From IMG/VR virus record IMGVR_UViG_3300015207_000448: 64,000 nucleotides of DNA, one strand, 5' to 3'. This stretch comes from a virus. Lineage: Duplodnaviria; Heunggongvirae; Uroviricota; Caudoviricetes. This document shows positions 1 to 64,000 of the stretch, in pieces. Made by a program: the position numbers and the translations under genes. The notes beneath the pieces were generated by a model that saw only the letters and a list, made by a program, of their open reading frames with translations, had not been told where the DNA came from and made no database searches. Position 1 is the first letter of the stretch; the number at the start of each line of letters is the position of its first letter.

Positions 1-99
1 AAATTGTGTGACTGCCCACAATATCTCGTGGAGGTCCATGCGATATGTGTGAGCATCCAAGAACCGCCTCGCCTTTGGCCTCCACACGATTGTATGGAC

Positions 100-445
100 G
101 CTCACAAAATTCGTGGGTGCCCAAATTCATGCGTGGTCGCCCATAATTTCGTGGCTACGCACATTATCACATGACCGCCCACAAATAATGTGGGTGTCCG
201 AACACACCGTTGGGTGCCCAGAAATTTATGGGCGTCAACTACGCAACGTGGGCGTGCAGATCATACGAGTGGTCGCCCACAAATTTACGCCTGAGTTGAC
301 GCCCATATCACAGACGTGGCCACATGTTTCGCAACGCAGCGTGAGCGTCCAGGCCGTGTGGAGGTGGGCGCCTAAAATGGGCGTACCCACATTCGTGCGT
401 CCATGCCCAGAAGTCTGGACGCGCCCATTTTTGCGCCTCCGTCCC
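100..445. repeat. Array of at least 8 degenerate 20-bp palindromic repeats spaced 36-40 bp apart, with a core close to CGCCCACAAATTTGTGGGCG. Candidate iteron/origin or operator array.
   Basis: Repeated cgcccacaaatttacg / gtgggcg units read directly; followed by an AT-rich stretch at 450-540; no convincing ORF (113..559 looks spurious). Confidence 0.5.
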
Positions 446-917
446 CACCAAACTTTTCACGCGCCAGCTTCGCTTCACGCGCCAAGTTTTTCAAAATTTT
501 CTTACACTAAAAACTTGACTTTTTGGCAGTTGGCTATATATTGTGAGTGTTGCCGCTGAGGTGAGCAAGACCGACAGCAAACGGCAACAAAGAGTTCTTT
601 GACATAATGCGATATGCGACAAGCGACGTATGAGCCTGTATGGCGTATGTCGTGAGCACAAAATGGCTCTCGGAGAGTGGCTGAAAACTACGTCTGACGT
701 AGCGAGTATGCGTAGGGTAACAGACGCCAAACTGCATATCGTTGCTGACACGCTTAATGCCCCCGAACATAGGCTCGTACTATGTCCGCTCGTGACAAGG
801 CGAAAATCGGTTTGTAACTCAACCGATAGGCAGAGTCAAGCGTAAAAATTCATACACAGGGCACACGGAAGCGGTGTGCGAGTTACCCTCAGGCACAAAG
901 GGCTTAGCGAAACGATT

Positions 918-1538
918 ATGGCAAAAGCAAATAACACCAACAACAGCGCAATCAAGTTCAATGTAACTTTCGGCACCAAGGGCACAGACGCGATGCCTGC
1001 AAACGCAGCGATACTCCTGCGCAACTGTCGCAAACGCATCGACGGCGAACTCGTAAAAGTGACCGAGTTTATGGCGGTCACTGGAGTACGTCGCACCAAG
1101 GGTGACAGCATTATGCTCCCGCTCCTCGCTCTTATGGTGGCAGACGCAAAGGTGCGTAACGGCTTTGCAACCAAGTTCGGCTCTGTGACCGTCAACGGCA
1201 AAAAAATCGACACCAAACTCGTCGCAAAGAGCACGTTCACTCGCTGGCTCTCCGGTGAGAGCGTGTACAAGACCGACTCCGACGGCGCACTCAGTAGCGA
1301 ACTCACTGTTGACGACGGAATGTTGCTCAAGCACACTGCGCTCAATGTCCGCAAGACATCGCCCCTGCTCACAGCCGAGGGTGACGAACTCACCGAACTG
1401 CTCAAACTGAACGCCAAGGCAATCGCCAAACAAGCCAACCTCCGCTCGCTTATCTTCAAGAAGGCAAAATCTATCTTCAACGCCGCCGACGGACAGGTTG
1501 ACACAGATACACAGGACGCCCCTGAAACTGAGGCGTAA
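918..1538 (+). CDS. Hypothetical protein encoded in a GC-rich island
   Basis: ORF 876..1538 with internal Met MAKANNTNN; plus-strand translation is protein-like while the overlapping minus-strand ORFs are Ser/Ala low-complexity; local GC about 55% against 42% elsewhere. Confidence 0.45.
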   Translation: MAKANNTNNSAIKFNVTFGTKGTDAMPANAAILLRNCRKRIDGELVKVTEFMAVTGVRRTKGDSIMLPLLALMVADAKVRNGFATKFGSVTVNGKKIDTKLVAKSTFTRWLSGESVYKTDSDGALSSELTVDDGMLLKHTALNVRKTSPLLTAEGDELTELLKLNAKAIAKQANLRSLIFKKAKSIFNAADGQVDTDTQDAPETEA

Positions 1539-1769
1539 ACATCGCCACACCGACTGATGCCACCCAGCCCTTCGGGGTTGGGTGGCTCACTTATGCAAGT
1601 GAGCGCGTCCACGACACAAACGCATCCACTTGCATATTGCGTCCATCGGTGCGACACACGACACATCACGTCCACATATACACATATTGCGTTGCTTGGG
1701 ACATTCCCAACTAAACGCGAAACTTCAAAAAATTTTCCCCGGCCCAGGGAGCCGGTTATCTCGATTATT

Positions 1770-2420
1770 ATGACACTTGGAAATTTATTTTCAGCACAAG
1801 ACATAGCCGCTCTTAAATCTGTAGCAACTGCACAGACAGATGCGGAAAAATATACAACCCACATAAGCGAAAAAGCGTGGGATATGCTCTATGAAACCGC
1901 CGCTAACCTTGGGCAAAAACTTACTCCGAAATGGTGGCGTGAGCTTGACCAAATCGTATCAACCGACTCTGAGGTAGTTGTGTGTATGCGAGGCAAACGG
2001 GAATGTGAAATTATATCCGTGACCTATCAAGCGTATTGGGCAAGACATTTGGGGCAGATGCTTAAAAGTGGTTACTCAATCGTATGGATTGGCAAATCTT
2101 TCAGCACTCAAGTAAATTGGGACAACTGGAAATGGGTTTATGCCGAATTAACCACTAAGCCGGAAACACAACAGTACGACCCTGAAATGACATTGACTGA
2201 AAAACGCGAAATGCGTGAGGCCCGCAGACTGAAAAAGCAGTTCAATGATGGAGCTGATGTGATACGTCGTCGAAAAAGTATGGTCCCCACAACAAACGAG
2301 GAAGCCGCAAATCAAGCATATTCCGTGGCTCGTGACCGTGAGTTCCGAGCAGCAGCCGAGCGAGATATGGCTATAAGCGGAACTGTGGCCCTCGCCAACA
2401 AGATATTTGCAATGGTGTAA
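1770..2420 (+). CDS. Hypothetical protein
   Basis: ORF 1557..2420, probable start at MTLGNLF; followed by a terminator. Confidence 0.4.
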   Translation: MTLGNLFSAQDIAALKSVATAQTDAEKYTTHISEKAWDMLYETAANLGQKLTPKWWRELDQIVSTDSEVVVCMRGKRECEIISVTYQAYWARHLGQMLKSGYSIVWIGKSFSTQVNWDNWKWVYAELTTKPETQQYDPEMTLTEKREMREARRLKKQFNDGADVIRRRKSMVPTTNEEAANQAYSVARDREFRAAAERDMAISGTVALANKIFAMV

Positions 2421-2441
2421 TATGTGTCATAATCGAGAGAT

Positions 2442-2478
2442 AGCCGCAACTGAGTGACATCGGTTGCGGCTATTTTTA
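2442..2478 (+). terminator. Rho-independent terminator
   Basis: agccgcaac ... gttgcggct hairpin followed by atttttata. Confidence 0.5.
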
Positions 2479-2831
2479 TATCCCTACTGAAGCAATGAAG
2501 CACGAATATATGGTGGAGGCGTTGGAAATCATAACCACCAACAATCAAATTACAGTGTCGTTCAATACGCCGGTGAATGACAATTATTCCCACACCCACA
2601 CACTTCTCATTCACAAAAGCAATGCTACGGTTCTGAAGAAGCTCCATGAAGCGGGCTTCTCCCTCAGTATGACTGAGAAGGGTCTGGCGGTCGATAAATT
2701 CTAATTCTCAAAATAAAACTGAAAATGGAAATTAAAACTTACACAATCTGCGGACGTCCTCGCCTCGCTGTCAAAGTTGCCTCCTGTGCTGGTGGCGTGT
2801 ACACTAACTATCAACACCCCAAAAGAAGGAA

Positions 2832-3239
2832 ATGAAATCGTCAACTGTATTTTGTGCTCTCATCGCGATAGTGGTGGGAGCACAGCTCATTCTCGCACAT
2901 ACCAATCAGCCCACTGTAAACGCGAAAGTCGAAGAAAATTATCTGGAAGACAATCGCGCATGGTCCGGAATGTTCTTTACCTCTGAATCAGTGGTGGAGG
3001 AGTACGAGTATGACGATGCTTATTGTTTGCTCTACGATGATGCTGATGCCAATATGTTTAACGTAGAAATCTGTGTGGATCTGGAAACGTATCAGGCAGT
3101 CATTGATGCCCACAAAACAGGTACTGAACTCATCGGGACGCTTGTTCTCAATGATGATTATTCCTACGAATGTGTAGATGTCTTCACCTATATGCCTGAC
3201 CCGGAGTTTGAAATGGCTGCGGCAAGCGCAAAACTCTAA
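2832..3239 (+). CDS. Small secreted acidic protein
   Basis: N-terminal signal peptide MKSSTVFCALIAIVVGAQLILA; D/E/Y-rich mature part. Confidence 0.45.
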   Translation: MKSSTVFCALIAIVVGAQLILAHTNQPTVNAKVEENYLEDNRAWSGMFFTSESVVEEYEYDDAYCLLYDDADANMFNVEICVDLETYQAVIDAHKTGTELIGTLVLNDDYSYECVDVFTYMPDPEFEMAAASAKL

Positions 3240-3259
3240 CCCAAATACTCAAACTGAAA

Positions 3260-3487
3260 ATGAAAACTCAAGTATTAAATCTTATAAAAGCACTGGCAAT
3301 GATAGTGCTTCTTTCAATCGGCGTGATGTACAAGTTTGGACGCCGTTGGTATCGTCGTTTCTGTATCAAAGTGCTCTGGAAGAAACTCCAGATACGCACA
3401 AGCGTGTACGAGCAATGGCACGCTAAACGTGCTGCCAAGCTCCAAACGGCCCTCAACATCGAACATTCTGAATACCCTTCATTCTAA
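3260..3487 (+). CDS. Small membrane protein
   Basis: Hydrophobic N-terminus LIKALAMIVLLSIGVMY followed by a basic tail. Confidence 0.35.
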   Translation: MKTQVLNLIKALAMIVLLSIGVMYKFGRRWYRRFCIKVLWKKLQIRTSVYEQWHAKRAAKLQTALNIEHSEYPSF

Positions 3488-3684
3488 TGTTTCACTACTA
3501 TCAGGCACCTGCAACTCTTGAGGTTGCCCGCTATCTGATGCAGGGCAACCGGGAGTTCTATACCCATAAATCATCAATGGATGCGCCGCTACAAATTCGT
3601 TTTCTTGCCTCTGAGGAGTATGTGAAGAAAATGCAAGCCCGGCCATTCCTGAAACACATCCCAATAACAATAAAAGCATAGGTT

Positions 3685-4005
3685 ATGTACGTATCAGAAA
3701 AAGATATTGAGTTCGCTAAAACCACCCTTAGCGATTTCGTAAATGGTGGAATGAGTTCACCAAAAACAGTTGCCGCTCAAATGAGCCTCGACCACTGCTA
3801 CCTCCAGAATGAAATGTTCAAAATTTGCCTGGAATACATCAAAGTTCTCGCAATGAACTATCAGCATGGCAGATTTGACCCTCGCAATGAATGGGCTTGT
3901 TCTCAGGCAAATAACATTGTGTGCTGCACATCGACCATCCCCGATCTCACAGAAATTGATTGGGAGGAATATCAAGAACGTCTCAACTCAATATACTACA
4001 AGTAA
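3685..4005 (+). CDS. Hypothetical protein
   Basis: ORF track only. Confidence 0.3.
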   Translation: MYVSEKDIEFAKTTLSDFVNGGMSSPKTVAAQMSLDHCYLQNEMFKICLEYIKVLAMNYQHGRFDPRNEWACSQANNIVCCTSTIPDLTEIDWEEYQERLNSIYYK

Positions 4006-4268
4006 TGTGGAAACGTAAATTTCGATTTGTGACCGAGAAAAGCGACGAGGTTGCACTGGCTAATCCAATGCACCTACCGCAAATCTGTATCACAATCCTT
4101 GCAGAGAAAGAAGCTCGCTTTATTGCTGTGTACGAAGTTGAAGACGGGTCTGCTCAAACAATTTTCGTGGCTCATTACAACTGCGAAGCCAAAGGCGACG
4201 TAAAAGACCGATACACATACTGTTTCTTCGATGGTTCAAAAAACACGCATCTAAAGCAGTACAGATAA
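3960..4268 (+). CDS. Hypothetical protein
   Basis: ORF track only. Confidence 0.3.
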   Translation: MGGISRTSQLNILQVMWKRKFRFVTEKSDEVALANPMHLPQICITILAEKEARFIAVYEVEDGSAQTIFVAHYNCEAKGDVKDRYTYCFFDGSKNTHLKQYR

Positions 4269-4363
4269 TATTACATTTTCAGTTTGGAGTTTGATAAGCC
4301 TCGTGACCTAAAAGGTTGCGAGGCTTCTTTTACTCATTCACTGAAGTTCAAAAACATAAGATA

Positions 4364-5227
4364 ATGAATGATTTGTTGATTGAAACCAGAGAAATTGGTA
4401 ATCATCGCATAAAGATATACTACGACACTAACAACACCTGTCCGGTCAAGGATTGGGATATGGGAGGTTGTTATGTTTTTGAGCATCTTGAAAACGGTCG
4501 TTACTGGCTATCATCAGACTGTGATTGGAAAGAATACAGTGGTGGTTACAGCCTCAGAGATAATTCTATGTCTGACATACTTCAGCGAATGGCTGCTGAT
4601 GTGGTAGAACAGAAAGACATCATAGCCCACTACAAAGCCGGGAAGATGAAAGACGTGAGATTCATCTATAATCGCCACACCCGTATGTGGGAACTCCAGC
4701 ACTACCTCCGATGGAAAGGCGCCAACGCTAACTGGGAAACGCAGTTGGAAATAGAACCCTATGAATTAAAAGCCGATGCCGACTATCGCATGGAATTGCT
4801 TGAAGGTCTTGAAGAGGAAGATATGTTGGCCATTATTCAAAAATACGCCAAAGATTTCGTCATCAAAGAATGGTCTTCGTCTGGCTATTCGCAAGGAGAC
4901 CACATGAGGGGTATCGCCTATATGTCCAAAGAACATTTCGACAAAACATGTGGCTTTAGTCATGGCCATTATAAAGACTGGAAGGAGCAGGCTCTACATG
5001 TAATCGACGGTGAAGTCAGATGCATCGAAATGTGGGCTTGGGGCGATGTCAAAGGCTATGTTCTGGAAAAGAAAGTACCGTTCACAAAAGTCTATGCCGA
5101 CGAAGATCGTGAAGACGAGGAAGACATTGAGTGGGAAGAGGTCGATTCTTGCTGGGGCTTCTATATGGAAACCGAGGAACTGATTGCCGAGGTAATTGCT
5201 GAACATGACCTGAAAGAAGTTGCATAG
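4364..5227 (+). CDS. Hypothetical acidic protein
   Basis: ORF 4316..5227, probable start MNDLLIETR; acidic C-terminus (EDEEDIEWEE). Confidence 0.45.
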   Translation: MNDLLIETREIGNHRIKIYYDTNNTCPVKDWDMGGCYVFEHLENGRYWLSSDCDWKEYSGGYSLRDNSMSDILQRMAADVVEQKDIIAHYKAGKMKDVRFIYNRHTRMWELQHYLRWKGANANWETQLEIEPYELKADADYRMELLEGLEEEDMLAIIQKYAKDFVIKEWSSSGYSQGDHMRGIAYMSKEHFDKTCGFSHGHYKDWKEQALHVIDGEVRCIEMWAWGDVKGYVLEKKVPFTKVYADEDREDEEDIEWEEVDSCWGFYMETEELIAEVIAEHDLKEVA

Positions 5228-5266
5228 CATAATTATCTATGAATGAACGCAGGCCGAATTAATCAA

Positions 5267-5330
5267 TGTTAAAGTGTACAAGTTTTCACCCCATACTCAC
5301 ACTACAATCTCTATTCGTAAACAAACAACA
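5267..5330 (+). promoter_or_regulatory. Conserved promoter/leader motif, copy 1 (tgttaaagtgtacaaNttttcacNcc ... ctattcgtaaacaaacaac)
   Basis: Near-identical 26-mer and a CTATTCG-TAA-CAAC element recur at 11843-11905; the CTATTC part recurs in reverse complement near 59650-59690, upstream of target 3. Confidence 0.4.
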
Positions 5331-5339
5331 AACTGAAAG

Positions 5340-5618
5340 ATGAATACAGAAATTCAAACAACGAAGTTGGATGGCACTATCTCATACATGATTGATAAGG
5401 CATCAGCCTTATCGTCCAACTTGGAAGTGCTGAAAATGGCTCTTCCAAAAGAAACACAAAACTTAATGGTTGGACGGGCAAATCCCATAACCATTAGAGG
5501 TATTCTTGACAACCAGACCGCTTGTCTTGATGAACTCAACTCTCTCATTACGGAACTAAGAACTGAACTTAAATGCCTTACCACGTCATCCTCTCAGATT
5601 CAGACGGCGAATCAGTAG
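5340..5618 (+). CDS. Small hypothetical protein, first gene of the target-1 operon
   Basis: ORF immediately downstream of the conserved motif. Confidence 0.3.
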   Translation: MNTEIQTTKLDGTISYMIDKASALSSNLEVLKMALPKETQNLMVGRANPITIRGILDNQTACLDELNSLITELRTELKCLTTSSSQIQTANQ

Positions 5619-6031
5619 TCGGAATCTGTGGCACCCTTGAAGCTGCTAAAGAGCATCTTCGTAGTGTTCGATATTACCCCTCTTATATGAGAAGCGTCGA
5701 GAGTTTGGATATTTCCGATGACGAAATGTCTGGTACCGGCTATGATGAGAGTGGGCATTTCACATACTCAATCAAAACAGCATAACATGAATGAGCGCCA
5801 ATACTTTGTGATTATGCCCAACGGACATCTCTTGTTCGTGGAAATCACCCCAGAACGTAAAAGCGTGATTGACGATGAATTTTCCGGAGACGAAGAAGAA
5901 TACCTCTATACGGTTCTATCTGAAGAATTTGACTTTTCAGTCAACGATGTTGACTGGTCAATTGTGCCGGATTCATGTATCACTTGCTTCGGCAGAAACC
6001 CTTCGATAACAAAACTATAAACATTATAACA

Positions 6032-6829
6032 ATGGAATTGAAAAACGAACTTAAAAAGTTTATCGTTGACCGTACCACCCGGTACAACGTAATGGCTAAG
6101 AGCCAGGAAGCCGCTGAACTTGCTGCGGCAGGAGGAGTGATTTTCGGCAATCTGTCTGCGGATGCCGACCAGTTCTCAGTTTACCCTGAGGGAACAGAGG
6201 GTCAAGACGGCCTCAATCTCACGTCCAAGGACAATTCAACGCTTGACAACATCAAAGCTGAGGTCAAGCGTACCGGTGAAACACAAATTCTCATTGCGAT
6301 AGTTGGTGGAGGCTTTCTCACGAGAGACGAATATGCACACGCCAATGGAACGGACTTTAAGGATGCCGTCATCGGTATCGCTGTCATCACTCCGCTTATT
6401 TCTTTCATCGTGGGGCTCACTGAATGGAAGGAGCGCTGGAGTGAAGATGACGAGCATGTCGTGACTGAATCTCACACCGAAGCTCAAGCCTTCCAGGTTG
6501 TTTCCGGTCTGGAGCATACCCGTCAACTTGTCGATTGGCAAGAAGATGAAGGCAATACTGCCGCAAAAATGTGCTGGAACTACAAGCATAAAGGGCTTCA
6601 GTGGTATCTCCCGTGCCTGCTGGAGCTCAATGCCATCTGTGCAAACAAAGAAGAAATCAATGTGCTTCTGAAACTCGTCGGCGGTACGCCGCTCAGTTTG
6701 GATGAATGTTATTGGTCGTCCACTGAGCACTCGGCTGGCTACTCGTGGTTCGTCTACTTTGGCAGTGGTCTTAGCTACTACGGCAGCAAGTGCGGCACTA
6801 ACGTGGTTCGCCCTGCTGTTGCCATATAA
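6032..6829 (+). CDS. DGR-type target protein 1 with a DUF1566/C-type-lectin-like C-terminal domain
   Basis: C-terminus ECYWSSTEHSAGYSWFVYFGSGLSYYGSKCGTNVVRPAVAI is a DUF1566 signature (W-LP ... YWSST ... VR-V); paralogue of 11922..12590 with identity concentrated at the 3' end. Confidence 0.7.
   Translation: MELKNELKKFIVDRTTRYNVMAKSQEAAELAAAGGVIFGNLSADADQFSVYPEGTEGQDGLNLTSKDNSTLDNIKAEVKRTGETQILIAIVGGGFLTRDEYAHANGTDFKDAVIGIAVITPLISFIVGLTEWKERWSEDDEHVVTESHTEAQAFQVVSGLEHTRQLVDWQEDEGNTAAKMCWNYKHKGLQWYLPCLLELNAICANKEEINVLLKLVGGTPLSLDECYWSSTEHSAGYSWFVYFGSGLSYYGSKCGTNVVRPAVAI
6710..6826 (+). repeat. Variable region VR1, 117 nt
   Basis: Nucleotide-identical to 12471..12587 except at 7 codons, where only positions 1 and 2 differ and position 3 is fixed (cac/ggc, ttc/cgc, ctt/ggt, tac/ggc x2, ggc/tac, aac/tac). 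This pattern indicates adenine-specific mutagenesis of AAC codons. Confidence 0.6.
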
Positions 6830-6850
6830 GCTCAATCTTTAATCTTCACT

Positions 6851-6875
6851 GCCGGGCCAGTTTCTCTGGCCCGGC
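6851..6875 (+). promoter_or_regulatory. GC-rich hairpin 21 nt downstream of the VR1 stop (gccgggccag-tttctc-tggcccggc)
   Basis: Perfect 9-10 bp stem with no U-tract; identical copy after VR2; resembles the hairpin needed for DGR target recognition. Confidence 0.5.
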
Positions 6876-6894
6876 TATAAATCAAATCTCGATT

Positions 6895-7101
6895 ATGAAT
6901 AAATACCTGATATATACTGGACAGGGTTGGACAGAAGACCCCAATGGGGAGCGTGTTGAAAATTGCCAAATTCTTGGCAGAGCCGAAGGTGAAAATGAGG
7001 ATGATGCTCTTGATAGTTTCCTCAAAAATAACCCTTGGGTGGAAGAAAGTGGGTTTGATGAGTTTGATTTGGCCCAGCTTCACGACACAGAATGGGTATG
7101 A
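6895..7101 (+). CDS. Small acidic protein
   Basis: ORF track. Confidence 0.3.
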   Translation: MNKYLIYTGQGWTEDPNGERVENCQILGRAEGENEDDALDSFLKNNPWVEESGFDEFDLAQLHDTEWV

Positions 7102-7276
7102 AACAGAGATATACCGTCAACGTCCATTATGATGCAGTTGTCACAGTGGACGTAATTGCTAACTCGGAAGAGGAAGCTGTCCAAAAAGCACTATACAAAG
7201 CTGAGGACATTTCGCTCGAAGATGCTGAGGTATTCGACATCAACTGCTGTGTGACAAATATAGAAGATTTATACCC

Positions 7277-7852
7277 ATGAGAATCTACGAAGAAAAAGCG
7301 CTCAAAGATTTCGATTTTTGGAGCGGTGGCGCAGATAGAGCAGCCAACTTAACTGATGAAGAGTTTGACTCAGTGGAGCGATTGTTTGAGGAACTATATC
7401 CGGACGGTATGAGTGATACCGAAATCAACGACTTTTTCTGGTTCGATTTCGACACAATCGCGCAGCATCTTGGCTACGAGGACGAGGAAGATTTCGACCG
7501 GAAGCACGACCCCAACTACATTGAAGATGATGACCTTGAAGAGTATATTGAGGAGTATTGGAGAGAATATCTCGATACAATCTTTGAAGAACAAGGTGAA
7601 GATGGTCTTAGATTCATCGTGACTGACTTGTTCGGGGACGATCCGGAAGAAGTTTTAGTGGACTACAAAGAAGAGGCATTTGACGAATCACCCAGAGGTA
7701 TCTTCTATCATTATCTCAATGTTCGCTACGATAGCAGCGAACTTATGGAAACGCTCTTTGACAACGATCAGGGTTGGGATGTGCTCGACAATTTTCCCAC
7801 AAAAGAAGAGTTCCGCGACGAGATGATGGATAAAAAGAAAACATCAAAATAA
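7277..7852 (+). CDS. Highly acidic hypothetical protein; paralogue of 62669..63274 (minus strand)
   Basis: Shared FWSGG-DRA-N-T-EE and WFDFDTIAQHLGYEDEEDFDR-HDPNY blocks; D/E-rich. Confidence 0.5.
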   Translation: MRIYEEKALKDFDFWSGGADRAANLTDEEFDSVERLFEELYPDGMSDTEINDFFWFDFDTIAQHLGYEDEEDFDRKHDPNYIEDDDLEEYIEEYWREYLDTIFEEQGEDGLRFIVTDLFGDDPEEVLVDYKEEAFDESPRGIFYHYLNVRYDSSELMETLFDNDQGWDVLDNFPTKEEFRDEMMDKKKTSK

Positions 7853-7859
7853 TACGACT

Positions 7860-8501
7860 ATGTTAATGACATTTAATGAATATGTCATCGACTGGTGGAA
7901 AGACTATCTTTCCTTTATCGATGAGAGTACTGCCAAACGAATCATGGAAAACGAGTTCATTGGCGAAGAAGAAACTGTAGAAGATTACATCCCTGAAGAT
8001 GCTGAAAGCGTGATTGACTGGCTTGACAAACAGGACGACGATGGTGAGAAAATTTACAAGATTTTCTTCGGCCCTGAAGCTACCGATTGCGTGTACGACA
8101 ATGTCCCCGATACTGATACGTTCCTCACAGATATGTTTATGCACTGTGCTGGTTGGTACAACAATCCAGACAGCGAATCAAAGCCCAGCTTTGCTGAAAG
8201 TTTTGTAGCAGATATGGCCTATCACGCTGAAGATTACGAAACTCCGCTCGGCTTTTTTCAAGACCTGACCCACGGATGTCAATCCGGTATGATTGGTATG
8301 CTCATCTACAACTCCGACTGCAAGGAAATCTACATCAAGCATATTGACGATATGGAAGAGTGGAAGTTAGAGGAAGAGGAAAGCCTCGGAGAATCAATTC
8401 GTAACAAAAATCATATTCCACACTATACTTGGATGTGCTGGCTGTGTTACGAAGAACTTGGTTTCCAGATAGCTCGAATATTATTCCCTGATACATTTTG
8501 A
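7860..8501 (+). CDS. Acidic hypothetical protein
   Basis: ORF track; D/E-rich. Confidence 0.4.
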   Translation: MLMTFNEYVIDWWKDYLSFIDESTAKRIMENEFIGEEETVEDYIPEDAESVIDWLDKQDDDGEKIYKIFFGPEATDCVYDNVPDTDTFLTDMFMHCAGWYNNPDSESKPSFAESFVADMAYHAEDYETPLGFFQDLTHGCQSGMIGMLIYNSDCKEIYIKHIDDMEEWKLEEEESLGESIRNKNHIPHYTWMCWLCYEELGFQIARILFPDTF

Positions 8502-8504
8502 TCG

Positions 8505-8879
8505 ATGGAACTACAAGAATGTATTGACCTAATCACTCAATGTGCTGAAAACAATGGGTGGGGAGTCTATGCCACTCCTGATGACAGAGATGGTAGTGTT
8601 TGCTTTGAATTTAACACATCCACGCCTTGCGGACAAGACTTTTGGATTACCTGCTATTTGGCAGACAACGACCCTCATACTCTTGTTCAAAATGTCTATG
8701 ATTACTGGCAAAGTTATGATCCTGACTATGAAGCAACTTTTTGGATTGGCGATGACGGCCATGGAAAGAATGGTGCTCCATATCATATCATAGATATAGT
8801 TCGTGACATGGAGGCCGCTGAAAAGCGAATAGCAGAACTTTATGATGCCCTCAGTGAATTAGATTTCGATGAGGATTAG
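8505..8879 (+). CDS. Acidic hypothetical protein; homologous to the middle part of 50416..51345 (minus strand)
   Basis: Shared Y-SYDP--EA--WIGDDGHG-NGAP motif. Confidence 0.45.
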   Translation: MELQECIDLITQCAENNGWGVYATPDDRDGSVCFEFNTSTPCGQDFWITCYLADNDPHTLVQNVYDYWQSYDPDYEATFWIGDDGHGKNGAPYHIIDIVRDMEAAEKRIAELYDALSELDFDED

Positions 8880-8900
8880 TCAACAAATAAACTCCAAACA

Positions 8901-9767
8901 ATGAAAACAGAACTTGAAGCGCTTGGCTTTACCGGATTTTACCAAGGAATATGGGACCAAGGTGAAAACGAATATGGCGCCATGCAGATGCTGAAGTATG
9001 GCGATTATGACGACATTGAAACCCTTGAGTTTATCGAATATTGGGGTTTCGGAGAGGATTACCGTGAGAAGGTGATGAAGGAGTATGCAGAACGTTACGT
9101 TGAATTTGTGAATGATGTGCTTGGAACTGATTTCGCATTGACATCTCAATCGTTGTGGTCTCCGAAAGAATATAATTTCCAGACGGACAAAGTATTTTGC
9201 GATGTCGAAATTGAGGATTTTGATGGACTCGTGGACAGGCTTGTCAAAATGGTTTCAACAGACCTCGATCTCTACAATGTTATGCGCAAGACCATCCACG
9301 ATAATCACACCAGTTGCAGCGGTTTCATTTCGTTTATGGATAACGATATTGATGAATGGTTTGGCCTCATTCAAGACCCTGAGAACACAACCTATTTCTC
9401 ATATTTCATCGCTTATTTGGTTAATGCCATCCAGCCTGGTTCTCTGCGTCAACTCAACGAAGACATCTATGGGTACGTATCAGAAAACACAGATTGGCAT
9501 TTACCAGTGCCTGAGACCGACGAGGCAAAAGAAGAGTACCAGTTATACTCTGAACATCGTGACACCTACACTGAGTTTCTTAAAGAGTACCGGAAGAACC
9601 ATGTGGATCCTACAAGACAAGATTGGCCGGAGGATGATCGCCGCCGCTACGATGTGGATTGGGACGAGTTCAAGGAAGCCTTCTCGGAACACCTTGAATT
9701 TCTTGAGGCAGAAAGAAAACGCCTCGAATATCTGAGAAATCAACCTGTAATACCCGGATTAGAATGA
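8901..9767 (+). CDS. Acidic hypothetical protein; paralogue of 61492..62199 (minus strand)
   Basis: Shared blocks FTGFY, PKEYNF--D-V, WF--I-DP-NT, TDEAKEE, LRNQP-IPGL. Confidence 0.5.
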   Translation: MKTELEALGFTGFYQGIWDQGENEYGAMQMLKYGDYDDIETLEFIEYWGFGEDYREKVMKEYAERYVEFVNDVLGTDFALTSQSLWSPKEYNFQTDKVFCDVEIEDFDGLVDRLVKMVSTDLDLYNVMRKTIHDNHTSCSGFISFMDNDIDEWFGLIQDPENTTYFSYFIAYLVNAIQPGSLRQLNEDIYGYVSENTDWHLPVPETDEAKEEYQLYSEHRDTYTEFLKEYRKNHVDPTRQDWPEDDRRRYDVDWDEFKEAFSEHLEFLEAERKRLEYLRNQPVIPGLE

Positions 9768-10069
9768 AACTGATATTTCCTCTCCCAAATGGAGAGCAGC
9801 TTGACCTTTTTGACGAGGGGCCAAACGGAATGGATTACATCTGTACTGTTAGCGGCGAATACAAAACCGGAGTGATTGGTCTTGTGGAAGAATACGAGCG
9901 AGAAAAGAATCCGCAGCGTCGCCTCAAAATCGATGATGAGATTCACGACCAAGCTTACTACTATGTCGATTCGATAGCCATGTGTGATGAAGAGCTTCAG
10001 TCAATGATAAGTTTAACTGATCTGGCTGAACAAATCTATCGTGCTATCATAACATTTGCCAGAATATGA
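9764..10069 (+). CDS. Hypothetical protein
   Basis: ORF track. Confidence 0.3.
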   Translation: MKLIFPLPNGEQLDLFDEGPNGMDYICTVSGEYKTGVIGLVEEYEREKNPQRRLKIDDEIHDQAYYYVDSIAMCDEELQSMISLTDLAEQIYRAIITFARI

Positions 10070-10632
10070 CGGAGAAAAGAAAACTCGCCGACTGTTTTGA
10101 AAACGGTTGGTTCAAAGCGGAATACCTTTGGGAACTTCGCCAAGAGATTGTTCTTGGTAGTCTGTATTACGCTGACTATCGCAACTCATTTGGAATTGAT
10201 GAACACAAAGTGCGTGACTTTTTCACAAGTTTTTGGGATAGCTTCTGTGAGGAGCTTGCCAAGGAAGACAATCTGTGGGAAGAAGCTTGTATTATCACCC
10301 GTGACCATTTTGAAGGCGACACGAATGTAAGTCCTGGCAAATACGATTTGTTTCGCGAAGAGACGTATCAAGAATTATTTCAGAAACGCTACGATAACGA
10401 AGATACACTCAAAAATTGGTATGGCTGTTTCTGTGATGATTGTCCACTTCCTCCCAAGATGGTTAATGTGGACATTTACTGGCAATTTCACCGTTCAATT
10501 CATGTTATTGCTGGGACCGAAGATGAAGCGGAAGAAATCGTGAATGAAATGATGAGAAACCGCGAGATTCCGACAGAATCGTTTGAACCGGATGACGATT
10601 GGGATCTCGACACAACCTATCAACCTGATTGA
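10066..10632 (+). CDS. Acidic hypothetical protein
   Basis: ORF track. Confidence 0.4.
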   Translation: MTEKRKLADCFENGWFKAEYLWELRQEIVLGSLYYADYRNSFGIDEHKVRDFFTSFWDSFCEELAKEDNLWEEACIITRDHFEGDTNVSPGKYDLFREETYQELFQKRYDNEDTLKNWYGCFCDDCPLPPKMVNVDIYWQFHRSIHVIAGTEDEAEEIVNEMMRNREIPTESFEPDDDWDLDTTYQPD

Positions 10633-10984
10633 CATGGACAAAAACTTACAAACAAGATACTGCACCGAATGTGGTTCATCTGACGTCAGTTCAATGGCTT
10701 GGGTAAACAATGCCACCGGAGAAATTGAAGAATACATCGGATATGACAGAGACCCCGAATATAATTTTTGCCATCACTGTAATTGCTCGGTAGCAATTAT
10801 GACTCTCGAAACTATGTGGAAACACTTCAGTGAAATACCCATAGATTCTGAGGATTGCATCGAAACTGATTTTCTCTTTTTTGAGAAAGATACCGACCGA
10901 AATCATATCTGGCACTGGTTCGATGAAAGATGCCCGAATGGTCTTGCAATAGATCTGATGGGCGAGCAACCTAAACAACAATAA
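10583..10984 (+). CDS. Cys-rich hypothetical protein; its C-terminus is paralogous to 60902..61495 (minus strand)
   Basis: Shared C-terminal IWHWFD--CPNGLA-DLMGE; CTEC ... CHHCNC cysteine pairs. Confidence 0.45.
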   Translation: MNRMTIGISTQPINLIDMDKNLQTRYCTECGSSDVSSMAWVNNATGEIEEYIGYDRDPEYNFCHHCNCSVAIMTLETMWKHFSEIPIDSEDCIETDFLFFEKDTDRNHIWHWFDERCPNGLAIDLMGEQPKQQ

Positions 10985-10985
10985 T

Positions 10986-11579
10986 ATGAAATGTACATAT
11001 TTTCACTCTAAATACAAGGAGCTGGAGGCACAAGAGTACCGAGAGCTTGCTGCTGCGGTCAAAGCGCATGGCGGCGAATATGTCTTCTTTGATTGTAATC
11101 AAGAAGATGCTGATGATAAATGGCGCGAAGCTGATGGCCATGATGACATTCCAGTCATCAATGGTTGTCATCAGTGTATGGACAAAGACGATAGCTTCTA
11201 TGTAACTCGTGTCTCACTCGATGAGTATGGAAATCCTCAAATATTTGGATTCCGAGATGAATACGGATGCCCTTCAGATGAGGATAGGCTGTATAACATT
11301 CAATTTGGCTATCTCGACAACATCATCACGGAAATTCCTGAGACCGAGGAAGTACATGATGTACGAGAACTGCCCAAGCTAAATTCGATGCCGGTGCTGG
11401 TTCTCAGTCGAGAAGACCTCGAAGTGAAGGGTTACGACCCTGAAATGACTGACGATGAGTTTTTCACACTTGGAAATTCCGTAGCCAAACATCTTGATAT
11501 GGATGACTTTTGGCTGGCACTGGAGTATGCTTGTGATTACTTAGGTGTAAAACGATTAAACGAAGCAGACGATGAATAA
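10986..11579 (+). CDS. Acidic hypothetical protein; paralogue of 59733..60116 (minus strand)
   Basis: Shared AAVKAHGGEYVF / AAIKAHGNEYVF and IPETEEVHDV / IPETDEVQDV. Confidence 0.5.
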   Translation: MKCTYFHSKYKELEAQEYRELAAAVKAHGGEYVFFDCNQEDADDKWREADGHDDIPVINGCHQCMDKDDSFYVTRVSLDEYGNPQIFGFRDEYGCPSDEDRLYNIQFGYLDNIITEIPETEEVHDVRELPKLNSMPVLVLSREDLEVKGYDPEMTDDEFFTLGNSVAKHLDMDDFWLALEYACDYLGVKRLNEADDE

Positions 11580-11847
11580 AGATTTTAATCGCTGGGAGTT
11601 CATTGAAAAGTGGCTTCCAAACTATTCATCCGATCAAGATGTGGCATGGTCAAACGACTTGTCAAAATATCTTGCCGGAGAATACGACTATCAAGACCCG
11701 TATGACAGAGACCGTATCAATGCAATAGCAGAAGTTTGTGCTACTGCTGAAGACGCCAAAATTGAGCTCGAAAGGGTTGACTGCGGATTGTTTTTGGAAG
11801 CACTGGAAGCATACCAAAGACAGAAAGAGAAAATTAACGAGTGTTAA
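11572..11847 (+). CDS. Small acidic protein
   Basis: ORF track. Confidence 0.3.
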   Translation: MNKDFNRWEFIEKWLPNYSSDQDVAWSNDLSKYLAGEYDYQDPYDRDRINAIAEVCATAEDAKIELERVDCGLFLEALEAYQRQKEKINEC

Positions 11848-11905
11848 AGTGTACAACTTTTCACACCTCTAATACAAAACAAATCTATTCGATAATAAAC
11901 AACCA
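11843..11905 (+). promoter_or_regulatory. Conserved promoter/leader motif, copy 2
   Basis: tgttaaagtgtacaacttttcacacc ... ctattcgataataaacaacc about 20 nt upstream of the target-2 start. Confidence 0.4.
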
Positions 11906-11921
11906 ATTAAATCAAAGACAA

Positions 11922-12590
11922 ATGTCACAGTTAAATGTACTTCAGGAGCTGAGGGCTTCACTTGCCTTCGCCAACCGCTTTGACATCGCCAAAGCAAAAG
12001 ATGCCTACGATTTTATCATAGGCGAAAACGAGGAACAGCCTACCCTAAATGTGAACGTAGCGCCGCTTTCAGATGGAATCTACTATGTTATCAACGACAA
12101 AACGCTCGTTCCGGTAGCTCACCTTGAAACCGTCAACAAAGCAAGAGTTATCGGCGTCGCAGTTAAGATGTCCGACAAGATTGCGACTGTTGCTCTTCAC
12201 GATGCAGCTGATGGAGAAGAAGTCGCGCTTACCACAACAGAGAATAACGGCTCGTCAGAGTTTTTCCGTCCCGACTTTTGGGATGCGATGTCTGACTGGA
12301 ATGGCGAGGCCAACACCAAGGATTACGGCGACGACCTCAATCCGGCAATCAACCTTCAGCCTGGACAGTACATCCCGTCGCTCGCTCAGCTTCATCTGAT
12401 TCTCCTTAACATCAAGGAGGTCAATGCTGCTCTTGAAGCAGTGGGCGGCACACCGCTTCGCAAAGAGTGGTATTGGTCGTCCACTGAGGGCTCGGCTGGC
12501 TACTCGTGGCGCGTCTACTTTGGCAGTGGTGGTAGCGGCGGCGGCAGCAAGTGCTACACTTACGTGGTTCGCCCTGCTGTTGCGATATAA
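11922..12590 (+). CDS. DGR-type target protein 2 with a DUF1566/C-type-lectin-like C-terminus
   Basis: ORF 11841..12590 (GTG start) with probable Met start MSQLNVLQEL; C-terminus EWYWSSTEGSAGYSWRVYFGSGGSGGGSKCYTYVVRPAVAI. Confidence 0.7.
   Translation: MSQLNVLQELRASLAFANRFDIAKAKDAYDFIIGENEEQPTLNVNVAPLSDGIYYVINDKTLVPVAHLETVNKARVIGVAVKMSDKIATVALHDAADGEEVALTTTENNGSSEFFRPDFWDAMSDWNGEANTKDYGDDLNPAINLQPGQYIPSLAQLHLILLNIKEVNAALEAVGGTPLRKEWYWSSTEGSAGYSWRVYFGSGGSGGGSKCYTYVVRPAVAI
12471..12587 (+). repeat. Variable region VR2, 117 nt
   Basis: See VR1; the region from the VR through the downstream hairpin (about 12458-12651) is about 90% identical to 6697-6890, whereas the upstream coding sequence has diverged synonymously. 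Confidence 0.6.
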
Positions 12591-12611
12591 GCCTTACTCT
12601 TCATTCTTTCT

Positions 12612-12636
12612 GCCGGGCCAGTTTCTCTGGCCCGGC
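12612..12636 (+). promoter_or_regulatory. GC-rich hairpin 21 nt downstream of the VR2 stop
   Basis: gccgggccag-tttctc-tggcccggc, identical to the copy after VR1. Confidence 0.5.
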
Positions 12637-12659
12637 TATAAATCAAAATCTGAGATTAG

Positions 12660-12977
12660 ATGCCCTATAAGAGCGAGAAAATCAATATCGCCGGAACAAA
12701 ATACGATAGGCGTCGTAAACTCAGTCCCGATCAGGTCAAAGCAATCAAACTTCTCAAAGAAGAAGGATATAGTTATCGTCAACTCGCTGCCATGTTTAAT
12801 TGCAGTAAATGGACGATTCAAAACATAATCAATCCACAAATTAACAAACAACCAATCAAACGACCTACATCATATTGGACTGAGAAAAAGCGACAATATC
12901 GACAAAGAAAGGAAGCACTTTTCAAATCCGGAAAAATCAATGCGAAAAACAAAAGAAGTCGAGCCTATAAGAATTGA
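12660..12977 (+). CDS. Small, very basic helix-turn-helix protein lying between target 2 and RT1; possible DGR accessory or regulator
   Basis: SPDQVKAIKLLKEEGYSYRQLAAMFNCSKWTIQNII is an HTH motif; K/R-rich tails; it occupies the position where Avd usually sits, but no Avd-like features were recognised. Confidence 0.45.
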   Translation: MPYKSEKINIAGTKYDRRRKLSPDQVKAIKLLKEEGYSYRQLAAMFNCSKWTIQNIINPQINKQPIKRPTSYWTEKKRQYRQRKEALFKSGKINAKNKRSRAYKN

Positions 12978-13182
12978 AGATTTCATACAATCAGTATTAG
13001 CACTCAATGGTCTGAAACGCGGAAGAGATTTCAAAGTTTCCGGTAGGCAGTTATGGATTAAGAAAAATCCACTCCGAGGTAAACTGATTGTAATGTTGAA
13101 AAATACGTTCTCTGAGTATAGCTATTACTGGGAATCACCTCAAATTCTTAGATGGTTTTAACCCACAAAAACAGGAAATTAC

Positions 13183-14442
13183 GTGGACAAGATATTAGAA
13201 AAATTCTTCGAGCTTGAACGATGGGAATATGCCATTGACAAAGGCTTGGGAAAAGGAATTTCAAAAGCACAACTCTACCAGCTAACGAAGCCGGAAACAA
13301 GGGTTGCGATGTATGAGGCCATTCGAGATGGTAAGTACGAAATAGCACCACCTCACACTGCCAAAATACCCAAAGATAATGGCGAGTTCAGAACAGTTTA
13401 TATCAATGAACCGGCTGATCGAGTTTTATTGAGTATTGCCAATGATCTTCTGTTTGAATTGATGCCTGAGATGGTTCATCCGCAGTGTCAGTCATACCAG
13501 AAGGGAATTGGTTGTGGTAAGATTGTACAAGAAGTATCTCGAAAAATATGCGACACGAAGGGCGAAGTCATCGGTTGGAAGGCCGACTTTAGCAAGTATT
13601 TTGATAGTGTGCCGGTAAGGTTCATTGATGAAGCCTTTGACAAAGTTGAAGCGAAACATGGACATTCGGCACTGATTGATGTATTGCGAAAGTATTATCA
13701 TTCCGACTATTTCTTCACTCCTGAAGGTGAGCTGATGCAATCGTACCAATCATTGAAGCAAGGGTGCTCCGTCGCATCTTGGCTGGCTGATGTGGCCCTA
13801 TGCCACCTCGATGAACGGCTGTCTCAACTGGATGGCTACTATATTCGCTACTCTGATGATACGCTATTTGTCGGAGCTGATTACGAGAAAGCTATGGTGA
13901 TTATGGAAGATGAATTACATCAGATGGAAATGAAACTCAACCCCAAGAAAGTTGAGTATCTGACTCCTACGAAGTGGTTCAAATTTCTGGGGTTCTCAAT
14001 CAAGGGGGCTGCAATCTCACTCAGTTCAACCCGCATAAAGAAATTCCAAAAAGAGATTGAGAGGTTGACGATCAAAGCAAAGGATATTACGCTCCAAAAG
14101 GCTATCAATTCTGTAAATCGTTTTCTTTATAAAGGCTACGGTGAACATAGTTGGGCCACTCAAATATTACCTATTTGCAATGTCCACTCTGACATCCACG
14201 AATTGAATTGTTTTGTGATGGATTGTCTGAGAGCAGTAAAGACTGGTAAGAAGAAAATAGGCGGTCTTGGTTATGTGGTCACACAGGAGCAAGGCTGTAT
14301 TTCACGAGGCATTGGAAAGAACGTCAAGGCTAACCGTGAGAAAACAGCTAATATGATAAACCGATATTTGACGCTCTCTTGTATGCAAAATGCAATGCGT
14401 ACAAGCCGAGACGCTTATCGGACTTTGGTCGCTTCTCTCTAA
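13183..14442 (+). CDS. Reverse transcriptase RT1, of group II intron-like / DGR-type
   Basis: RT motifs present: PKDNGEFRTVYINEP, WKADFSKYFDSVP, LKQGCSVASWLADVAL, YIRYSDDTLFVG (YxDD), LNPKKVEY, FKFLGFSI; about 100 aa of C-terminal extension beyond the thumb. Confidence 0.85.
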   Translation: MDKILEKFFELERWEYAIDKGLGKGISKAQLYQLTKPETRVAMYEAIRDGKYEIAPPHTAKIPKDNGEFRTVYINEPADRVLLSIANDLLFELMPEMVHPQCQSYQKGIGCGKIVQEVSRKICDTKGEVIGWKADFSKYFDSVPVRFIDEAFDKVEAKHGHSALIDVLRKYYHSDYFFTPEGELMQSYQSLKQGCSVASWLADVALCHLDERLSQLDGYYIRYSDDTLFVGADYEKAMVIMEDELHQMEMKLNPKKVEYLTPTKWFKFLGFSIKGAAISLSSTRIKKFQKEIERLTIKAKDITLQKAINSVNRFLYKGYGEHSWATQILPICNVHSDIHELNCFVMDCLRAVKTGKKKIGGLGYVVTQEQGCISRGIGKNVKANREKTANMINRYLTLSCMQNAMRTSRDAYRTLVASL

Positions 14443-14444
14443 CT

Positions 14445-15800
14445 AAGTATGTGGAGGCAAAGAATGATTGAGCAATCATTTAGTCATTGCGGCAGAATCC
14501 ACCGAGGAGAACGCGCTGATACCGCGTGCTCCTCCCGTTACGCCCGCCGCCAGACATCAAACAGATATAGCAACATACAATTCAATCTGACTTTGCCAAA
14601 AACCAAGTGTATGGATATATTCAACGGCTGCACACATTTAAGTGTCAGCAGGCAAATCGGGAACCGTTCTGTAAACTTGAGATTCCGAAACGGAATCCAA
14701 GTTCCTACAGAGCGGGACACCGATAGCCTGCTGCCTATATCGAAACTATATAGCAATACACCAAGTGCAGTGATGAATACTAAACTGAGTATGCAGACGA
14801 AGTTGAATGGCGTACCGTTTCAGGACATGATCATATATCACCTGAGTCTTGACCAGGTTAGCACCGTGGTCAGACTCAAGTTCCACGATCATGTCTACAT
14901 CAAACTGATAAAGATACATACAAAGCGCATGACAACTTCAAATTTCGCCGGGCGTGCGGCTCACGATTGTAAATCTGCAATCTTCAATGTTAGACGAGTT
15001 GTATTCGAGCTGTTCACGGACACACTGGGTCCAGTTTCCAGCTCGAAACACTCGTCAACATATCGAGAAAATAAAGATACACGTAACAGGAACGCAATCG
15101 TACAATTGATAACAGCGTCGAGTATGAGGCAGGTGCTTAATCTTGAAAATTTCAATGGATCAGACATAACCAGAAGTTCGTCGATTCCATCCAATCGACG
15201 AACTTCTGGCTGTACTGATTTCATATCAAGCAGATTACAGAAACATACAAACTCAAGTGAAAGTGCCTCCGGTATGCGCCGGGCTAAAATCCAAGCAGAC
15301 GAGTTTAGAGATACAGTTATCAATAAGCCAGGTACGGGACATTCCGACCGGCCAACTAAGCCGGTTCTCCGTGTCCCGTGCCTGGCTTCTGAATACTGTA
15401 TTCATCAAGCCTATAAAGCACCGCATTGTGTCTGACAGGATTGAAAATAGCGCAAATGGGCCATCGGGATCAGAACATTTATCGTAGCTGGTTTCAACGT
15501 AAGGTCGTCATCTCCCAGTAGATAACTGGATATGACGTCCTTCGCTCACCAGCTTCTGAATCGAAGAGATATAGCAAGCGCCGCTCTGATGAGATTGTCC
15601 GTAAAAGTGTAACGTAACATTTATATGCAAGAGGCCAAACTTCAATAACCCGCCGAGTCGAAGCCCTCCTGGATACAGGTAGGACCGACTACACAACGTT
15701 TCGTGGTCCATACCTGTATCCAGGAGGCCGCTGAACGGCGGGTTACATCTAAATCAATAGAGCAATACGTCATTGGCTTTGAGCATCTAATTTTTTAATC
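14445..15800 (+). other. 1.35-kb hairpin-dense noncoding region 3' of RT1; candidate RT-associated structured RNA or regulatory region
   Basis: Perfect or near-perfect long stems, e.g. ccagaagttcgtcgatt/aatcgacgaacttctgg (17 bp) and cctcctggatacaggta/tacctgtatccaggagg (17 bp) nested inside cccgccg/cggcggg, ggagaacgcgc/gcgtgctcctcc, gagtcttgacc/ggtcagactc. The only ORF here (14449..15435) is low-complexity and has no paralogue. Confidence 0.4.
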
Positions 15801-15805
15801 AACAA

Positions 15806-16264
15806 ATGAAAAATATCTATAAAGAAACACTGGCTAAAGTTGCTGAAGGAGCACGATTCTCAGTCAATTTTGAGAAACGAAACCTAAAAGTTAATGGCAA
15901 GTATGTCATTAAGGAGGGTAAATATGAAGGTGAACTGGGTGTCAGTCCACTTCCCGTAGTTGAAACACTGAAAGACATCGAAAGACTCTATCACCGCTAC
16001 CGTCACAGCATACCGTCCGAAAGGTCAGATGCAAGACGGAAAACATACTTTCAGGCAATTGCAGAGCATGAGCTGTCAGACGATGACATGCTTTATGGTG
16101 AGCGGAGAGATAACGCTCAGATTGCTTTGGAACTGTACGTCCTCTGCTCAATTCTCAATGGCTCTCTTGTATGGGAAGACTTCGCTCAGGGCAAATGGTT
16201 CTGGCAGTCTTCCAACGAAAAGGGCTTAATCATCTTGAAACAATGGATAAATAACAACAAATAA
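15806..16264 (+). CDS. Conserved hypothetical protein; paralogue of 53245..53706 (minus strand)
   Basis: Shared KYVIK-G-YEGELG, SLPSERSD-RRK-YF-A--EH-LSD-DMLYGE, KWFWQS blocks. Confidence 0.5.
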   Translation: MKNIYKETLAKVAEGARFSVNFEKRNLKVNGKYVIKEGKYEGELGVSPLPVVETLKDIERLYHRYRHSIPSERSDARRKTYFQAIAEHELSDDDMLYGERRDNAQIALELYVLCSILNGSLVWEDFAQGKWFWQSSNEKGLIILKQWINNNK

Positions 16265-16277
16265 GAAACGAATAACA

Positions 16278-17384
16278 ATGGCAAAGAAAAACCCCAACCC
16301 CAGTACAAAAATCGTATGCCCCGTGTGCGGTACAGAGTTTGCAATCCCCGAAAAAACTCACGTTGCTGTCGGTATCGTCGTAGGTGCAGACAGCGGTCTT
16401 GGCACCATCTACCCGGCAACGACAGGAGCCACCCAAACTCCGGCACCCAGTGCTCAATCTCAGAAGAAAGCGACTGAGAAGATTGAGGCTTTGCACATGG
16501 CCGGGGTTAATGTTGACAACCTCTTCAGTATGAAGAGCGCGTCCGGTCAGGAAATCATCGCCCGTATGGAAAACGGAAACCTCTCCGTTGTTCCCGACAA
16601 TGACCCGATTTTCGCAGTTATCATGGGACGTGGTACCGTGCCTAACCGCCGACTCTTCCGTCGCTGGGTGATGGCTCAGGTCTTCCACATGCTCAACTAC
16701 AAGTCCTATCGCGGAAACAAAACAGGTTTCGTTGCTGCACTCGAAGCCAAAGGTTACAAGTATCAGTGGAAGATGGTTCTTGAGGAAATGCGAGTACAGG
16801 CTAAGCTCGCCGCTGAAGACCCTGAGAACTTCGCACTCCGTAACCGCTGGTTCAACGATGGCCGCATCATGCAAATGGGCGTGGACTATCTGGAGCAGCT
16901 TGTGGCTCATATCAACAAGCTGAAGGTTCGTCACTGCAAAGGCGTGCCCTATGTTAAACTGGGCGGCAGAAACGTGTTTACTGCTGACATCCAGACTAAG
17001 GTCATTGACCCTATCGTGAAAGCGATGGCGAAAATAGGTGAGGCTGACACCCCTCAGAAACTTTACTACGCAGTCAATGCTGCTGTAAGATTCATTCAGC
17101 AATGGTGGTTCACCAACGACGCTTGTATGTCTCAGGCTTTCAAAGACGCATACAAGGGAGCTGGTGCATACTTCACTATGCAGAACCTTATTCTCTTCCA
17201 CGGGGCCAGTTTCAAAAATGGCTGCATCAAGCTTGGCCAGAAGAAATCTCTGGCTATGCTTGAGAACAAGGCTCACGAATATGCAACTTCACAGGAAGGC
17301 TGGCGTCTGTTCGGTGTGATGAAGAAACTCATCGCTGATTCTGGTATCAATATCGGAAAGAAGATGGAAGAATGGCGAAAATAA
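16278..17384 (+). CDS. Zn-ribbon-containing hypothetical protein; paralogue of 52182..53270 (minus strand)
   Basis: N-terminal CPVCGTEF; shared blocks AGVNV-NLFS, VVPD-DPIFA, RRLFRRWVMAQVFHM, FKDAYKGAGAYFT--NLILFH. Confidence 0.5.
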   Translation: MAKKNPNPSTKIVCPVCGTEFAIPEKTHVAVGIVVGADSGLGTIYPATTGATQTPAPSAQSQKKATEKIEALHMAGVNVDNLFSMKSASGQEIIARMENGNLSVVPDNDPIFAVIMGRGTVPNRRLFRRWVMAQVFHMLNYKSYRGNKTGFVAALEAKGYKYQWKMVLEEMRVQAKLAAEDPENFALRNRWFNDGRIMQMGVDYLEQLVAHINKLKVRHCKGVPYVKLGGRNVFTADIQTKVIDPIVKAMAKIGEADTPQKLYYAVNAAVRFIQQWWFTNDACMSQAFKDAYKGAGAYFTMQNLILFHGASFKNGCIKLGQKKSLAMLENKAHEYATSQEGWRLFGVMKKLIADSGINIGKKMEEWRK

Positions 17385-18157
17385 CATCCAATGAAATCCT
17401 CCGAGAGCAATCGCTCGAAAAGCTCACGGAGGCTTACTACGAACAGTATAAGTACGATAATCGGTTGCCGGATCTCTTTGAACTAATTGAACCTGAGAAG
17501 TTGTATGAGTGGCTTGTCGAACAGTTTGACAACGATTTCTCGTACAAAGAAATTAAAGAGTTGTTTGACTATCAGCCTGACTATTTGCAAATTGGTGAAG
17601 TTGAATACATCAATGGGATTCCTCATTTCTTGTTCGACCAGTCATCAGAAGGACTCATTTTCAAAGATGAGGAGGCGTATCAAGAAAACTGGGATGCTCC
17701 GTGCTATGTTCCAAAATACGCTGCTGAAGATGCTGCCATTACAGTTAACGACATAGAATATGAGTGTGCTGGAGACAAAGAGCATTGCGATTGGTTCTCT
17801 CATAACGACTTGCTTGAAATTTGCCACGGCAATAAAGTGCTATGTGATGAGGTGTTCCGGGAACTTGATTGGACATATCCGTCAACGTGGCTGGAAGACC
17901 GAGATATGCACGACAGCATTGATTGGGAATACTTCTGGAACTATGTCGAAGTAGGCAATAAAGTCTGGTGGAATGATCCAGAGCAGAAAACCTGCGGATG
18001 GTGTACAGTGGTAGAAATCAAAGATCCGAAAGGAGAATGGGGAATAGACACTGTTGTATGGATTCTTCCTGAAGGTTATTCCATCGGTTCCGAAGCCGAA
18101 GTTCCGTTACGTGAATTGACAGACTATCCATATCTAACCAATATCGAAGAAAATTAA
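17372..18157 (+). CDS. Acidic hypothetical protein; its C-terminal domain is related to the N-terminus of 50416..51345 (minus strand)
   Basis: KVWWNDPEQKTCGWCTVVEIK ... SEAEV against DVWWKDPEGKTSGSFLVLEIK ... SEAEV. Confidence 0.45.
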   Translation: MAKITSNEILREQSLEKLTEAYYEQYKYDNRLPDLFELIEPEKLYEWLVEQFDNDFSYKEIKELFDYQPDYLQIGEVEYINGIPHFLFDQSSEGLIFKDEEAYQENWDAPCYVPKYAAEDAAITVNDIEYECAGDKEHCDWFSHNDLLEICHGNKVLCDEVFRELDWTYPSTWLEDRDMHDSIDWEYFWNYVEVGNKVWWNDPEQKTCGWCTVVEIKDPKGEWGIDTVVWILPEGYSIGSEAEVPLRELTDYPYLTNIEEN

Positions 18158-18162
18158 AGACC

Positions 18163-18810
18163 ATGCCAATCGATAATTTTGAAATCATAAAGAGCTTGTT
18201 CTACTTCAATGAAGGGAACGATATGTTCTTTCACTGCCAAATTCTGAGACGAGGTAAAGACCACCCTGAGCTTCCGGCTGCAAACAAACTTATTCAGTCA
18301 TGGCTGATTCGGAGCCGTGATCAGTTGGACAAGTTAAAAGATGAAATTATCTTCCTTTGCGAGCATTACAAGGCGAGAGCATACATCAATGTTGCTGGGA
18401 AGGATTTTGATCGGCTCAATGCCCTTATCTTAAAGAAACTGGCAGAGAATAACTATACAGGGAACGTCATCAATCCGTGGCATATATACAACAGTGCCTG
18501 CGGAGAGTTAACCAGCAGAAGAAAATGCTGGATAGTGGATGTCGATAGTAAACATCCTGATGATTCGTTTGAAGTTCTCGAAGAGCTGGATGGCATCTGG
18601 CTGGAAACACATCCAGAAAGCAAAGCGTTATTAGACGACTGTAGGCGAGATCGTGTCTATCTGTACGCTACCATTCCAACTCTGAATGGCTATCATTTCA
18701 TCACTCAGCCATTCAATCTTCAAAAGTTTCGAGAAAAGTTCCCTGAAGTGGACGTACATAAAAATAATCCAACGGTACTGTATGTGCCGGAAAGTATAAT
18801 AAACAAATGA
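18163..18810 (+). CDS. Hypothetical protein
   Basis: ORF track; no motif recognised. Confidence 0.4.
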   Translation: MPIDNFEIIKSLFYFNEGNDMFFHCQILRRGKDHPELPAANKLIQSWLIRSRDQLDKLKDEIIFLCEHYKARAYINVAGKDFDRLNALILKKLAENNYTGNVINPWHIYNSACGELTSRRKCWIVDVDSKHPDDSFEVLEELDGIWLETHPESKALLDDCRRDRVYLYATIPTLNGYHFITQPFNLQKFREKFPEVDVHKNNPTVLYVPESIINK

Positions 18811-19031
18811 GTAAACTAATCGACATAAAAATTGTACCGGAGTTTGACCGTATGGGGACCGGTGCATGTTGCTATCATCTGGTAACAATCCGAGAACACC
18901 GCTTTCTTTTCTGGAAGTGGAGAGACGAATCTGTAGTCGGCCCACCATATCAGACGAAGGTGGCTGCGAAAATAGCAAAGAAGAAAATGCTACAACAAGT
19001 TAACTGAAGTGGCACATAATATTAAACAAAA

Positions 19032-19823
19032 TTGTTTCAAATGAAAATCAAACGATTCAAGAAATTCAAAAATGGTATTGTTTATGCCCTTGCCCTGGAT
19101 GATGGAAGACTTATCGAAACCACCGATACATTCCTTCCTTTCTACACAAAGGATGCAATCGGGCGTAAGCAGAACAAACTCGACAATTCAAATCTCGGTG
19201 ATCGCACAGAGCGTTGGATGATAGGTGTATCAACTATGAGCGGATGTCCAGTTCATTGCAAGTTTTGCGCAACTGGAAATATGAAAGGTTGGCGCAATCT
19301 TACCGCTGATGAGATTGTCAGTCAAGTCATGTTTGCTATCGAACAGGCGGGTGCAGACCCGAATGAAGCAAAGGAGTTCAAGATTAACTATACTCGTATG
19401 GGCGAGCCTTTCCTTAATATCGAAAACGTCAAGGAGGCTATCCGCAGAATCACGGAGATTTACCCTAACACCCATCACTATGTCTCAACCATAGGTGTCA
19501 AAGACAGCGATTTTTCTTTTGTCAAGGGCAATGTCACACTCCAAATAAGTCTTCATTCGTTTGATGAGGCGCACCGAGACTGGCTGATTCCTTTCAAGAA
19601 GAAAATGAGTATTGAAGAACTCGGTCAGATTCGTACAGAGAGCAATCTCAAAACAACCATCAATCTTACTCTGGTGGAAGAAAGCGACTTTGACGCTGAC
19701 AAGCTACGTCAATACTTCGACCCGCGACACTTCTTTGTCAAGTTGTCTCCAATCAACCCTAACGAGGTTTCTGATGGGAACAATCTTGGCAAAGGTATAA
19801 TCGAGGGTGTAAACCTCGTATAA
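19032..19823 (+). CDS. Radical SAM protein related to RlmN/Cfr, short form
   Basis: MSGCPVHCKFCATG matches the RlmN/Cfr CxxxCxFCATG cluster; 263 aa is shorter than canonical RlmN. Confidence 0.55.
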   Translation: MFQMKIKRFKKFKNGIVYALALDDGRLIETTDTFLPFYTKDAIGRKQNKLDNSNLGDRTERWMIGVSTMSGCPVHCKFCATGNMKGWRNLTADEIVSQVMFAIEQAGADPNEAKEFKINYTRMGEPFLNIENVKEAIRRITEIYPNTHHYVSTIGVKDSDFSFVKGNVTLQISLHSFDEAHRDWLIPFKKKMSIEELGQIRTESNLKTTINLTLVEESDFDADKLRQYFDPRHFFVKLSPINPNEVSDGNNLGKGIIEGVNLV

Positions 19824-19987
19824 CACAATGTTTCATTATTAAAACAGAAAGGAGGACACTATGGAAGCTATCAAACGCTCTTTGGAAAGCATGGGCTACA
19901 GTTATGCGGTAGCCATTGCCACTCAGTCAGAGATTGAGAATGGCGCTGCTTGTGGACAGCTTGCTATTATCTGCGAGTAATCAGTTG

Positions 19988-20036
19988 GACGGAGGTGGAT
20001 AGAGACACCACCTTCTACCACCTCCGTCTTATTTCT
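19988..20036 (+). terminator. Rho-independent terminator
   Basis: gacggaggtgg ... ccacctccgtc followed by ttatttct. Confidence 0.55.
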
Positions 20037-20050
20037 AACAATCAACAAAT

Positions 20051-20260
20051 ATGGGCAAAACATTAAAACAGAAAGTGTACCACATCCTGTTCAACAAGGA
20101 TGGCAAAATGAACCTCAAAGTACCTCGGAAATTGCGTTGGAGCTATTTCAACAAGCTGCGCCGACATGATTTCGATCGAGACTTAGAGCGTGCAGAACTG
20201 GTAGATAAGCGAGACAAGGCGAGTCTGAAAGAAATGCGACAGCAAATCAATGATATATAA
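20051..20260 (+). CDS. Small basic protein
   Basis: ORF track; K/R-rich. Confidence 0.3.
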   Translation: MGKTLKQKVYHILFNKDGKMNLKVPRKLRWSYFNKLRRHDFDRDLERAELVDKRDKASLKEMRQQINDI

Positions 20261-20270
20261 GTAAGAAACT

Positions 20271-21479
20271 ATGAAAGTATTTCACAACATAATCGGTCAG
20301 GAGGTGAAGATTTTCGGGGATATACTCGAAGACGAAGCTCTGGCTCAAATACAGCGATTGGCTGATTTCAAGCCATACCAGAACTCGCATATCCGAATTA
20401 TGCCGGATGTCCACGCCGGTAAGGGTTGTACTATCGGTACGACTCTTGTATTGGATGACGCGGTTACACCCAACCTTGTAGGCGTTGACATCGGTTGCGG
20501 CATGTTCGTGGTTCCTCTTGGAAATGCAGAGATTGACCTTCCTTTGTTGGATCAAATCGTCAACGAAAAGATTCCCTCTGGATGCCACATTCACCCCAGT
20601 CCAATTGCACAATTCCCTATGTTAGAAAACTTAAAGTGCATCAAAGCAATTGACACTTATAAGGCATATTGTGCGTTAGGTTCTCTTGGTGGCGGTAATC
20701 ATTTCATTGAGCTGAATGAAGATGCAGAGGGTGGCAAGTTTCTTGTAATCCACTCAGGCAGCCGAAATCTCGGAGTGCGTGTATGTCAGTTCTATCAGAA
20801 GATTGCAGAAGAGCTGTGTCGCCAAGGATATGTGGACAGAAACGAAATTATTCAGCGATTAAAGGCTGAAGGTCGATCGCAGGAAATCCAGACAGAGTTA
20901 CAAAAGCTCAAGTCTAAAAATGAGCCAGTTCCCGATGGCTTGGCATATATCACTGGAGAAGTCAAGGATGACTATCTGCATGATATGTATATCGCTCAGG
21001 ATTATGCAAGGTTGAATCGCGAAACAATCGCCTACTTGATTTTGCAAGAACTGGGATTGAACTCTTGTATTGCCGCCAATGGGTTCCATACAGTTCATAA
21101 CTATATTGATACCAACGATAATGGTACAATATTACGCAAGGGTGCTGTCCGAGCCAACATGGGTGAAATGCTCATTATTCCAATGAATATGCGAGACGGT
21201 TCACTAATCTGTATCGGTAAGGGTAATCCAGACTGGAATTATTCCGCACCTCACGGAGCCGGTCGCTTGATGTCTCGTAAGAAGGCCAAGGAATCACTAT
21301 CTCTTGAAGAATTTGCAGATAATATGAAGGATGTATATTCGTCATCAGTCTGCGCTTTTACTCTTGATGAGGCTCCGATGGCATATAAGCCGATGCAAAG
21401 CATTGTGGATGCCATTCAAGAGACCGTTGATATTCAAAATATTATTCGTCCAATCTATAATTTCAAAGCTAAGGAATGA
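20271..21479 (+). CDS. rtcB: RtcB-family RNA 3'-phosphate ligase
   Basis: MPDVHAGKGCTIGT, GGGNHF and APHGAGRLMSR motifs; 402 aa. Confidence 0.85.
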   Translation: MKVFHNIIGQEVKIFGDILEDEALAQIQRLADFKPYQNSHIRIMPDVHAGKGCTIGTTLVLDDAVTPNLVGVDIGCGMFVVPLGNAEIDLPLLDQIVNEKIPSGCHIHPSPIAQFPMLENLKCIKAIDTYKAYCALGSLGGGNHFIELNEDAEGGKFLVIHSGSRNLGVRVCQFYQKIAEELCRQGYVDRNEIIQRLKAEGRSQEIQTELQKLKSKNEPVPDGLAYITGEVKDDYLHDMYIAQDYARLNRETIAYLILQELGLNSCIAANGFHTVHNYIDTNDNGTILRKGAVRANMGEMLIIPMNMRDGSLICIGKGNPDWNYSAPHGAGRLMSRKKAKESLSLEEFADNMKDVYSSSVCAFTLDEAPMAYKPMQSIVDAIQETVDIQNIIRPIYNFKAKE

Positions 21480-21760
21480 AAACAATATATAAATATCCAC
21501 TCGAATGGGCCGATGAACAGGCGATTGCGATGCCCAAAGGCGCAAAGATCTTATCTGTTCAGTGGATTAGAGGGCAAGTCTGTATTTATGCGCTTGTAGA
21601 TACTGATGAGAAAACGTGTGAGGCCCATCAGTTTCTCATTATCGGAACTGGACATCTCATCAGACCGAACACAGAACCGGCAGTGCATTACTTTTTAGGC
21701 ACTGTTCATAATGAGGATCAATCTTTAGTGTTCCACATTTTTGAAAAGAAAGAACAATGA
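21476..21760 (+). CDS. Small hypothetical protein
   Basis: ORF track. Confidence 0.3.
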   Translation: MKTIYKYPLEWADEQAIAMPKGAKILSVQWIRGQVCIYALVDTDEKTCEAHQFLIIGTGHLIRPNTEPAVHYFLGTVHNEDQSLVFHIFEKKEQ

Positions 21761-22368
21761 AAACAGGACAAACAATTCTTGTGGGCGCAGACGAAGCACC
21801 GAGCTTTCGCCCAATGAATTTCACCAACCCCAAAGTTGGCGTGATTCTGGCCCGCTTCCAGCCCATTCACAACGGCCACCTTGCCCTCATTGAGAAGGCT
21901 TGTAAAGAGAACGACCATGTACTGATACTCATAGGGTCAGCAGACAAGCTCAATGAACGCAACCCAATTCCGTGGACTATACGTCGTGAGCTGGTGACTG
22001 CGGCCATTGCAGAACGAGGCTTTGTCAATACATCCATCGAAGAACTCCAAGACCTTACTGATGAATCCGACAATAGCCATGATTGGGGTTTCTACCTCTA
22101 TGCTTCAGTGGTTTCCAAGACAAAATCGCCAGAGTTCACCATCTACTACTCTGATGGCTTCGAGATAATCACTTCGTGGTTCCCCGGCTTCCTTCTGAGA
22201 AACTGCGTATCATTATCGTTGCTGGCTCGAAATGCTTGTGAGGCCGGCATTTCTGCGACATCGGTGCGCGACATGATACTTTCAGATTCGCTTCCTGAAA
22301 GTGTGGTGCCAAAGTGTGTGTATGAGAAGCGAGAGTTGATTAAGGCATTTCTTAACGTGTTCAAATGA
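21757..22368 (+). CDS. NadM-type nicotinamide/nicotinate mononucleotide adenylyltransferase-like protein
   Basis: VGVILARFQPIHNGHLALIEKA ... LILIGSADK matches the NadM HxGH nucleotidyltransferase N-terminus (GRFQPFHxGH ... IGSA). Confidence 0.6.
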   Translation: MKTGQTILVGADEAPSFRPMNFTNPKVGVILARFQPIHNGHLALIEKACKENDHVLILIGSADKLNERNPIPWTIRRELVTAAIAERGFVNTSIEELQDLTDESDNSHDWGFYLYASVVSKTKSPEFTIYYSDGFEIITSWFPGFLLRNCVSLSLLARNACEAGISATSVRDMILSDSLPESVVPKCVYEKRELIKAFLNVFK

Positions 22369-22552
22369 AAAGTTCTATCAAAGCGATTAGGGCACAATGC
22401 GTTAATGATGTGGCTAAAAAGTATAAGCGAGACATTGAACGTCTGCAAAAAGAAAATGGAGAGCTAAAGCTCTTACTCGCCAAGTATCGTAACGAAATCT
22501 CGAAGCTCCAACACAGTTTGGAGCTTGAACGTAACCCTCAATTAAAAAGCAA

Positions 22553-22789
22553 ATGAAACCACAAATAATTCTAACAATATCAATCCTGGCAATAGCAATC
22601 CTTTCTGGGTGCGACAGCGATAAGGTACAACGTGTCAAAACCGCTAACGAGACCAAACTGATAGAAATTGACACACTGGACATTCATGGTACAAAGCACG
22701 AAGTTATCTTTTGGTACTGGAACTATAAAGGCGGCATGATGCACAGCCCAGAATGTTGGTGTAAAACAGATAGCACACAATGGAAATAG
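22553..22789 (+). CDS. Small lipoprotein
   Basis: Signal peptide plus lipobox (ILSGC). Confidence 0.4.
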   Translation: MKPQIILTISILAIAILSGCDSDKVQRVKTANETKLIEIDTLDIHGTKHEVIFWYWNYKGGMMHSPECWCKTDSTQWK

Positions 22790-23284
22790 AGTACACCAAA
22801 GAACAAGTTCGGGCCGCAAAACGTGCAGCAAAGGCATTAAAAGAGCTTGCGGACTCTGGGCTTTATCTAATCTGGCACGCTTCTTCTGGATATATATTGC
22901 TATCCATCTTCAGAAGATGTACCGGATAGAGGGTACGGCGATGATGTACTTGTCTGTGGTCATATTCACGAAGGTGGCGACTGGTAAACTGAAATAAACA
23001 AAAAACAATGGAAGATTTAATTAAAGCACTTCTGATATTTCAGAAATATATCAAGCCGGATGATTTGGCATATAAATATCCAACTGCGTGTGAACACGAT
23101 GAGCTGTATGTCAACGTCAACCCCGACATCGTTTCCATTGAGGATAAGAAAGCCTTGTATGCGTTGGGATTCTTTCCGAGCGAATATAGCGGAGACGAAG
23201 ATTACTACACACCGCCAACTGAGCCAGAAATGGAGGGCGACTGTTTCTTGTCATACAAATTTGGAAGTTGAACGAATTGAAGCA

Positions 23285-23677
23285 ATGAAAGCAAAAGTAA
23301 GAGCGACTGGAGAAATCGTGGATGTTTACAATGCACCGCATCACCCAGATGTTTGGTATGGAGCAAGCCTTCTCCCTTATGGCACACGTGAGCTGGAGTT
23401 CATCGCTTATTCTCGATCCTTAACCGATGGTTTGTTGGCTCAATTCTCTGATCAAGAACTTCGTGAAGAGCTGAAGAATCGTGTTGATCTCCGTAAAGCA
23501 GCCCATATTTTCCTCCGTTGTCGTGATTGTAAGCACTGTGGTGAGGGGTGCTGTCATAAGAGTAGCCGTTACAAGACCTCAGTGTGCTTCCTGAAACCCA
23601 AACCACAAGTCGGTCCTGACCGCTATTATGCGACTCTCCTTTCGAGGAAGGCATGTGAAAATTTTGAACCGAAATAA
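23285..23677 (+). CDS. Cys-rich hypothetical protein; paralogue of 38846..39244 (minus strand)
   Basis: Start at the internal Met of ORF 23060..23677; shared KATGEIVDV-N-P--PD-WYGA, RDCK-C-EG, KPKP--G--RYYAT-LS-K-CE-FEPK. Confidence 0.45.
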   Translation: MKAKVRATGEIVDVYNAPHHPDVWYGASLLPYGTRELEFIAYSRSLTDGLLAQFSDQELREELKNRVDLRKAAHIFLRCRDCKHCGEGCCHKSSRYKTSVCFLKPKPQVGPDRYYATLLSRKACENFEPK

Positions 23678-23678
23678 C

Positions 23679-24944
23679 ATGAAATCTATAATAATATACT
23701 CTGGTAAAGGCGGCGTAGGTAAAACTACGGTGACAGCTAATTTGGCCAGATTACTTGCATCGCAAGGCAAAAAAGTGTTCGTGATTGATGCAGACATCAA
23801 TACTCCATCCATGAATACAGAGTTTGATGGTGAGCATCCAACCGACAATATTTGGGTTCACTCCAGTGGTAACATTTTTCAAAAATTTATTTACCTGGAA
23901 AAATCAATGGTAAGAAGGTATTTGGAAGATGCTAAAAAGAAACTTAATAAACTGGATGTGGATTATGTACTGATTGACACACCACCCAGTGTTACAAATA
24001 TCCACATTGAGCTGCTAAAACGATTGAGCGTAAGTTATATTCTCTTTGTTACTCAGCCCACAAAACTTAGTATTGAAGATGTAACTCGCACAATGGATTT
24101 TTTTAGAACGCAATGCGGGAAATTTTGTAAGGCTGGGGTGGTTGAAAACATGTGTTCTAACGCTAATGCACATGAATATTCAATACCCCTTATTGCTCAA
24201 ATTCCATTTCAAAATGGATTAGATACCAGCAACCTTCTTGATAATGCTAAAGATGAATTTCAGAAGATAGCTAATGAGATTTCATCGAGTGGAGAAGTCG
24301 TTCTCACGTCTTTTTCAACAGATGGTGGGTATGATGAAAGCTTTGATGTGATCAGCATCCGAGAAACAATTCTAAAGAATAGTCGCACAATTTACGTCCT
24401 TGAATTGAAATATGACAATGGCGATTGTAAAGAATTAAAACTCCCGGCTTTGAAATTTCTATCATGTCGTACTTGGGCTGCAATTTATGAGTTCATACAA
24501 GAAGAGGAGGCTCAAATGCCATTTGGACATTGGGACAAACGTATGGAAGCGTGCGGCGTAGATAGGGTATCACGTTTAGTCAACGCTTTTGAAGGAGATG
24601 ACAATGCGTTGTTCATGGTCAATAACGCTCCAAGTACAGAAGTTCAGTTAATAACTGGCGAAATCGGTTTATGTTCTCTTTTGACCAACGAAACATCGCA
24701 TTTTGGCATACCAAGAGTCAAATATCAAACGTCAAAGGGAAGCATAACGCTTTTCCCCGATGAAGTGATACCTATCTCAATTAACGAATTACAGTATTAT
24801 CTCAATAACGGCTATACTCCATTATCTGACGGTCGATATATACCAAGTAAAGAAGATTTATCTGTGATATACAATACTTTTGGCGAGAGGGTCGGCTTAA
24901 TGGAAAATTGGGAAGAAGTGTATGATTCATGGGTAAATCCATGA
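23679..24944 (+). CDS. ParA/MinD-family P-loop ATPase with a C-terminal extension of about 170 aa
   Basis: Walker A box IIYSGKGGVGKTTVTANLA, and DADINTPS; 421 aa. Confidence 0.75.
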   Translation: MKSIIIYSGKGGVGKTTVTANLARLLASQGKKVFVIDADINTPSMNTEFDGEHPTDNIWVHSSGNIFQKFIYLEKSMVRRYLEDAKKKLNKLDVDYVLIDTPPSVTNIHIELLKRLSVSYILFVTQPTKLSIEDVTRTMDFFRTQCGKFCKAGVVENMCSNANAHEYSIPLIAQIPFQNGLDTSNLLDNAKDEFQKIANEISSSGEVVLTSFSTDGGYDESFDVISIRETILKNSRTIYVLELKYDNGDCKELKLPALKFLSCRTWAAIYEFIQEEEAQMPFGHWDKRMEACGVDRVSRLVNAFEGDDNALFMVNNAPSTEVQLITGEIGLCSLLTNETSHFGIPRVKYQTSKGSITLFPDEVIPISINELQYYLNNGYTPLSDGRYIPSKEDLSVIYNTFGERVGLMENWEEVYDSWVNP

Positions 24945-24972
24945 CCGCTTGAATTTATAGACAATCGATAAT

Positions 24973-25446
24973 ATGGAACAGGAAGAAAAGAAGCAAATAA
25001 TAGTTCCTTACGATGAATATATGGAACTGAAGCGTAAAGCAGATTCTCATTCAGTGTTCATCACAACTACTATAAAGTTAGATCGTGATGGTAGTTGTGA
25101 TTTGATGATTGAGAGAGCTGACTCAGAATGTGAACGCCAAGAAGATGTTGATAATTGGATGAAATCCTTAATGAGCAAATTCTTCTCTGAGCACAACCAG
25201 CGCATCCGCTATCACCAACAAAGGGCTGAATATTACGAAAACAAGAATTGTGGTCTTTCTCGTATCAATTCTCAGCTTTATGATCAAATCTCACGATTGA
25301 AAGATGAAGTTGCTTCACTGAAAGTCGCTCCTTCAGTTCAACCACAGGAGCCGGAGACAACATCACAACCTAAATGGTATTCGCTTTTGACCTATTTGGG
25401 TTGGGTTATGGCACTTGTTACGCTAATTCTTTGGATAATCAAATAG
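24973..25446 (+). CDS. Tail-anchored coiled-coil membrane protein
   Basis: C-terminal WYSLLTYLGWVMALVTLILWII; heptad-rich centre. Confidence 0.4.
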   Translation: MEQEEKKQIIVPYDEYMELKRKADSHSVFITTTIKLDRDGSCDLMIERADSECERQEDVDNWMKSLMSKFFSEHNQRIRYHQQRAEYYENKNCGLSRINSQLYDQISRLKDEVASLKVAPSVQPQEPETTSQPKWYSLLTYLGWVMALVTLILWIIK

Positions 25447-25456
25447 CATATATGCC

Positions 25457-25966
25457 TTGGGCGGCTTAGTAAAACCCAAACTGAACAAGATGAAACAATA
25501 CATCGGAACAAAGTTGGTGTCTGCCACGCCAGCGATTCGCAAAGGTGGCAAAGTTTATTCCCCGACAGATGAAATTCCTAAATCAATGGAGCCGGTCGAG
25601 GAGGGCTACAAAGTAATCTACGAGGGCGGTTATGAGAGCTGGAGTCCAAAAGACGTGTTTGAGAAGGCATATCGCCCTTGTGATGGCATGAACTTCGGAC
25701 TCGCCATTGAAGCTCTTAAACAGGGCAAGTGTGTCACTCGCAAAGGGTGGAATGGCAAAGGAATGTTCCTATGGCTCAAGCCCGGTGCAAACGTCAAAGC
25801 TGAGTGGTGCAAAGACCCCAAACTCTACGACCTCGCAATGCAGAACGGAGGCGAAATTGAAGCGCTCGGCACAATCTGTATGTTTACCGCTCAGAAACAA
25901 ATTCTCAGCGGTTGGCTCGCATCTCAGACAGACATGCTTGCTGAAGACTGGATGATTCTTGAGTGA
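25457..25966 (+). CDS. DUF2829-family protein (Tad2-like sponge candidate) with an N-terminal extension
   Basis: FGLAIEALKQGKCVTRKGWNGKGMFLWL ... WLASQTDMLAEDWMILE matches my recollection of the DUF2829 hallmarks. Confidence 0.5.
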   Translation: MGGLVKPKLNKMKQYIGTKLVSATPAIRKGGKVYSPTDEIPKSMEPVEEGYKVIYEGGYESWSPKDVFEKAYRPCDGMNFGLAIEALKQGKCVTRKGWNGKGMFLWLKPGANVKAEWCKDPKLYDLAMQNGGEIEALGTICMFTAQKQILSGWLASQTDMLAEDWMILE

Positions 25967-26354
25967 TATGGAAGATACTGTATTATATGGTCATGCTCTC
26001 GTTCTGAAAGAACTTGGATTTAACAGACCTACGGAGTTTTACTTCACGAAGGAAGACGCTCCTAAATCTATGGTTTGGCGTAAACGTGCTGAAGTGCTCA
26101 ATTATAATGGAGATACAGGGCTTCCTCCCAAAGTTTCTGCCCCCACTTTCTATGAGGCAGCGAAATGGCTTCGAGAAGTCAAAAACTGGAGTGTCCGAGT
26201 TAACTATTCCAGAGAAAATCGTGAATGGTTCTACGACATCCTCAATATGGAAACTGGGGATTATGATGACGGAGGTGATTGCTACTTCCAGTCATACGAA
26301 GAAGCGTTTTCTGCCGGCGTATCGGCAATATTGTCAAAACTTACGACAAATTGA
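25959..26354 (+). CDS. Hypothetical protein
   Basis: ORF track. Confidence 0.3.
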   Translation: MSDMEDTVLYGHALVLKELGFNRPTEFYFTKEDAPKSMVWRKRAEVLNYNGDTGLPPKVSAPTFYEAAKWLREVKNWSVRVNYSRENREWFYDILNMETGDYDDGGDCYFQSYEEAFSAGVSAILSKLTTN

Positions 26355-26406
26355 TATGGTGGCACAAGCCACAATAATCCACCTAAAATACATAATAGCC
26401 ATGTAA

Positions 26407-26667
26407 ATGAAATTCATAGAAGCCATTGGCCAGTGGTTCCGCAAAGTGCGGGAACAATACCACGAAGAAAGACAACAGAAGCGCTGTCACTATCTTGACA
26501 ACCTCAGTTGTGAGAGTATCAATGTAACAGAGTTTAACGGACGTTTACACATCTCCTACAAGGGTGTGCCTATCGTTAGAGTAGATGACCTCAAAGGCAA
26601 AGCCCCTGAAATACTGGCGCAATCCCGTGAGGACTATCTGGCATGGAAAGCTAAATTTAACGCATAA
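26407..26667 (+). CDS. Small hypothetical protein
   Basis: ORF track. Confidence 0.3.
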   Translation: MKFIEAIGQWFRKVREQYHEERQQKRCHYLDNLSCESINVTEFNGRLHISYKGVPIVRVDDLKGKAPEILAQSREDYLAWKAKFNA

Positions 26668-26919
26668 TTCGATATGAGACAATCGAACTTCAAGACAAAC
26701 GACAAGGTTATAATCGTGAGCAACGGTCTTCAACCTCAGTATCAAGGGAAGACCGGGAAAATCAAGAAAGTTTACCCCTCCTTCAGCGAGAACGATGCGG
26801 AAGAACACGAGTTCTTCTATCGCGTTGAAGTTGACGGCACTGTTCTAAAAGGAATTGCTCGTGATTCCGATTTGAAGCCGCAATAAAAGACTCAAATCAA
26901 AAGTAAATCTTGTTGACTG

Positions 26920-26965
26920 GACGAGAACCGGGAGCCTCCTAAACCTTCTGGTTCTCGTCTTTTTA
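26920..26965 (+). terminator. Rho-independent terminator, followed by a candidate promoter
   Basis: gacgagaacc ... ggttctcgtc ttttt; then ttgcaaagttagcaaatatttaattga. Confidence 0.55.
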
Positions 26966-27027
26966 TATTTGCAAAGTTAGCAAATATTTAATTGATAATC
27001 AAATAAATCATATAAAAAGAAACAACA

Positions 27028-27210
27028 ATGGCAAGAACTGCAAACAAGAAAGCACCTGGGAAATCAACACGTCCCACAGACTACGAACCTCAGCCTGGTC
27101 ACAAGGCAACTCTCAGCCTCGCTGATTTTACTGACAACGACTTATTCGCAGAGCTCCGGCGCCGTGGTTACAATGGTGAGCTTCGTTCACTTAAAGTTGT
27201 GACGGTATGA
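27028..27210 (+). CDS. Small basic protein with a C-terminal LFAELRRRGYNGELR motif; paralogue of 50226..50408 (minus strand)
   Basis: The 43 C-terminal residues are about 80% identical between the arms, far above the 40-50% seen for other paralogue pairs. Confidence 0.5.
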   Translation: MARTANKKAPGKSTRPTDYEPQPGHKATLSLADFTDNDLFAELRRRGYNGELRSLKVVTV

Positions 27211-27446
27211 GAAATTTCAACCCTAAGGCACTTTGCAACAAGTGTCAAATCAAGAAAGCCTCAGGTCTTCACTCTTGTCCTTTCGAGCAGAAACACATGT
27301 GTCCTGACTATCAGGCTTATGTCGCAGATAATGCGTTACAGTTTGAGGACTCTGCGCTCCAAATTCCAGTAGAGTCGTTGCTGACCGCATTGAGATTTCA
27401 CGGTTACTCTGGTGAGCTTCGCAAATCAGAGATCGTAGTAATCTAA
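27207..27446 (+). CDS. Small Cys-rich protein ending in GYSGELRK; paralogue of 49966..50229 (minus strand)
   Basis: CNKC ... CPF ... C cysteines; C-terminal GY-GELR motif shared with the upstream gene. Confidence 0.45.
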   Translation: MRNFNPKALCNKCQIKKASGLHSCPFEQKHMCPDYQAYVADNALQFEDSALQIPVESLLTALRFHGYSGELRKSEIVVI

Positions 27447-27519
27447 TAGTAGAATATTCAGTTGAATACATAGAATCTCCCTAATTTTTATTAACTTTGC
27501 AGCAGCTTTATTGCTAAGG

Positions 27520-27700
27520 ACATATTAGAAAAAGTGCCTCACACCTTGTGAAATCGCCAAAATAATCACGTAAGCACGAGGCACGGTGACAGCTCATATA
27601 TCGTGGGCTGCCTAACCGTGCGTGTTTACAGGTGTTTGGCGATACCTACAAGGAAAGCATGGGAGGGCAGTCCACTTTTCTTGTGCCTATGCTGCGAAAC
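27520..27700 (+). other. Candidate structured 5' leader RNA upstream of the membrane-protein genes
   Basis: Long-range pairing ccttgtgaaatcgccaaa / tttggcgatacctacaagg enclosing cacgaggcacggt / accgtgcgtg. Confidence 0.25.
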
Positions 27701-27718
27701 TTATAAAACAAGAAAACA

Positions 27719-28093
27719 ATGAGCAAAAAAATACCTGCCCCAAATGAGGATGGTAGAGAAATTGTATCAATGGTAATGATAGGGGCTCTTATGGGCTTCT
27801 TGCTCACTGGTATATTTCTGGGTACCATCGGATTTTTAATTGATTGTATGAGCGGTGAATGGGCCTGGCGATGGACAAATTTACTTGGAGGTGTTGTTTG
27901 CATAGGGCTTGGAGCTGTAGTAGCGTTATTGCTCTTTCTATATATCTACTTTTTTCTGCCACATAATATGGCAAAAGTGTTCCCAAGATTATGGGGATTC
28001 GGATTCATACCGGCACTCCTTGCATTATCTTCAGCAATGATTATTGGTATTCAAATATCGTCATGGGTTATTCCAAAATGGTTAGGCGTATGA
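27719..28093 (+). CDS. Polytopic small membrane protein
   Basis: Several hydrophobic segments. Confidence 0.4.
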   Translation: MSKKIPAPNEDGREIVSMVMIGALMGFLLTGIFLGTIGFLIDCMSGEWAWRWTNLLGGVVCIGLGAVVALLLFLYIYFFLPHNMAKVFPRLWGFGFIPALLALSSAMIIGIQISSWVIPKWLGV

Positions 28094-28542
28094 GAAAGAA
28101 GTTAATCATATTAGGTAAGACTTTAATTATCTTAGGCTTCCTGAATCCTATTCCTATCGGTTTTCTCGGATTGACACGTTCAGCTAAGATAATCTGGGAT
28201 GGTAGTGAATATTCCAGTCCTTACGATTATTGGTGGCCCGGCCTCATCCTGATCATGGTTGGGTTTATATTGTGTAGACTGTCGGGAGGCAAACCAATTG
28301 CACTATACAACAAAAAAATCTGGAAGGAAGAAGCAAGGTCGTGTGTTAAAGGATTTGCTTGGGCGATATTGGGTTCATTGGCGCTCGTTGCAGCGTTCTT
28401 GTTAGTAGTGTCATCGATTGTCGGCATATATTATGCTTTCTTCTCTAAATATATGCCGACCCTATTGCCTATATGCGGTGGAGTATGTGTTTTGGCCTAT
28501 TTAATTTATATAGGATTCCGAATCTATAAAAATACTAAGTGA
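28090..28542 (+). CDS. Membrane protein
   Basis: ORF 27991..28542, start MRKKLIIL; 4 predicted TM segments. Confidence 0.4.
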   Translation: MRKKLIILGKTLIILGFLNPIPIGFLGLTRSAKIIWDGSEYSSPYDYWWPGLILIMVGFILCRLSGGKPIALYNKKIWKEEARSCVKGFAWAILGSLALVAAFLLVVSSIVGIYYAFFSKYMPTLLPICGGVCVLAYLIYIGFRIYKNTK

Positions 28543-28543
28543 T

Positions 28544-28945
28544 ATGACGCGGCAAGATTTTTCTCAAATGTTAGCAATCGCATCAGAAAACGCTACAGTG
28601 AAAATCAATGATTGCTTGCCTCATATCTTCAAACTCTCTAAACATAAAATTGATGTTCTCCTAACAGGAAGCGAGAGTTTCAATATGACTGATTGTTTTC
28701 ATTTCATCCAAGCGTGTGATTTCACGATGGAGTTTGAAGGGGAATATTGTACAGAGCTTTCAGACCTAAGAGCTGCCATAAAGAAAACTCGCCAAGACTA
28801 TAAAATGTCTCGTAGAGATCTGTCAATTAAATCTGGAGTCCACACCAATGTCATTAGTGCGTTTGAAGATGGAAGCTGTACTCTGAAAATCGACAGTCTG
28901 CTCAGAATCACAGATGCTCTTAATGCCACTATAACAATAGAATAA
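28544..28945 (+). CDS. Protein with a C-terminal XRE-type HTH
   Basis: LSIKSGVHTNVISAFEDG. Confidence 0.4.
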   Translation: MTRQDFSQMLAIASENATVKINDCLPHIFKLSKHKIDVLLTGSESFNMTDCFHFIQACDFTMEFEGEYCTELSDLRAAIKKTRQDYKMSRRDLSIKSGVHTNVISAFEDGSCTLKIDSLLRITDALNATITIE

Positions 28946-28954
28946 CAACTAACC

Positions 28955-29209
28955 ATGAACAAAGAAAGACGTGAGGAGCTACTGGAGGTCATCCAGTCGC
29001 TTGATGACGCTATAGATAAACTGAATGAAATTCGTGATGATGAACAGGATGCTTTTGACTCTTTGCCGGAAGGATTTCAGTATTCTTCAAGGGGTGAGGC
29101 TATGATAGATGCAGTAAGCACTCTTGAGGGCTTTGGCGAAGAAATTGCTCAAATTAGTGCAAAGATTGAAGCCTTTTCCAAGCCACCAAAGAAAAAGAAG
29201 AAGACATGA
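28955..29209 (+). CDS. Small acidic protein; paralogue of 47666..48070 (minus strand)
   Basis: DAFDSLPEGFQYSSRGEAMIDAV against NRPESFQWSAANDAMTDNV. Confidence 0.4.
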   Translation: MNKERREELLEVIQSLDDAIDKLNEIRDDEQDAFDSLPEGFQYSSRGEAMIDAVSTLEGFGEEIAQISAKIEAFSKPPKKKKKT

Positions 29210-29568
29210 AAAGATTTCAGTTCAGTAATGACGAATATCAGAAATTAAGCACGATCACCGGTATAGCGATGGTGGATCTTCAGAAGCTGGATGCTCAAGG
29301 GCTTTTAGCGAATGAAGTAGCGGTCAAACTGGTTTTTGAATACGAATATCAGTTACAGAAAAAAGAAAATAAGGTGCTTCCAAAACTTGTAATCAGAGCA
29401 ATTGCACGAAAGTATGGTCTTTCTGTTGCACGAGTAAAAAAATACTTGTTCGCAAAGGAAAGTCCAATTTATTATTGCGAGAAATGCCGACAAGAAATTT
29501 CAAGTTTGGAGTTCCGACGCAATAACGGTATCTGCGATCAATGCGTAGTTGAAAGTATTACCCTTTAA
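29206..29568 (+). CDS. Protein with a C-terminal zinc ribbon; paralogue of 46492..46893 (minus strand)
   Basis: CEKCRQEISS ... NGICDQC against CNRCGRRIGK ... KGFCSNC. Confidence 0.4.
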   Translation: MKRFQFSNDEYQKLSTITGIAMVDLQKLDAQGLLANEVAVKLVFEYEYQLQKKENKVLPKLVIRAIARKYGLSVARVKKYLFAKESPIYYCEKCRQEISSLEFRRNNGICDQCVVESITL

Positions 29569-29579
29569 TATTTGATAAT

Positions 29580-29885
29580 ATGAACGCAAGACAAATTGAG
29601 GTGCAAAGCTACTTCAAGCAACAGCACCCTGAAGCGCTCATACTGTATCATCTACCAGGACAATATGTGTTGCTGGGTGAGGATGTAGATCGAGCGTCAA
29701 AATCCTTTCCGACCATTCAAGTGCCGGAGCCTGGTGTGGGCATCCTTCCAGATGACATCACTATACTATCAACATTAGGAGAAGATGGGTCCGAAATACA
29801 GCTCATTTCTTACCGAAATGATGCTGGAACGCTTGATTTTCCTGATGTAAAACGCCTGATTGAAGAAAAAGAGATGGACTATTAA
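29580..29885 (+). CDS. Hypothetical protein
   Basis: ORF track. Confidence 0.3.
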   Translation: MNARQIEVQSYFKQQHPEALILYHLPGQYVLLGEDVDRASKSFPTIQVPEPGVGILPDDITILSTLGEDGSEIQLISYRNDAGTLDFPDVKRLIEEKEMDY

Positions 29886-30068
29886 AAATTTTTTCGTCTT
29901 AACATGAATCAGGAAATACATAATCGTCTTAATATGCTTATATACAGTAGGAAATTATAAGTTTATACCATACATTCAAACTGACAGTAAATACACTGAT
30001 AATCAGTATGTTATGTGAAAATTTTAACACTTTTCCTTGCTGGTTTTAGGCATTTTAGAATTAACTTT

Positions 30069-30114
30069 GTACCACCGGGTCGCACTTTTAGTCGGCTCGG
30101 TGGTACTTTATTTT
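30069..30114 (+). terminator. Hairpin terminator
   Basis: gtaccaccg ... cggtggtac followed by tttatttt. Confidence 0.45.
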
Positions 30115-30144
30115 GAATAATCAATAAAACGCAATTGAATAATC

Positions 30145-30744
30145 ATGGTACAAGAGACCAACAATTCCGAAACCGTCACCAAGACGCCTGTGGAGAAAAT
30201 CCACACGAAGCTTAAATTCATAAAGTCTGAGCGGAATGGAGCGCTCATTAGCTTTGTTTCTCAAAACCCTGTTAACAAAATTGTATGCGGGGTACGTCAA
30301 GACTCTCCTTACCCCAAGAAGATTGTAATCATCGATCGCGAGATTGCGCATAATCTCATTGTAGATATGCTATACGATTGCACTCTCATCCCTATGACTG
30401 AAGTGAAAAATCCCAAGACAGGAGAGATGCACGTTCCCGGCTTCATCGCAATAGAAGCGAATCCGGTTCAGTTCAAAGCAACCATCCAGACTAACTACAT
30501 TCGCGGAGTCAAATATAATGTCGAAGTAAGTTTCGGCAACAAGGTCATCCGCTTTGACCCGTTCCGTGGAGTCAAAGAAACAACCAAATCACTTCCGGCT
30601 TGTCGGGCGGTACTGGAAAAGCGTTGTGACATCCGAGACCTTTTGGATGTTGTGGAGCAGTTCAATATCGCAGCTAACAATCTGCTTGCTCTGATGAAAA
30701 AGGATATGGCTGACATCAACAATAAGCGCAGAGGTAAACGATGA
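30145..30744 (+). CDS. Hypothetical protein encoded immediately upstream of RNase H; paralogue of 45589..46083 (minus strand)
   Basis: Shared KIV--D--IA---I--MLY-CTL-PM and SFGNK-I--DP; its stop overlaps the RNase H start. Confidence 0.45.
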   Translation: MVQETNNSETVTKTPVEKIHTKLKFIKSERNGALISFVSQNPVNKIVCGVRQDSPYPKKIVIIDREIAHNLIVDMLYDCTLIPMTEVKNPKTGEMHVPGFIAIEANPVQFKATIQTNYIRGVKYNVEVSFGNKVIRFDPFRGVKETTKSLPACRAVLEKRCDIRDLLDVVEQFNIAANNLLALMKKDMADINNKRRGKR

Positions 30745-31136
30745 GAAGACCGACAGAGGGCATTGCAACCGACGCGGCTCATTCAATGAAGAATGGGAAG
30801 ACTGAGTATCAAGCAATAAACCTTGCCACCAGAGAACGAATCTTTTACCGTAATCTTGGGAACCAAACTACAAATATCGGTGAATTTCTGGCGGTTGTCG
30901 AAGCAGTCAAATATATCATAGAGAATGATTTTCAGCCTCGTGTGATATTTACAGACTCTATGACGGCAATAGCATGGTTTAAGGCTAAGAAAACATCATC
31001 TACCAAACCTAACAAAGACCTTCAGCGGGCTGAAATGTTTCTTAGAGCTTTGTCAGCAGATGTTGATACCATAGAAGTTATTCACTGGGACAACAAGCGT
31101 TGGGGAGAAACCCCGGCAGACTTCGGTAGAAAATAA
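30741..31136 (+). CDS. rnhA: RNase H (type 1)
   Basis: Catalytic residues in order: ATDAAHS, NIGEFLAVVEA, IFTDS, HWDN. Confidence 0.7.
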   Translation: MRRPTEGIATDAAHSMKNGKTEYQAINLATRERIFYRNLGNQTTNIGEFLAVVEAVKYIIENDFQPRVIFTDSMTAIAWFKAKKTSSTKPNKDLQRAEMFLRALSADVDTIEVIHWDNKRWGETPADFGRK

Positions 31137-31215
31137 ATGTCGGATTTATTCACCTTCGATTGTTCCAATGACTATTCTTTGATGAGACCAATCTCATAAA
31201 CTCAAATTAAACAAT

Positions 31216-31428
31216 ATGGAAGCTATTTTCAACAACCGCCGTGACTCTGTTCTGAAGTCACTTCAGGAGAACCAATCCGAGATCGCAATCTTAAACGCTG
31301 ATATTGAAGCCAAGATTGCTGCCCACAAGAATGAAATCGCAAAGCTCAAGCTCCAGCAGAAAGAGCTGAGGCAGACTAAAATGAAAGGCGGCTGGTTGCT
31401 GTCCTTGCTTATCCGATGGCTCAAGTAA
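31216..31428 (+). CDS. Small coiled-coil protein with a C-terminal TM segment
   Basis: GGWLLSLLIRWLK. Confidence 0.3.
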   Translation: MEAIFNNRRDSVLKSLQENQSEIAILNADIEAKIAAHKNEIAKLKLQQKELRQTKMKGGWLLSLLIRWLK

Positions 31429-31478
31429 CATATAAGCCTCAACGAAAGAATGACAAAATCTAAGTTGAGGCGCCAACA

Positions 31479-31563
31479 GGGTTAATGACGGAATTGGTAG
31501 ACGTGTCGGTCTCAAACACCGATGTTGAAAGACGTCCGGGTTCGACTCCCGGTTAGCCCACCA
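31479..31563 (+). tRNA. tRNA-Leu (CAA), type II with a long variable arm and an encoded CCA
   Basis: Acceptor gggttaa/ttagccc, anticodon loop ctCAAac, T-arm ccggg-ttcgact-cccgg. Confidence 0.7.
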
Positions 31564-31595
31564 AGAGAACATTTACATTTTAATCACCAAACATT

Positions 31596-32420
31596 ATGAA
31601 ACATTTCATTAAACTGTTTCTCGCACTGATTGTGTGCGTTGCAGTCTCCAGCTGTCATGGTGTCCGGCCTGAAGCTGACGAGGAAGCTGTGTTAATCAAA
31701 AAGCCGTGGTTCTTTGGGCATGGCGGTGTTGACTTGGAGCCGGTAAATACTGGCCTCACATGGTGCTTCTGGAGCACATCCTCAGAGTCGTTCAAGATTA
31801 CTCCTGTGCGTTATGAGGAAACCCTCGATGACATCATCTCTAACGAAAACACTCCGCTCGACTTCAAGACGCAGATTATCCTGCGCATTAAGAAAGGTAA
31901 GAGTCCGGTGCTTTTGCAGAACTACGGAGTCAACTGGTATGAGAACAACGTCAAAGAAGTTTACAACAACCTTACTCGACATTATGTCTCCCAGTATTCG
32001 CCATTTGATTTGACCAGTAACCGAGAAGTTGTCGCTCATATTGATTCTTGTGTGAAAGCCGACATGATCCGTTACATTGACCGACTATCTGTGGAGAAAG
32101 AATTTCCCATTGTTGTCGAGAATGTCATTACCGGTCGAGCGATTCCTAATGCAGCGCAGCTGAAGGAGATGAACAACACTGCGGCTCAGATTCAGGCAAA
32201 GCAAACTCAGGAGCGACGATACGAAACGGAGGTTGCACGAGAGCAGGCTGAACGACAACGCGCAGTATCAGATAAAGCCTATCAGCGAGAAATGGGTCTG
32301 ACTGCGGAACAGTTCATCAGTTTGAAAGCATGGGACGTAATCAACTCTAAGCAGGGTGCAAACATTGATGTCCTCTTCGATGGAGGCGCTTCCAGTACCA
32401 TGTGGAATATCAAGCGATGA
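31596..32420 (+). CDS. SPFH/band-7-like lipoprotein
   Basis: Signal peptide plus lipobox (VSSC); central beta-rich domain; C-terminal Ala/Gln/Arg-rich coiled coil. Confidence 0.45.
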   Translation: MKHFIKLFLALIVCVAVSSCHGVRPEADEEAVLIKKPWFFGHGGVDLEPVNTGLTWCFWSTSSESFKITPVRYEETLDDIISNENTPLDFKTQIILRIKKGKSPVLLQNYGVNWYENNVKEVYNNLTRHYVSQYSPFDLTSNREVVAHIDSCVKADMIRYIDRLSVEKEFPIVVENVITGRAIPNAAQLKEMNNTAAQIQAKQTQERRYETEVAREQAERQRAVSDKAYQREMGLTAEQFISLKAWDVINSKQGANIDVLFDGGASSTMWNIKR

Positions 32421-32496
32421 CAGTAATCCGCAATTAGAGATCACTATTAAACAAGAAACCGCAAAGAAGCAATATCCTTTGAGCCTTTGCGGATTT

Positions 32497-32569
32497 GGGG
32501 CCATAGCTCAGTTGGTAGAGCATCTGCTTTGCAAGCAGAAAGTCCGCAGTTCGAGTCTGCGTGGTTCCA
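32497..32569 (+). tRNA. tRNA-Ala (TGC)
   Basis: ggggcca acceptor with a G3-U70 pair, D-arm tagctcagttggtagagc, anticodon loop ttTGCaa, T-arm cgcag-ttcgagt-ctgcg. Confidence 0.75.
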
Positions 32570-32644
32570 CGAAAGGGTGGTGGGAGTTCGAGTCTCCCTG
32601 GAGTTCGCAAGGACTGCATAGTTTAGCGGTAGAACACCCTTTAT
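32570..32644 (+). other. tRNA-like fragments: an isolated T-arm (gggagttcgagtctccc) and an acceptor/D-arm-like segment (gcatagtttagcggtagaaca)
   Basis: No complete cloverleaf can be formed; flanked by intact tRNAs. Confidence 0.3.
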
Positions 32645-32718
32645 GGACTTGTAGCTCAGTTGGTCAGAGCAGCGGCCTCATAAGCCGATGGCCTCAGGTT
32701 CGATTCCTGACTTGTCCA
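32645..32718 (+). tRNA. tRNA-Met/Ile2 (CAT), with an imperfect acceptor stem
   Basis: D-arm tagctcagttggtcagagc, anticodon loop ctCATaa, T-arm tcagg-ttcgatt-cctga; two mismatches in the acceptor stem. Confidence 0.45.
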
Positions 32719-32720
32719 CA

Positions 32721-32791
32721 CATCCTTTGGCCGAGTGGTTAGGCGGCGGTCTGCAAAACCGTACACGCCGGTTCGAGTCCGGCATGGATGT
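32721..32791 (+). tRNA. tRNA-Cys (GCA) candidate
   Basis: D-arm gccgagtggttaggc, anticodon arm gcggt-ctGCAaa-accgt, T-arm gccgg-ttcgagt-ccggc; unusual C1 and one acceptor mismatch. Confidence 0.45.
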
Positions 32792-32796
32792 CTATT

Positions 32797-32869
32797 GGCT
32801 TCGCAGCTCAGTTGGTAGAGCGGTACGCTGTTAACGTAATGGTCGCAGGTTCGAGTCCTGCCGGAGCCG
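32797..32869 (+). tRNA. tRNA-Asn (GTT)
   Basis: Acceptor ggcttcg/cggagcc, D-arm gctcagttggtagagc, anticodon loop ctGTTaa, T-arm gcagg-ttcgagt-cctgc. Confidence 0.7.
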
Positions 32870-32885
32870 CAAATTGATATAGAAT

Positions 32886-33422
32886 ATGAGGAAAAGAACA
32901 GCATACATACGACAATACATTCAAGACCACCTTGACAAGACCAATGCAGAATTGGCTGATGATTTGCAAATGGAGAAGGGCTCGGTTCGGTATCACATCA
33001 GAGCATTAAAATTGCAAGGAGTGCGAAAGACATTGGGTTATTATCCACGTACCCCACATGATGAGTATATCAGAGAGCATTACCCCAACAAGTCTGCTTC
33101 TCTTATCGCTAAAGAAGTCGGAATGACCCCTGGCGGTGTACGATGCGCTGCTTACAGGTTAGGCATTAAACATAACCCAGGCTATGCAAGAGTGCAATGT
33201 AGTCATCGCCAAATTGGAGAAAATTTAACAGGTCAGCGTTTTGGGTATTTGGTAGTCAAGAGGCAATTAGGAACAAACAAGTATGGGCAAATGAGATATG
33301 AATGTTTATGTGATTGCGGAAAGATGACCGAATCGACAGCTGGGAATCTAAAACATGGACATAAAAAGTCTTGTGGCTGCTATCGTAGGCAACTGGCCGG
33401 GTTCAAGCGTAAGAAGCGCTAA
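32886..33422 (+). CDS. Protein with an N-terminal HTH and a C-terminal Cys-rich zinc module (homing-endonuclease-like); the domain is shared with 43821..44468 (minus strand)
   Basis: LTGQRFGYLVVKRQLG ... YECLCDCGK ... GHKKSCGC against LTGQRFNRLVAQKRDP ... WICQCDCGK ... GHTGSCGC. Confidence 0.45.
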   Translation: MRKRTAYIRQYIQDHLDKTNAELADDLQMEKGSVRYHIRALKLQGVRKTLGYYPRTPHDEYIREHYPNKSASLIAKEVGMTPGGVRCAAYRLGIKHNPGYARVQCSHRQIGENLTGQRFGYLVVKRQLGTNKYGQMRYECLCDCGKMTESTAGNLKHGHKKSCGCYRRQLAGFKRKKR

Positions 33423-33431
33423 ATAATATAC

Positions 33432-33503
33432 TGAGGCGTAGTTCAGTGGTAGAACAGTGGATTTTGGTTCCACGGGTCGTCGGTTCGAGCCCGACCGCCT
33501 CCG
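33432..33503 (+). tRNA. tRNA-Gln (TTG)
   Basis: D-arm tagttcagtggtagaac, anticodon arm gtgga-ttTTGgt-tccac, T-arm gtcgg-ttcgagc-ccgac. Confidence 0.7.
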
Positions 33504-33630
33504 CAACAATTTACTTTTTCCAAGAAGTGTTTAGATTTGAGAGCGGCGTGCGTGAGCATTATCCGCTCTTTTTTCATCAATCATAAAACTTCTGGTCAAT
33601 AAAATCTCTATTCGTAATAAAAGACAGATT

Positions 33631-33885
33631 ATGACACGATATTTCAAATGGCTTACTGAAAGCAACCGTCCCAAGCATATCCTAGTCGGCTTCCTGATAG
33701 GGCTCGCATTTGGCATTACTGGTGCCTTTGTGGCAGCCACTACAGCCGAAGTTAAAGATTGGCTGTGGAATGGTCAGAAAGGCGGTATCTTCGGCTGGAT
33801 CAAAGGTAATGGTTTTGACTGGCTTGACTTTGCTGCAACAATGATTGGTGGTGCCATCGGATTTGGCATACAGTGTATATTCTAA
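33631..33885 (+). CDS. Small membrane protein with a glycine-zipper motif, possibly holin-like
   Basis: ILVGFLIGLAFGITGAFVAA and IGGAIGFGIQ. Confidence 0.35.
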   Translation: MTRYFKWLTESNRPKHILVGFLIGLAFGITGAFVAATTAEVKDWLWNGQKGGIFGWIKGNGFDWLDFAATMIGGAIGFGIQCIF

Positions 33886-34300
33886 CATCATTATGGAAGC
33901 AAATAATAAAAAAGACATTCCGACCATAATTGAATGGCTGGGAGACGATAGAGGCGATAATCTTGCTATCAGATTCGGGCTCCGTGTATATACCGTTGAC
34001 CGATATGGAAATCTCAACTCCCAGCGTTATAAGCGGGCTTTGGCAAGTCCGTTGCCAGAAGGAACATATACAGCTCCAATTGAGGGTTTATCTGACCTCA
34101 AACCAGGCCATACGTTTGTTATCTCCAACACTGAGATAGTAGTAGGCAAGCTGATCGAATCTCATCTGTTTGGTTATCGCTTCTTATGTGTAACCCCTGA
34201 AGGAAAGATTGTGATTACAGATGTGAGTTATGAAGACATTATACGCCATCATAAAGATGGTGACATCAAGGCAATTTTTAAGGTAAGAATCGAAGATTGA
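33845..34300 (+). CDS. Hypothetical protein
   Basis: ORF track. Confidence 0.35.
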   Translation: MVVPSDLAYSVYSNIIMEANNKKDIPTIIEWLGDDRGDNLAIRFGLRVYTVDRYGNLNSQRYKRALASPLPEGTYTAPIEGLSDLKPGHTFVISNTEIVVGKLIESHLFGYRFLCVTPEGKIVITDVSYEDIIRHHKDGDIKAIFKVRIED

Positions 34301-34338
34301 TTTTTAGGTTTAGGCATTTCTTTTTTCATTGTTGTTTT

Positions 34339-34367
34339 TCCTCCCGTTGTGAAACGGGAGGTTTTTA
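34339..34367 (+). terminator. Rho-independent terminator
   Basis: cctcccgtt-gtgaaa-cgggagg followed by tttttat. Confidence 0.55.
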
Positions 34368-34848
34368 TTTAGATATGTTGAGTATTGTAGGTTATATGTG
34401 TACACATAAACGTGTTAAGATGAAAATAATCAGAAGATAGGTATAAAGAATTGACCTGATTGGCATTGACTCAATTTTGTCAATTCCAATTATTGTTCTA
34501 TCTTTGCAACAGCAAATGAGAGCCGTTTGCCAAGTGAGTGTGCTAAAAGTGTGCGTTCACTACCCAAGACAAGTCTAAAACTGTACTATATATCAATCAG
34601 TTAGATTGTCAGAGTTTGTGGTGGCCTGGTGGCACCACGAGATTGATGAAACTCAGTTTACACTGTACACTAAGTGTTTACTGAGTTTCTCTTTTTATAG
34701 CTGATTATCTTAGAGTTAGCCCACTCTAAGTTCTGTCAATACCCTGTACACTTTGGGGTATTTTTGCAGTGTAGTGGCTTGGGTCAGTCAATGATGTGCA
34801 TATTTTGTGACAGACAATGCGCCAACATTAACTGATTAAAGCAACGTA

Positions 34849-36111
34849 ATGATTACAATCAACTATCAGATGTTCGGGACCAAAGGGTTCCAACTAAGAT
34901 TGAGGCTCTATCAGGATGGCGAGACAAAGTTTATCAACGTCACCAAAATGCTGAAAGGAGCCATCCAAAAGAAACACTGGAATCAGAAGAAGCAGCTCTT
35001 TATCCCAAGCTGCCCCTTCAGTGATGAGAACAATGCCATGCTGGTTCAGTTCCGGCAGAGGTACGATGAAATGGCAATCAACTGGACTGGCAGCGTGTTT
35101 GGTATGATAGCTGCTATGGAAACGGCCACAGAACCCTCTCAAAAGGCCCTGACGGTCTCAGAATTTATCCAGTATGTAGTTGACCAGCTCAACAAAAACA
35201 AGCACGCAGACGGCTCTGGAAAGGGCAGTTTTGAGAACTACCTGAAATGTGACAAAAGACTTCAGGAGTTCTGCAAGGCAAAAAAGATTAAATACTCAAA
35301 ACTGTTGATTACGGAGCTTAATGCAACTTTCGTGAATAACGTGTTTGAATGGGTCGAGCGCGCGCGTAAAGGCACAGGAATGTGCTATGTCTCAAAGATA
35401 CTCCATTCTTTGATTATGAAAGCTGATAAGGAGGGGTATCTGAAAGCTGAGGATTTCAAGAAATGCAACTGGTTCAAGAAACCAAGCTCCAGCTCCCAGA
35501 AGTTCCACACACTGACTGAAGAGCAATGTAAGAAGTTTACCACTCTGGATTTGTCATCAATCTCCAAGTCACCTCTGAATGAGCTGTACCGGGATTTCTG
35601 CCTCTTCATTCTCTACACCGGCCAGTCTGCTTGTGACGCGATCGCTCTCCGATATTCGGACATCAAGAAAATAGGCGGGATCAGTCACTTTGTGTTCAAC
35701 CGAAGAAAGATTGCTGAGAAGCAGGCGGTGCCTTGCTCTGTTCCAATCAATACAGAGCTTGACCGTATAATGCTCCGTTGGAGAAGGTTGGCAAAGGATG
35801 GGTACATTTTCCCCATCCGAAATAAGGAGAAGTTAAAAACTCAGACCACCAATAATGGGGATATAAAACACTTTATAGGGAATTTGAACAACTGGCTCAA
35901 AAAAGTCGGCAAGGCGCTGGGTTGTTCGTTTCCGCTGCATACCTACACTTTCAGGCACACAGCGATAACACATTATATCAGTAAGGGAGTGCCGGTCATA
36001 TATGTGTCGAATATGATGGGCACCAGTATAGAGAACTGTGAGAAGATCTACTACAACAATCAAGGTGATACTGCCAGCCGTAACAAAGTATTGGCAGCTA
36101 TGAAGTTCTAA
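34849..36111 (+). CDS. int: Tyrosine site-specific recombinase (integrase)
   Basis: C-terminal catalytic box HTYTFRHTAITHYISKGVPVIYVSNMMGTS; 420 aa; preceded by about 550 bp of noncoding DNA carrying the palindrome gtggtggcctggtggcaccac. Confidence 0.8.
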   Translation: MITINYQMFGTKGFQLRLRLYQDGETKFINVTKMLKGAIQKKHWNQKKQLFIPSCPFSDENNAMLVQFRQRYDEMAINWTGSVFGMIAAMETATEPSQKALTVSEFIQYVVDQLNKNKHADGSGKGSFENYLKCDKRLQEFCKAKKIKYSKLLITELNATFVNNVFEWVERARKGTGMCYVSKILHSLIMKADKEGYLKAEDFKKCNWFKKPSSSSQKFHTLTEEQCKKFTTLDLSSISKSPLNELYRDFCLFILYTGQSACDAIALRYSDIKKIGGISHFVFNRRKIAEKQAVPCSVPINTELDRIMLRWRRLAKDGYIFPIRNKEKLKTQTTNNGDIKHFIGNLNNWLKKVGKALGCSFPLHTYTFRHTAITHYISKGVPVIYVSNMMGTSIENCEKIYYNNQGDTASRNKVLAAMKF

Positions 36112-36150
36112 AAAAGATTAGGGGCAGCTACTGATTGACTGCCCCTATTC

Positions 36151-36567
36151 TTACTTTTCTGGTCTCACAAACTTAAAGTCAATTTTATATACCTGACAGT
36201 GTTTGCGGAATATCTTGAAGATTTTATCAAACTCACGTTTAATAGCTCGACGCTCACGCCTTGGTGTTCCAGGGGCGTGATACTCTTCAATCAAGTCGTT
36301 CAGCTCATCAGTAAGCCGACAAGCGGTTTTATATCCTGGGCTATCAAAGAGCAAATCCTTTGCTACCTCATTCATTAGAGATACGTTGACACTACATTCA
36401 AATTTATATGAATGATGAATGTCTATCGGATGAGTATCTTTGTCAGTCCAAGATATTTCAACAGTACCGGGGAGAATTTCAAGTTCCTCCCCAGTATTCA
36501 TATCTCTGAGAAAAACCTTACTCGTTTCCATTGTTAAGAAATTCCTCATCAGTGGGAACCTCGTCAA
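36151..36567 (-). CDS. Hypothetical protein
   Basis: ORF track. Confidence 0.3.
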   Translation of the reverse strand: MTRFPLMRNFLTMETSKVFLRDMNTGEELEILPGTVEISWTDKDTHPIDIHHSYKFECSVNVSLMNEVAKDLLFDSPGYKTACRLTDELNDLIEEYHAPGTPRRERRAIKREFDKIFKIFRKHCQVYKIDFKFVRPEK

Positions 36568-36778
36568 GAGTCCAGTATGAGAGTATGTAACAGACTCCGT
36601 TTCCCATATTTCCTAACTCAGCTTCAAGAATTACCGTCTGGCCTTTGGCAATCTTTTCTTTCAAAGGTTCTACACAATACTTCAGGAAAGTCTGATTTTC
36701 TTTACCAATAGGCCAATCCTTATCGAGTTTTGTGAGTACCTTATCGAGCATTGCGGGATTTGTCAGGCGGATTTTCAT
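36518..36778 (-). CDS. Small hypothetical protein
   Basis: ORF track. Confidence 0.3.
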   Translation of the reverse strand: MKIRLTNPAMLDKVLTKLDKDWPIGKENQTFLKYCVEPLKEKIAKGQTVILEAELGNMGNGVCYILSYWTLDEVPTDEEFLNNGNE

Positions 36779-37224
36779 TCGGGTTCGGAGATAACAACCC
36801 AGTCCTCAGCAAACACATCACTGATGGTTGGGGTCCATGAATTTGCTTCTCCAGTGTCTTTATTGTAGATTAGACACTGGTCTGTGTAGTCCACGAATGT
36901 TGCGTGTTCCATCACAAATTTCTTGGCTGCATCAGGAAGAGATTGCATCTTTGGAATGATCTCACCAGTGATATGAGCTGGAACTTGCTTGAACACTACC
37001 AGACTGAGACAATCCCAGCCACGTCTGCGAACCACCAGTCCTCGTTTCAGAGCTTTGATGGCATCGCCGAAGTCCATAACTTCAAGCTGTAACCAAGCGT
37101 TGTCATGGCCATAATCCACGGCAAACATGATCTGTTCTTCACTTTCTTTGTAGGTAGGATTGGCTTTTACAGCTTCCTGTGCAAAAGCCTTTGAAACTCC
37201 TACGATTGAATCAAACTTTTTCAT
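36775..37224 (-). CDS. DUF2829-family protein (Tad2-like candidate); paralogue of 25457..25966
   Basis: FGDAIKALKRGLVVRRRGWD ... SDVFAEDWVVI. Confidence 0.45.
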   Translation of the reverse strand: MKKFDSIVGVSKAFAQEAVKANPTYKESEEQIMFAVDYGHDNAWLQLEVMDFGDAIKALKRGLVVRRRGWDCLSLVVFKQVPAHITGEIIPKMQSLPDAAKKFVMEHATFVDYTDQCLIYNKDTGEANSWTPTISDVFAEDWVVISEPE

Positions 37225-37235
37225 TACTTCTCAGT

Positions 37236-37511
37236 TTAGTTTTGAACTTTGTCTTTGAGAGACTTGCTGGGTTTGAACACCGGCATCTTTCGGGCAGCGA
37301 TGTTTACGACTGTGCCAGTGGCGGGATTGCGACCCACCTTTGCTGCTCTTTCTTTTACCATGAAGTTGCCGAAGTCACGAAGCTCGATACGACCACCGCG
37401 AGCAAGTTCTTCAGTTACTGTTTCCATGAAGGCTTCTACACACTCGGTGACAGCCTTCTTCTCACGCCCGGTCTTTTGGGCGATCTCGTTTACAATGTCT
37501 GCTTTTGTCAT
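37236..37511 (-). CDS. hup: HU/IHF-family DNA-binding protein
   Basis: MTKADIVNEIAQKTG ... RIELRDFGNFMVKERAAKVGRNPATG ... signature; 91 aa. Confidence 0.8.
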   Translation of the reverse strand: MTKADIVNEIAQKTGREKKAVTECVEAFMETVTEELARGGRIELRDFGNFMVKERAAKVGRNPATGTVVNIAARKMPVFKPSKSLKDKVQN

Positions 37512-37725
37512 TGTTCTTTTTGTTTTGAGGTTATTTATAATGTGAACTCTATATCAAGTATGTTGGAAAGCCATTGAATCCACGCCTTTCCAGCATAGAA
37601 GATAATTTCTGATATAATAGCCAATGCTACGAATGGTACAGCTATTAATAGTCCAGTTCCGAAAATTAATAGATACAGCCACTCCAGAGCCTTGGGCTTT
37701 TTCTGGATGAATCGAACATCGAATT

Positions 37726-37998
37726 TCATTGATCGTTGTTTTTAGTTAAGATTGCTCTGAAAATTTCATTGCCATTTTGATCAGTTATGCCAAGATGAGT
37801 AGTGTTGTTTTCTTCGCACCATCTTTTCAGGTAGTGTTCAAACAGACCTATAATTTCATCATCTGTCACAACTCTACGGTCTTGCGACATCAGATTGGGT
37901 GTCTTAGTTTTCTTTGTGAGATAGATTGTACCTAATCCACTTTCAACAAATACATAATCTTTTGCTGCCATACATTTATTTTTTACACCAGACTCCAA
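37726..37998 (-). CDS. Hypothetical protein
   Basis: ORF track. Confidence 0.3.
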   Translation of the reverse strand: MESGVKNKCMAAKDYVFVESGLGTIYLTKKTKTPNLMSQDRRVVTDDEIIGLFEHYLKRWCEENNTTHLGITDQNGNEIFRAILTKNNDQ

Positions 37999-38240
37999 TC
38001 CAGTATATCTTTAGTATGTTGTTTGAGCTCTTCTGTTGACATACAGCCGTCAAAACCACCTCCTATATTTTCAGCATAGATGATTTTTTCGTTGGGGCCA
38101 TCGAAATCAAAGGTTAATGTTAAGCCGCCCCAGCGGTATCTGACGTAAATATATTGATCATCAGTAGTGAAGATATCCCACTAACTCGGACAAGCAGAGC
38201 AAGTTTGTTCACAGCTTTTGACTTTGAATTTTTGTGCCAT
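37983..38240 (-). pseudogene. 85-codon ORF interrupted by a single in-frame TAG at codon 20
   Basis: Reading the minus strand by hand gives MAQKFKVKSCEQTCSACPS-TAG-WDIFTTDDQYIYVRYRWGG ... DILDWSLV; no ORF of 60 aa or more is called here; position within about 2 nt. Confidence 0.3.
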
Positions 38241-38241
38241 A

Positions 38242-38628
38242 TTATATTATTTTAGAGTCATTTTTCAGTTTGATTAAATCTCGATTAAATTTTGTTTTAT
38301 ATGTGCGATTTATTATGTCTAAAACTCCACTGAAGAGTTTGTATGCTTCAGTCTCGTTATCCGGGATGTCGCCCAGATACCAGCCTTGTCGTTTGGTTGG
38401 ATCTAAGCTAACCACTACATACCAGTTATCTTGAAGAATTTGATGGACTACTTCAGATTTTTCTTCAATATTTTGTGAAGAGCATACTAAACTGAAGGCT
38501 TCTTCAGCCCCTTTAAGAAATAACTTTTTTAATGTCTCAAAGTGATCGGTATGCTCTTCTATACGGCCAAGATACACATTGGCATAATCGGCCGCCTTTT
38601 GTTCAAGGTTAGATTTTATCGTATCCAT
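38242..38628 (-). CDS. Hypothetical protein
   Basis: ORF track. Confidence 0.35.
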   Translation of the reverse strand: MDTIKSNLEQKAADYANVYLGRIEEHTDHFETLKKLFLKGAEEAFSLVCSSQNIEEKSEVVHQILQDNWYVVVSLDPTKRQGWYLGDIPDNETEAYKLFSGVLDIINRTYKTKFNRDLIKLKNDSKII

Positions 38629-38845
38629 ACTTAATGAATTTACTTGTTCAATGTTCCATTGTACTTCTCGATATTCGTTAGTCGCTCACGGATAAACCAG
38701 AAAAAATGATTTTCTCTCCAGTTTTTTGATACTACCCACGAAAATGTGGGTACGGTCAACCACGTTGGGTCAGGAGCAGCTTCTTTGAAAGTGAATACTG
38801 CATACTGGTGAGCCCATAGGATTTTCCAGATTGCAATCAGTTTGC

Positions 38846-39244
38846 TCATTTTGGTTCAAATTTTTCACAAATCTTACAAGATAAGGAGGTTGCATAATAG
38901 CGTTCAGACCCCATTTTGGGTTTAGGTTTAGCAAAACAAACCGTTGTAGTCCATAAATGGTGTTTGAAAGTACGACCTTCTCTGCAATACTTACAATCAC
39001 GACAATGGAGATTACTGGGATATTGAGATTGACGCTCTTTATCTCTACGTTTTAACTCATCTTTTAATTCCTGATCGGTAAAATGAGTTAAAAAATCTAA
39101 GCGATGACATTTATTTTTTGAAGTTGAAATAAATTCAAGTTCCGACGTTCCATAAGGTAAGCCAGCCCCATACCAAATATCTGGATAAAATGGTGAATTA
39201 TGAACGTCAACAATTTCACCAGTCGCTTTAACCTTTGCAATCAT
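38846..39244 (-). CDS. Cys-rich hypothetical protein; paralogue of 23285..23677
   Basis: See 23285..23677. Confidence 0.45.
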   Translation of the reverse strand: MIAKVKATGEIVDVHNSPFYPDIWYGAGLPYGTSELEFISTSKNKCHRLDFLTHFTDQELKDELKRRDKERQSQYPSNLHCRDCKYCREGRTFKHHLWTTTVCFAKPKPKMGSERYYATSLSCKICEKFEPK

Positions 39245-39422
39245 TGGGAGTAGTATCGTTTTTAATAAGTTTAATCTTATTCAGATAGCCACAATTACAG
39301 CGATATTCAGCTTCTCCATTTATATCAAACCAAGGCATTGCATAATACACTTGCTGACAGCACGGACAACGTATCACAATAGTTTGCGGATATTTTCGGA
39401 ATTGACGAGAGGAATTACTCAT
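39228..39422 (-). CDS. Small zinc-ribbon protein
   Basis: CPCCQ ... CNCG. Confidence 0.35.
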   Translation of the reverse strand: MSNSSRQFRKYPQTIVIRCPCCQQVYYAMPWFDINGEAEYRCNCGYLNKIKLIKNDTTPNDCKG

Positions 39423-39765
39423 TTTCAGTTTGAATAATTGGGGGAACTACCATATAATGTGTTGGATGATAGGAGTCACAATGCTCATTGAAGAAATCCT
39501 CTCCATCATATCTACAGAGGTGCATAAACCAGCCGTATCGGTTCTTTTTTGCACATAGCAGTTGAGGGCCTTGTGGAACATTAGATTTATCATCGACACG
39601 TTCCCAATGAGCAGTAGAAGCACAGGCCGCTCCCGCTAAAAACGCTTGTGCCAGCATTTCTACAAGCCAAGTTTCTTTAATGAACCCTTGTCGATATAGC
39701 GTTTTGGCTGCTGGTCGAGCATAATCATACGCCTTTTCTTCTGTGATTTTTATCTCAGTTTCCAT
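39415..39765 (-). CDS. Hypothetical protein
   Basis: ORF track. Confidence 0.3.
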   Translation of the reverse strand: METEIKITEEKAYDYARPAAKTLYRQGFIKETWLVEMLAQAFLAGAACASTAHWERVDDKSNVPQGPQLLCAKKNRYGWFMHLCRYDGEDFFNEHCDSYHPTHYMVVPPIIQTENE

Positions 39766-40060
39766 CTTGTAATTTCTTAGAAAATCTTAGATGTATTCAT
39801 CATTTTGATATGTATGTACCAAGACAGAGTTATCTTCCGCCACAATCCTGATAGATGTTTTCCAGGGGCAAATATGTTTGATATCGCTTCTGGAGATTCC
39901 TGCATTTCGTAGTATATGATATAAATTAGTGCACGGGTCATAATCGCAACTCAGACCATATCTGTGTGTGAAATCCTGATAATATTGGATTATCCCAGAT
40001 TTGACTTTATCCTTTATCTCTTGGGGAATATCTTGCATTGCTTTGATAGCAGCCCATATA

Positions 40061-40735
40061 TTATAATTTATTGGATTTATTATTCACTGTTTCTGTCTCG
40101 GTATAAGGGGTGAGATATTCTTCTCTGGCAGTCGCAACCCCTTTAGGTTCAATCTTTAGATGATAGAATATGCCATCTTCTTCCTCATTGTAGCCCATAA
40201 CAATATCTATTGTTCCGACCATGTTAAGATACTTGATATACATCTGATCTCCAACCTTATATTTGGGAATGGGTGTCTCAAATTCCTCTTCCTCCTTCAA
40301 AGGAATCTCACCAGTTAAATCTCTCCAGATTTCTTCATCAGTGGGTCGATTAGGATTGCATAAAATCCGTTCCTGAAACTCGGTTTGTTCCTTTGGAACA
40401 TCAGAGGCTTTTAGATTTGAGACTGGAGTGAGCTTGATTTCTACGCAAAGTGGCTCAGAACCATATTGAACTTCCGGGAATAGGTCTGGAGGCAATAGAT
40501 TGAAGTTTTTTGCCATACTGGGATGGCAATGAGTCAGTCTTAATTCGCCACACAAATCTCGTGATACATATCCAAGCATAACGAAAGATGTTGGCTCGTC
40601 TTTGGCCGGGCAAAGTGGACCACAGTGCTTCTGAAAATTTTGTTTCATAACCTCAAAATCTTCTTTAGTATATGGATGATTTTGTCTAAAAAGAAGCATC
40701 CCATCATAGGGTTTGGGTTGTGTATTTTTAGCCAT
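40061..40735 (-). CDS. Hypothetical protein
   Basis: ORF track. Confidence 0.35.
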   Translation of the reverse strand: MAKNTQPKPYDGMLLFRQNHPYTKEDFEVMKQNFQKHCGPLCPAKDEPTSFVMLGYVSRDLCGELRLTHCHPSMAKNFNLLPPDLFPEVQYGSEPLCVEIKLTPVSNLKASDVPKEQTEFQERILCNPNRPTDEEIWRDLTGEIPLKEEEEFETPIPKYKVGDQMYIKYLNMVGTIDIVMGYNEEEDGIFYHLKIEPKGVATAREEYLTPYTETETVNNKSNKL

Positions 40736-40747
40736 AATTGAATCCCC

Positions 40748-41233
40748 TTAGTTTTTAGTCAGGTTGAATATTCTTTTCACGATTTTTCTAAAAAACTCAA
40801 ATTTCTTTAGTCGTTTTTTAGATGGTTGAAGCTCAGGATTTGAAATATTCCCTTGCGCGTCCATTATTTCACCAGACAAAATATAGTGGTATCGAACACT
40901 ATAGGAAGTAATTTCTACCATATAATCTATATAGGCGAATTTTCCACCTTCACCTGCATTTCCAAGAAAAATCTTATCACCACTTTTAAGCTGTCTATTC
41001 CCCCAGTAATATCCAGGGGTTCGATCGTCTGGATGGAAGGTAACAATATTATGTTCCCTATTCACCCAACCGTCATTACACCGATATGCTTTTACGCCCA
41101 ATTCCATCATTTTAGCGTGAAACGCATCACACTCAGCATAAAATTTTCTGTCAGCTTCCAGTATATCGTCCAAAACTGATAAGTCATTCACAATGGAGAC
41201 ACCACCATTTCTATGTTTTATTTCTACGCTCAT
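40748..41233 (-). CDS. Hypothetical protein
   Basis: ORF track. Confidence 0.35.
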   Translation of the reverse strand: MSVEIKHRNGGVSIVNDLSVLDDILEADRKFYAECDAFHAKMMELGVKAYRCNDGWVNREHNIVTFHPDDRTPGYYWGNRQLKSGDKIFLGNAGEGGKFAYIDYMVEITSYSVRYHYILSGEIMDAQGNISNPELQPSKKRLKKFEFFRKIVKRIFNLTKN

Positions 41234-41478
41234 ATTTTCTTCTGGTGTTTCAGACGAGTTATGGCGTCCTTTTTGGAATATGCCATAACTTTATGCCCTT
41301 TGATTGAAAACTCACGCAACTGTCGGCTATCTACAGCCCTTGGAGGGGTTTTTGAAAAGCCGTTGCCAGAATCCGGCACAGGATAACGCTTACGCTCACC
41401 ATACCGATAGAAATTATCGGATTGTTGGGCCATCATTGCAGTGGCACACAACATTGCGAATAATGCTTTCTTACTCAT
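41230..41478 (-). CDS. Small secreted protein
   Basis: Signal peptide MSKKALFAMLCATAMMAQQ. Confidence 0.35.
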   Translation of the reverse strand: MSKKALFAMLCATAMMAQQSDNFYRYGERKRYPVPDSGNGFSKTPPRAVDSRQLREFSIKGHKVMAYSKKDAITRLKHQKKI

Positions 41479-41802
41479 CGTTATTGAATTGGGTTAAGAC
41501 AAAAGACAGCATCGCCGATTCAGCAGCTTCTTTTGTGGGATAATATTCACTGGTATCATCATATTCAGAGGTGCTTAGGTTTAACCAATCAGCAAACCAA
41601 TCACGAGCGATATAGCGATAATTAGCCCGGATATTAATGCCTTTGTTTTCTCTTATCCATTTGATTGCGGAGCTGAGAGGGAATAGGTAGTGACCCGATT
41701 GCTCTTCATAGTACAATCGCTCAGTTCCCATCCCTAAAGTCAGCAAAGCGTCAGTCTGCTCCAATGTGCAAAGCTCATCTATTGAAAGATAGAAGTTCTC
41801 GT

Positions 41803-42156
41803 TCATTGTCTCTCTTGTTTTACACCGACATACATTTCACCTTCCAACATCACCTCATTGTTATAAGCCTTTCTGATGTTGAATGTGATGATATTCCTTT
41901 CAAGGAAATGTTTAGCAAACTCTTCAGCTATATGCCGATAGGCCCATTCCATTTGACTTTGCGGAATGTTGTTAGGATTGATGATCTCTCCAAATTTATG
42001 TGGGAAAATATAGCCACATTGTACTGGGGTGATTTTGTAAACCGATTTGATTGGTATGTAGGAACATTCACGCGGATCTTCACCATGACAAGTAATGACT
42101 TGTGGGTTAAGTTTATTTGCCCATTTCCTAAGTAGAGCTGCTATTTTCTTTTTCAT
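41803..42156 (-). CDS. Hypothetical protein
   Basis: ORF track. Confidence 0.3.
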   Translation of the reverse strand: MKKKIAALLRKWANKLNPQVITCHGEDPRECSYIPIKSVYKITPVQCGYIFPHKFGEIINPNNIPQSQMEWAYRHIAEEFAKHFLERNIITFNIRKAYNNEVMLEGEMYVGVKQERQ

Positions 42157-42713
42157 ACGATTAGTGGTTACGATAGTATTCTTTTACATACGCATCCATC
42201 TGTCGGCGAGCTTCTGCCTTGGCCGCTTCAACAGAGGTAAAGTAATCCAGAGGAACTTCAACCTTATGTATAACCTTACGCACAAGGCGTTTCAGGATTT
42301 TTGTTCGACGAGTATAATATACTTCACCGATAACACATAGCTCCATTAAGCCATCAAAACCGCGAGGAACACCGGCCACATCTATGGAAGTTACAAGTTG
42401 TTTTTTCATTGTTCTGAATAGTCTTTGCACGGTCTTTTTCGTGCGGTTATACATTTATGAGATTTGAAGCAATACATTTTCTTGTCTTTAAGGACATCGT
42501 AATGCTTACACTGAGAGCAGTGAGGCGAGAACACTTGTGGAAGATTCTCATCTTCAGGAGTGGCATCACGAACCGGTACCCAGCCGATACCGACATATTG
42601 ATGCACTACACCATCCAGTACAATGTGGAAGTTGGCATCAACAATACATTGAGGCGGGTTAACAGACATCTTAATCTGACCTCTCATTCCGAAGATGTCA
42701 TAATATTTGACTC

Positions 42714-43529
42714 TCATTTTTCTTCCTCCTTAAAACCTAATAAGTTACGGGCCACCACAATTTTGATATTGTCCGACTTCAGGAACTTCTTTCCTAAAGC
42801 ACACTGACAACACGGTTTAGCCTCCCTGAGATTGTTGAATATGTCAAGCATATAGTCATCATTGACATTTCCGAATGAGGGGCATAGGCAGGATTCTGAA
42901 AGATGCACATTGCCTTTGTAGTCAATACAAGGCTTACACACCACTCCCGGTGTATGATCCAAGCCAGTGAGTTTTCTGGTGGGGCTGGTTTGCTTGAAAA
43001 GTAAGTGCCCATTCAGACAAGACATATAGTGAGGATTGTCCGCTATTTCTTTCTGAGCCTGCTCATTTGTTTTGGCTCTACCCAAGTCCTGCATACTTCT
43101 GATTTCATCAGTAGTAAGAATAATCTTTGGTATGGCACTGAGTTCTTTGCTGTGCTCAATGATGAATGAGGCGTCTTTATACCACTTTGAATTAGTATAA
43201 ACTTGCATACCTACATAAGATTGGAGCTTTGCAAGTTTTATCATTTCTTCAGTGCGCTCCGGGAACCAAGTGCCATTTGAGGTCACTGTAAAGCCTCCAG
43301 GAGTCTTACTTTGTTTAACAAAGCGGTCGAGATACTGACAGAACTCGGTGAATTTAGGATGCTCTGTCGGCTCTCCACCAGTAATGATGTAGGCACTGGC
43401 ACCTAAGAATTGTCCGAATCTCAGGGCATTTTTGAAGGTGGTTTCGCTCATGTGTTCCCCATTGGGATTGGAGCAGTGCATACAATGAGCGCATCCTTCA
43501 TGGCATTTATTCGTTATCTGGATCAGCAT
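42714..43529 (-). CDS. Radical SAM protein with a C-terminal Cys-rich auxiliary (SPASM/twitch-like) region
   Basis: N-terminal CHEGCAHC (CxxxCxxC); C-terminal CKPC ... C-C ... CCQC cluster. Confidence 0.55.
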   Translation of the reverse strand: MLIQITNKCHEGCAHCMHCSNPNGEHMSETTFKNALRFGQFLGASAYIITGGEPTEHPKFTEFCQYLDRFVKQSKTPGGFTVTSNGTWFPERTEEMIKLAKLQSYVGMQVYTNSKWYKDASFIIEHSKELSAIPKIILTTDEIRSMQDLGRAKTNEQAQKEIADNPHYMSCLNGHLLFKQTSPTRKLTGLDHTPGVVCKPCIDYKGNVHLSESCLCPSFGNVNDDYMLDIFNNLREAKPCCQCALGKKFLKSDNIKIVVARNLLGFKEEEK

Positions 43530-43820
43530 AGTATGTATATTAGATGTTTATTTTTAGGATAGTGTCAGGAGCACTAAATCTTATGCCCATTTGTGAGCAA
43601 ATTATATCACGCTCCATTTCGGAAATTGATTTTGAGTAAGAATAAGTCTGAGACATCAACTCCGCATTGGATATTTCAATAGCGTTTGAGGGTTGCTGAA
43701 TCTGGTCTGAAAGATCTTCATACTCTACATCAATGATTTCACGAGGTTCTTCTCTGTAAGGCTTGAATAGCTGCTGTATAGATATGGCACCTATACCATA
43801 GGCTTCAATTATATGGCGTA

Positions 43821-44468
43821 TCATATCATATTGTTTTGGAAATTAATCATATCTTCGCCAGATAGACCTTCTTTATATAGTTTTCTTACCAGTTGATATT
43901 CGATTCCGAATTGGATTGAAAACTGTTTACCTGAATACCTTGTACCCTGATAATTAATTTTTAAGTTGCTTCTGCGATTATTCGATTGTTCTCGCATTGT
44001 GGCCCATCGACAGTTTTCTTTTGAATAGTCTTGATTGCAGTTTATTCTATCTAAAGTTTGATCAGGATTAGGATCACCCATATCCTCGTAAAACTTATGA
44101 TAGTTGTGCCAAGCAGTAGATACTTTTATACCTCTCCCACCATAGTAAGCATAATATTTATTTATAGGACTGTAACAGCGATTCATCATCGCTCTCCAAC
44201 TTCTATATGCTTTTGTTTTTGTAAGATGGAAGTTAGCATTTTTGCTTTTTATGGAAGTAAGAAATGATGATGCTTGTGATTTTTGATAACAACCACAACT
44301 TCCTGTATGTCCTGTAACTAAATCAGAACTACAAACACTAACTATTTTTCCACAATCACATTGACATATCCATTTAATGCGTCTACTCCCAATAGGTGTA
44401 AGAGGATCTCTTTTTTGGGCAACAAGCCTATTAAAGCGTTGTCCTGTCAAATCATTGAATCGCCCCAT
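43821..44468 (-). CDS. HNH/AP2-type homing-endonuclease-like protein with an N-terminal Cys-rich module
   Basis: YRSWRAMMNRCY ... YYGGRGIKVSTAWHNYHKFYEDMG ... LDRIN ... ENCRWAT; N-terminal module shared with 32886..33422. Confidence 0.5.
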   Translation of the reverse strand: MGRFNDLTGQRFNRLVAQKRDPLTPIGSRRIKWICQCDCGKIVSVCSSDLVTGHTGSCGCYQKSQASSFLTSIKSKNANFHLTKTKAYRSWRAMMNRCYSPINKYYAYYGGRGIKVSTAWHNYHKFYEDMGDPNPDQTLDRINCNQDYSKENCRWATMREQSNNRRSNLKINYQGTRYSGKQFSIQFGIEYQLVRKLYKEGLSGEDMINFQNNMI

Positions 44469-44470
44469 TT

Positions 44471-44866
44471 TTATTTTCTATTGAAGTCAGCAGGGATTTC
44501 TCCCCAGGCTCTGTTATCCCATTTCACTACCTTAATCTCATCCACCCAATAAGCCATAGCTCTTAGGTATATTTCAGCTTTCATCAGTCTCGCATTACGC
44601 TTGCCGGATGCAGTACGTTTATTCTTGAACCAACTTATAGCAGTCGTACTGTCTGAGAAAATGACTTTAGGCTGAAAGTCATTGTCAATGATGTATTTGA
44701 CAGCCTCAACTATCGCAAGGAACTCACCGATATTAATGGTCTGATTACCCAAATCGGAATAGAATAGCGTTTTCCCAGTATTCAGGTCAACTCCCTGAAA
44801 TTCTGTCTTACGATTCTTCATTGAATGGGCCGCGTCAACTGCGATACCCTCATTGAGACTAATCAT
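44471..44866 (-). CDS. rnhA: RNase H (type 1); paralogue of 30741..31136
   Basis: Conserved in order: VDAAHS, IGEFLAIVEA, IFSDS, KWDN. Confidence 0.7.
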   Translation of the reverse strand: MISLNEGIAVDAAHSMKNRKTEFQGVDLNTGKTLFYSDLGNQTINIGEFLAIVEAVKYIIDNDFQPKVIFSDSTTAISWFKNKRTASGKRNARLMKAEIYLRAMAYWVDEIKVVKWDNRAWGEIPADFNRK

Positions 44867-44891
44867 ATTAAGATAGTTATGTTACACTGCG

Positions 44892-45596
44892 TTAATCATT
44901 TGAGATGAAATCCGGGAAACGGAATTTCTTTCTTTGTGCTTTGGAGAGAGAAAAGTATATTTTGGCATACTTCACCATTTCTGTCTGCTTCTCATCCAGC
45001 ATATCCATTGTCACAAATGTGTTGGCCTGAAGCAGTTTACGTTGCTTATCCCACTGAAGAAGAGCTACACCATCATTGACCGGTCCGAATATGTGAACCT
45101 TATTACGAAAGACCGATTTAGTTTCGATCCAAGTCATCGTCAGGTTGCGCTTCATATAGATAGCAATCACATCAATAATGTTTTTTGAAGCTGTGAGTTG
45201 ACCTCTGATCTGCCAGTCACAAACCTCCATAAATCGCTCTTTATAGCGATGAAAGAAATGAGGATTGAATTTGATAGCTTGTCTGCTCTCAGTATAAAAG
45301 GCAATAGCTGATATGCCCTTGCTAGTATTCATCAGACCGATATGGAATGATGACCAATCCCATTTCTTAGATTTGCCGGCGCCAGTCTGAAAGTAGATGA
45401 GTATTCCGAGATAGCTGTTACCACGAAACGAGGTAAAGACTTTGGTCAGAATCACAGTTGGCTGTTTATGGCGTTTCCATAAATATCGTGTGACATATTC
45501 AGAGTTGTCGAAACGGACAGTCTTTTCCTGAATATCTGCAAGGTCTAAGCGATACTCATCAAGCAGCTCATTACTTGACATTCCTTCTTCAAACAT
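44892..45596 (-). CDS. Hypothetical protein
   Basis: ORF 44892..45773, trimmed to the Met that removes the overlap with the upstream gene. Confidence 0.35.
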   Translation of the reverse strand: MFEEGMSSNELLDEYRLDLADIQEKTVRFDNSEYVTRYLWKRHKQPTVILTKVFTSFRGNSYLGILIYFQTGAGKSKKWDWSSFHIGLMNTSKGISAIAFYTESRQAIKFNPHFFHRYKERFMEVCDWQIRGQLTASKNIIDVIAIYMKRNLTMTWIETKSVFRNKVHIFGPVNDGVALLQWDKQRKLLQANTFVTMDMLDEKQTEMVKYAKIYFSLSKAQRKKFRFPDFISND

Positions 45597-46083
45597 TGCC
45601 CTGAGATTGTTCGTAAAGCCTTCTAACCATAAAGGCATTGTCAATGAAATCTTCGGCAGTGGCAATGGCGTTTTCAAGGTCATTTCTACCACGAAGAAGC
45701 TGGGCGATAACTTGAATGTCATTCTTACGCTTCTCCTTGCTGGAGGGGTCGTAGATGATTTCTTTGTTACCAAAAGTTATGCGCACAACGAATACGTTTT
45801 TGCGGCAAATGGTTTTAATGGTGGCGGGGAACCGGAGAATGGTTGCAGATTTGGCTATGAAGCCAGTCTCGCTACGCATTGGCATCAGAGTGCAGCTATA
45901 AAGCATATTGGGGATGATGTCTTTTGCGATAGACGGATCTACGAACACGATTTTTTTCTTGCTCTCAGTTTCCCGACACCCTTTCCAACTTCCGTTGGTC
46001 TTGGTGACGAAACCATAGAGCCGGTCTGCAACATTTTCAAGCCCTTTGTAGAACTTGATGTTAGTTTTTATTCTTTGTGCCAT
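45589..46083 (-). CDS. Hypothetical protein; paralogue of 30145..30744
   Basis: See 30145..30744. Confidence 0.45.
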   Translation of the reverse strand: MAQRIKTNIKFYKGLENVADRLYGFVTKTNGSWKGCRETESKKKIVFVDPSIAKDIIPNMLYSCTLMPMRSETGFIAKSATILRFPATIKTICRKNVFVVRITFGNKEIIYDPSSKEKRKNDIQVIAQLLRGRNDLENAIATAEDFIDNAFMVRRLYEQSQGNV

Positions 46084-46194
46084 AATATATTGCTGTTATC
46101 ATTTGAGGGCATACAAAAAGGCCCTGCACCGAGTAATAGTGCAGAGCCTTCAGAAAGATTTATTAATAAATCTTAAAAAGCCTATTTATTTTGG

Positions 46195-46491
46195 TTAATA
46201 ATCGCTAACCTTGTCATTGATTAACTGAGTTACTGATGGGATTATGAACTTCCCGGATGAGTCACGTTGCTGAACGATTTGGAACTTCATGTCAGTTCTC
46301 AGCTCCGGAAGAGTGTCAGTTGTGGTGATTGTGAGACCATTCTGGGTTGCTTCAACGATTAAGAACTCATCTTTATCATCAGACTGGTTGTAATGTCGAA
46401 TGATTAGGATTTCGTCATCCTGAACCCCTAAATATTGCCATAATTGTTGGATTTGGAATGTCGCGTTCATATAAATACTGCTTTTAATCAA
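46195..46491 (-). CDS. Hypothetical protein
   Basis: ORF track. Confidence 0.3.
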   Translation of the reverse strand: MIKSSIYMNATFQIQQLWQYLGVQDDEILIIRHYNQSDDKDEFLIVEATQNGLTITTTDTLPELRTDMKFQIVQQRDSSGKFIIPSVTQLINDKVSDY

Positions 46492-46893
46492 TTATAGTTC
46501 CAACGTGTCTGAGAAGCAGTTGGAACAGAAACCTTTTGTCCTGTTATACTGAGCCTTACCAATGCGTCGGCCACAACGGTTACAGAACAAGAGTGATTCA
46601 TTCTTTCCGTGAAGAATGTCTTTGAGACTTTGTTTGCTTATATTGTATTCGCGCGATAACGCTCTCAACACTTCAGGGAAGTTATAATTCTTGTCCTGAT
46701 GTTCCAGCCAATGCAATCCGCTTGTCAGTCTTTCGTAGTCGGCCCTGATTAAGAGATTGCGAATGTATGTGGCATTGAGAAGTCGCTGGGCGTTGAGGCG
46801 TTCCAGCAAGGCAATCTCAATACCAAACATATCACTCGCTTTCTCCAAGTCTTTAGGGCGTAGTGTAAATTGAACTGTATCGGCCAGGCCCAT
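46492..46893 (-). CDS. Zinc-ribbon protein; paralogue of 29206..29568
   Basis: See 29206..29568. Confidence 0.4.
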   Translation of the reverse strand: MGLADTVQFTLRPKDLEKASDMFGIEIALLERLNAQRLLNATYIRNLLIRADYERLTSGLHWLEHQDKNYNFPEVLRALSREYNISKQSLKDILHGKNESLLFCNRCGRRIGKAQYNRTKGFCSNCFSDTLEL

Positions 46894-46894
46894 A

Positions 46895-47194
46895 TTATTC
46901 AGCTTTTTTGAAGGAGATGGTCAGGACTGCATCGTAATGCTCATCCGGCTCAATAGCGGCAAAAGCATCTGCGAGCATATTGATCATAACTCGATTGCTG
47001 TCCTCATGCGACATATTTTCCCAATCCAGCTCCATCTCATCTGAGATAGCTTTTGCACTCTCATAGAATGGGCTGTCTTGTGGAATTTCATTTACGTCGT
47101 AAGGAGCATCCTCACTGAATAAAAACTTTGATAATTGGAAGTAGTTTGCGATTGCTTCCTGAGATTTTTGAAGAACCTCTTTCTTAGTTGCCAT
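46895..47194 (-). CDS. Small acidic protein
   Basis: ORF track. Confidence 0.3.
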   Translation of the reverse strand: MATKKEVLQKSQEAIANYFQLSKFLFSEDAPYDVNEIPQDSPFYESAKAISDEMELDWENMSHEDSNRVMINMLADAFAAIEPDEHYDAVLTISFKKAE

Positions 47195-47225
47195 AAATAT
47201 TGATCATATTATGACACTGCTTTCA

Positions 47226-47669
47226 TCATTTTGGGTCAAACGTCAAATCACAATGAATCACCTCACAGACGGCCAACAAGGTTTTGATGGAAAGTGGAAT
47301 GACATATTTACGCCCCTCTGCCTCTTCTTTCATTCGTTCCAGATCTTCTGGAATGAAAGATTTGGGAGGGGTATAATGTATTCCGGTCTTTCGATAGACT
47401 AACTTAGGATCGACTTGGTAGCGTCTCATAAGCAAATCCAACACCTTGTGAACACCAAGCACAGAATCGGGATAGAAGCGATCCTCAGTAGCCAAATCTG
47501 TCATCACAAATTTCAAGTTCATATCTTGACAAAATATGATAAGATTTTGGACTGGATAGTTACTTCTTGATAACTCTATGGATTGTACGGCATAAGCTGT
47601 CAAACTACCTGTATAGGCAGCTCCATTTACAGCTTCCTTTATTCTGTCTGCGAGTTGTTCCTGGTTCAT
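47226..47669 (-). CDS. Hypothetical protein
   Basis: ORF track. Confidence 0.3.
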   Translation of the reverse strand: MNQEQLADRIKEAVNGAAYTGSLTAYAVQSIELSRSNYPVQNLIIFCQDMNLKFVMTDLATEDRFYPDSVLGVHKVLDLLMRRYQVDPKLVYRKTGIHYTPPKSFIPEDLERMKEEAEGRKYVIPLSIKTLLAVCEVIHCDLTFDPK

Positions 47670-48070
47670 CTATGAATAGTCTGTTTGATGGTGTTCACTA
47701 TCTTAATAACGTCACTTTTGACCGATTGGTACGAAAACTTATCGGCAGATTGACAGTTTTCGATAAGCACCTCCAGATCTCCACTGGCATCAGTGAGGTC
47801 AGACACATTGTCGGTCATCGCATCATTGGCAGCAGACCACTGGAATGATTCGGGCCGGTTATCAAGAGCTTCTTCCTCTTCATCGGCACATTTCTGAACA
47901 TCAGATTGAGCTTTCTGAAGGATTTTCAGGGCCTCTGCCTTATCAACCGGGTCTCTCAGTCTTGCTAAACCGTCAAGAACGGCATGAAGAACACTTCGTC
48001 TTTGTCTATTCATACTATTGGTTTTTGCTTTTAGAGCTGAAAGACACTGCAAAATTACGAAAAAATGCAA
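47666..48070 (-). CDS. Hypothetical protein; paralogue of 28955..29209
   Basis: See 28955..29209. Confidence 0.35.
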   Translation of the reverse strand: MHFFVILQCLSALKAKTNSMNRQRRSVLHAVLDGLARLRDPVDKAEALKILQKAQSDVQKCADEEEEALDNRPESFQWSAANDAMTDNVSDLTDASGDLEVLIENCQSADKFSYQSVKSDVIKIVNTIKQTIHR

Positions 48071-48114
48071 TGCCTTTCAGCATAAAAATTACTCCGATAT
48101 ACTTAGATTGCAGA

Positions 48115-48693
48115 TTATTCGCAAATTATCAACTCCTTTGCATAAGGAAGAGTGGCAATCCATTCACAGAACATTCTCCACTCAGGGAGTTTGTGGCTCT
48201 TGCGCTGGAGGTAGATTGTGCGAAGCTGCTCATAGTTGGTGGAAACTCTCATAAAGAGCATTACACCCTGGGGGCAGTTGGAAAGAACAGTCATAAAGTT
48301 CTCTTCGGACTTGTCCTCATTGTATTTGGCGATCAGTCGCTTCATTTGAGCGATTGTTTCCTGAGTGACCCATTGGTTGCAGCACTTGTCGAAATCCATT
48401 TGCATTATGCGGTGCATTTTGGATGATGAGGTCACGATGTCAAACCAGTGGTAACGCTGCATTTCGGGAGAGATGTAGTTGGGGTATTTTATATCGAAGC
48501 TGACACGAATACCAGTGCGGAAATTGGCGTGACACTTGACCGGCCCCTTAGAGGCTTCACATAGTTTTATGGCCCGTTTCAAACTTGCCTCAAACTCTTC
48601 ATCCGTATATTCCGGAACCTCCAGACGCATTGCATTTCTGCAAGCAATAACGGATTCTTTAAGGTCATAGACCTTTACATTAGATATATCCAT
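48115..48693 (-). CDS. Hypothetical protein
   Basis: ORF track; no motif recognised. Confidence 0.35.
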   Translation of the reverse strand: MDISNVKVYDLKESVIACRNAMRLEVPEYTDEEFEASLKRAIKLCEASKGPVKCHANFRTGIRVSFDIKYPNYISPEMQRYHWFDIVTSSSKMHRIMQMDFDKCCNQWVTQETIAQMKRLIAKYNEDKSEENFMTVLSNCPQGVMLFMRVSTNYEQLRTIYLQRKSHKLPEWRMFCEWIATLPYAKELIICE

Positions 48694-48799
48694 AATATTA
48701 TGTTGAGAATGAAACTGCTTTTATCAGATATAACATAATAGAGGGATTAACCCTCCACAGTTTGTGAAGAAAAGTTAATCCCTCTAATATTTGTTGGCT

Positions 48800-49144
48800 T
48801 CATCGTCTGCTATCCGGATCCCAGCCACAGCAAACTGCAATGAAACCGAAGATAAATCCGAGAAAGACTAAGGACATTAAGCCACACACGACCTTATCCC
48901 AGAACGGCTGATCCTCAAATATGAGGAAGCCTCCACAGAAGAAATACCAAATCCATCCGATTGCGTACATCGCCAGGATTAGGAGTCCGAGGCCAATCAA
49001 GCCTGCAAAGCAGTACATAACTATGGTAGCAATCTTCTGTTCCTTGCTACCTTTGGTGGATGACTTCTCAATCTGGTAGAAAATGTTACACATCACTCCA
49101 CAGAAAAGATAGCCGACAAAAATTATCCAGCCCATATTATTCAA
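48800..49144 (-). CDS. Small polytopic membrane protein
   Basis: Hydrophobic throughout. Confidence 0.35.
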   Translation of the reverse strand: MNNMGWIIFVGYLFCGVMCNIFYQIEKSSTKGSKEQKIATIVMYCFAGLIGLGLLILAMYAIGWIWYFFCGGFLIFEDQPFWDKVVCGLMSLVFLGFIFGFIAVCCGWDPDSRR

Positions 49145-49526
49145 TCAAATTTTCGTAAATACATCTCATACAACAGTCACCAATGGCTCCCGACTCAATA
49201 CGAGCGATTACTTCAGGATCTTCATATTCTCCCCACTCTCTGAAAAGCCTCATAGACTTTCTTTTCTTCCGGTAAGTGCCGAAACACTCCAGTTGATGAG
49301 GCTTCAGCTTAAAAGAAATGGTGACACGATTACCATCCTTATCAAACCAAAATATGCGTTGGTTCTGAAGGAAAATGGCTATACTGAATGGTACGGTATC
49401 AGGAGAAAGTCCCATTTTCTGAAGCATCATCTTTCCCTCATTCTGTTCTCCGAAAAATCCTCTGATAAGCTCGTTGATGTAAAAACCCTTTACTCTGGTC
49501 GAGTCATTGGTTTGTTTCTTTTTCAT
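49137..49526 (-). CDS. Hypothetical protein
   Basis: ORF track. Confidence 0.3.
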   Translation of the reverse strand: MKKKQTNDSTRVKGFYINELIRGFFGEQNEGKMMLQKMGLSPDTVPFSIAIFLQNQRIFWFDKDGNRVTISFKLKPHQLECFGTYRKKRKSMRLFREWGEYEDPEVIARIESGAIGDCCMRCIYENLIE

Positions 49527-49564
49527 TATTTGTTATTGACAATACTCACTGCTTGTCATCAATA

Positions 49565-49969
49565 TTATGCTTCATAGACCCATTCTGTTACTTCACAGGA
49601 ATCAGGGTTAATATAGCACAAGAGATCGGCGATATACTCTCCAGATGGTTCGGATGAATAGAGAGCAACTTTGTCAATCATACCGGCATCAGCTTCATCA
49701 TACCATTTGATATAGAAACAGACACCAACATAATCTCCTTCGGTTTCCATGTGGCTTCTGTCAAGTTCGACCTCACACGTTATAATAGTAAAGTCATCCT
49801 CATATTCCACATCACGGTCATAGTTTTTTATTCTTTCCCAAAGCTCATCAAAGTTTTTGGACTCCGATATAGCTTTCTGAATTGGCTCTTTAGCTTTATC
49901 ATAAGCTCGCCGATTAAAGTTCGCATTGAACAGAGTTTGCTGCTCAGGGGTTAGATTACTCTTTTTCAT
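49565..49969 (-). CDS. Hypothetical acidic protein
   Basis: ORF track. Confidence 0.3.
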   Translation of the reverse strand: MKKSNLTPEQQTLFNANFNRRAYDKAKEPIQKAISESKNFDELWERIKNYDRDVEYEDDFTIITCEVELDRSHMETEGDYVGVCFYIKWYDEADAGMIDKVALYSSEPSGEYIADLLCYINPDSCEVTEWVYEA

Positions 49970-50229
49970 ATCATTACAACCTTAGTTTGTCTCAGCTCTC
50001 CAGTAAACTTGTGAGCCTGAAGTCCTTTGACGATAGCATTAATGGGAATACCTTGCAAATCCCAAGAGGAATAGTTGTTGAGGACCATCTCTGTTATTAT
50101 GAGATTGCAATCCGTACACTCCAATTTATTAGAGAACGGGCACTCACCCTTCTCCTTTTTCAACTCGCAAGTCTTACAGAGTCGGGTGAGTTTTGCCTGT
50201 ATCTTCTTGTTGGTGGCTTGATTTTTCAT
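49966..50229 (-). CDS. Small Cys-rich protein ending in FTGELRQ; paralogue of 27207..27446
   Basis: CKTC ... CPF ... CTDC. Confidence 0.45.
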   Translation of the reverse strand: MKNQATNKKIQAKLTRLCKTCELKKEKGECPFSNKLECTDCNLIITEMVLNNYSSWDLQGIPINAIVKGLQAHKFTGELRQTKVVMI

Positions 50230-50408
50230 ACCGTTATCACTCTGGAGTAGCGGAGTTCGCCATTATAACCACGCCGTCTAAGTTCGGCAAAAAGGTTCTC
50301 ATCAGTGAAATCCGCAAGAGTGAGAGTAGCCTTATTGCCGGGTTGAGGATTATAGTCGGCAGGGCGTTTTTCGTTAGTGTCTTTGACACTGCTTTTCTTT
50401 CCAGCCAT
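50226..50408 (-). CDS. Small basic protein with LFAELRRRGYNGELR; paralogue of 27028..27210
   Basis: Start at MAGKKSS inside ORF 50226..50459. Confidence 0.5.
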   Translation of the reverse strand: MAGKKSSVKDTNEKRPADYNPQPGNKATLTLADFTDENLFAELRRRGYNGELRYSRVITV

Positions 50409-50415
50409 AGGATGA

Positions 50416-51345
50416 TTAAAGTTTGTCACGATAGTTTTCCAGATACTCCAGAATATCAATCAGAGTATCAGTATAGATGTTTTCTCCATTGTTAGAAGTT
50501 GGAGCCTCACAATATGTAGCGAAGGTAATGAAAAACTCATCCTCATTGTCAGATAAGCCTATTGTATCAGGCAATACATTCCAGGGGCCGGAGTCTTTCT
50601 CATAACATATGTCCGGATTCTCATGGCCTGTAATGCGATCCCAGAGAATTGTATAAGTTTTGGTGGACTGAAGAATATCTTTGACAGTGTGAACGATGCT
50701 CTCGATGATTTCATTGCGAAGATTATATAGACGCTCTGAATATCGAGAATGAAGAATTTGTTTGGGTATTTTTACACCTTTCAGTTCCTGGTTAAGCAAG
50801 TCAATCAGGCTTCTTACATTCTTTTTACACTCCTTCATATCATCCAGAATGTCTGCAAGGTCATGTGGCGCACCATTTCGGCCATGACCATCCTCTCCAA
50901 TCCAGAGAGCGGCCTCTTCACACGGATCATAGCTCTCATAATATGCTTCGATGGTATTGATGAGACCCTTTACATCGCCAGAGTCGTAATCAACATAGAA
51001 GCCGAAGTCCTGACCGCGAGAAGAGCTTTTGGAGAAATAGAGGTCAATATTATTGAAGTTTTCATCGTGGTTGTGAATACTCCAATCATCTTCTTCTACT
51101 ATTTCAGTCACCCGGTCAACCAGTTCTTTGATTTTCTGACGGCGTAAAGTCAAGTCTTGAAGCTCGCAAGCCTCGACCTCAGCTTCCGATACACCATTGC
51201 TGATTAGAACGATAGTATCATCATAGAGACCGCCATCTTCATCATATTTTATCTCCAGTACCAAAAAGGAGCCAGATGTTTTGCCTTCGGGATCTTTCCA
51301 CCAAACATCCTGTCCGATGGAAAGGGTATTAGTATTTTCGCTCAT
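50416..51345 (-). CDS. Acidic multi-domain hypothetical protein, related to 17372..18157 and 8505..8879
   Basis: See those features. Confidence 0.45.
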   Translation of the reverse strand: MSENTNTLSIGQDVWWKDPEGKTSGSFLVLEIKYDEDGGLYDDTIVLISNGVSEAEVEACELQDLTLRRQKIKELVDRVTEIVEEDDWSIHNHDENFNNIDLYFSKSSSRGQDFGFYVDYDSGDVKGLINTIEAYYESYDPCEEAALWIGEDGHGRNGAPHDLADILDDMKECKKNVRSLIDLLNQELKGVKIPKQILHSRYSERLYNLRNEIIESIVHTVKDILQSTKTYTILWDRITGHENPDICYEKDSGPWNVLPDTIGLSDNEDEFFITFATYCEAPTSNNGENIYTDTLIDILEYLENYRDKL

Positions 51346-51349
51346 TGGG

Positions 51350-51856
51350 TTAATTTTTTGAATTATCTTTAAGGGTCCAGGATGTTGTTACATCACAATG
51401 ATCAATAGTGTTATGTTGCACAGCTGCTCCAGTGGCAATCAGCTCTTCAAGATATTCTTTACCGACATAAATGCCTGAGCGATTACCCCAGTTGTTTTTG
51501 CCGGTAAACAAAACTGAATCGGTAAGAATTTCAATGCCATCTACTACAATAGTCATTGAAGAGCCATTCCAAGAATCGTAAGTAAATAGAGTTTTACCAA
51601 TCACTGCTAATCGCAGGCCATTCAACTCTGAAGAGAGGTTAAGCTGGGAAACCACAACGTGAGTTTCCACTATCTTATTGAGTGCTTCAAGAACATTGTT
51701 CTTATCTAACATCTTAACCGCACCTAACTTATTGATAAGTGCTTTCAGTTTTTTATAAGCCTTTTCTCCTGATGGTGTTAATCCGCCGGTGGTATTGTCA
51801 AAAATTGGTTGAGTGGCACCAAAATAATTGACAAGTATATCTTCAAATTTCTCCAT
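51350..51856 (-). CDS. Hypothetical protein
   Basis: ORF track. Confidence 0.35.
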   Translation of the reverse strand: MEKFEDILVNYFGATQPIFDNTTGGLTPSGEKAYKKLKALINKLGAVKMLDKNNVLEALNKIVETHVVVSQLNLSSELNGLRLAVIGKTLFTYDSWNGSSMTIVVDGIEILTDSVLFTGKNNWGNRSGIYVGKEYLEELIATGAAVQHNTIDHCDVTTSWTLKDNSKN

Positions 51857-52181
51857 ATTTGATGATTATTGTTTTGAGTCAAATATCAAGAGTATCGGTT
51901 ATAGCGAATGAAATCATATAATTGTTATCCAAACCATAAGTTTGTTTATTGATTTGCAATTCGCGTATATCGGACTCCCATAACCGACTATTATGTTTTT
52001 TAGAGTGTTCGACAGCTAATTCGACAGCTTTTTCAAATGATGTGCATACTGCCAACAATTCTAAACTGGAATTACTTAACCAAGCATCTCCAATATAAAG
52101 TAAGTGAAGTTTCATTGGATGAAATGTTTTTAATCGTGTCAACACAATCTCTTATGCTGACACGATTAAGTGAGGAGAATC

Positions 52182-53270
52182 TTATTTTCGCCATTCAGCT
52201 CGCATGGCCTCAATATTGATACCATTGACGACCAGAAAATCCTTCAGGATACCGAAGAGCTTATATCCCTCTAAATCTTTTTGAGATGCAAGCTCATAAA
52301 GATATTCCCGTGACATTTTTTGACTCATCTTTGGAAATCCACAATCGTGGAAGAGAATGAGGTTCTTCAGAGTGAAGAAGGCGCCGGCACCTTTATAGGC
52401 ATCTTTGAAAGCTCTGGACTGTTCCATATCAAAGAACAGACAAGTTTCTTTGACTGCCTTATAGAAATTGGTTGTTGCACGATATAGTGCGGCCGGTTGA
52501 CGGGTATTCCTGATTGAGCGGAGCAGCTTTTCAAGAGGCTCATACACCTTAGTCGGCAGGTCTTTAATGAAGATATTGGTGCCATCCAAGCGAACATAAG
52601 GAACACCCTTGCACGATCTGATACGGAGCTTTGTCACAATGTTTCTGACCAACTTAATGTAGTCGGTGGCCATCTGAACGACAACGCCACGATTGAACCA
52701 GCGATTGCGCTCTGCGAAGTTTTCCGGGTCAGTGACATTGAGCCTTGCCTGAACACGCAGTTCTTCAACAACCATTTCCCACTGATACTTGTAACCCTTG
52801 CGACGGAGGGCGGCAGTGAAGCCGATGGGCTGGCCGGTCTTGTAATCGGTTTCGGTCATCATGTGAAAGACCTGAGCCATAACCCAGCGACGGAAGAGGC
52901 GGCGGTCAGGAATCGTTTTGCTGGCACGAATTGCAGCGAAGATAGGATCGTCATCGGGAACTACAGCAAATTGACCGTCAGTGAGGCGACCGACTTCGTA
53001 GCTGCCGTCAGTGCCACGAATAGAGAAGAGGTTGGCCACGTTGACTCCGGCATTACGGAGAGCTTCGATTTTGGCCTCAGCTTCATTGAGCTTGTTGGCC
53101 GGAACGGGGATTTCTACGGCGATTGATGTTGGTACGCAGTGAACTGGCATTACAACATTCACTTCAGCTGCTTCTACTTCGAGATTGGCGCCACACTTGG
53201 GGCATTTTACGCTTACTTTCTTCATATTGGTTTTTATTTTGATGTTATTTGTTTTCTGATTTGGGTTCAA
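52182..53270 (-). CDS. Zn-ribbon hypothetical protein; paralogue of 16278..17384
   Basis: N-terminal CPKCGANL; shared blocks listed for 16278..17384. Confidence 0.5.
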   Translation of the reverse strand: MNPNQKTNNIKIKTNMKKVSVKCPKCGANLEVEAAEVNVVMPVHCVPTSIAVEIPVPANKLNEAEAKIEALRNAGVNVANLFSIRGTDGSYEVGRLTDGQFAVVPDDDPIFAAIRASKTIPDRRLFRRWVMAQVFHMMTETDYKTGQPIGFTAALRRKGYKYQWEMVVEELRVQARLNVTDPENFAERNRWFNRGVVVQMATDYIKLVRNIVTKLRIRSCKGVPYVRLDGTNIFIKDLPTKVYEPLEKLLRSIRNTRQPAALYRATTNFYKAVKETCLFFDMEQSRAFKDAYKGAGAFFTLKNLILFHDCGFPKMSQKMSREYLYELASQKDLEGYKLFGILKDFLVVNGINIEAMRAEWRK

Positions 53271-53706
53271 TCCATTCTTTCAGGATGATGAGTTCTTTTA
53301 CGGTAGGACTTTGCCAGAACCATTTATCCTTAGCAAATTCATACCATTTGAGAGAGCCGTTAAATATCATTATCAGGATATGGAGTTCCAACTTGATTTG
53401 AGCAACTTCTCGTGGTTCGCCATAGAGCATATCCTCATCTGAAAGCTGATGCTCAGACAGAGCATTGAAGTATTTTTTACGCTTATGATCACTTCGTTCA
53501 GATGGTAGGCTATGCTGATAGCGAATGAACAGCTGAGTAATAATAGTGAGCGGATCGTCAAATACCGGAAGCCCTAACTCACCCTCATACTCACCTTGTT
53601 TGATGACATATTTACCATCAATTTTGAGCGTGCGTTTCTGAAAGTCTATATGGAATTTTGACCCACACTTGACTTTATTAACACATTCATTATAAATGTT
53701 TTCCAT
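53245..53706 (-). CDS. Conserved hypothetical protein; paralogue of 15806..16264
   Basis: See 15806..16264. Confidence 0.5.
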   Translation of the reverse strand: MENIYNECVNKVKCGSKFHIDFQKRTLKIDGKYVIKQGEYEGELGLPVFDDPLTIITQLFIRYQHSLPSERSDHKRKKYFNALSEHQLSDEDMLYGEPREVAQIKLELHILIMIFNGSLKWYEFAKDKWFWQSPTVKELIILKEWIEPKSENK

Positions 53707-54553
53707 TTCTATTTGAATTAAAAAATTATAATCTCACTGACTTGGCACATTACTTTATCGTATTGATTAAAGAGCTGGTGACAAGGTTCCGAATCGAACA
53801 AGCCAGGTGGCTAACCTGGCTGTCGATTCGAGTCCCTTGGTTAAACCAGCTCTATTGAACTTGCCAGTCTTGATTAAATCCTCTGTGCTGAGGTTTATCA
53901 GTTCTCAAAGCATTGATGCGTAACTCTATTCGGTTGATGGAATCCAGATAAGGACTCAGGTAGAACCGGCTGAAACATCCCAGGCAAGGATGTGAAAGCC
54001 GGTGGAACCTGAGTCCTATTCAGGTCTGGATGACTAAACAGTTGCTTTCTTGAACTGAGGTGCCGCATTACATTGGCTACTGAAGATGATTTGGTATATC
54101 GCTTTAAGAGGTTGATGTTTGGGCTTTACGGCTGCTGATGGAGGGTTGATAGAGCCTCCTAACAGCAGCTTAATGAAGCCAAAACTAAAATTATCATCTC
54201 TCAGATTGCTGCCATATACTTGGCTTGATGTATCTGTCATGTCACTGATATGTTTCTTTACTATCTTGATATTCTTCAGAAGTTACAGATGGACCAGGAT
54301 GAGTCATCTACGATAGGAGATGAATCTACTGGTCCATCTGCTATTAATTCTGAATAATTGAATGATTGACCCTTCAGATAAGACCGCATATTCGGTAATT
54401 GGTAGTCAGACAATATCGTGTGTGGCTATAAGGATTTGATGTCAGAAGGATCTGAGACTGTTGGCCAAAGGCGATAGCATGGCCCACAGTTCGATGATCC
54501 TTCTCTGAAAGGATTGCCGTTCTACCATTCATTGCACACTCAATCTATATCGG
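53707..54553 (-). other. 0.85-kb hairpin-dense noncoding region 3' of RT2, the positional counterpart of 14445..15800
   Basis: An 83-nt quasi-palindrome agagctggt ... accagctct at about 53771-53853; ggactcaggt ... acctgagtcc with nested accggc/gccggt; gctgctg ... cagcagc; gatggaccag ... ctggtccatc; no ORF of 60 aa or more. Confidence 0.4.
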
Positions 54554-55828
54554 TTATCCGTACTGATGAAGAGAGGAAACCAGCGTTCTGTAAACATCCT
54601 TACTGGTCAAGAGTGCATTTTGCATACACCCTATCGTAAAAAAGCCGGAGAACATCTTGTCTGTCTTTATACGGTTAGCTTTCACATTCCGTCCTATGCC
54701 TCGCTGTATGCAGCCATCGGATTGATTGGCAATATATCCCAGTCCTCCGATTTTAGTCTTGCCAGTCACGACAGCCCTCAAACAATCCATCACAAAGAGT
54801 GTGAGAGTTTGAATGTCTTTCTTCACGTTGATGACCGGCAACACCTGAGTGGCCCAGCTATACTCACCATTTCCGCAATAGAGATAATGATTTATATCAT
54901 TCGTGGCTTTGATGAGGCTTTTCTTTTTGGCTTTGATAGTGCGGGATTCAATCTCTTTCTGGAAGGCTTTTATTCGGGTTGAGCTGAGAGAAATGGAGGC
55001 TCCTTTGATTGAAAACCCAAGGAATTTGAACCACCGAGTATGAGTAAGAAACTCTATCTTTTTGGGATTGAGTTTCATTTCTCGCTTCGTGACCTCTTCA
55101 GTCATTATCTCCATTGCTTTCATATAGTCCGGCCCGACAAATAAGGCATCATCAGAATATCGGACATACTCGCCATTCAGTTGGCTCAGTCTTTCATCCA
55201 GGGTAAACATTACTACATTTGCCAACCAAGAAGCGACCGAACAGCCTTGTTTGAGTGACTGATAGGCTTTCTGGAGTTTGCCGTCAGTATCAAAATACCA
55301 GTCCGAATGATAATACTTTCGGAGAACATCTATGATAGCGGAATGGCCGTGTTTTGCCTCGACTTTATCAAAGGCTTCGTCAATAAATCTGATAGGTACA
55401 GAATCGAAATACTTACTGAAATCAGACTTCCACCCAATCACTTCGCCCTTGGTTTGGCAAATTCTCTTGGAGATCTCTTTCACAATCTTGCCACAACCGA
55501 TACCTTTCTGATAAGATTGACAAGTGGGATGAATCATCTCAGGCATCAGCTCAAATAAAAGGTCATTAGCGATACTGAGAAATATGCGGTCAATCGGCTC
55601 ATTGACATAGACTGTCCGGAACTCTCCGTTATCCTTGGGGATAAGAGCCGTGTGGGGCGGTGCTATCTCATATCGGCCGTCTCGTATAGCAGCGTACATA
55701 GCAGCTCTGGTATCAGGTTTTGTAAGCTGATAGAGATGAGCCTTATTGATGTGCTTCCCGACACCTTTTTCAATGGCATATCGCCATCTCTCAGTATCGA
55801 AAAACATTTCTAATATCTTATCATTCAT
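54554..55828 (-). CDS. Reverse transcriptase RT2; paralogue of RT1 (about 75% aa identity by eye)
   Basis: Same motif set, including YVRYSDDALFVG and FKFLGFSI. Confidence 0.85.
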   Translation of the reverse strand: MNDKILEMFFDTERWRYAIEKGVGKHINKAHLYQLTKPDTRAAMYAAIRDGRYEIAPPHTALIPKDNGEFRTVYVNEPIDRIFLSIANDLLFELMPEMIHPTCQSYQKGIGCGKIVKEISKRICQTKGEVIGWKSDFSKYFDSVPIRFIDEAFDKVEAKHGHSAIIDVLRKYYHSDWYFDTDGKLQKAYQSLKQGCSVASWLANVVMFTLDERLSQLNGEYVRYSDDALFVGPDYMKAMEIMTEEVTKREMKLNPKKIEFLTHTRWFKFLGFSIKGASISLSSTRIKAFQKEIESRTIKAKKKSLIKATNDINHYLYCGNGEYSWATQVLPVINVKKDIQTLTLFVMDCLRAVVTGKTKIGGLGYIANQSDGCIQRGIGRNVKANRIKTDKMFSGFFTIGCMQNALLTSKDVYRTLVSSLHQYG

Positions 55829-56075
55829 GGACTGGTTCTTTACTTATTGTGACATTGTAAGACTCGCTATAATATTCATCTATTGTAGCGGAAAAACGGT
55901 CATCTTCATCTGCTTCAATGGTATCTTCAGACCATCCGGGCTTTTTAAGAATGTCCTTACGTTCTTGCTTTAAGGCGCGTCTGGCACCTTCAAGTGTTGC
56001 CCACAGAGTGAAAGAAGTATAGTTGTCTGAAGGTCGAACACCCTCATATTCAACTGTTACACAGAATACTTCCAT
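55821..56075 (-). CDS. Small acidic protein whose stop overlaps the RT2 start
   Basis: ORF track. Confidence 0.3.
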   Translation of the reverse strand: MEVFCVTVEYEGVRPSDNYTSFTLWATLEGARRALKQERKDILKKPGWSEDTIEADEDDRFSATIDEYYSESYNVTISKEPVHE

Positions 56076-56077
56076 AG

Positions 56078-56395
56078 CTATGAGAATAAAGGCTTTTCGC
56101 CGTTATAGTTTTGGATAATCCATTCCAGCAAGAGCTTGCGATTCTTATCGTCAAGGTCTGCATAGAACTTGACCATATAGGTGTCAGGATCCTGAGTTCT
56201 GGTAGCGTGTTGCCACTTTCCCAGCATGTGACTGATATGACAAGTCCATTTCACTTCTTTGAGAAATTCCGGCACATTTACCGTATCTGCACCACCACCG
56301 GGAAAGGTGACAGTCATTGGAACTACCTTGTAATTCCAGCCATGAAACAGCCATTTATTGATGGCTATCATAGCGATTTTAAGATTTTCAGTCAT
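56078..56395 (-). CDS. Hypothetical protein
   Basis: ORF track. Confidence 0.3.
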   Translation of the reverse strand: MTENLKIAMIAINKWLFHGWNYKVVPMTVTFPGGGADTVNVPEFLKEVKWTCHISHMLGKWQHATRTQDPDTYMVKFYADLDDKNRKLLLEWIIQNYNGEKPLFS

Positions 56396-56400
56396 AGCTG

Positions 56401-57696
56401 TTATGCGATTTTTGATATAATTTTTGAAGTATTAGACTTAATCAATGATACTATTCTGTCAAAGTGTTCTGGAACCTGGTTGTATTTGCCACGGCATTGG
56501 AGGACCGAGAAGTCCTCTAAAGAAAATTCTATAGTTGCGATTGACACACCATTAACCAGGGCATGAAAAATAAGCACATTGTCGTCAGAATAATACCTAT
56601 TAGTGAAGACACAGTGGTGCATATATTCACCCTCTTCTACAAATTCTTTTACCGACTGAAGAGGTTTGACCACAATTTCCTTATCGACAAATTCCAGATC
56701 TAAAAATATTGATTTGGCTTTCTTATATCGAGCTTCATCAACTTTGTGATTAACCTCATAGCGTTGTAAAGGTGTCATTTGTCTCTCGCGCTCTCTTCGT
56801 CTATCTGCTTCATCCATCTTAGCTCGCTTTTTAGCAATCCATAAATCATGAGCCTCTTTAAGATTGTCAGGACAGATGAATTTTGGATTTCTCAAATCTT
56901 TCCCACAGTATTCAAGAGCGTCGAGCATATCATACCAAGTTGAAGCATCGGTAATCTTATAATTGTGCCGGAAAGCGACCTTAGCGGAGGGCCAATATTT
57001 CTCAAACTCATACTTTTTAGCCAATGAGAAAGCTACCATTTTGTATTGCCTTAATTTCCATGCCGTCTCAGTTTTATTGCAAGTGAGTAAGCGTTGGAAC
57101 AAAGTATATGGGGAACAGTTATGAAAATCACCGTTATATCCGTTTCTTCGGATTTCTGGAATCACTGAAGATTGCCCGATAACTTTGTAAGGCGTGACAT
57201 AGTGGCCATAGTTTTCTGTTCGGATTTCCATTTCGCTGTCATAGTTCCATATATCGCAATAACTGCACATCCAATGTCGAGCACGACCAACTATCACTTC
57301 TTTGGCATCTGGAGTAAGCCAGCGTTGAAAAGCCTCACTAATCCAGTATGTAGCCTTCTCGCCTCTTCTCAGATTTGTCTGCATAAAGAACATTCTAACA
57401 ACCTGACAACCTCCACGCTTGGTTACGATTGCGAAATAAGCTCTATCACAAAAATTCCACTTGCGAGTTTTGTCAACATCCAGCTTTGCGGAGCAGTGAG
57501 GACATACAACCTTAGTAGCCTCATCACCTTTCCAAGAGTGACCACAATCCAGACACACATATTCTTTCTTAGAATTGTACTTGGCAATATGCGGAGCCAC
57601 TTTCCTGACAGCTTCCTTATATTGATGTTCGTTCAAAGGAGAGAGTGTTTTGGATAACTCCAAAATTTTTCTTTGAAATTTGTTTCTGGGTTTCAT
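56401..57696 (-). CDS. PcfJ-like protein
   Basis: N-terminal zinc ribbon CLDCG ... CPHC and the C-terminal MHHCV motif that I recall for the PcfJ family. Confidence 0.5.
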   Translation of the reverse strand: MKPRNKFQRKILELSKTLSPLNEHQYKEAVRKVAPHIAKYNSKKEYVCLDCGHSWKGDEATKVVCPHCSAKLDVDKTRKWNFCDRAYFAIVTKRGGCQVVRMFFMQTNLRRGEKATYWISEAFQRWLTPDAKEVIVGRARHWMCSYCDIWNYDSEMEIRTENYGHYVTPYKVIGQSSVIPEIRRNGYNGDFHNCSPYTLFQRLLTCNKTETAWKLRQYKMVAFSLAKKYEFEKYWPSAKVAFRHNYKITDASTWYDMLDALEYCGKDLRNPKFICPDNLKEAHDLWIAKKRAKMDEADRRRERERQMTPLQRYEVNHKVDEARYKKAKSIFLDLEFVDKEIVVKPLQSVKEFVEEGEYMHHCVFTNRYYSDDNVLIFHALVNGVSIATIEFSLEDFSVLQCRGKYNQVPEHFDRIVSLIKSNTSKIISKIA

Positions 57697-57717
57697 ATTG
57701 TGAAAGAGCTGAAAGGA

Positions 57718-58122
57718 TTAGAAAATCGGAATATCCAGCGGCTCCGGGATATTGGGGTCAACAGCAGCTTTGGGCTTTCTTGGTTTGCGCTGCTTAGGCT
57801 TTTCTTCTGAAGTGATCTGCTCAGGGGAGGCTGGGGGTTCTGGAGAAGGACTCTGTACGGCTTCCACTTTATTCTTGGGGCCTTCTACTACGATGTCATC
57901 TTCATCATAGTAGTGGACTGCCAGTCCAAATACCTCATCGTCGGAAACACCGACACAACGCTCACCCTTGGGCTTGTTCTTTTCGACTTGCTGGAAGATG
58001 TACTTGCAACACTCTTTGATATTTTTGTTGGGTTTTGCGTATGTTGTTGCGAACTGAGCATCATCTTCAGCGCGCTTGTCAAGATAGTTCTTGATAGCAG
58101 TTTCAAAAGTGGTAAATTCCAT
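57718..58122 (-). CDS. PcfK-like protein, tentative
   Basis: Small acidic protein with a Pro/Lys-rich tail adjacent to the PcfJ-like gene; the assignment rests on the typical pairing. Confidence 0.35.
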   Translation of the reverse strand: MEFTTFETAIKNYLDKRAEDDAQFATTYAKPNKNIKECCKYIFQQVEKNKPKGERCVGVSDDEVFGLAVHYYDEDDIVVEGPKNKVEAVQSPSPEPPASPEQITSEEKPKQRKPRKPKAAVDPNIPEPLDIPIF

Positions 58123-58134
58123 ATTGAAAGATTT

Positions 58135-58659
58135 TTAGGAGTTAAAGAAAAAGAATGTATATCTTGTGTTTACATTCTCCTTTGGGGGAGAAGTCAACTG
58201 TCTGATTGCGAATTTGAAGGTGTTAGCTTTGAAAGTATGCTCAAAGCCATTCATAGGTTCGTGATGAGTGTACCGTATTTCAACTTTGGCATCATCAATT
58301 ACTTTATTGAGGATTACCGGGTTGGTATGCCATTTGCCTTTATGTTTCCAGCAATATAAGGTTACATCATCAGTCTGGAGGGATTTGAAGTCATCTATTT
58401 TGACTAATCCATATTCACTCATAAGCTCATCTAACAGACCTAATAAATAGTCTGGTAATGGGTCAGTTGAGTCTTTTTTCTTGCCATTATAAAGAGATTC
58501 AAACGTAAGTAGAAATGCCTGTTTTATCTCTATCGAGTCAATGCACTTACTTAATTTGTACTTACAGAATTTAATGATTTGAGGTTCTATTTCTTTGACG
58601 GCCTCATTATTCTTTGCTCGTAATAACTGACGAACATGATCAAGATTGGGGCGTTCCAT
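58135..58659 (-). CDS. Hypothetical protein
   Basis: ORF track. Confidence 0.35.
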   Translation of the reverse strand: MERPNLDHVRQLLRAKNNEAVKEIEPQIIKFCKYKLSKCIDSIEIKQAFLLTFESLYNGKKKDSTDPLPDYLLGLLDELMSEYGLVKIDDFKSLQTDDVTLYCWKHKGKWHTNPVILNKVIDDAKVEIRYTHHEPMNGFEHTFKANTFKFAIRQLTSPPKENVNTRYTFFFFNS

Positions 58660-58664
58660 AGAAG

Positions 58665-58745
58665 TAAAAGTTAAACCCCTTTATCCCTAACTCGCTACGC
58701 TCGTGTCGCTACGCTCCAAGGGTTAAAGGGATAAAGGGGTTAAGG
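58665..58745 (-). promoter_or_regulatory. Large hairpin immediately 3' of the VR3 stop: a 15-bp stem (aacccctttatccct / agggataaaggggtt) and a 38-nt loop containing a gagcgtagcga direct repeat
   Basis: Read directly from the sequence; could be the DGR target hairpin or a terminator. Confidence 0.4.
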
Positions 58746-58746
58746 G

Positions 58747-59460
58747 TTAATGAAATGCTGCCACAGCGCGGACGTAGAGGCTGCTCGTGGCCTTAGTGCC
58801 CCAGCCGTTGAGGCTGCCGCCGTACAGGGACAAGCCCCAAGCGTACGTCGCCGAGCCCTCAGTGCTGGTCCAATACCAGCCATCCTTAATGCGGCTACCG
58901 CCGCTAAGTTCGATGGCGGCATTGATTGAACGCTTGTTGAGATAGATGAGATAGAGTTCAGCAACTGAAGGGATCCACTCGTCATCCTCCAGCTCTATGC
59001 CGGTGCCGATAGACTTGATATGCTCAGTGTTTGACTGGCCGTTCCAATCAGCAACAGCATCATCATATTCAGTGATGTAACCGTCATAACCGCCGGGGTC
59101 TTTCTGGTTGGTAAGGGGCTGTTCCGGATAATCCTCCAGATTGACTGCGAGAGCATGGCGACCCATCACTACGCCGATACGCTTTACCGTCTTTGTCGGA
59201 GCATTGCGCTTCTTGTAGTCGAACTTTTCAACTGTGTTATCCTCGTAGATGTAGTACACTCCATCATTCAGAATGGCTTGATGAGAGCCTTCAGTCTGCT
59301 GAATGTCGATTTTGATTTGCTCAACCTCCTTTATCGGAGATTTGATGAAGTCATACACAGCCTGTGCTTCTTCACCGAAGTCACTGAAGAGAGCAAGTTT
59401 CAGCTTCTCATCCATCGGAAGAGAAGCGTAGATGGTTTTTGCGATTTCGTCTGAGATCAT
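58747..59460 (-). CDS. DGR-type target protein 3 with a DUF1566/C-type-lectin-like C-terminus
   Basis: EWIPSVAELYLIYLNK ... DGWYWTSTEGSATYAWGLSLYGGSLNGWGTKATSSLYVRAVAAFH. Confidence 0.7.
   Translation of the reverse strand: MISDEIAKTIYASLPMDEKLKLALFSDFGEEAQAVYDFIKSPIKEVEQIKIDIQQTEGSHQAILNDGVYYIYEDNTVEKFDYKKRNAPTKTVKRIGVVMGRHALAVNLEDYPEQPLTNQKDPGGYDGYITEYDDAVADWNGQSNTEHIKSIGTGIELEDDEWIPSVAELYLIYLNKRSINAAIELSGGSRIKDGWYWTSTEGSATYAWGLSLYGGSLNGWGTKATSSLYVRAVAAFH
58750..58875 (-). repeat. Candidate variable region VR3
   Basis: GC-rich (about 62%) C-terminal segment homologous to VR1 and VR2 at the protein level; boundaries inferred. Confidence 0.45.
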
Positions 59461-59732
59461 ATTTTTATATTTTTGATGATGTGTTACTTACCTTTGCTGA
59501 GGCAGACGGCCAGCTTGTCAAGGTCGTTGGTGCCAAAGTGATTTTTCAATTCCTCTAAGACAGAGGGCTTCTGGTTTTTTAGCAACTGCTTGATAGTAGC
59601 AGGATTGCCACCTCGATATAATTCAAGGCAGTTCGTAGCTTGTGGTGTCATACGTTTTTGGTTGTTATGTTTTTATGGGAATAGTCTCATTGTAGAAGAA
59701 AATTAGAATGAGAACGAGATTTTTAAGAGTTT

Positions 59733-60116
59733 TTAAGGAATAGTCACATCCTGCACCTCATCAGTTTCCGGGATAAGGTCGATGACATATTCCAACTGAC
59801 CGTGTGCTATGCTGGTCAGTTCCTGCTCATCATCTGCCCACCCCTCCTTGGGGAAGCCATAAATGACCAGACAACCAAATTCTTCAATGGCAACGCGAGA
59901 GATATAAAAATCCTCATAAGTATCCATCCATTTGGTAGAAGCGGCGATGATAGGGGCATTGTTCTTTTCCTCTGAGATTTTCTCGTCATCTCCATCATCT
60001 TCATCGGTGTGAATAAACACATATTCATTACCGTGAGCCTTAATTGCTGCTTTAAGCTCTTCACGAGTACAATCGTCAAGATGCTTGTATTGATTGTAAA
60101 AATCGGTATGTCTCAT
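59733..60116 (-). CDS. Acidic hypothetical protein; paralogue of 10986..11579
   Basis: See 10986..11579. Confidence 0.45.
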   Translation of the reverse strand: MRHTDFYNQYKHLDDCTREELKAAIKAHGNEYVFIHTDEDDGDDEKISEEKNNAPIIAASTKWMDTYEDFYISRVAIEEFGCLVIYGFPKEGWADDEQELTSIAHGQLEYVIDLIPETDEVQDVTIP

Positions 60117-60640
60117 TTTTGAAAATCTTTAACTGTAAGTCGTTTGAATTTTGTATCGGCCGGCACGATATGCCAGTGAAGTCTGTTCTGACTATATCCA
60201 CAGTACACGAAAAGGAAATGCTCAATCAGTTCATCTTCCTCATCAGGGATTTCATAGAAGTAGTCGTATTCTTCGTTGTCAATCAACCATTGGGGTAACT
60301 GACAGTGAAGCCACTCTCTCTTCACTTTAATGATTGCGACAACCGGAGTATCAGTATCACAATCAATGATTGCAATGTGGATTTCTTCGTTCATTCGTTT
60401 TTGGAAGGCTTCTCCCCATTCTCCCAGCACCCTTTGATTGACTGGAAGCTGAACCGGGAAGTCGGGATGATATTCGAGGTCAACGGTTTCTTGGAAAGCC
60501 TGACCAATCGCTTCAGCTGTAGGATTACCTGCCTTTCTTTCGCGCTCATAACACTTTTTGAAGTATTTATCAAAAGTGTGACGCCAGGCTATATCAGATT
60601 GAGGGGGTATTGCCATATCACCAACAATTATTTGAAACAA
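60113..60640 (-). CDS. Hypothetical protein
   Basis: ORF track. Confidence 0.35.
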   Translation of the reverse strand: MFQIIVGDMAIPPQSDIAWRHTFDKYFKKCYERERKAGNPTAEAIGQAFQETVDLEYHPDFPVQLPVNQRVLGEWGEAFQKRMNEEIHIAIIDCDTDTPVVAIIKVKREWLHCQLPQWLIDNEEYDYFYEIPDEEDELIEHFLFVYCGYSQNRLHWHIVPADTKFKRLTVKDFQK

Positions 60641-60899
60641 AATCAGCTATTTCACTCGCCTCTCCATATTCCAGCTCATCAGGAATGTAGAAGAAAATCT
60701 CTTCATCAACGGCGGCTGCTTCAGCATTAAGTGGATTGCCTGAAGAGTCTATCAACAATCCTTCAAGGGACTCAACCGATACAGAAACCTCAATGGTTTT
60801 CATATTTTGTGCCGAATCCTCATCGCTTTGGTCAACGATATAGATGTCAAACACTGGATAGTGTTCGCCATTATATTCTATGTATCTATCGGGTATCAT
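60618..60899 (-). CDS. Small acidic protein
   Basis: ORF track. Confidence 0.3.
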   Translation of the reverse strand: MIPDRYIEYNGEHYPVFDIYIVDQSDEDSAQNMKTIEVSVSVESLEGLLIDSSGNPLNAEAAAVDEEIFFYIPDELEYGEASEIADFVSNNCW

Positions 60900-60901
60900 A
60901 A

Positions 60902-61495
60902 TTAAAAGGGTAAAGACTTAGAAGTTTCGCCCATCAGGTCAACTGCAAGACCATTTGGGCAGAGTTTATCAAACCAGTGCCAGATGTCAAAGCGGGATGT
61001 TCCAGCTTCCCAGAAATAGAAAGGGGTTTCAATCTCATCTTCATCATTGATTGGAGTATTAGCGAATTTGCTCCACATCTCCTGAAGTTCCCATAAGTAA
61101 GCGTCCTTTTCAATGCGAGCTTTTATTCTTGCTAATATGTAAGGACTTCTTGGGGCATCTGGATCGAAGAAGCAACCCTCTTCAGAAAAAGTGGGAAGGC
61201 GTTGATTGTCTTTTGCCTCATAATATCTCGTCAACCACCAAGGCTCCATACCAAAAAGGGATTCTTGATATTCTAAGACCACCATAAACTGACGGATTGG
61301 GCAATCGTCATCTTCCATTCGGTAGTAATGCCCATTTGGTCCATCACAATCTCTGCTATAATGACCAGGAACTTTGCAATCAGCAATCCATTCTCCCCAA
61401 TCATTTTGGCGAACCGCAATCACCTTGCCACCCCAAGGAAAGTAACTCAGGGTGTTATTAAACTGCTGTTCCACCAGTTCTTTCGTTATTATCAT
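60902..61495 (-). CDS. Hypothetical protein; its C-terminus is paralogous to 10583..10984
   Basis: FDIWHWFDKLCPNGLAVDLMGE. Confidence 0.45.
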   Translation of the reverse strand: MIITKELVEQQFNNTLSYFPWGGKVIAVRQNDWGEWIADCKVPGHYSRDCDGPNGHYYRMEDDDCPIRQFMVVLEYQESLFGMEPWWLTRYYEAKDNQRLPTFSEEGCFFDPDAPRSPYILARIKARIEKDAYLWELQEMWSKFANTPINDEDEIETPFYFWEAGTSRFDIWHWFDKLCPNGLAVDLMGETSKSLPF

Positions 61496-62199
61496 AATCC
61501 AGGAATTGTTGGCTGGTTGCGCAAAGCCTCCAGACGTTCTTGTTCTTTGAAATAAGCATCAAGCTCTTCTTTAGCCTCATCTGTGGTGGGAACAAGTGTC
61601 ATTGTATCTCTGCTGCAACTCAGTTCTTCATAAATTTGGTCAGCCATACCCCAATCACCATCGCCGGAGATTGACTCCTGAGTTTTGAGGCAATAGAGAT
61701 ACCAAAGAACACACTCCAGATAATTGGTGTTATCTGGGTCGATAATGGCACCGAACCAATCTTCTATATCGTTGCTCATCCAGCTCCAGAAACCGGGGCG
61801 ATCAGAATGATTTTCTTTGATGATTTTTGCAAGTTCAACACGAATGTCAAGCTCGCTCATCAGAGAGATAATCTTTCGAGTGTACTCATCCCAGTCACCA
61901 ACCTCTACATAGCAGATTACTTGGTCGTTTGTGAAATTATATTCTCTGGGAGATTCTACGGACTCTTTGGTAAGCTCCATTTTGAGTCCGAGCTTGTCAT
62001 TCAGTTCACTTACATACATTTCAGCGAACTCTTTTGCAACCTCAGAACGATAATCTTCAGGCAACTCCCAATCTGAGAGATGCTTGAAGTCGGGATATTG
62101 CTCTTCCAGTCTTTCCCGACCGTCATACTCGACATATTCTTCCCCGAACATACTGCCGTAAAATCCGGGAAAGCTCTTAACAGCTATTGAAGTTTGCAT
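61492..62199 (-). CDS. Acidic hypothetical protein; paralogue of 8901..9767
   Basis: See 8901..9767. Confidence 0.5.
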   Translation of the reverse strand: MQTSIAVKSFPGFYGSMFGEEYVEYDGRERLEEQYPDFKHLSDWELPEDYRSEVAKEFAEMYVSELNDKLGLKMELTKESVESPREYNFTNDQVICYVEVGDWDEYTRKIISLMSELDIRVELAKIIKENHSDRPGFWSWMSNDIEDWFGAIIDPDNTNYLECVLWYLYCLKTQESISGDGDWGMADQIYEELSCSRDTMTLVPTTDEAKEELDAYFKEQERLEALRNQPTIPGL

Positions 62200-62210
62200 A
62201 GTGATATGGA

Positions 62211-62672
62211 TTATTTCTTTTCTCCCAGCTCACGCTTTGCGATTTCATTGGTGGTGTACCAATCCACGTAGCTCCAGCCGGTTCCGAAATGTGTGACACA
62301 GAGGATATAGCAATCAAGGAGGTCACTGTAAGTAAAAATCAGACCAAAAGCATTGGTGAGATATTCCACATCAAATTTGGAGCAATCAGTTATGTACCAC
62401 TGATAGATTTCCACCGGCTCATCGCAATATCCACATTCAGGACATTCCATATTGGGACCATACTGCGATAGCTCTGCACCACATTCAGGACACTTGGGTT
62501 TTATTTCCTCGCCCTCTTCATCATATTCTGGCTCATACTCCAGATTTACAATAGGTTCAAAGTTATCCCATATTGAATCATCAATGTTAGGGATATTGTT
62601 GCAGAGAACCAGTGCATTGTTGCACCAGCTCACCGCAACCGCGAAGTTGGTATGATATAATTCCTTTTTCAT
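62211..62672 (-). CDS. Hypothetical protein with zinc-ribbon pairs
   Basis: CPECGAEL ... CPECGYC. Confidence 0.35.
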   Translation of the reverse strand: MKKELYHTNFAVAVSWCNNALVLCNNIPNIDDSIWDNFEPIVNLEYEPEYDEEGEEIKPKCPECGAELSQYGPNMECPECGYCDEPVEIYQWYITDCSKFDVEYLTNAFGLIFTYSDLLDCYILCVTHFGTGWSYVDWYTTNEIAKRELGEKK

Positions 62673-63274
62673 TGTTCTTCAGATTTTTTGTGAACTCTCA
62701 TCATTTCATCACGGAACTGTTCTTTGGTCGGGAAATCTGTGAGATTTTCGTGACCGTTATCATCTTCAAAAAGAGCTTCCATAAGGTCGGATGCACCATA
62801 CTCTTTCAGAAGATGATCGTATATTCGCTCACCTATCCAGTCAGGATAATCAGGAGCGTTTTGAGCTTCTTCCTCTTCCGCTTCAGTTGAGGCGAAATCA
62901 AGATAATCGCCACCAAAGCAATTCTCATAGAGATAGACGATAGCATCAGTGCCTTCTCGTTCTTTGACAGTCTGGAGGAATGAGGCAAACCACTCTTCAA
63001 CATATTCTTCCAAATCATCATCATCGAGATAATTGGGGTCGTGCTGGCGGTCAAAATCCTCTTCATCTTCGTAGCCGAGATGTTGGGCGATTGTATCGAA
63101 ATCGAACCAGAACATATCGTTGATAGCGGTGTCAGTCCACCCGTCAGCCGGCTCAATTTCTTCGAGAAATTCCTCTATGCGGTCAAGTTCATCAGCAGTG
63201 CAATTATCAGCTCTGTCCTTACCTCCGCTCCAAAATTTGAAGTTCCGGAGACTTTCTTCAACTGTATATTTCAT
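62669..63274 (-). CDS. Highly acidic hypothetical protein; paralogue of 7277..7852
   Basis: See 7277..7852. Confidence 0.5.
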   Translation of the reverse strand: MKYTVEESLRNFKFWSGGKDRADNCTADELDRIEEFLEEIEPADGWTDTAINDMFWFDFDTIAQHLGYEDEEDFDRQHDPNYLDDDDLEEYVEEWFASFLQTVKEREGTDAIVYLYENCFGGDYLDFASTEAEEEEAQNAPDYPDWIGERIYDHLLKEYGASDLMEALFEDDNGHENLTDFPTKEQFRDEMMRVHKKSEEQ

Positions 63275-63279
63275 TATAT

Positions 63280-63561
63280 TTAGGGGATATTTGATAAATT
63301 ATCTCTTTCATAATCCTCTGGCTCACCGTCATTAATGGACCGATAAAAATGATCTCCCTCGATATAACTCATCAATGTCATATAGACATAAAACCAATCC
63401 TCTACGGTCAGAGAATCAATATTTGGAATATCTTTGGCAATCAGTGCCCCCAAAAGATCCCCAATACAAACATCATCGTTATGATAGATATGATAAATAT
63501 ATTCTACCACTTTCTGAGCTTCTTTAGAAAGCGTTTGATATAATTTATTATTACTAATCAT
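63280..63561 (-). CDS. Hypothetical protein
   Basis: ORF track. Confidence 0.3.
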   Translation of the reverse strand: MISNNKLYQTLSKEAQKVVEYIYHIYHNDDVCIGDLLGALIAKDIPNIDSLTVEDWFYVYMTLMSYIEGDHFYRSINDGEPEDYERDNLSNIP

Positions 63562-63566
63562 AGATT

Positions 63567-63896
63567 TTATTTTAATTGGTGGTTATTATGCCAATCTATT
63601 TCAGTTTCAGTAGCTTCTCGATAAAGCATAAAACACCCGCCCAAATTTGAATTATATAAGAGAGTGTAAATGCCATTCTTATCAGCATAAGACGTGTCGC
63701 CTATCTTGCCAATCATCGGCTCTTCTTCAGAAAGCTCATTTTCTTCATCATCCCAATCACTGAGATAGTCAATGACTGGTTGAGAATTACCTTCGCAATA
63801 GTATAGGCTAATACCTGAGAACACAGCCTCAATGCGATTATAGTCATCATCTGCGCTTTGCACAAATCTGACAATGGAATATATTTTGTTTTTCAT
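63567..63896 (-). CDS. Acidic hypothetical protein
   Basis: ORF track. Confidence 0.3.
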   Translation of the reverse strand: MKNKIYSIVRFVQSADDDYNRIEAVFSGISLYYCEGNSQPVIDYLSDWDDEENELSEEEPMIGKIGDTSYADKNGIYTLLYNSNLGGCFMLYREATETEIDWHNNHQLK

Positions 63897-64000
63897 TTTG
63901 TGGCGAAATAATAATTTCCATCAATTTTGAATATCCACCAGAAACTCTCGTGATACCGATATGCTTTCTTTCCATTGATGCTGAGTTCAATCCAATCTAC

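What the first reader, a model, noticed from the sequence alone, without database searches (positions are those of the whole stretch)
19032..33503. tRNA-centred module: RtcB ligase, RlmN/Cfr-like radical SAM, five tRNAs, tRNA-like fragments and HNH-like endonucleases
RtcB repairs tRNAs cleaved by host anticodon nucleases, and mobile elements carry their own tRNAs for the same reason. An RlmN/Cfr-like methyltransferase could restore or alter a tRNA or rRNA modification. The HNH-like genes sit exactly at the tRNA cluster, and the cluster contains broken tRNA pieces. This points to a counter-defence kit against tRNA-targeting immunity that is being remodelled by homing endonucleases.
Basis: partly seen in the sequence, partly recalled or inferred. 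Interest (0 to 1): 0.6.

Follow-up and report, generated by a model that had tools for sequence, protein, structure and literature searches.

The report
Phage RtcB, tRNA array, tRNA mimic
This stretch is the variable accessory arm of a temperate gut Bacteroidales phage, carrying an RNA-repair ligase, six tRNA genes and an anti-immunity sponge; that is largely a known kind of arrangement, but it also holds two oddities, a radical SAM enzyme that has lost its methyl-transfer cysteines and a 75-base tRNA-shaped RNA whose two halves are in swapped order.

Summary
Partly confirmed. RtcB (20271-21479) looks intact, and there are six tRNAs, not five. The radical SAM protein (19041-19823) is closest to RlmN/Cfr in sequence and fold. 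However, it has only the three cluster cysteines. Both RlmN mechanistic cysteines and the N-terminal RNA-binding domain are missing, so RlmN-type methylation is not supported. In 55 other phage contigs this gene sits among DNA replication genes, never beside RtcB or tRNAs. No HNH domain exists here: one "HNH-like" ORF is an SPFH lipoprotein, and the other is a wHTH protein with a Cys-rich module that elsewhere is fused to HNH. The "broken tRNA pieces" are one coherent element (32570-32644): closing helix, T arm, acceptor hairpin capped by GCAA, D arm. This layout matches the tRNA-like module of bacterial YrlA Y RNAs. The block 18155-25356 (radical SAM, RtcB, NMNAT-like, Mrp-like) is absent from a ~97% identical strain. 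Relatives carry 0-20 tRNAs, some with RtcB and no tRNAs nearby. A Tad2-like sponge borders the block. Best reading: a mosaic accessory, probably counter-defence arm of a BS-TP1-like phage, not one tRNA-centred module. Its function is inferred, not shown.

The parts
18155..25356 (.). Variable accessory block (o18163, radical SAM, RtcB, DUF7352, NMNAT-like, small ORFs, Mrp-like ATPase, part of o24973)
   Evidence: It is absent from strain L099 (ERZ778517 NODE-66, ~97% identical on both flanks), where ~200 nt replace it. It is present but more divergent (~91%) in IMGVR_UViG_3300045988_132205. The same slot in L101, L102 and BS-TP1 holds a different gene set.
19041..19823 (+). Radical SAM enzyme with an RlmN/Cfr-type core, lacking both mechanistic cysteines and the N-terminal HhH2 domain
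   Evidence: Pfam Radical_SAM 34.4 bits. TIGR00048 RlmN 81 bits against a cut-off of 290. PDB RlmN 6fz6 E 2.7e-13. AlphaFold model pLDDT 93. Foldseek RlmN TM 0.65-0.72, E 1e-11, with the next fold class at E 4e-3. The only Cys residues are the CX3CX2C motif. The C-terminal CGQ tail is present in distant homologues but absent in this clade.
20271..21479 (+). RtcB RNA ligase (joins 3'-phosphate or 2',3'-cyclic phosphate ends to 5'-OH ends)
   Evidence: It is 76.6% identical to gp87 'tRNA splicing ligase' of Bacteroides phage BS-TP1.
21476..21760 (+). DUF7352 protein, function unknown, start overlapping the RtcB stop
   Evidence: Pfam DUF7352 90.4 bits. PHROG 3848, unknown function.
21757..22368 (+). 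HIGH-motif nucleotidyltransferase, NadM/NMNAT-like (RFQPIHNGH motif)
   Evidence: Pfam CTP_transf_like 37.5 bits. NCBIfam NMNAT families 53 bits, below their cut-offs. Homologues occupy the same slot in L101 and BS-TP1 gp96.
23628..24944 (+). Mrp/ParA-like P-loop ATPase with a ~230-aa C-terminal domain of unknown type
   Evidence: Pfam ParA/NUBPL 104.5 bits. The Fe-S carrier CXXC motif reads CSNA when aligned to PDB 8zkc.
25457..25966 (+). Tad2-like (DUF2829) protein, a homologue of the Thoeris anti-defence sponge family
   Evidence: Pfam PF11195 83.6 bits against a cut-off of 25. A homologue lies directly upstream of RtcB in L101, L102 and BS-TP1 gp86.
30741..31136 (+). RNase H-like protein
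   Evidence: Pfam RNase_H 26.3 bits. Conserved upstream of the SPFH gene in relatives.
31479..31563 (+). tRNA-Leu (CAA)
31596..32420 (+). SPFH/Band-7 lipoprotein embedded in the tRNA array (not an HNH protein)
   Evidence: Signal peptide with a lipobox ...VSSC. Conserved in 41 viral contigs at the array position.
32497..32569 (+). tRNA-Ala (UGC), with G3:U70
32570..32644 (+). tRNA-shaped element with swapped halves: closing helix AAAGGGUG/CACCCUUU, T arm GGGAG-UUCGAGU-CUCCC, 7-8 bp acceptor hairpin capped by GCAA, D arm GUUU-AGCGGUA-GAAC
   Evidence: MFE fold -25.9 kcal/mol, z -2.3. Rfam YrlA model positions 22-89 of 114, 19.6 bits, E 0.028. Pairing of the two halves as good as seen here occurs in 5 of 5522 chimeras of unrelated tRNA halves. 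My own scanner found it only in this lineage across 1.41 Mb, with 0 hits in shuffles. It is present in 16 more contigs and is interrupted by an IS in L002.
32645..32719 (+). tRNA-Met (CAU); whether elongator or Ile2-type was not resolved
32721..32792 (+). tRNA-Cys (GCA)
32797..32870 (+). tRNA-Asn (GUU)
32886..33422 (+). wHTH protein with a Cys-rich C-terminal module, a lineage-specific insertion in the array with no nuclease domain
   Evidence: Absent from all other relatives' arrays, where Trp-Pro-Asp-Ser tRNAs fill that interval.
33432..33504 (+). tRNA-Gln (UUG)
34849..36111 (+). Tyrosine integrase (context: temperate phage)
   Evidence: Pfam Phage_integrase and Phage_int_SAM_5.

Best explanation
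The interval is the rightward accessory arm of a ~100-120 kb temperate Bacteroidales phage related to the cultured Bacteroides phage BS-TP1. It runs from the DGR reverse transcriptase to the integrase. It is a mosaic of independently exchangeable genes, not a single machine.

Shown:
(1) An apparently intact RtcB ligase lies in a hot spot whose content differs between relatives and is wholly missing in a ~97% identical strain.
(2) A six-gene tRNA array surrounds a conserved SPFH lipoprotein gene, at a locus where relatives carry 0-20 tRNAs.
(3) A Tad2-like sponge homologue and an NMNAT-like enzyme flank RtcB.
(4) A radical SAM enzyme of RlmN/Cfr ancestry keeps the SAM/cluster core but has lost both cysteines needed for RlmN-type methyl transfer. 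Elsewhere it travels with DNA replication genes.
(5) One 75-nt tRNA-shaped element with swapped halves lies between tRNA-Ala and tRNA-Met.

Inferred:
- RtcB re-seals RNAs (most plausibly host or phage tRNAs) cut to 2',3'-cyclic-phosphate and 5'-OH ends by host ribonucleases.
- The tRNAs top up or replace tRNAs during infection.
- The Tad2-like protein soaks up an immune signal.
- The NMNAT-like enzyme helps rebuild NAD+.
- The radical SAM enzyme makes a 5'-deoxyadenosyl radical and acts on an unknown, probably nucleic-acid or nucleotide, substrate by chemistry other than RlmN methylation.
- The tRNA-shaped element is released from the polycistronic transcript when RNase P and RNase Z trim its neighbours. 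It is either a young, dispensable tRNA mimic or a relic of a duplicated tRNA.
For: - Family and synteny: the order RT ... Tad2-like, RtcB, Mrp-like, radical SAM, NTase ... RNase H ... integrase is shared with BS-TP1, L101 and L102. BS-TP1 is an induced temperate phage with a DGR (PMC12694917).
- Variable block.
- RtcB integrity. 681 GenBank phage records carry a homologue.
- tRNAs. Array plasticity.
- Tad2-like.
- Radical SAM. More than 2100 homologues of ~260 aa. Invariant cluster and GEP motifs. Context elsewhere is NinG, helicase, AAA_24, VRR-NUC, ThyX and the DnaN clamp.
- tRNA-shaped element.
- Host is likely Prevotella or another Bacteroidales genus: the transposase of the IS inserted in the sister strain is 92% identical to one in a Prevotella MAG.
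Against: - No functional data exist for any gene.
- The same four protein types (RtcB, Mrp-like ATPase, a radical SAM, a HIGH-motif NTase) recur in the slot in BS-TP1, L101 and the window, partly with non-homologous radical SAM enzymes. This could mean a real functional link that I treat as mere synteny.
- The Tad2 and NMNAT assignments rest on domain matches only, and the NMNAT-like protein is below every NCBIfam cut-off.
- Host codon usage and host defence content were not examined.
- The window covers only about half of the genome.
Confidence: 0.6

Rival explanations
1. One co-adapted kit against tRNA-targeting immunity: spare tRNAs, RtcB to re-ligate cut tRNAs, an RlmN/Cfr-like methylase to restore or alter a tRNA or rRNA modification, and homing endonucleases that keep reshuffling the array.
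For: RtcB and tRNAs lie within 11 kb on one strand. The radical SAM's closest relatives are RlmN/Cfr. The array is highly plastic, and one ORF carries a module elsewhere fused to HNH. Homing endonucleases in a phage tRNA region that amplify anti-defence loci are documented for T-even SegB (PMC13096335).
Against: The radical SAM lacks both catalytic cysteines and the RNA-binding N-domain. In 55 other contigs it is never linked to RtcB or tRNAs. No HNH or other nuclease domain is present. RtcB and tRNAs occur independently of one another in close relatives.
Confidence: 0.12
2. The 75-nt element is a functional non-coding RNA: a minimal, Ro-independent YrlA-like tRNA mimic. It may act as a decoy or binding platform for tRNA-recognising enzymes, or its adjacent ends may be sealed into a circle. 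Less likely, it is a permuted pre-tRNA matured by ligation plus RNase P and RNase Z.
For: - It has the full tRNA-like module layout of YrlA (PMC4201824).
- It has a 7-8 bp acceptor hairpin closed by a GNRA tetraloop and a perfect 8-bp closing helix.
- The halves pair far better than chimeras of unrelated tRNAs (0.09%).
- It abuts mature tRNA ends with 0-1 nt spacers, like the genuine tRNAs in the array.
- It is unchanged in the eight haplotype-1 contigs, while neighbouring tRNAs picked up substitutions.
- M. smegmatis YrlA, which has a 7-bp acceptor stem, is cut by RNase P and receives CCA.
Against: - It is confined to one narrow lineage, with no intact or diverged counterpart in 1.4 Mb of relatives or in the viral and metagenome scans.
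- The two substitutions of haplotype 2 weaken helix pairs and are not compensatory.
- One strain carries an IS inside it and one lacks the whole Ala-Asn block.
- YrlA scores 19.6 bits against a gathering score of 69, with no Ro-binding helix, and the model also hits ordinary tRNA dimers.
- No Rsr/TROVE gene was found in the window.
- With a canonical nucleotide 26, no 7-nt anticodon loop can be rebuilt.
- RNase P and RNase Z leave 5'-P and 3'-OH ends, which RtcB cannot join.
- The strain without RtcB (L099) keeps the element.
Confidence: 0.12
3. The 75-nt element is a non-functional relic. A tRNA was duplicated in tandem and the outer halves were then lost, leaving the 3' half, a 4-5 nt spacer and the 5' half.
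For: Arrays at this locus gain and lose tRNAs freely (0-20 genes). Spacers of 1-6 nt are normal in them. Substitution density in the element (2 in 150 nt over two haplotype comparisons) equals that of its surroundings. It tolerates an IS insertion and deletion.
Against: It needs two deletions that each end in the anticodon region and at a mature tRNA border. The spacer happens to be a GNRA tetraloop closed by a C:G pair. No intact copy of the parent tRNA was found anywhere.
Confidence: 0.5
4. The tRNAs serve ordinary codon supply for phage genes, and RtcB is a general RNA-repair or housekeeping enzyme unrelated to immunity.
For: This is the classical explanation for phage tRNAs (discussed in PMC10264068). 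Relatives do well with 0 tRNAs or without RtcB.
Against: Not tested here, because no host genome was available for a codon-usage comparison. The neighbouring Tad2-like gene and the hot-spot behaviour fit an arms-race locus better.
Confidence: 0.3

Closest known systems
Bacteroides phage BS-TP1 (PQ571274; PMC12694917)
   Same: It has the same gene order around the region: RT, DUF2829/Tad2-like, RtcB (76.6% identical), Mrp/ParA-like ATPase, a radical SAM, cytidylyltransferase, RNase H and integrase. It is temperate and carries a DGR.
   Different: BS-TP1 has no tRNA genes in the 29 kb examined. Its radical SAM (gp91) is the unrelated type 2, which in the window lies at 42714-43529 on the other strand. 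It has no RlmN-like gene in this slot.
Phage RNA-repair ligases with phage tRNAs (T4 Pnkp/Rnl1 versus PrrC; RtcB and Rnl in jumbo phages and mycobacteriophages)
   Same: An RNA ligase and self-encoded tRNAs occur in one phage genome, with the accepted idea that the ligase re-seals tRNAs cut by host nucleases (PMC7824862; PMC10264068).
   Different: There is no end-healing kinase/phosphatase, because RtcB joins cyclic-phosphate ends directly (established knowledge of RtcB). The linkage to tRNAs is loose here, and no target nuclease is known.
RlmN/Cfr class A radical SAM methyltransferases
   Same: It is the best sequence and structure match. It shares the CX3CX2C cluster motif, the GEP and other SAM-binding motifs, and the beta-extension before the barrel.
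   Different: The Cys118 equivalent is Gly, the C-terminal tail with Cys355 (CGQ) is absent, and the N-terminal HhH2 domain is absent. It is 260 aa against ~350-400 aa and scores far below all equivalog cut-offs. Its genomic company is DNA replication genes.
YrlA Y RNAs (Rfam RF02553; Chen et al. 2014, PMC4201824)
   Same: The layout is the same: closing helix, then T arm, closed acceptor-like hairpin and D arm, with the RNA ends where the anticodon arm would be. YrlA genes lie in RNA-repair operons with rtcB in Salmonella (PMC7790460).
   Different: It lacks the Ro60/Rsr-binding helix, scores 19.6 bits against 69, has no Rsr gene in the window, and is embedded between two tRNAs instead of next to rsr.
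Circularly permuted tRNA genes (Cyanidioschyzon merolae and others) and two-piece tmRNA genes
   Same: The 3' half precedes the 5' half of one tRNA-like sequence, joined across the acceptor ends by a short linker.
   Different: Those are matured by the eukaryotic/archaeal splicing endonuclease through a circular intermediate (from my own knowledge). Here there is no BHB motif and no clean 7-nt anticodon loop, and ARAGORN reports no permuted tmRNA. I found no report of permuted tRNA genes in phages.
T-even SegB homing endonuclease in the tRNA gene region
   Same: It is a free-standing mobile-type gene inserted among phage tRNA genes (PMC13096335). ORF 32886-33422 is likewise a lineage-specific insertion in the array.
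   Different: SegB is a GIY-YIG nuclease (from my own knowledge). The window protein has DNA-binding modules only, with no nuclease domain.

Membership tests
RtcB RNA ligase | Family profile match over the whole protein | tested here: met
   Pfam PF01139 210.5 bits against a cut-off of 27. PHROG 1075 425 bits. The specific NCBIfam equivalogs are not reached, so the subfamily is undecided.
RtcB RNA ligase | Metal-binding Asp/Cys/His residues and the His nucleophile (HGAGR) | tested here: met
   VDIGCG, GGGNHF, HSGSRNLG and PHGAGR align with the corresponding P. horikoshii segments. The residue roles come from published RtcB structures (my own knowledge). His329 lay outside the printed alignment.
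RlmN/Cfr radical SAM methyltransferase | CX3CX2C [4Fe-4S]/SAM core and RlmN-type fold | tested here: met
   CPVHCKFC. Foldseek RlmN TM 0.65-0.72, E 1e-11. PDB phmmer E 2.7e-13.
RlmN/Cfr radical SAM methyltransferase | Resolving cysteine upstream of the cluster motif (E. coli Cys118) | tested here: not met
   The aligned residue is Gly (IGVS against VCVS). The protein has no Cys outside the cluster motif.
RlmN/Cfr radical SAM methyltransferase | Methyl-carrying cysteine in the C-terminal tail (E. coli Cys355, CGQ motif) | tested here: not met
   The protein ends before this tail. The tail with SNCGQ is present in distant homologues P0178, P0180, P0186, P0188, P0190, P0196, P0205 and P0212, but not in the window clade.
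RlmN/Cfr radical SAM methyltransferase | Curated family score and N-terminal RNA-binding domain | tested here: not met
   81 bits against 290 for TIGR00048, and 49-55 bits against 468-550 for the Cfr models. The match covers profile positions 102-297 only.
HNH homing endonuclease | HNH (His-Me finger) nuclease domain | tested here: not met
   No PF01844 or PF13392 hit in 31596-32420 or 32886-33422. The PHROG 374 match is restricted to profile positions 180-254 of 617. Full-length homologues (170-189 aa) carry HTH_24 only.
tRNA | Cloverleaf scoring above the Rfam gathering score and called by ARAGORN | tested here: met
   Six genes, 53.8-70.2 bits against 29.
YrlA Y RNA | tRNA-like module (T arm, closed acceptor-like stem, D arm between the strands of a helix) | tested here: met
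   Aligned to model positions 22-89 with all four helices. The MFE fold agrees.
YrlA Y RNA | Ro60/Rsr-binding helix with the conserved motif, and the family gathering score | tested here: not met
   19.6-20.3 bits against 69. The flanks add nothing to the score.
YrlA Y RNA | Encoded next to an Rsr/TROVE gene | tested here: not met
   None of the 77 window ORFs scanned against Pfam (50-438 aa, including every ORF of 400 aa or more; not every shorter ORF was scanned) has a TROVE domain. The rest of the ~117 kb genome was not examined.
Circularly permuted tRNA gene | 3' and 5' halves that together rebuild one cloverleaf | tested here: inconclusive
   Acceptor pairing 6/7 plus G-1:C73, and anticodon stem 5/5. 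Such pairing occurs in 0.09% of chimeras. ARAGORN calls the re-joined sequence a tRNA, but it also-13% of chimeric controls. A 7-nt anticodon loop appears only if nucleotide 26 is dropped.
Circularly permuted tRNA gene | Maturation to an aminoacylatable tRNA | not testable with these tools
   This needs RNA data.
Tad2 (DUF2829) anti-Thoeris sponge | Tad2-like domain above the Pfam cut-off | tested here: met
   83.6 bits against 25 for 25457-25966, and 58.5 bits for 36775-37224. Ligand binding was not tested.
Mrp/ApbC Fe-S cluster carrier | Deviant Walker A P-loop plus the CXXC cluster-bridging motif | tested here: not met
   The P-loop is present. The CXXC motif reads CSNA against CSNC in PDB 8zkc.
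NMN adenylyltransferase (NadM type) | HIGH-type motif and the curated family score | tested here: inconclusive
   The RFQPIHNGH motif is present. The best family hit is 53.4 bits against a cut-off of 127.

The most novel reading that the evidence does not exclude
The 75-nt unit at 32570-32644 is a functional, phage-encoded tRNA mimic with swapped halves. It would be a minimal YrlA-like module that works without Ro60 and is cut out of a tRNA operon by the enzymes that trim its neighbours. Its two ends meet in the 'anticodon' position, so it could be sealed into a nuclease-resistant, tRNA-shaped circle or act as a decoy for tRNA-recognising defence nucleases. That would make it the first such element described in a phage tRNA array. 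Separately, the cysteine-less RlmN-like enzyme family (more than 2000 members, common in crAss-like and other gut phages) may carry out a new radical reaction on nucleic acid.
Probability: 0.12. Interest if true: 0.75.

Novelty: new member of a known kind. Interest (0 to 1): 0.38.

Why it matters
A phage that carries RtcB, its own tRNAs and an immune-signal sponge is a familiar picture, and this example adds a gut Bacteroidales case with a cultured relative (BS-TP1) in which it could be tested.

Two by-products deserve follow-up:
- A very abundant phage radical SAM family is routinely auto-annotated as 'RlmN'. It cannot use the RlmN mechanism, so those annotations, and any inference of RNA methylation or Cfr-like antibiotic resistance, are unsafe.
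- A tRNA-shaped RNA with swapped halves sits inside a tRNA operon. If expressed, it would extend Y-RNA-like tRNA mimicry to phages that have no Ro protein.

Tried and rejected
- Megablast of 19000-34500 against GenBank phages found no match. Protein searches were needed to find BS-TP1 and Kehishuvirus.
- I looked for the parent tRNA of the swapped halves among 77 distinct tRNAs of related arrays. There was no convincing match: best 51 of 70 identities, to an Ala tRNA, and the His tRNAs are not closer.
- Exact-pattern scans for either half found only the same lineage in viral and metagenome collections.
- I considered isotype guesses for the element: His, from G-1:C73 and a junction anticodon AUG; or Arg-ACG, if the break is at 34|35. 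I dropped both because they depend on an arbitrary junction and on omitting nucleotide 26.
- ARAGORN recognition of the re-joined sequence is a weak test, since 9-13% of chimeric controls are also called.
- A link between the element and RtcB is rejected as unsupported. Of the three strains compared for both features, the window has both intact, L099 has the element without RtcB, and the L002/L043 strain has RtcB with the element split by an IS.
- The idea that the Mrp-like ATPase is an Fe-S donor for the radical SAM is weakened by the broken CXXC motif, although in L101 and BS-TP1 its gene overlaps or abuts the type 2 radical SAM gene.
- Literature searches for an RlmN-like radical SAM in phages or crAss-like phages gave nothing relevant. 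The known phage DNA-modifying radical SAM (M6 gp53) is spore-photoproduct-lyase-like, not RlmN-like.
- The simple promoter and terminator scan of the array was uninformative.
- Host codon usage and host anticodon nucleases could not be examined, because no host genome was in hand.

Full report
WHAT THE WINDOW IS

All genes from about 1 to 36 kb are on the + strand, and those from 36 to 64 kb are on the - strand. The + arm holds a reverse transcriptase (13183-14442, RVT_1 75 bits) and ends with a tyrosine integrase (34849-36111).

The SPFH gene of the region recovers 41 related viral contigs of about 95-119 kb. Protein searches identify the cultured temperate phage Bacteroides phage BS-TP1 (111.7 kb, DGR-bearing) as a syntenic relative.

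The window is not identical to any contig found. IMGVR_UViG_3300045988_132205 is 91-99% identical, and ERZ778517 NODE-66 (L099) is about 97% identical. An IS4-family element inserted in the IMG/VR strain has its closest transposase (92%) in a Prevotella MAG, with others in Bacteroidales. The host is therefore probably Prevotella or a related genus; this is an inference.

CHECKING THE OBSERVATION

ARAGORN and Rfam agree on six tRNA genes (Leu-CAA, Ala-UGC, Met-CAU, Cys-GCA, Asn-GUU, Gln-UUG), all on the + strand between 31479 and 33504.

RtcB (20271-21479) is a strong family member, and the motifs that carry its metal ligands and the histidine nucleophile are present.

ORF 31596-32420 is an SPFH/Band-7 lipoprotein that is conserved at this position in all relatives. 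ORF 32886-33422 is a winged-HTH protein. Its Cys-rich C-terminal ~60 residues form a module that elsewhere occurs in ~290-aa proteins, some of which carry HNH or AP2 domains. The window protein and its full-length homologues have no nuclease domain. This ORF is a lineage-specific insertion: it is absent from every other related array, where Trp, Pro, Asp and Ser tRNAs fill that interval.

THE RADICAL SAM PROTEIN

Its closest relatives by sequence are RlmN and Cfr: TIGR00048 E 7e-23 and PDB 6fz6 E 2.7e-13. A confident model (pLDDT 93) matches RlmN structures at TM 0.65-0.72 and E about 1e-11. The next fold classes (MqnE, spore photoproduct lyase) appear only at E about 4e-3.

The defining mechanistic features fail, however. 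The protein contains three cysteines in all, the CX3CX2C cluster ligands. The residue aligned with RlmN Cys118 is glycine. The chain ends before the C-terminal CGQ tail that carries Cys355. An alignment of 39 diverse homologues shows that the tail (SNCGQ) is kept in distant members but is missing from the whole ~260-aa clade to which the window protein belongs. The N-terminal HhH2 domain is also missing, and every curated RlmN or Cfr cut-off is missed by a wide margin.

RlmN and Cfr first methylate Cys355 and resolve the RNA cross-link with Cys118; this is established enzymology and rests on my own knowledge. An enzyme with neither cysteine cannot work that way. The SAM-binding motifs are invariant across the family. 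It is therefore most likely an active radical SAM enzyme with a different reaction.

Its genomic company points away from tRNA. It has more than 2100 homologues. In 55 other viral contigs, at about 80% identity, no other gene of the window lies within 8 kb. The recurrent neighbours there are NinG, a DEAD/ResIII helicase, AAA_24, VRR-NUC, ThyX, an exonuclease and the DnaN clamp. The nearest cultured carrier is a crAss-like Kehishuvirus (69%, annotated 'hypothetical').

My commitment, at low confidence, is that it abstracts a hydrogen atom from a nucleic-acid or nucleotide substrate during phage DNA metabolism.

IS THERE A MODULE?

Strain L099 matches the window on both sides but lacks 18155-25356, which holds the radical SAM, RtcB, DUF7352, the NMNAT-like protein and the Mrp-like ATPase. 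L099 retains a remnant of the first gene of the block, which suggests deletion.

In L101, L102 and BS-TP1 the same slot holds other combinations:
- L101: a Tad2-like gene, RtcB, a small ORF, an Mrp-like ATPase, an unrelated type 2 radical SAM, a second RtcB, two further ORFs and the NTase.
- L102: a Tad2-like gene, an RtcB reading frame split in two, a small ORF and the type 2 radical SAM.
- BS-TP1: DUF2829 (gp86), RtcB (gp87), a ParA/Mrp-like ATPase (gp90), the type 2 radical SAM (gp91) and a cytidylyltransferase (gp96).

The type 2 radical SAM has an ArsS/MoaA/SPASM-like N-terminal half. The window carries its own copy at 42714-43529 on the other arm.

RtcB also lies about 1.9 kb from the SPFH gene in relatives that have no tRNA genes within 6 kb. 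BS-TP1 has none in 29 kb. Arrays at the SPFH locus range from 0 to 20 tRNAs. RtcB, the tRNAs and the RlmN-like gene are thus inherited independently.

What the slot does share is the character of an arms-race locus. A Tad2-like (DUF2829) protein borders it (83.6 bits), and an NMNAT-like enzyme sits inside it. RtcB belongs to a class that phages are thought to use for re-sealing cleaved tRNAs (PMC7824862), and phage tRNAs have been shown or argued to bypass tRNA-cleaving defences (PMC11555353 and PMC10264068).

I therefore accept 'probable counter-defence arm' and reject 'one tRNA-centred kit'. A caveat remains. RtcB, an Mrp-like ATPase, some radical SAM enzyme and a HIGH-motif NTase recur together in three relatives. 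This could hide a functional link that I cannot test. The Mrp-like protein is unlikely to be a classical Fe-S carrier, because its CXXC motif reads CSNA.

THE 'BROKEN tRNA PIECES'

The 75 nt between A73 of tRNA-Ala and G1 of tRNA-Met read: CG-AAAGGGUG-GU-GGGAG-UUCGAGU-CUCCC-UGGAGUU-C-GCAA-G-GACUGCA-UA-GUUU-AGCGGUA-GAAC-ACCCUUU-AU.

In other words, a T arm and a 3' acceptor strand come first. The 5' acceptor strand and D arm follow. The two ends pair with each other.

- The minimum-energy fold gives exactly this: an 8-bp closing helix, the T hairpin, and a 7-8 bp acceptor hairpin whose C73:G-1 pair closes a GCAA (GNRA) tetraloop. The z-score is -2.3.
- The two halves fit each other (acceptor 6/7, anticodon-type stem 5/5) as well as only 5 of 5522 chimeras made from halves of different tRNAs of these phages. 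They therefore come from one tRNA-like sequence.
- ARAGORN calls the re-joined sequence a tRNA, but it does the same for 9-13% of chimeric controls, so that test is weak.
- A purpose-written scanner found the layout only in this lineage across 1.41 Mb of related loci, and never in shuffles.
- The Rfam model of YrlA, the bacterial Y RNA whose effector module mimics tRNA, aligns to 32574-32643 over model positions 22-89, helix for helix (19.6 bits, E 0.028 for the 96 nt searched).
- The Ro60-binding part of that model finds nothing in the flanks, and the gathering score (69) is far off. The same model also weakly hits an ordinary tRNA pair in the window, as its authors warned (PMC4201824).
- No TROVE/Rsr protein is encoded among the window ORFs scanned.

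So the element has the architecture of a YrlA tRNA-like module but is not a member of that family.

A clean 7-nt anticodon loop cannot be rebuilt without dropping nucleotide 26. I therefore do not regard it as a permuted gene for a working tRNA.

Comparative data are thin. There are two haplotypes across 17 contigs that carry it uninterrupted:
- Haplotype 1 (the window and seven other contigs) is invariant.
- Haplotype 2 (L099, L156, L158, L159, L160) has two substitutions that weaken the outer pairs of the closing helix.

In addition, one strain has an IS in the D arm, one strain lacks the whole Ala-to-Asn block, and a more distant relative has Met-Cys-Asn-HTH-Gln without the element. Substitution density equals that of the neighbouring tRNAs.

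The element is therefore young and dispensable in at least some backgrounds. I put 'relic of a tandem tRNA duplication' at about 0.5 and 'functional tRNA mimic' at about 0.12. By analogy with M. smegmatis YrlA, whose 7-bp acceptor stem is cut by RNase P and receives CCA, the hairpin here could be an RNase P substrate; this is inference only.

No link to RtcB is indicated. Of the three strains compared for both features, the window has both intact, L099 has the element without RtcB, and the L002/L043 strain has RtcB with the element split by an IS. RNase P and RNase Z ends are also not RtcB substrates (established knowledge).

COMPARISON AND NOVELTY

Phage RtcB with phage tRNAs is an already described kind, and this is a new gut-phage member with a cultured relative.

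The cysteine-less RlmN-like family appears not to have been discussed in the literature I could search. At least one GenBank phage record names a homologue 'ribosomal RNA large subunit methyltransferase N', and JGI names two homologues as RlmN/23S methyltransferase. These labels should be treated with caution.

I found no report of permuted tRNA genes or Ro-independent YrlA-like modules in phage tRNA arrays.

VERDICT

Overall interest is modest (0.38). The higher-value reading is the tRNA mimic, with probability about 0.12.

Noticed in passing
window 32570-32644: One 75-nt tRNA-shaped element with swapped halves lies here: closing helix, T arm, acceptor hairpin capped by a GCAA tetraloop, D arm. 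It has the same layout as the tRNA-like module of YrlA Y RNAs (Rfam 19.6 bits, E 0.028), but no Ro-binding helix.
   Followed up: yes
L002:7043-8378 (sister strain IMGVR_UViG_3300045988_132205; insertion point corresponds to window ~32636): A 1.3-kb IS4-family insertion sequence (410-aa DDE transposase, inverted ends, ~9-bp target duplication GTAGAACAC) sits inside the D arm of the tRNA-shaped element. Its closest transposase (92%) is in a Prevotella MAG.
   Followed up: yes
window 25457-25966 (+) and 36775-37224 (-): There are two Tad2-like (DUF2829, Thoeris anti-defence 2) proteins. The first borders the variable block, and its homologue lies directly upstream of RtcB in L101, L102 and BS-TP1.
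   Followed up: partly
window 42714-43529 (-): A second, unrelated radical SAM protein (271 aa, cluster motif at the N-terminus) lies here. It is 29% identical to the radical SAM next to the Mrp-like ATPase and RtcB in L101, L102 and BS-TP1. Some crAss-like contigs (L059, L061, L070, L075) carry both radical SAM types 3 kb apart.
   Followed up: partly
window 13183-14442 (+) and 54554-55828 (-); 5975-6829 (+) and 58747-59460 (-): There are two reverse transcriptases and two Lcl_C-domain proteins on opposite arms. Together with the duplicated Tad2-like and RNase H-like genes, the two arms of the window look like mirror-image paralogous sets. This could mean two DGR cassettes, or two related elements head to head.
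   Followed up: no
window 23628-24944: The Mrp/ApbC-like P-loop ATPase has a cluster-bridging CXXC motif that reads CSNA, and a ~230-aa C-terminal domain with no family match. In L101 and BS-TP1 its gene abuts or overlaps the type 2 radical SAM gene.
   Followed up: partly
proteins P0122 (601 aa) and P0081 (438 aa), homologues of window 19041-19823: One homologue has a ~340-aa insertion right at the Fe-S cluster motif, which may be an intein. Another is fused to an HNH_3 domain. The neighbouring NinG in many contigs also carries an intein-like insert.
   Followed up: no
L157 (SRR32020826 contig) and L161/L162: Array variants exist in very close relatives. L157 keeps only Leu and Gln and has lost Ala, the mimic, Met, Cys and Asn. 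L161 has Met-Cys-Asn-HTH-Gln followed within 1.5 kb by bacterial-looking genes (TonB-like, mandelate racemase-like), which may be a prophage-chromosome junction.
   Followed up: no
window 32645-32719: As I parsed it, tRNA-Met has two U-U mismatches in its acceptor stem (5:68 and 6:67). Haplotype 2 strains carry T32650G, which turns one of them into a G-U pair.
   Followed up: no
L101:7995-9203 and 11557-12765; L102:8001-9202: Relative L101 carries two RtcB paralogues (76% and 74% identical to the window protein) 2.3 kb apart. In L102 the RtcB reading frame is split in two.
   Followed up: no

Follow-up and report, generated by a model that had tools for sequence, protein, structure and literature searches.

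That phages can counter NAD+-depleting immunity (Thoeris, SIR2, DSR and SEFIR systems) by reconstituting NAD+ has been recognised only recently, and each pathway described to date consists of a pair of genes. NARP1 combines the PRPP-synthetase-like Adps with the Nampt-like Namat; NARP2 of Vibrio phage KVP40 consists of Nampt and a bifunctional Nmnat/Nudix protein (bioRxiv 10.1101/2024.02.11.579819); and NARP3 joins the transporter PnuC to an NMNAT fused to a ribosylnicotinamide kinase (PMC13464706). According to a published survey, phages that bear NadM always have NadV (PMC9503650), a rule that makes a lone gene atypical. In the current study, we characterized such a gene at 21757..22368 (+) of a 64-kb window, i.e., the whole stretch of DNA that was analysed. 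Its product is probably a stand-alone, Nudix-less, archaeal-style NadM-like nicotinamide (possibly nicotinate) mononucleotide adenylyltransferase and is best read as the Nmnat part of a NARP2-type pathway whose genes lie apart, with Nampt missing from the window.

The ORF encodes 203 aa, and its ATG at 21757 overlaps the stop codon of the upstream gene as ATGA. Most homologues start at the equivalent of Met20 (nt 21814) and are 184-186 aa long, and residues 1-21 are predicted to be disordered (pLDDT <50) in an AF2 model with a pLDDT of 83.4 for the protein; translation may therefore actually begin at 21814, yielding 184 aa. The product matches Pfam PF01467 far more strongly than chance would allow, with 37.5 bits (cut-off 21), and has at least 944 homologues, or 3356 cluster representatives, at E<=1e-3. 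An alignment of 24 family sequences contains 58 invariant columns. The two motifs on which the earlier note based its reading, ARFQPIHNGH (residues 32-41, 21850..21879, +) and LILIGSADK (residues 56-64 of the same + strand gene), were both confirmed in the product. The former is a HIGH-type (H/T)xGH nucleotidyltransferase motif, and the pattern GxxxRFQPxHxGH appears here as G28-VILA-R33-FQPI-H38-NG-H41. R33, H38, and H41 are invariant in the 24 homologues and align with R11, H16, and H19 of the M. thermoautotrophicum NMNAT (1EJ2), of which R11 and H19 are the positions mutated in PDB entries 1m8f, 1m8g, and 1m8k. The second NMNAT-type motif, SxTxxR, is found as ISATSVR (residues 165-171, 22249..22269, +), with T168 and R171 invariant and S166 nearly so. 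It aligns with YSGTEVR of archaeal NMNAT, whose R136 has been replaced in a deposited active-site mutant (R136A, PDB 1m8j).

NadM/archaeal-type NMNATs are the closest matches of the protein, whether judged by profile, by PDB sequence, or by fold. Its top NCBIfam matches were all NMNAT models; NF002243, an NMNAT subfamily, matched residues 28-192 at E 2e-14 and TIGR01527 matched at E 2e-10. PDB sequence matches at E<1e-3 were confined to NadM/NadR NMNATs, and the M. thermoautotrophicum NMNAT occupied Foldseek ranks 1-7 (E 3.5e-9 to 2.1e-8, 26-28% identity; 25-28% over the top matches). PPAT (CoaD) came next at 12-18% identity, scoring almost equal to NMNAT on structure alone (TM-score). In hhalign, residues 27-197 aligned with archaeal NMNATs (98.4%, E 7e-15), the ends of the archaeal sequences having been verified against the PDB matches. 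Matches to NCBIfam models of PPAT and citrate-lyase ligase covered the N-terminal motif region only, at E >=7.5e-6. A cytidylyltransferase family such as glycerol-3-phosphate cytidylyltransferase (TagD) had been named beforehand as the placement that would speak against NadM, and no TagD or GCT model occurred among the 25 best of 29 NCBIfam matches; the PHROG label of the gene, 'cytidyltransferase' (phrog_395), is a generic one. Against bifunctional models of 340-354 positions only the N-terminal half is matched, and against NadR models only the adenylyltransferase part. The scores nevertheless fall below the curated cut-offs, with 53.4 vs. 127 bits for NF002243 and 40.7 vs. 181.2 bits for TIGR01527, and the ten more distant relatives that were tested stayed below them without exception. 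Since, in addition, neither Pfam nor NCBIfam profiles matched a Nudix domain in the 203-aa protein, the defensible label is that of a 'NadM-like' subfamily and not of a certified NadM member. The NadM-type identity proposed in the earlier note thus stands as regards the nearest relatives by all methods, but not as regards the curated thresholds.

The substrate side of the protein is more distinctive. The predicted pyridine-nucleotide pocket, D99-L100...N106-x3-W110 (22051..22086, +), was located from conservation and hhalign. All four named residues are invariant in the 24 homologues, and in hhalign, with archaeal sequences verified at their ends, they fall on D80, I81, N84, and W87 of archaeal NMNAT, which we take to be its ligand (nicotinamide) contacts. 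The pocket loop is four residues longer than in archaeal NMNAT. Overall, the central third (approximately residues 95-160) has longer loops and the family-specific invariant motifs DESDNSHDWGFYLY and YYSDGFEIITSWFPGF, and is left unaligned in plain HMMER searches. In NMNATs, the central third holds the mononucleotide, in a pocket with Asp/Ile, Asn, and a stacking Trp after strand 3.

Pfam scans of most window ORFs of at least ~50 aa between 3960 and 63274 (all but a few hypothetical ones) detected no Nampt (PF04095, PF18127), and the window from ~11.7 to 32.4 kb was also covered by precomputed Pfam results on identical or near-identical relatives. The ORFs scanned likewise contained no PRPP-synthetase-like, Nudix, PnuC, or NadR-kinase gene, and no match to Pribosyl_synth, Pribosyltran, or NAPRTase at E<=0.01. 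Hence neither component of NARP1 (Adps, Namat) was found among them, nor a PnuC or kinase-domain match of the NARP3 kind. Using the Nampt of a related phage as query, tblastn returned nothing in the whole 64-kb window and nothing in the complete genome of Bacteroides phage BS-TP1, in which PRPP-synthetase-like, Nudix, PnuC, and NadR-kinase genes were not found either. To judge from relatives, Nampt is probably absent from this exact phage beyond the window as well; an IMG/VR contig of 119 kb, whose copy of the target gene is 95% identical, was missing from both Nampt scans. The ORF at 18163..18810 (+), once suggested as the partner, has an AEP primase-like fold instead and was discarded.

The absence of a Nampt or ADPR-PP synthase partner therefore holds for the window ORFs scanned, but not for all related phages, some of which carry Nampt ~9.5 or ~21 kb away. 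Nampt (NAMPT_N + NAPRTase) lies ~9.5 kb downstream of the target homologue in four BS-TP1-like loci (L005, L007, L012, and L128), beyond a tRNA array that comprises 15-19 tRNA genes in L005, L007, and L128. We considered whether it might be a flanking host gene there, and rejected this because phage genes lie on both sides of it, the tRNA array on one and Tad2-like/terminase genes on the other. Furthermore, at least eight IMG/VR phage contigs of 123-270 kb carry both Nampt and a target homologue, separated by ~21 kb on the two large contigs measured. A single-sequence scan had suggested that Nampt and an NMNAT of this family never share a viral contig, a result overturned by the alignment-based scan that recovered these contigs. 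Nampt was never adjacent to the target homologue in relatives, and none of 34 Nampt-bearing viral loci had a NadM-like gene within 3 kb of Nampt.

The phage origin of the DNA was borne out, as the + strand block with the target is syntenic to the isolated Bacteroides phage BS-TP1 (111.7 kb), whose gp96 (PQ571274.1, annotated 'cytidyltransferase') is 66% identical to the target. The host element is a ~110-kb temperate gut Bacteroidales (Muribaculaceae) myophage of BS-TP1 type, with the target in its early/accessory arm, where RtcB, Tad2-like genes, tRNA genes, and a reverse transcriptase are also encoded. A conjugative element had been considered, given that the 64 kb contain no structural genes but do encode an integrase and PcfJ/PcfK-like proteins; it was rejected in view of the BS-TP1 synteny and of the terminase genes found downstream in relatives. 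A megablast of 15000..39000 against phage records gave no match. The accessory region is highly mosaic, and a second prophage block in the window does not contain the target gene. Directly upstream are an RtcB RNA ligase (20271..21479, +; Pfam RtcB E 7e-61) and a DUF7352 gene (21476..21760, +; PF24043 E 2e-24; phrog_3848), RtcB being the first gene of an RtcB-DUF7352-NMNAT run with 4-nt start/stop overlaps. RtcB is missing from most homologous loci (the group at 68-80% identity mostly lacks it within 10 kb) and is therefore context rather than a conserved partner; DUF7352 adjoins the target homologue only in the group at >=87% identity and in one other locus (L095). A Tad2-like (DUF2829) gene of the Thoeris anti-defence family lies 3 kb downstream (25457..25966, +; PF11195 E 1.7e-22) and is one of two in the window by Pfam scans. 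Of the 117 family loci with at least 2.5 kb of flanking sequence on either side, 90 have a Tad2-like gene within +/-10 kb; in the 68-80% identity band, 19 of 31 loci have one within 2.5 kb. Such genes are thus frequent, not invariable; no neighbour is constant across the family loci, and none conserved across the homologous loci points to NAD metabolism. Further downstream are a Band_7 gene, identified by Pfam, and six tRNA genes (31479..33504, +), the only Rfam matches over the window. Relatives carry Nampt after this position; here, an HTH gene and two small ORFs come after the tRNAs, and the prophage then ends.

The target would catalyse NMN + ATP -> NAD+ + PPi and would thereby keep up NAD+ during infection. 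Because its family shares genomes with Nampt located 9.5-21 kb away, it resembles the Nmnat component of a NARP2-type pathway with separated genes. Since Nampt is missing from the window phage and BS-TP1, NMN must there come from another source. It may be supplied by host salvage or by the NAD-dependent DNA ligase of this phage lineage, which releases NMN at each ligation; the target would turn this NMN straight back into NAD+. The ligase is gp50 in BS-TP1, and in one relative (L176) it lies 8.5 kb to the left of an ORF identical to 1557..2420 of the window, suggesting that the window's own phage also encodes LigA. The link to an NAD-dependent ligase is not shared by all: in the 120-270 kb phages, the ligase nearby is of the ATP-dependent type, as judged from its motif by eye. 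It is conceivable, if unlikely, that the lone Nudix-less NMNAT is a one-enzyme NAD+ recycler that re-adenylylates NMN from the phage ligase and from any host NAD+ pyrophosphatase, a minimal counter-measure distinct from NARP1, NARP2, and NARP3. If so, phage DNA replication would run on ATP, buffered against host NAD+ depletion, with no need for Nampt. Two Tad2-like genes, RtcB, and tRNA genes in the surroundings suggest that the target may have a counter-defence role.

Several features would also fit a HIGH-superfamily nucleotidyltransferase of NMNAT descent that now uses another acceptor (a phosphorylated small molecule, an ADP-ribose-derived immune signal, FMN, or phosphopantetheine) and whose product is not NAD+. 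The target scores below every curated NMNAT cut-off, its substrate-side central region is family-specific and extremely conserved, and PPAT structures fit nearly as well by TM-score; moreover, the products of the Tad2-like genes that often adjoin bind ADPR-derived signals, and Nampt is missing from the window and BS-TP1. However, PPAT and other families are far weaker by sequence (E >=7.5e-6, N-terminus only), the residues aligned to archaeal nicotinamide-contact positions (N106, W110, and D99) are invariant, and two separate phage lineages combine the family with Nampt, so that we assign this reading only a minor share of the probability. The absence of Nampt could also mean that the gene is a relic of an earlier Nampt+Nmnat pair, dispensable now and with little function in this phage, given that some close relatives have Nampt, that the accessory region is mosaic, and that the second prophage block of the window does without the gene. 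This is quite improbable, since the catalytic residues are intact and invariant and 395 blocks of the assembly collection list the exact protein; the Nampt-less state is also kept in BS-TP1 at 66% identity, indicating purifying selection without Nampt.

The overlapping codons of RtcB, DUF7352, and the target suggest one translationally coupled unit, which raises the question of an RNA-repair module. In such a module the target would supply or consume an adenylylated intermediate, or NAD+, for mending tRNAs cut by host anticodon nucleases and would not serve the general NAD+ pool; the tRNA genes nearby and an RNA ligase in the same region of relatives would suit this role. We consider it very unlikely, since most loci show no RtcB linkage, the gene is flanked by NrdD/NrdG and dUTPase in the 120-270 kb phages, and no Tpt1/KptA-type NAD-dependent RNA enzyme was detected in Pfam scans of window ORFs. 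In addition, the cofactor of RtcB is GTP, not NAD+. The assignment as a NadM-like NMNAT of a split pathway remains our preferred reading.

The target belongs to a large, previously uncharacterised subfamily of Nudix-less, archaeal-like enzymes in gut Bacteroidales phages and in larger phages of 120-270 kb. In these phages, Nampt is far off in the genome when present and is absent in some, including the isolated BS-TP1; such phages are missed by operon-based NARP2 searches, because Nampt and NMNAT are so far apart. The Nampt-less phages lend themselves to studying whether a phage benefits from the final step of NAD+ synthesis by itself, e.g., in recycling ligase-derived NMN. Should the target prove an ordinary NMNAT, the gain would be mainly a better annotation of a gene now called 'cytidyltransferase'.

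Compared with NARP2, the locus likewise has an NMNAT-type enzyme encoded by a phage in a region rich in counter-defence genes, and the family co-occurs with Nampt in the genomes of relatives. In contrast, the target is without Nudix, the window and BS-TP1 are without Nampt, and elsewhere Nampt is 9.5-21 kb off and not adjoining. Phage NadM-Nudix proteins are 23-32% identical to the target. The target is homologous to the N-terminal adenylyltransferase domain of bacterial NadM-Nudix enzymes (Synechocystis slr0787, 2QJO; Francisella, 2QJT/2R5W; E 1e-4 to 1e-8, TMq 0.64-0.68) but has no counterpart at all to their C-terminal Nudix (ADP-ribose pyrophosphatase) domain. BS-TP1 gp96 occupies the same syntenic accessory block, also without Nampt, but its neighbours differ, with RtcB ~4 kb upstream and ParA-like and radical SAM genes in between. 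The archaeal NMNATs (M. jannaschii MJ0541, 1F9A; M. thermoautotrophicum, 1EJ2; TIGR01527/NF002243) are likewise single-domain proteins (~170-185 aa) of the same Rossmann-like HIGH-nucleotidyltransferase fold, and share with the target the GxxxRFQPxHxGH motif, the GSxxK...RNP segment, and SxTxxR. They are its best sequence, profile, and fold match, yet only 25-33% identical. The target differs from them in a longer loop before the N...W pocket and a family-specific helix after strand 4, and its family is encoded by gut phages and prophages, whereas archaeal NMNATs are encoded on archaeal chromosomes.

The ORF at 21757..22368 (+), which encodes 203 aa, belongs to a NadM-like, Nudix-less subfamily closest to NMN adenylyltransferases (NMNATs). 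Pfam places it at superfamily level only (PF01467, CTP_transf_like, 37.5 bits vs. a cut-off of 21). NCBIfam is more specific, and its top matches are all NMNAT models: NF002243 (E 2.2e-14, 53.4 bits, residues 28-192 on model positions 3-154 of 175), the archaeal NMNAT model TIGR01527 (40.7 bits), several bifunctional NadM-Nudix models and the NadR adenylyltransferase domain, all scoring well under the curated cut-offs (127 bits for NF002243 and 181 bits for TIGR01527). PPAT, NadD and citrate-lyase ligase models match far more weakly and over the N-terminal motif region only, and no glycerol-3-phosphate cytidylyltransferase model occurs among the best 25 of the 29 NCBIfam matches. PHROGs returned phrog_395, "cytidyltransferase" (1e-12), and phrog_3462, "nicotinamide-nucleotide adenylyltransferase" (1e-8). 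A PDB sequence search gave only NadM or NadR NMNATs at E<1e-3, led by MJ0541 (1F9A, 1.7e-7) and then the M. thermoautotrophicum enzyme (1EJ2 and mutants); a 24-homologue profile improved these matches to 1.9e-11 and 4.4e-9, respectively. With an AlphaFold2 model (pLDDT 83.4, pTM 0.79), Foldseek ranked M. thermoautotrophicum NMNAT structures first (E 3.5e-9, 26-28% identity), with PPAT structures close behind in TM-score at merely 12-18% identity. Finally, hhalign aligned residues 27-197 of the family profile with two archaeal NMNATs (98.4% probability, E 7e-15); the ends of the archaeal sequences used here agree with the HMMER alignments. All four of the NCBIfam, PDB sequence, Foldseek and hhalign comparisons thus support the NadM assignment proposed in the earlier note at the level of a NadM-like protein, and placement with glycerol-3-phosphate cytidylyltransferases did not occur.

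The N-terminal motifs recognized in the earlier note are present (ARFQPIHNGH, residues 32-41; LILIGSADK, residues 56-64), as is ISATSVR at residues 165-171, the second motif typical of NMNATs. Since homologues are mostly 184-186 aa, with a first residue that corresponds to Met20 (nt 21814), and residues 1-21 are predicted to be disordered in the AlphaFold2 model, the start codon (21757 vs. 21814) is uncertain. The ATG at 21757 shares ATGA with the stop codon of the upstream DUF7352 gene (21476..21760, +), which overlaps RtcB (20271..21479, +) at 21476..21479, and the stop codon overlaps the ATG of a 63-aa ORF at 22365. These three start/stop overlaps define a run of overlapping genes: RtcB, DUF7352, the NMNAT-like gene and the 63-aa ORF.

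A tblastn search of the protein against phage records found Bacteroides phage BS-TP1 (PQ571274.1, 111,694 bp; isolation host B. salyersiae), whose gp96 ("cytidyltransferase") is 65.9% identical. BS-TP1 carries terminase, portal, sheath, baseplate, tape-measure, integrase and replication genes, and window positions 430..31133 are collinear with its 67.5-97 kb block; this synteny and phage gene content identify the window as phage DNA. A conjugative element, first suggested by PcfJ-like (56401..57696, -) and PcfK-like (57718..58122, -) proteins together with an integrase, was dropped on the BS-TP1 homology and collinearity; by synteny, these usual conjugative-element markers (56401..58122, -) lie here within a phage accessory block. 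Genome scans found close homologues in Muribaculaceae (best, isolate-002, 96% identity) and more distant ones in one Lachnospiraceae MAG and one Bacilli MAG, and an identical protein has entries in 395 blocks of the assembly collection. At least some contigs carry the phage as an integrated prophage. On contig L214, host genes (DUF3843, a restriction-modification enzyme, DJ-1 and a chorismate-binding enzyme) directly follow a 135-aa ORF corresponding to 33845..34300, which places one prophage end at ~34.3 kb. The window comprises two diverged accessory blocks of the same kind of phage in opposite orientation, 430..34300 (+) and 34849..64000 (integrase and - strand block), meeting at ~34.3-34.8 kb beside the tyrosine integrase (34849..36111). 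Paralogous pairs (+ block/- block) include reverse transcriptases (RTs; 13183..14442/54554..55828), the genes at 16278..17384/52182..53270, RNase H-like genes (30741..31136/44471..44866) and Tad2-like genes (25457..25966/36775..37224). The arrangement resembles a pair of related prophages lying next to each other at a single attachment site; the NMNAT-like gene and RtcB occur in the + block but not in the other.

By gene content, with two Tad2-like genes, RtcB, tRNA genes and RTs, the neighbourhood fits a putative host-takeover or counter-defence region. The Tad2-like genes (DUF2829, PF11195) match at E 1.7e-22 (+ block) and 1.5e-14 (- block), and of the 117 family loci with enough flanking sequence, many of them near-duplicates, 90 have such a gene within +/-10 kb. 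The + block copy has an extra N-terminal region matching other PHROGs with no assigned function (phrog_872). An array of tRNA genes surrounds a Band_7/SPFH gene, with six in the window (31479..33504) and 15-19 in the related contigs L005 (15547..18958) and L007 (15316..19151); the Band_7 protein is 97-98% identical between phages whose remaining genes share just 45-77%. The segments 13183..15700 (+), 53700..55828 (-) and BS-TP1 79351..81960 hold a conserved 419-aa RT and the stretch after it. The RT is 74% identical to BS-TP1 gp79, mis-annotated there as "tail protein". The ~1.3 kb that follows, unannotated in BS-TP1 and holding only a no-match ORF call (14449..15435) in the window, may encode a non-coding RNA associated with the RT; Rfam at gathering thresholds found nothing in this stretch. 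Two radical SAM proteins and a 438-aa Mrp/NUBPL-type ParA-like ATPase, with no domain assigned to its C-terminal half, are encoded at 19032..19823 (+), 23628..24944 (+) and 42714..43529 (-). The ATPase adjoins a radical SAM gene in BS-TP1, and the two may be an Fe-S delivery/radical SAM pair of unassigned role.

No Nampt or ADPR-PP synthase had been seen in the window, and Pfam and tblastn bore this out for the ORFs scanned. The Pfam scan (E<=0.01) covered most ORFs of at least ~50 aa between 3960 and 63274, apart from the RT-adjacent ORFs 14449..15435 and 53245..53706, the RT paralogue 54554..55828 and three likely spurious ORFs, and gave no match to NAPRTase/NAMPT, PRPP-synthetase, phosphoribosyltransferase, Nudix, PnuC or NadR-kinase. 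Nor does precomputed Pfam list such a gene on identical or near-identical contigs covering ~11.7-32.4 kb of the window, or, over 8.5 kb farther left, on L176, a contig that shares an identical ORF with the window (1557..2420). With a related phage Nampt as query, tblastn found none in the window or the complete BS-TP1 genome, whose annotation lists none.

Relatives do carry Nampt. On L005, a Muribaculaceae-type contig with an NMNAT-like gene 72% identical to ours, a 503-aa NAMPT_N + NAPRTase gene begins 9.4 kb downstream, an arrangement repeated in L007, L012 and L128. This Nampt sits after the Band_7 gene and 15-19 tRNA genes, and where viral contigs carry this Nampt or one 80% identical to it, a Tad2-like gene comes next and then a gene homologous to that for the large terminase of BS-TP1. 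Its position therefore indicates phage cargo, and phage genes on both sides exclude a host gene. The equivalent place in the window holds only the six tRNAs, then an HTH gene, two small ORFs and the prophage end. A second homologue group (57-61% identity) occurs on IMG/VR contigs mostly of 95-195 kb, a few up to 435 kb, and at least eight of its contigs (123-270 kb) also carry Nampt in an alignment-based scan of the viral collection. Nampt and the NMNAT-like gene lie at 83.4-84.6 and 105.5-106.0 kb in IMGVR_UViG_3300007184_000001, and at 73.7-74.9 and 95.7-96.2 kb in 3300045988_065177. On contig L035 of this group, the NMNAT-like gene is flanked by NrdD/NrdG (the anaerobic ribonucleotide reductase pair) and dUTPase, as read from translations. 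In two phage lineages, BS-TP1-like relatives and large IMG/VR contigs, members of the family thus occur in the same genome as Nampt, and the two genes are never adjacent in genomes carrying both. The Nampt-less state is seen in BS-TP1, probably in the window's phage, and in L013, a 119-kb viral contig with a 95%-identical copy; L013 is absent from the Nampt matches listed in either of two scans. Several gut viral contigs of IMG/VR (L180-L213, several of 91-102 kb) encode a Nampt 74-80% identical to that of L005, have no NadM-like gene within 3 kb of it and are absent among the contigs listed for the NMNAT family; by this pattern, lone-Nampt phages may exist alongside lone-NMNAT phages.

From these sequence relationships, the protein probably acts as an NMN or NaMN adenylyltransferase, and we consider a role in NAD+ synthesis the most probable reading, at somewhat better than even. 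Its substrates would be ATP and NMN (possibly NaMN too) and its product NAD+ (or NaAD), which across the family would be step two of a NARP2-type route (bioRxiv 10.1101/2024.02.11.579819). Without Nampt, NMN would have to come from another source, which could be NAD-dependent DNA ligase or host salvage. NAD-dependent DNA ligase releases one NMN per ligation. BS-TP1 encodes such a ligase (gp50), L176 has a 654-aa LigA-type gene 8.5 kb left of the shared ORF, and a ligase gene probably lies just outside the window in its phage.

In the hhalign alignment, the invariant R33, H38, H41 and R171 correspond to archaeal R11, H16, H19 and R136, with PDB mutant entries at R11 (1m8f/1m8g), H19 (1m8k) and R136 (1m8j). 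D99, L100, N106 and W110, also invariant, align with D80, I81, N84 and W87, which we take to be nicotinamide-contacting residues. The central third carries strongly conserved, family-specific motifs, DESDNSHDWGFYLY and YYSDGFEIITSWFPGF, and its loops exceed those of archaeal NMNATs in length. Action on a changed acceptor seems unlikely. The family is graded, with 51, 329 and 3356 proteins at E<=1e-30, <=1e-10 and <=1e-3 among 1.84 billion cluster representatives, mostly stand-alone and of 180-200 aa, and all 10 relatives sampled across this range match NMNAT models best, every score again under cut-off. That the gene is a dispensable leftover is improbable, and a part in RNA repair together with RtcB we hold to be slightly more doubtful still.

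The nearest known proteins to this NAD+ enzyme candidate are the single-domain archaeal NMNATs, and the nearest known system is phage NARP2. Unlike bifunctional NadM-Nudix and the NARP2 Nmnat, it has no Nudix domain, and in contrast to curated NMNAT families it scores under their cut-offs; Nampt, paired with Nmnat in NARP2, is distant or absent in this family. NARP3 consists of PnuC and a NadR-like protein (PMC13464706) and does not apply to this phage. One survey reports NadV in every phage that carries NadM (PMC9503650), and in another study Nmnat is reported to be encoded by 94% of Nampt phages too (bioRxiv 10.1101/2024.02.11.579819); a lone or distant-Nampt arrangement is described in neither statement. 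The gene is of use for annotation, as it is for the question whether an enzyme for the last step of NAD+ synthesis helps a phage on its own.

What the first reader, a model, noticed from the sequence alone, without database searches (positions are those of the whole stretch)
25457..25966. Duplicated DUF2829 (Tad2-like) genes, one in each arm
Both 25457..25966 and 36775..37224 end in the ALK-G--V-R-GW ... W-ASQ-D--AEDW pattern that I associate with DUF2829. The Thoeris anti-defence sponge Tad2 belongs to that family. Each copy also carries a 50-75-aa N-terminal extension.
Basis: partly seen in the sequence, partly recalled or inferred. Interest (0 to 1): 0.6.

Follow-up and report, generated by a model that had tools for sequence, protein, structure and literature searches.

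The report
Two different Tad2-family genes, two prophages
The two genes are real members of the phage Tad2 (DUF2829) family of immune-signal "sponges", but they are distant relatives carried by two separate prophages sitting side by side, not a duplication; only one keeps the known Thoeris-signal pocket.

Summary
Both ORFs carry a C-terminal Pfam PF11195 (Tad2-like) domain: A, 25490-25966 +, E 1.5e-23; B, 36775-37224 -, E 1e-15.

"Duplicated, one in each arm" does not hold. The domains are about 25% identical and the N-terminal extensions are unrelated. The "arms" are two related but diverged BS-TP1-like prophages of a Muribaculaceae genome. They lie in tandem and meet at a tRNA-Phe att core (34625-34640).

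A keeps 9 of 12 HgmTad2 gcADPR-pocket residues, including all five mutagenesis-validated ones, and 1 of 9 cyclic-dinucleotide-pocket residues. I predict a type I Thoeris sponge.

B keeps 3 of 12. GWNGKG has become GWDCLS, and this is conserved in its clade. It shares the W-T-P-S/T-V/I-S-D motif of the His-ADPR binder ModTad2. Its insertion domain matches SptTad2 in length and is nearly invariant in its subfamily. I predict a sponge of changed specificity; the ligand is unknown.

B's extension is homologous to the solved two-helix head domain of P. dorei AcrIIA7 (E 1.2e-9). A's 66-aa extension has no Pfam family and no confident fold match. It recurs in front of three validated sponge families (Tad2, Acb4, Sequestin), which is the most interesting lead.

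Verdict: new members of a known kind.

The parts
25490..25966 (+). ORF A, 158 aa (169 aa if the upstream TTG at 25457 is used): N-terminal domain plus Tad2-like domain
   Evidence: (PHROG 872 over the full length, E 5.5e-49). The exact 158-aa sequence is indexed in 75 blocks of the assembly collection.
25490..25687 (+). A, N-terminal domain (aa 1-66): four beta-strands plus one helix. No Pfam family. A phage-specific module that recurs in front of other sponge domains.
25688..25963 (+). A, Tad2-like domain (aa 67-158) with a canonical gcADPR pocket: GWNGKG at 25745-25762 and WLASQTD at 25913-25933
   Evidence: Pfam E 1.5e-23. Foldseek to SptTad2, HgmTad2, ModTad2 and SPO1 Tad2 gives target-normalised TM-score (TMt) 0.69-0.89. 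Pocket mapping; translation.
36775..37224 (-). ORF B, 149 aa: two-helix head domain plus divergent Tad2-like domain
   Evidence: The exact sequence is indexed in 5578 blocks and seen on at least 1000 contigs, named 'MULTISPECIES: DUF2829 domain-containing protein [Bacteroidales]'.
37078..37224 (-). B, N-terminal head domain (aa 1-49), homologous to the head domain of P. dorei AcrIIA7 (PDB 9KZR)
   Evidence: A profile of head segments alone hits 9KZR residues 1-37 at E 1.2e-9; the next hit is at 0.056. Structure described in PMC13133391.
36790..37077 (-). B, Tad2-like domain (aa 50-145). The diphosphate loop is remodelled to GWDCLS (37003-37020). The C-terminal motif is WTPTISD. The insertion is 35 residues, the same length as in SptTad2.
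34625..34640 (+). Shared att core (CCTGGTGGCACCACGA, the 3' end of tRNA-Phe). This is the junction between the arm-1 prophage (to the left) and the arm-2 prophage (to the right).
   Evidence: Homology to arm-2-type loci stops at 34625 and to arm-1-type loci at 34637-34642. In other genomes the arm-2 integrase end abuts an intact tRNA-Phe(GAA). The core occurs once in the window.
34849..36111 (+). Tyrosine integrase of the arm-2 prophage, the element that carries ORF B
   Evidence: The same 420-aa integrase lies convergent to the B gene in L001-L006 (PF00589). blastn identity 96.9-99.9% through to 34625.

Best explanation
The window holds two related but diverged temperate phages of a Muribaculaceae host, relatives of the 111.7-kb Bacteroides phage BS-TP1. 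They are integrated in tandem at the 3' end of tRNA-Phe. Each carries its own modular Tad2-family gene in its accessory region.

Shown: family membership of both C-terminal domains; the Tad2 fold for A; the residue pattern of both pockets; homology of B's N-terminus to the AcrIIA7 head domain; and the separate-prophage context.

Inferred: both proteins form homotetramers that soak up host nucleotide immune signals during infection or induction, so the effector is never triggered.

ORF A keeps the complete ADPR-type pocket of HgmTad2/SPO1 Tad2. It is therefore predicted to sequester 1''-3'/1''-2' gcADPR and block type I Thoeris. It lacks the cGG/cGAMP contacts of HgmTad2. Its own 30-residue insertion is strongly conserved (KAEWCKDP...NGGEIEALG) and may form a different second site.

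ORF B belongs to a Bacteroidales subfamily. In that subfamily the insertion domain, which is the site of the cyclic-dinucleotide/cUMP pocket in HgmTad2, SptTad2 and ModTad2, is almost invariant. Its ADPR-pocket motif resembles that of the His-ADPR binder ModTad2. In B's own clade the diphosphate-binding N-G has become D-C. B is therefore predicted not to bind gcADPR in the canonical way. It is predicted to act through the insertion pocket and/or on a different ADPR derivative.

The N-terminal domains are accessory modules. The AcrIIA7-type head does not prevent binding of cyclic signalling molecules in the solved homologue. The role of A's N-domain is unknown.
For: Family and fold: Pfam PF11195 at 83.6 and 58.5 bits against a cut-off of 25. 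phmmer to 8WJD, 8KBI, 9KZR, 9EIB and 8SME. AF2 model of A has pLDDT 89, with Foldseek E 1.9e-9 and TMt 0.77 to SptTad2, and TMt 0.81-0.89 to ModTad2.

Pocket definitions come from 10.1101/2023.11.15.567273. The mapping gives: A gcADPR pocket 9/12 identical (W87 N88 G89 M131 W142 L143 S145 T147 D148) and CDN pocket 1/9. B gcADPR pocket 3/12, or 6/12 against ModTad2. B CDN pocket 3/9 identical (S95 T114 N128) plus I85 and Y113 as conservative changes.

GWDCLS/GWDSLS is conserved in relatives at 68-99% identity, whereas 73 of the 120 nearest homologues have GWNGKG. The B-subfamily insertion is invariant at K79 Q80 P82 A83 I85 P91-P97 A100 K101 Y113 Q116-L118 Y120.

The family is experimentally known to inhibit Thoeris I, II and IV, CBASS and Pycsar, using two separate pockets (PMC12393519). 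Head-bearing pdAcrIIA7 still binds cyclic signalling molecules (PMC13133391).

Prophage context: mirror synteny at 25-74% aa identity, separate circulation, the junction, and synteny with BS-TP1.
Against: There is no binding or infection data for these proteins. No Tad2 with A's N-terminal domain is known to me to have been tested, and that domain could occlude the pocket or the tetramer interface. The inter-domain geometry in the model is uncertain (pTM 0.62).

B lacks N22/G23 and several other contacts, and could have lost sponge activity altogether. R31, a guanine contact in HgmTad2, is Q80 in B.

I did not show that Muribaculaceae hosts encode Thoeris, CBASS or Pycsar.

The E. coli prophage homologue of A (Kapi1_043, 44.6% identity, full length) is the most highly expressed Kapi1 gene in a lysogen whose host has no Thoeris (PMC12922286). 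That hints at a role beyond anti-Thoeris.
Confidence: 0.6

Rival explanations
1. Anti-CRISPR of the AcrIIA7 type. The tetramer core binds type II-A tracrRNA in a basic groove and prevents guide-RNA and Cas9 RNP assembly.
For: AcrIIA7/HgmTad2 is a close solved relative (8KBI at E 1e-18 for A; 9KZR at E 1e-11 for B, including the head). Some phage homologues of A are annotated 'anti-CRISPR protein'. Of the groove residues K58/K66/K71/K93/R101, A keeps the first three (K77 K85 K90). B keeps K60, R68 and K102. This is my mapping.
Against: Full-length, head-bearing pdAcrIIA7 did not inhibit SpyCas9 cleavage in the sgRNA assay; only the headless form did. B has lost the K71 and K93 equivalents (L73, Q94). 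The residues A keeps are near-invariant across the whole Tad2 family, so they do not discriminate. AcrIIA7 did not bind type II-C tracrRNA. From my own knowledge, untested here, Bacteroidales mainly carry non-II-A CRISPR types. Li et al. could not reproduce Acr activity.
Confidence: 0.1
2. ORF B is a Tad2-fold protein that no longer acts as a nucleotide sponge. It would be a degenerate pocket retained for another role, such as structural or regulatory.
For: Only 3/12 canonical pocket residues remain. N22D puts a negative charge where the diphosphate binds. In the related phage BS-TP2 the DUF2829 gene lies among head-tail genes.
Against: The exact sequence is extremely widespread and the clade-specific loop is conserved, so it is under selection. 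The insertion domain that forms the second pocket is nearly invariant across the subfamily. Two-pocket usage is documented in the family.
Confidence: 0.2
3. One reading: a gene duplicated within one genome with two arms, both copies being gcADPR sponges.
For: Both arms are syntenic and each has one DUF2829 gene.
Against: The two genes are about 25% identical, with unrelated N-termini. Each arm occurs alone in other genomes with its own boundary. An att core lies at the junction and tRNA-Phe at the arm-2 end elsewhere. B's pocket is not conserved.
Confidence: 0.02

Closest known systems
SptTad2 / HgmTad2 (PDB 8WJD, 8KBI-8KBM): Bacteroidota-phage Tad2 sponges with two pockets (gcADPR plus cGG/cGAMP)
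   Same: They are the best sequence matches for both ORFs and the best fold match for A. A shares the gcADPR pocket. B shares the 35-residue insertion length of SptTad2 and the KSLPDAxKKF-like helix.
   Different: A has a shorter insertion (30 aa against 41/35), lacks R31/S47/F70/N85 and carries a 66-aa N-terminal domain. B lacks most of the gcADPR pocket (GWDCLS; WTPTISD) and carries a head domain.
pdAcrIIA7 from Phocaeicola dorei (PDB 9KZR; PMC13133391)
   Same: Same architecture as B: a two-helix N-terminal head of about 48 aa, then the core and extended Tad2 domains. The head is homologous (E 1.2e-9).
   Different: The pdAcrIIA7 core is nearly identical to HgmTad2 (GWNGKG, GWLASQTD). B's core is about 29% identical to HgmTad2, with remodelled pocket and groove residues.
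ModTad2 / MoTad2 from a Myroides odoratus prophage (PDB 9EIB, 8V3E): binds His-ADPR and cUMP/cCMP
   Same: B and its whole subfamily share the C-terminal W-T/V-P-S/T-V/I-S-D-x-x-A-E-D-W motif with ModTad2 (TWTPSVSDILAEDW). 6/12 pocket positions are identical.
   Different: ModTad2 keeps GWNGKG and has a short 24-aa insertion. B has GWDCLS and a 35-aa insertion. The ModTad2 ligand-contact residues were not available to me.
Sponge-sponge fusions (Tad2-Acb4, Tad2-Sequestin PF21825, Sequestin-Acb4; 10.1101/2025.07.12.664507), including BS-TP1 gp86
   Same: The Tad2 domain is modular. The BS-TP1 homologue (239 aa) and database relatives such as P0130 combine the A-type N-domain, Sequestin and a B-type Tad2 domain.
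   Different: The window's proteins carry neither Sequestin nor Acb4. Their partners are the head domain (B) and a Pfam-less beta-rich domain (A) whose function is untested.

Membership tests
Pfam PF11195 Tad2-like (DUF2829) | HMM match above the curated gathering score | tested here: met
   A 83.6 bits and B 58.5 bits against a cut-off of 25. hhalign A-family vs B-family gives probability 99% over the domain.
Pfam PF11195 Tad2-like (DUF2829) | Tad2 fold (superposes on solved Tad2 structures) | tested here: met
   Tested for A only: AF2 pLDDT 89; Foldseek E 1.9e-9 to 4e-5 for 24 Tad2 chains; TMt 0.69-0.89. For B the evidence is sequence only (E 4.4e-17 to 8WJD).
Tad2 gcADPR sponge (SPO1 Tad2 / HgmTad2 type, anti-type I Thoeris) | Conserved gcADPR pocket: W21 N22 G23 M76 A78 T82 V84 W87 L88 S90 T92 D93 (HgmTad2 numbering) | tested here: met
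   ORF A: 9/12 identical. All five mutagenesis-validated positions (W21, N22, S90, T92, D93) are kept. The changes are A78T, T82Q and V84L, at positions that also vary in SptTad2.
Tad2 gcADPR sponge (SPO1 Tad2 / HgmTad2 type, anti-type I Thoeris) | The same pocket, in ORF B | tested here: not met
   ORF B: 3/12 identical (W70, W130, D136), with N22->D71, G23->C72, L88->T131 and others. GWDCLS confirmed by translation.
Tad2 with cyclic-dinucleotide pocket (HgmTad2 / SptTad2 type, anti-CBASS) | Long insertion between beta2 and beta5, with R31 P32 D34 L36 K46 S47 F70 T71 N85 | tested here: inconclusive
   A: 1/9 identical and a 30-aa insertion, so effectively not met. B: 35-aa insertion equal to SptTad2; 3/9 identical (S95 T114 N128) plus L36I and F70Y; R31->Q80. 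The insertion is nearly invariant in B's subfamily.
Tad2 sponge (any ligand) | Homotetramer that binds and releases intact signal; inhibition of Thoeris, CBASS or Pycsar in vivo | not testable with these tools
   Needs SEC-MALS, ITC or HPLC depletion, and plaque assays.
AcrIIA7 (tracrRNA-binding anti-CRISPR) | Head, core and extended domain architecture | tested here: met
   B only: the head-only profile hits 9KZR residues 1-37 at E 1.2e-9. A's N-domain is unrelated.
AcrIIA7 (tracrRNA-binding anti-CRISPR) | Basic groove residues K58 K66 K71 K93 R101 (pdAcrIIA7 numbering) | tested here: inconclusive
   A keeps K77, K85 and K90 (3/5), but these are family-wide. B keeps K60, R68 and K102 and loses K71->L73 and K93->Q94. 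This is hand mapping.
ModTad2-like (His-ADPR / type II Thoeris sponge) | ModTad2-type pocket motif | tested here: inconclusive
   B shares W-T-P-T/S-I/V-S-D and 6/12 aligned pocket positions, but not GWNGKG.

The most novel reading that the evidence does not exclude
The 66-aa N-terminal domain of ORF A is an undescribed anti-defence module. It has no Pfam family and no confident match to any solved fold. It has more than 1300 representative homologues. It may carry its own ligand pocket, or it may be a shared accessory (oligomerisation, regulation or targeting) domain. The reason to think so is that it recurs at the N-terminus of at least three unrelated, experimentally validated sponge families: Tad2, Acb4/PF13876 and Sequestin/PF21825. 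One case also precedes an Acb2/Tad1 hairpin domain. This is the same 'guilt by fusion' signal that led to the discovery of Sequestin. That screen only looked at domains with a Pfam family, so it would have missed this one. Separately, ORF B's GWDCLS clade may define a Tad2 specificity not yet characterised.
Probability: 0.3. Interest if true: 0.65.

Novelty: new member of a known kind. Interest (0 to 1): 0.36.

Why it matters
Tad2 homologues number in the thousands, so finding two more in gut prophages is expected. Three things are useful here.

1. A widespread Muribaculaceae/Bacteroidales prophage carries a Tad2 variant whose canonical Thoeris-signal pocket has been rebuilt while its second pocket is frozen. 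The exact B protein is indexed in 5578 blocks of the assembly collection. This is a natural experiment in sponge specificity, in a host group whose immune signalling is little studied.

2. Two co-resident prophages carry pocket-complementary sponges. This suggests that polylysogens pool counter-defences.

3. A's N-terminal domain is a testable candidate for a new sponge-associated module.

Tried and rejected
- Megablast of 20 kb of the window against INPHARED phages found nothing. Protein-level searches were needed.
- The genome-contig scan with B returned only one close relative, in a Sangeribacter MAG, and did not name the source genome. The host was inferred from protein names instead.
- I considered whether the N-domain is Lockin and think this unlikely. 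Lockin was not found in INPHARED genomes, whereas this domain is in at least 87 INPHARED records. No strong PDB match appeared, though I could not confirm that the Lockin structure is in the PDB copy.
- I looked for a DGR template repeat matching the two VR-like 183-nt repeats. There was no ungapped match in the window.
- I could not obtain ModTad2-His-ADPR contact residues or the tested Tad2 sequences from the literature held.
- I rejected 'one phage with an inverted duplication', because each arm circulates separately with its own ends.

Full report
**1. What is in the sequence**

ORF A runs 25457..25966 on the + strand from a TTG (169 aa). ORF B runs 36775..37224 on the - strand (149 aa). 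For A, the conserved start is the ATG at 25490 (158 aa). The family consensus begins MxKYIGxK, and most database gene calls for the identical protein are 158 aa (sequence).

Both proteins match Pfam PF11195 (Tad2-like, formerly DUF2829) well above the curated cut-off of 25 bits. A scores 83.6 bits (E 1.5e-23). B scores 58.5 bits (E 1e-15). In each case the match is one C-terminal domain.

Both also match every solved Tad2 structure by sequence. SptTad2 (8WJD) is best, at E 5e-23 and 4e-17.

An AlphaFold2 model of A (pLDDT 89) superposes on 24 Tad2 chains. Against SptTad2 the Foldseek E-value is 1.9e-9 and the target-normalised TM-score (TMt) is 0.77. Against ModTad2, TMt is 0.81-0.89.

An HMM built from the A family finds only these two Tad2 domains in all six frames of the window. 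One correction: the 'W-ASQ-D' half of the quoted pattern is present in A (WLASQTD) but not in B (WTPTISD).

**2. Not a duplication: two prophages**

A and B share 24% identity, and only across the C-terminal domain. A profile-profile comparison of the two families aligns only A 58-158 with B 41-148 (probability 99%). The N-terminal extensions are therefore unrelated.

All-against-all BLASTP of the window's ORFs shows that the + arm and the - arm are mirror-image syntenic. Identity is only 25-74% aa, and one module is transposed.

Each arm occurs on its own in other assemblies.
- The exact B protein is indexed in 5578 blocks of the assembly collection. In all six places examined the arrangement is HU - B - 86 aa - 116-126 aa - integrase (opposite strand), followed by varied host genes.
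- The exact A protein is in 75 blocks, with its own neighbourhood.

blastn of those loci against the window locates the boundary. Arm-2-type homology stops at 34625. Arm-1-type homology stops at 34637-34642.

The 16 bases in between (CCTGGTGGCACCACGA) are the 3' end of tRNA-Phe(GAA). In L001-L006 the integrase end of the arm-2 element abuts an intact tRNA-Phe. In the window that position is occupied by the right end of the arm-1 element, and no tRNA-Phe is called there.

The window therefore holds two tandem prophages that share an att core. The integrase at 34849..36111 belongs to the element that carries B.

Source names place the host in Muribaculaceae/Bacteroidales.

Both elements are syntenic with the isolated temperate Bacteroides phage BS-TP1 (111.7 kb). 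Shared genes and identities to arm 1 are RT 74%, RtcB 77%, ParA-like 62% and cytidylyltransferase 66%. BS-TP1 has one DUF2829 gene, of a third architecture (PMC12694917).

**3. The pockets**

Li et al. (10.1101/2023.11.15.567273) define two pockets in HgmTad2.
- The gcADPR pocket is W21 N22 G23 M76 A78 T82 V84 W87 L88 S90 T92 D93. The W21A/N22A and S90A/T92A/D93A mutants lose binding.
- The cyclic-dinucleotide pocket lies in the insertion 32-72 and comprises R31 P32 D34 L36 K46 S47 F70 T71 N85. The S47A, F70A and R31A/N85A mutants lose binding.

I mapped these positions with MAFFT against HgmTad2, SptTad2, pdAcrIIA7 and ModTad2.

| Protein | gcADPR pocket | CDN pocket | Insertion length |
|---|---|---|---|
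| A | 9/12 identical, including all five mutated positions (W87 N88; S145 T147 D148) | 1/9 identical | 30 aa |
| B | 3/12 identical (W70 W130 D136) | 3/9 identical (S95 T114 N128), plus I85 and Y113 conservative; R31->Q80 | 35 aa, as in SptTad2 |
| HgmTad2 (reference) | 12/12 | 9/9 | 41 aa |

A's insertion is itself highly conserved in its family (K103 W106 C107 ... N119 G120 G121).

In B, the loop GWNGKG is GWDCLS (translation verified).

Among B's 120 nearest homologues, 73 have GWNGKG. Only B and its relatives at 68-99% identity have GWDCLS or GWDSLS. The change is therefore derived and maintained.

B's whole subfamily carries W-T/V-P-S/T-V/I-S-D instead of W-L-A-S-Q-T-D. This is the motif of ModTad2 (TWTPSVSD). 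ModTad2 binds His-ADPR in the equivalent pocket and cUMP/cCMP in the second pocket (PMC12393519).

Across head-bearing members of B's subfamily the insertion is almost invariant, while the first-pocket loop varies (GWNGKG, GWDCLS, DWD-LN, IWARVG). I infer that the insertion pocket is the constant functional site of this subfamily. I also infer that B's first pocket has been lost or retargeted.

**4. The N-terminal extensions**

B's first 49 residues are homologous to the two-helix 'head domain' of P. dorei AcrIIA7. A profile made only from head segments hits 9KZR residues 1-37 at E 1.2e-9, and the next hit is at 0.056.

In that protein the head does not affect tetramerisation or the binding of cyclic signalling molecules. 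It does block the sgRNA binding and Cas9 inhibition that the headless form shows (PMC13133391).

The A architecture as a whole is very common.
- PHROG 872 covers the full length.
- 7971 of the 8000 candidates scored (a capped set) have E<=1e-5.
- 87 INPHARED phages of Proteobacteria, Firmicutes and Bacteroidota cover at least 80% of it.

Searching the N-domain alone against 1.84 billion representatives gives 1333 hits at E<=1e-3. Among the best 150:
- 42 carry Tad2;
- 18 carry PF21825;
- 15 carry PF13876;
- 1 carries an Acb2/Tad1 hairpin domain;
- many are short, either stand-alone or fragmentary;
- one example, P0369, is N-domain + Acb4 + Sequestin.

PF13876 is the Acb4 sponge. PF21825 is the Sequestin sponge. 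Sequestin was discovered precisely because it is fused to Tad2 and Acb4, in a screen restricted to Pfam families. Neither sponge paper I checked for it mentions this N-domain (Acb4; Sequestin fusion and Lockin sections), and a text search on 'DUF2829' plus 'N-terminal' turned up no description of it.

It is thus a candidate further sponge-associated module. This is inference, not demonstration.

**5. Mechanism and rivals**

*Best-supported reading (confidence 0.6).* Both proteins are tetrameric nucleotide-signal sponges made by the two prophages.
- A targets gcADPR, the type I Thoeris signal.
- B has changed specificity and acts mainly through its insertion pocket and/or on another ADPR derivative.

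*Anti-CRISPR rival (0.1).*
- A keeps K58/K66/K71 equivalents, but these are family-wide.
- B loses two of the five groove residues.
- Full-length, head-bearing AcrIIA7 was inactive against Cas9 in the sgRNA assay.

*B as a non-sponge (0.2).* This cannot be excluded. It sits poorly with the strong conservation of the insertion and with the protein's very wide spread.

*Caveat for A.* Its E. coli prophage homologue Kapi1_043 (44.6% identity, full length) is the most highly expressed Kapi1 gene in a lysogen whose host lacks Thoeris (PMC12922286). A role during lysogeny or against other signals is therefore possible.

**6. Novelty and score**

Tad2 is a large, well-studied family. One study counted 2,783 non-redundant homologues in IMG/VR. 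Head-bearing and fused forms are already described.

These are new members of a known kind.
- The duplication reading was wrong.
- The pocket test passes for A and fails for B.

The interest lies in B's remodelled pocket and, more so, in A's unannotated N-terminal module.

Noticed in passing
window 34580-34700 (core 34625-34640); L001-L012: Two related prophages of roughly 100 kb class lie in tandem and share the 3' end of tRNA-Phe(GAA) as att core. In other genomes the arm-1-type element is followed either by host genes (L008, L011) or by a different integrase gene (L007, L010, L012). The site looks like a recurrent landing pad for several elements.
   Followed up: partly
window 13183-14442 (+) and 54554-55828 (-); 6704-6886 and 12465-12647: Each prophage encodes a reverse transcriptase; the two are 74% identical (PHROG 1423). 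Arm 1 has two 183-nt repeats, 85% identical, at the 3' ends of two genes with an Lcl_C/DUF1566-like C-terminus. Mismatches cluster in codon pairs, as in DGR variable regions. BS-TP1 is reported to carry a DGR. I found no template repeat in the window.
   Followed up: partly
window 19032-22368 and 31479-33504: Arm 1 carries a block of radical SAM, RtcB RNA ligase, DUF7352 and a cytidylyltransferase/NMNAT-like gene (PHROG 3462, E 1e-8), plus a cluster of six tRNA genes (Leu, Ala, Met, Cys, Asn, Gln). Together with the Tad2 gene this looks like a counter-defence toolkit covering tRNA repair or replacement and possibly NAD+ resynthesis. Not tested.
   Followed up: no
P0299-P0448 (homologues of window 25490-25687): The N-terminal domain of ORF A occurs in front of Tad2, Acb4 (PF13876), Sequestin (PF21825) and one Acb2/Tad1 hairpin domain. 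It also occurs alone, once as a tandem pair (P0307), and once as N-domain + Acb4 + Sequestin (P0369).
   Followed up: yes
L021 (Escherichia phage Kapi1, MT813197.1 17438-17959): Kapi1_043 is the full-length homologue of ORF A (44.6% identity). It is reported as the most highly expressed gene of the Kapi1 prophage in the lysogen under all conditions, in a host without Thoeris (PMC12922286).
   Followed up: partly
window 23628-24944 (+): A ParA/MinD-like ATPase (438 aa as listed; 421 aa in database calls) has a long C-terminal extension of about 230 aa. It is conserved in BS-TP1 (62% identity). This may indicate a partition function, which is unusual for an integrating phage.
   Followed up: no
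window 37236-37511 (-): An HU-family DNA-binding protein gene lies immediately upstream of ORF B, with an 11-nt gap. The arrangement is the same in every place examined for this prophage.
   Followed up: no
L013 (Bacteroides phage BS-TP2, PQ571275.1 42361-42861): In BS-TP2 the head-bearing DUF2829 gene (44% identical to B) sits inside the head-tail morphogenesis module, between an HK97 gp10-like gene and a DUF3168-like gene, rather than in an accessory region.
   Followed up: no
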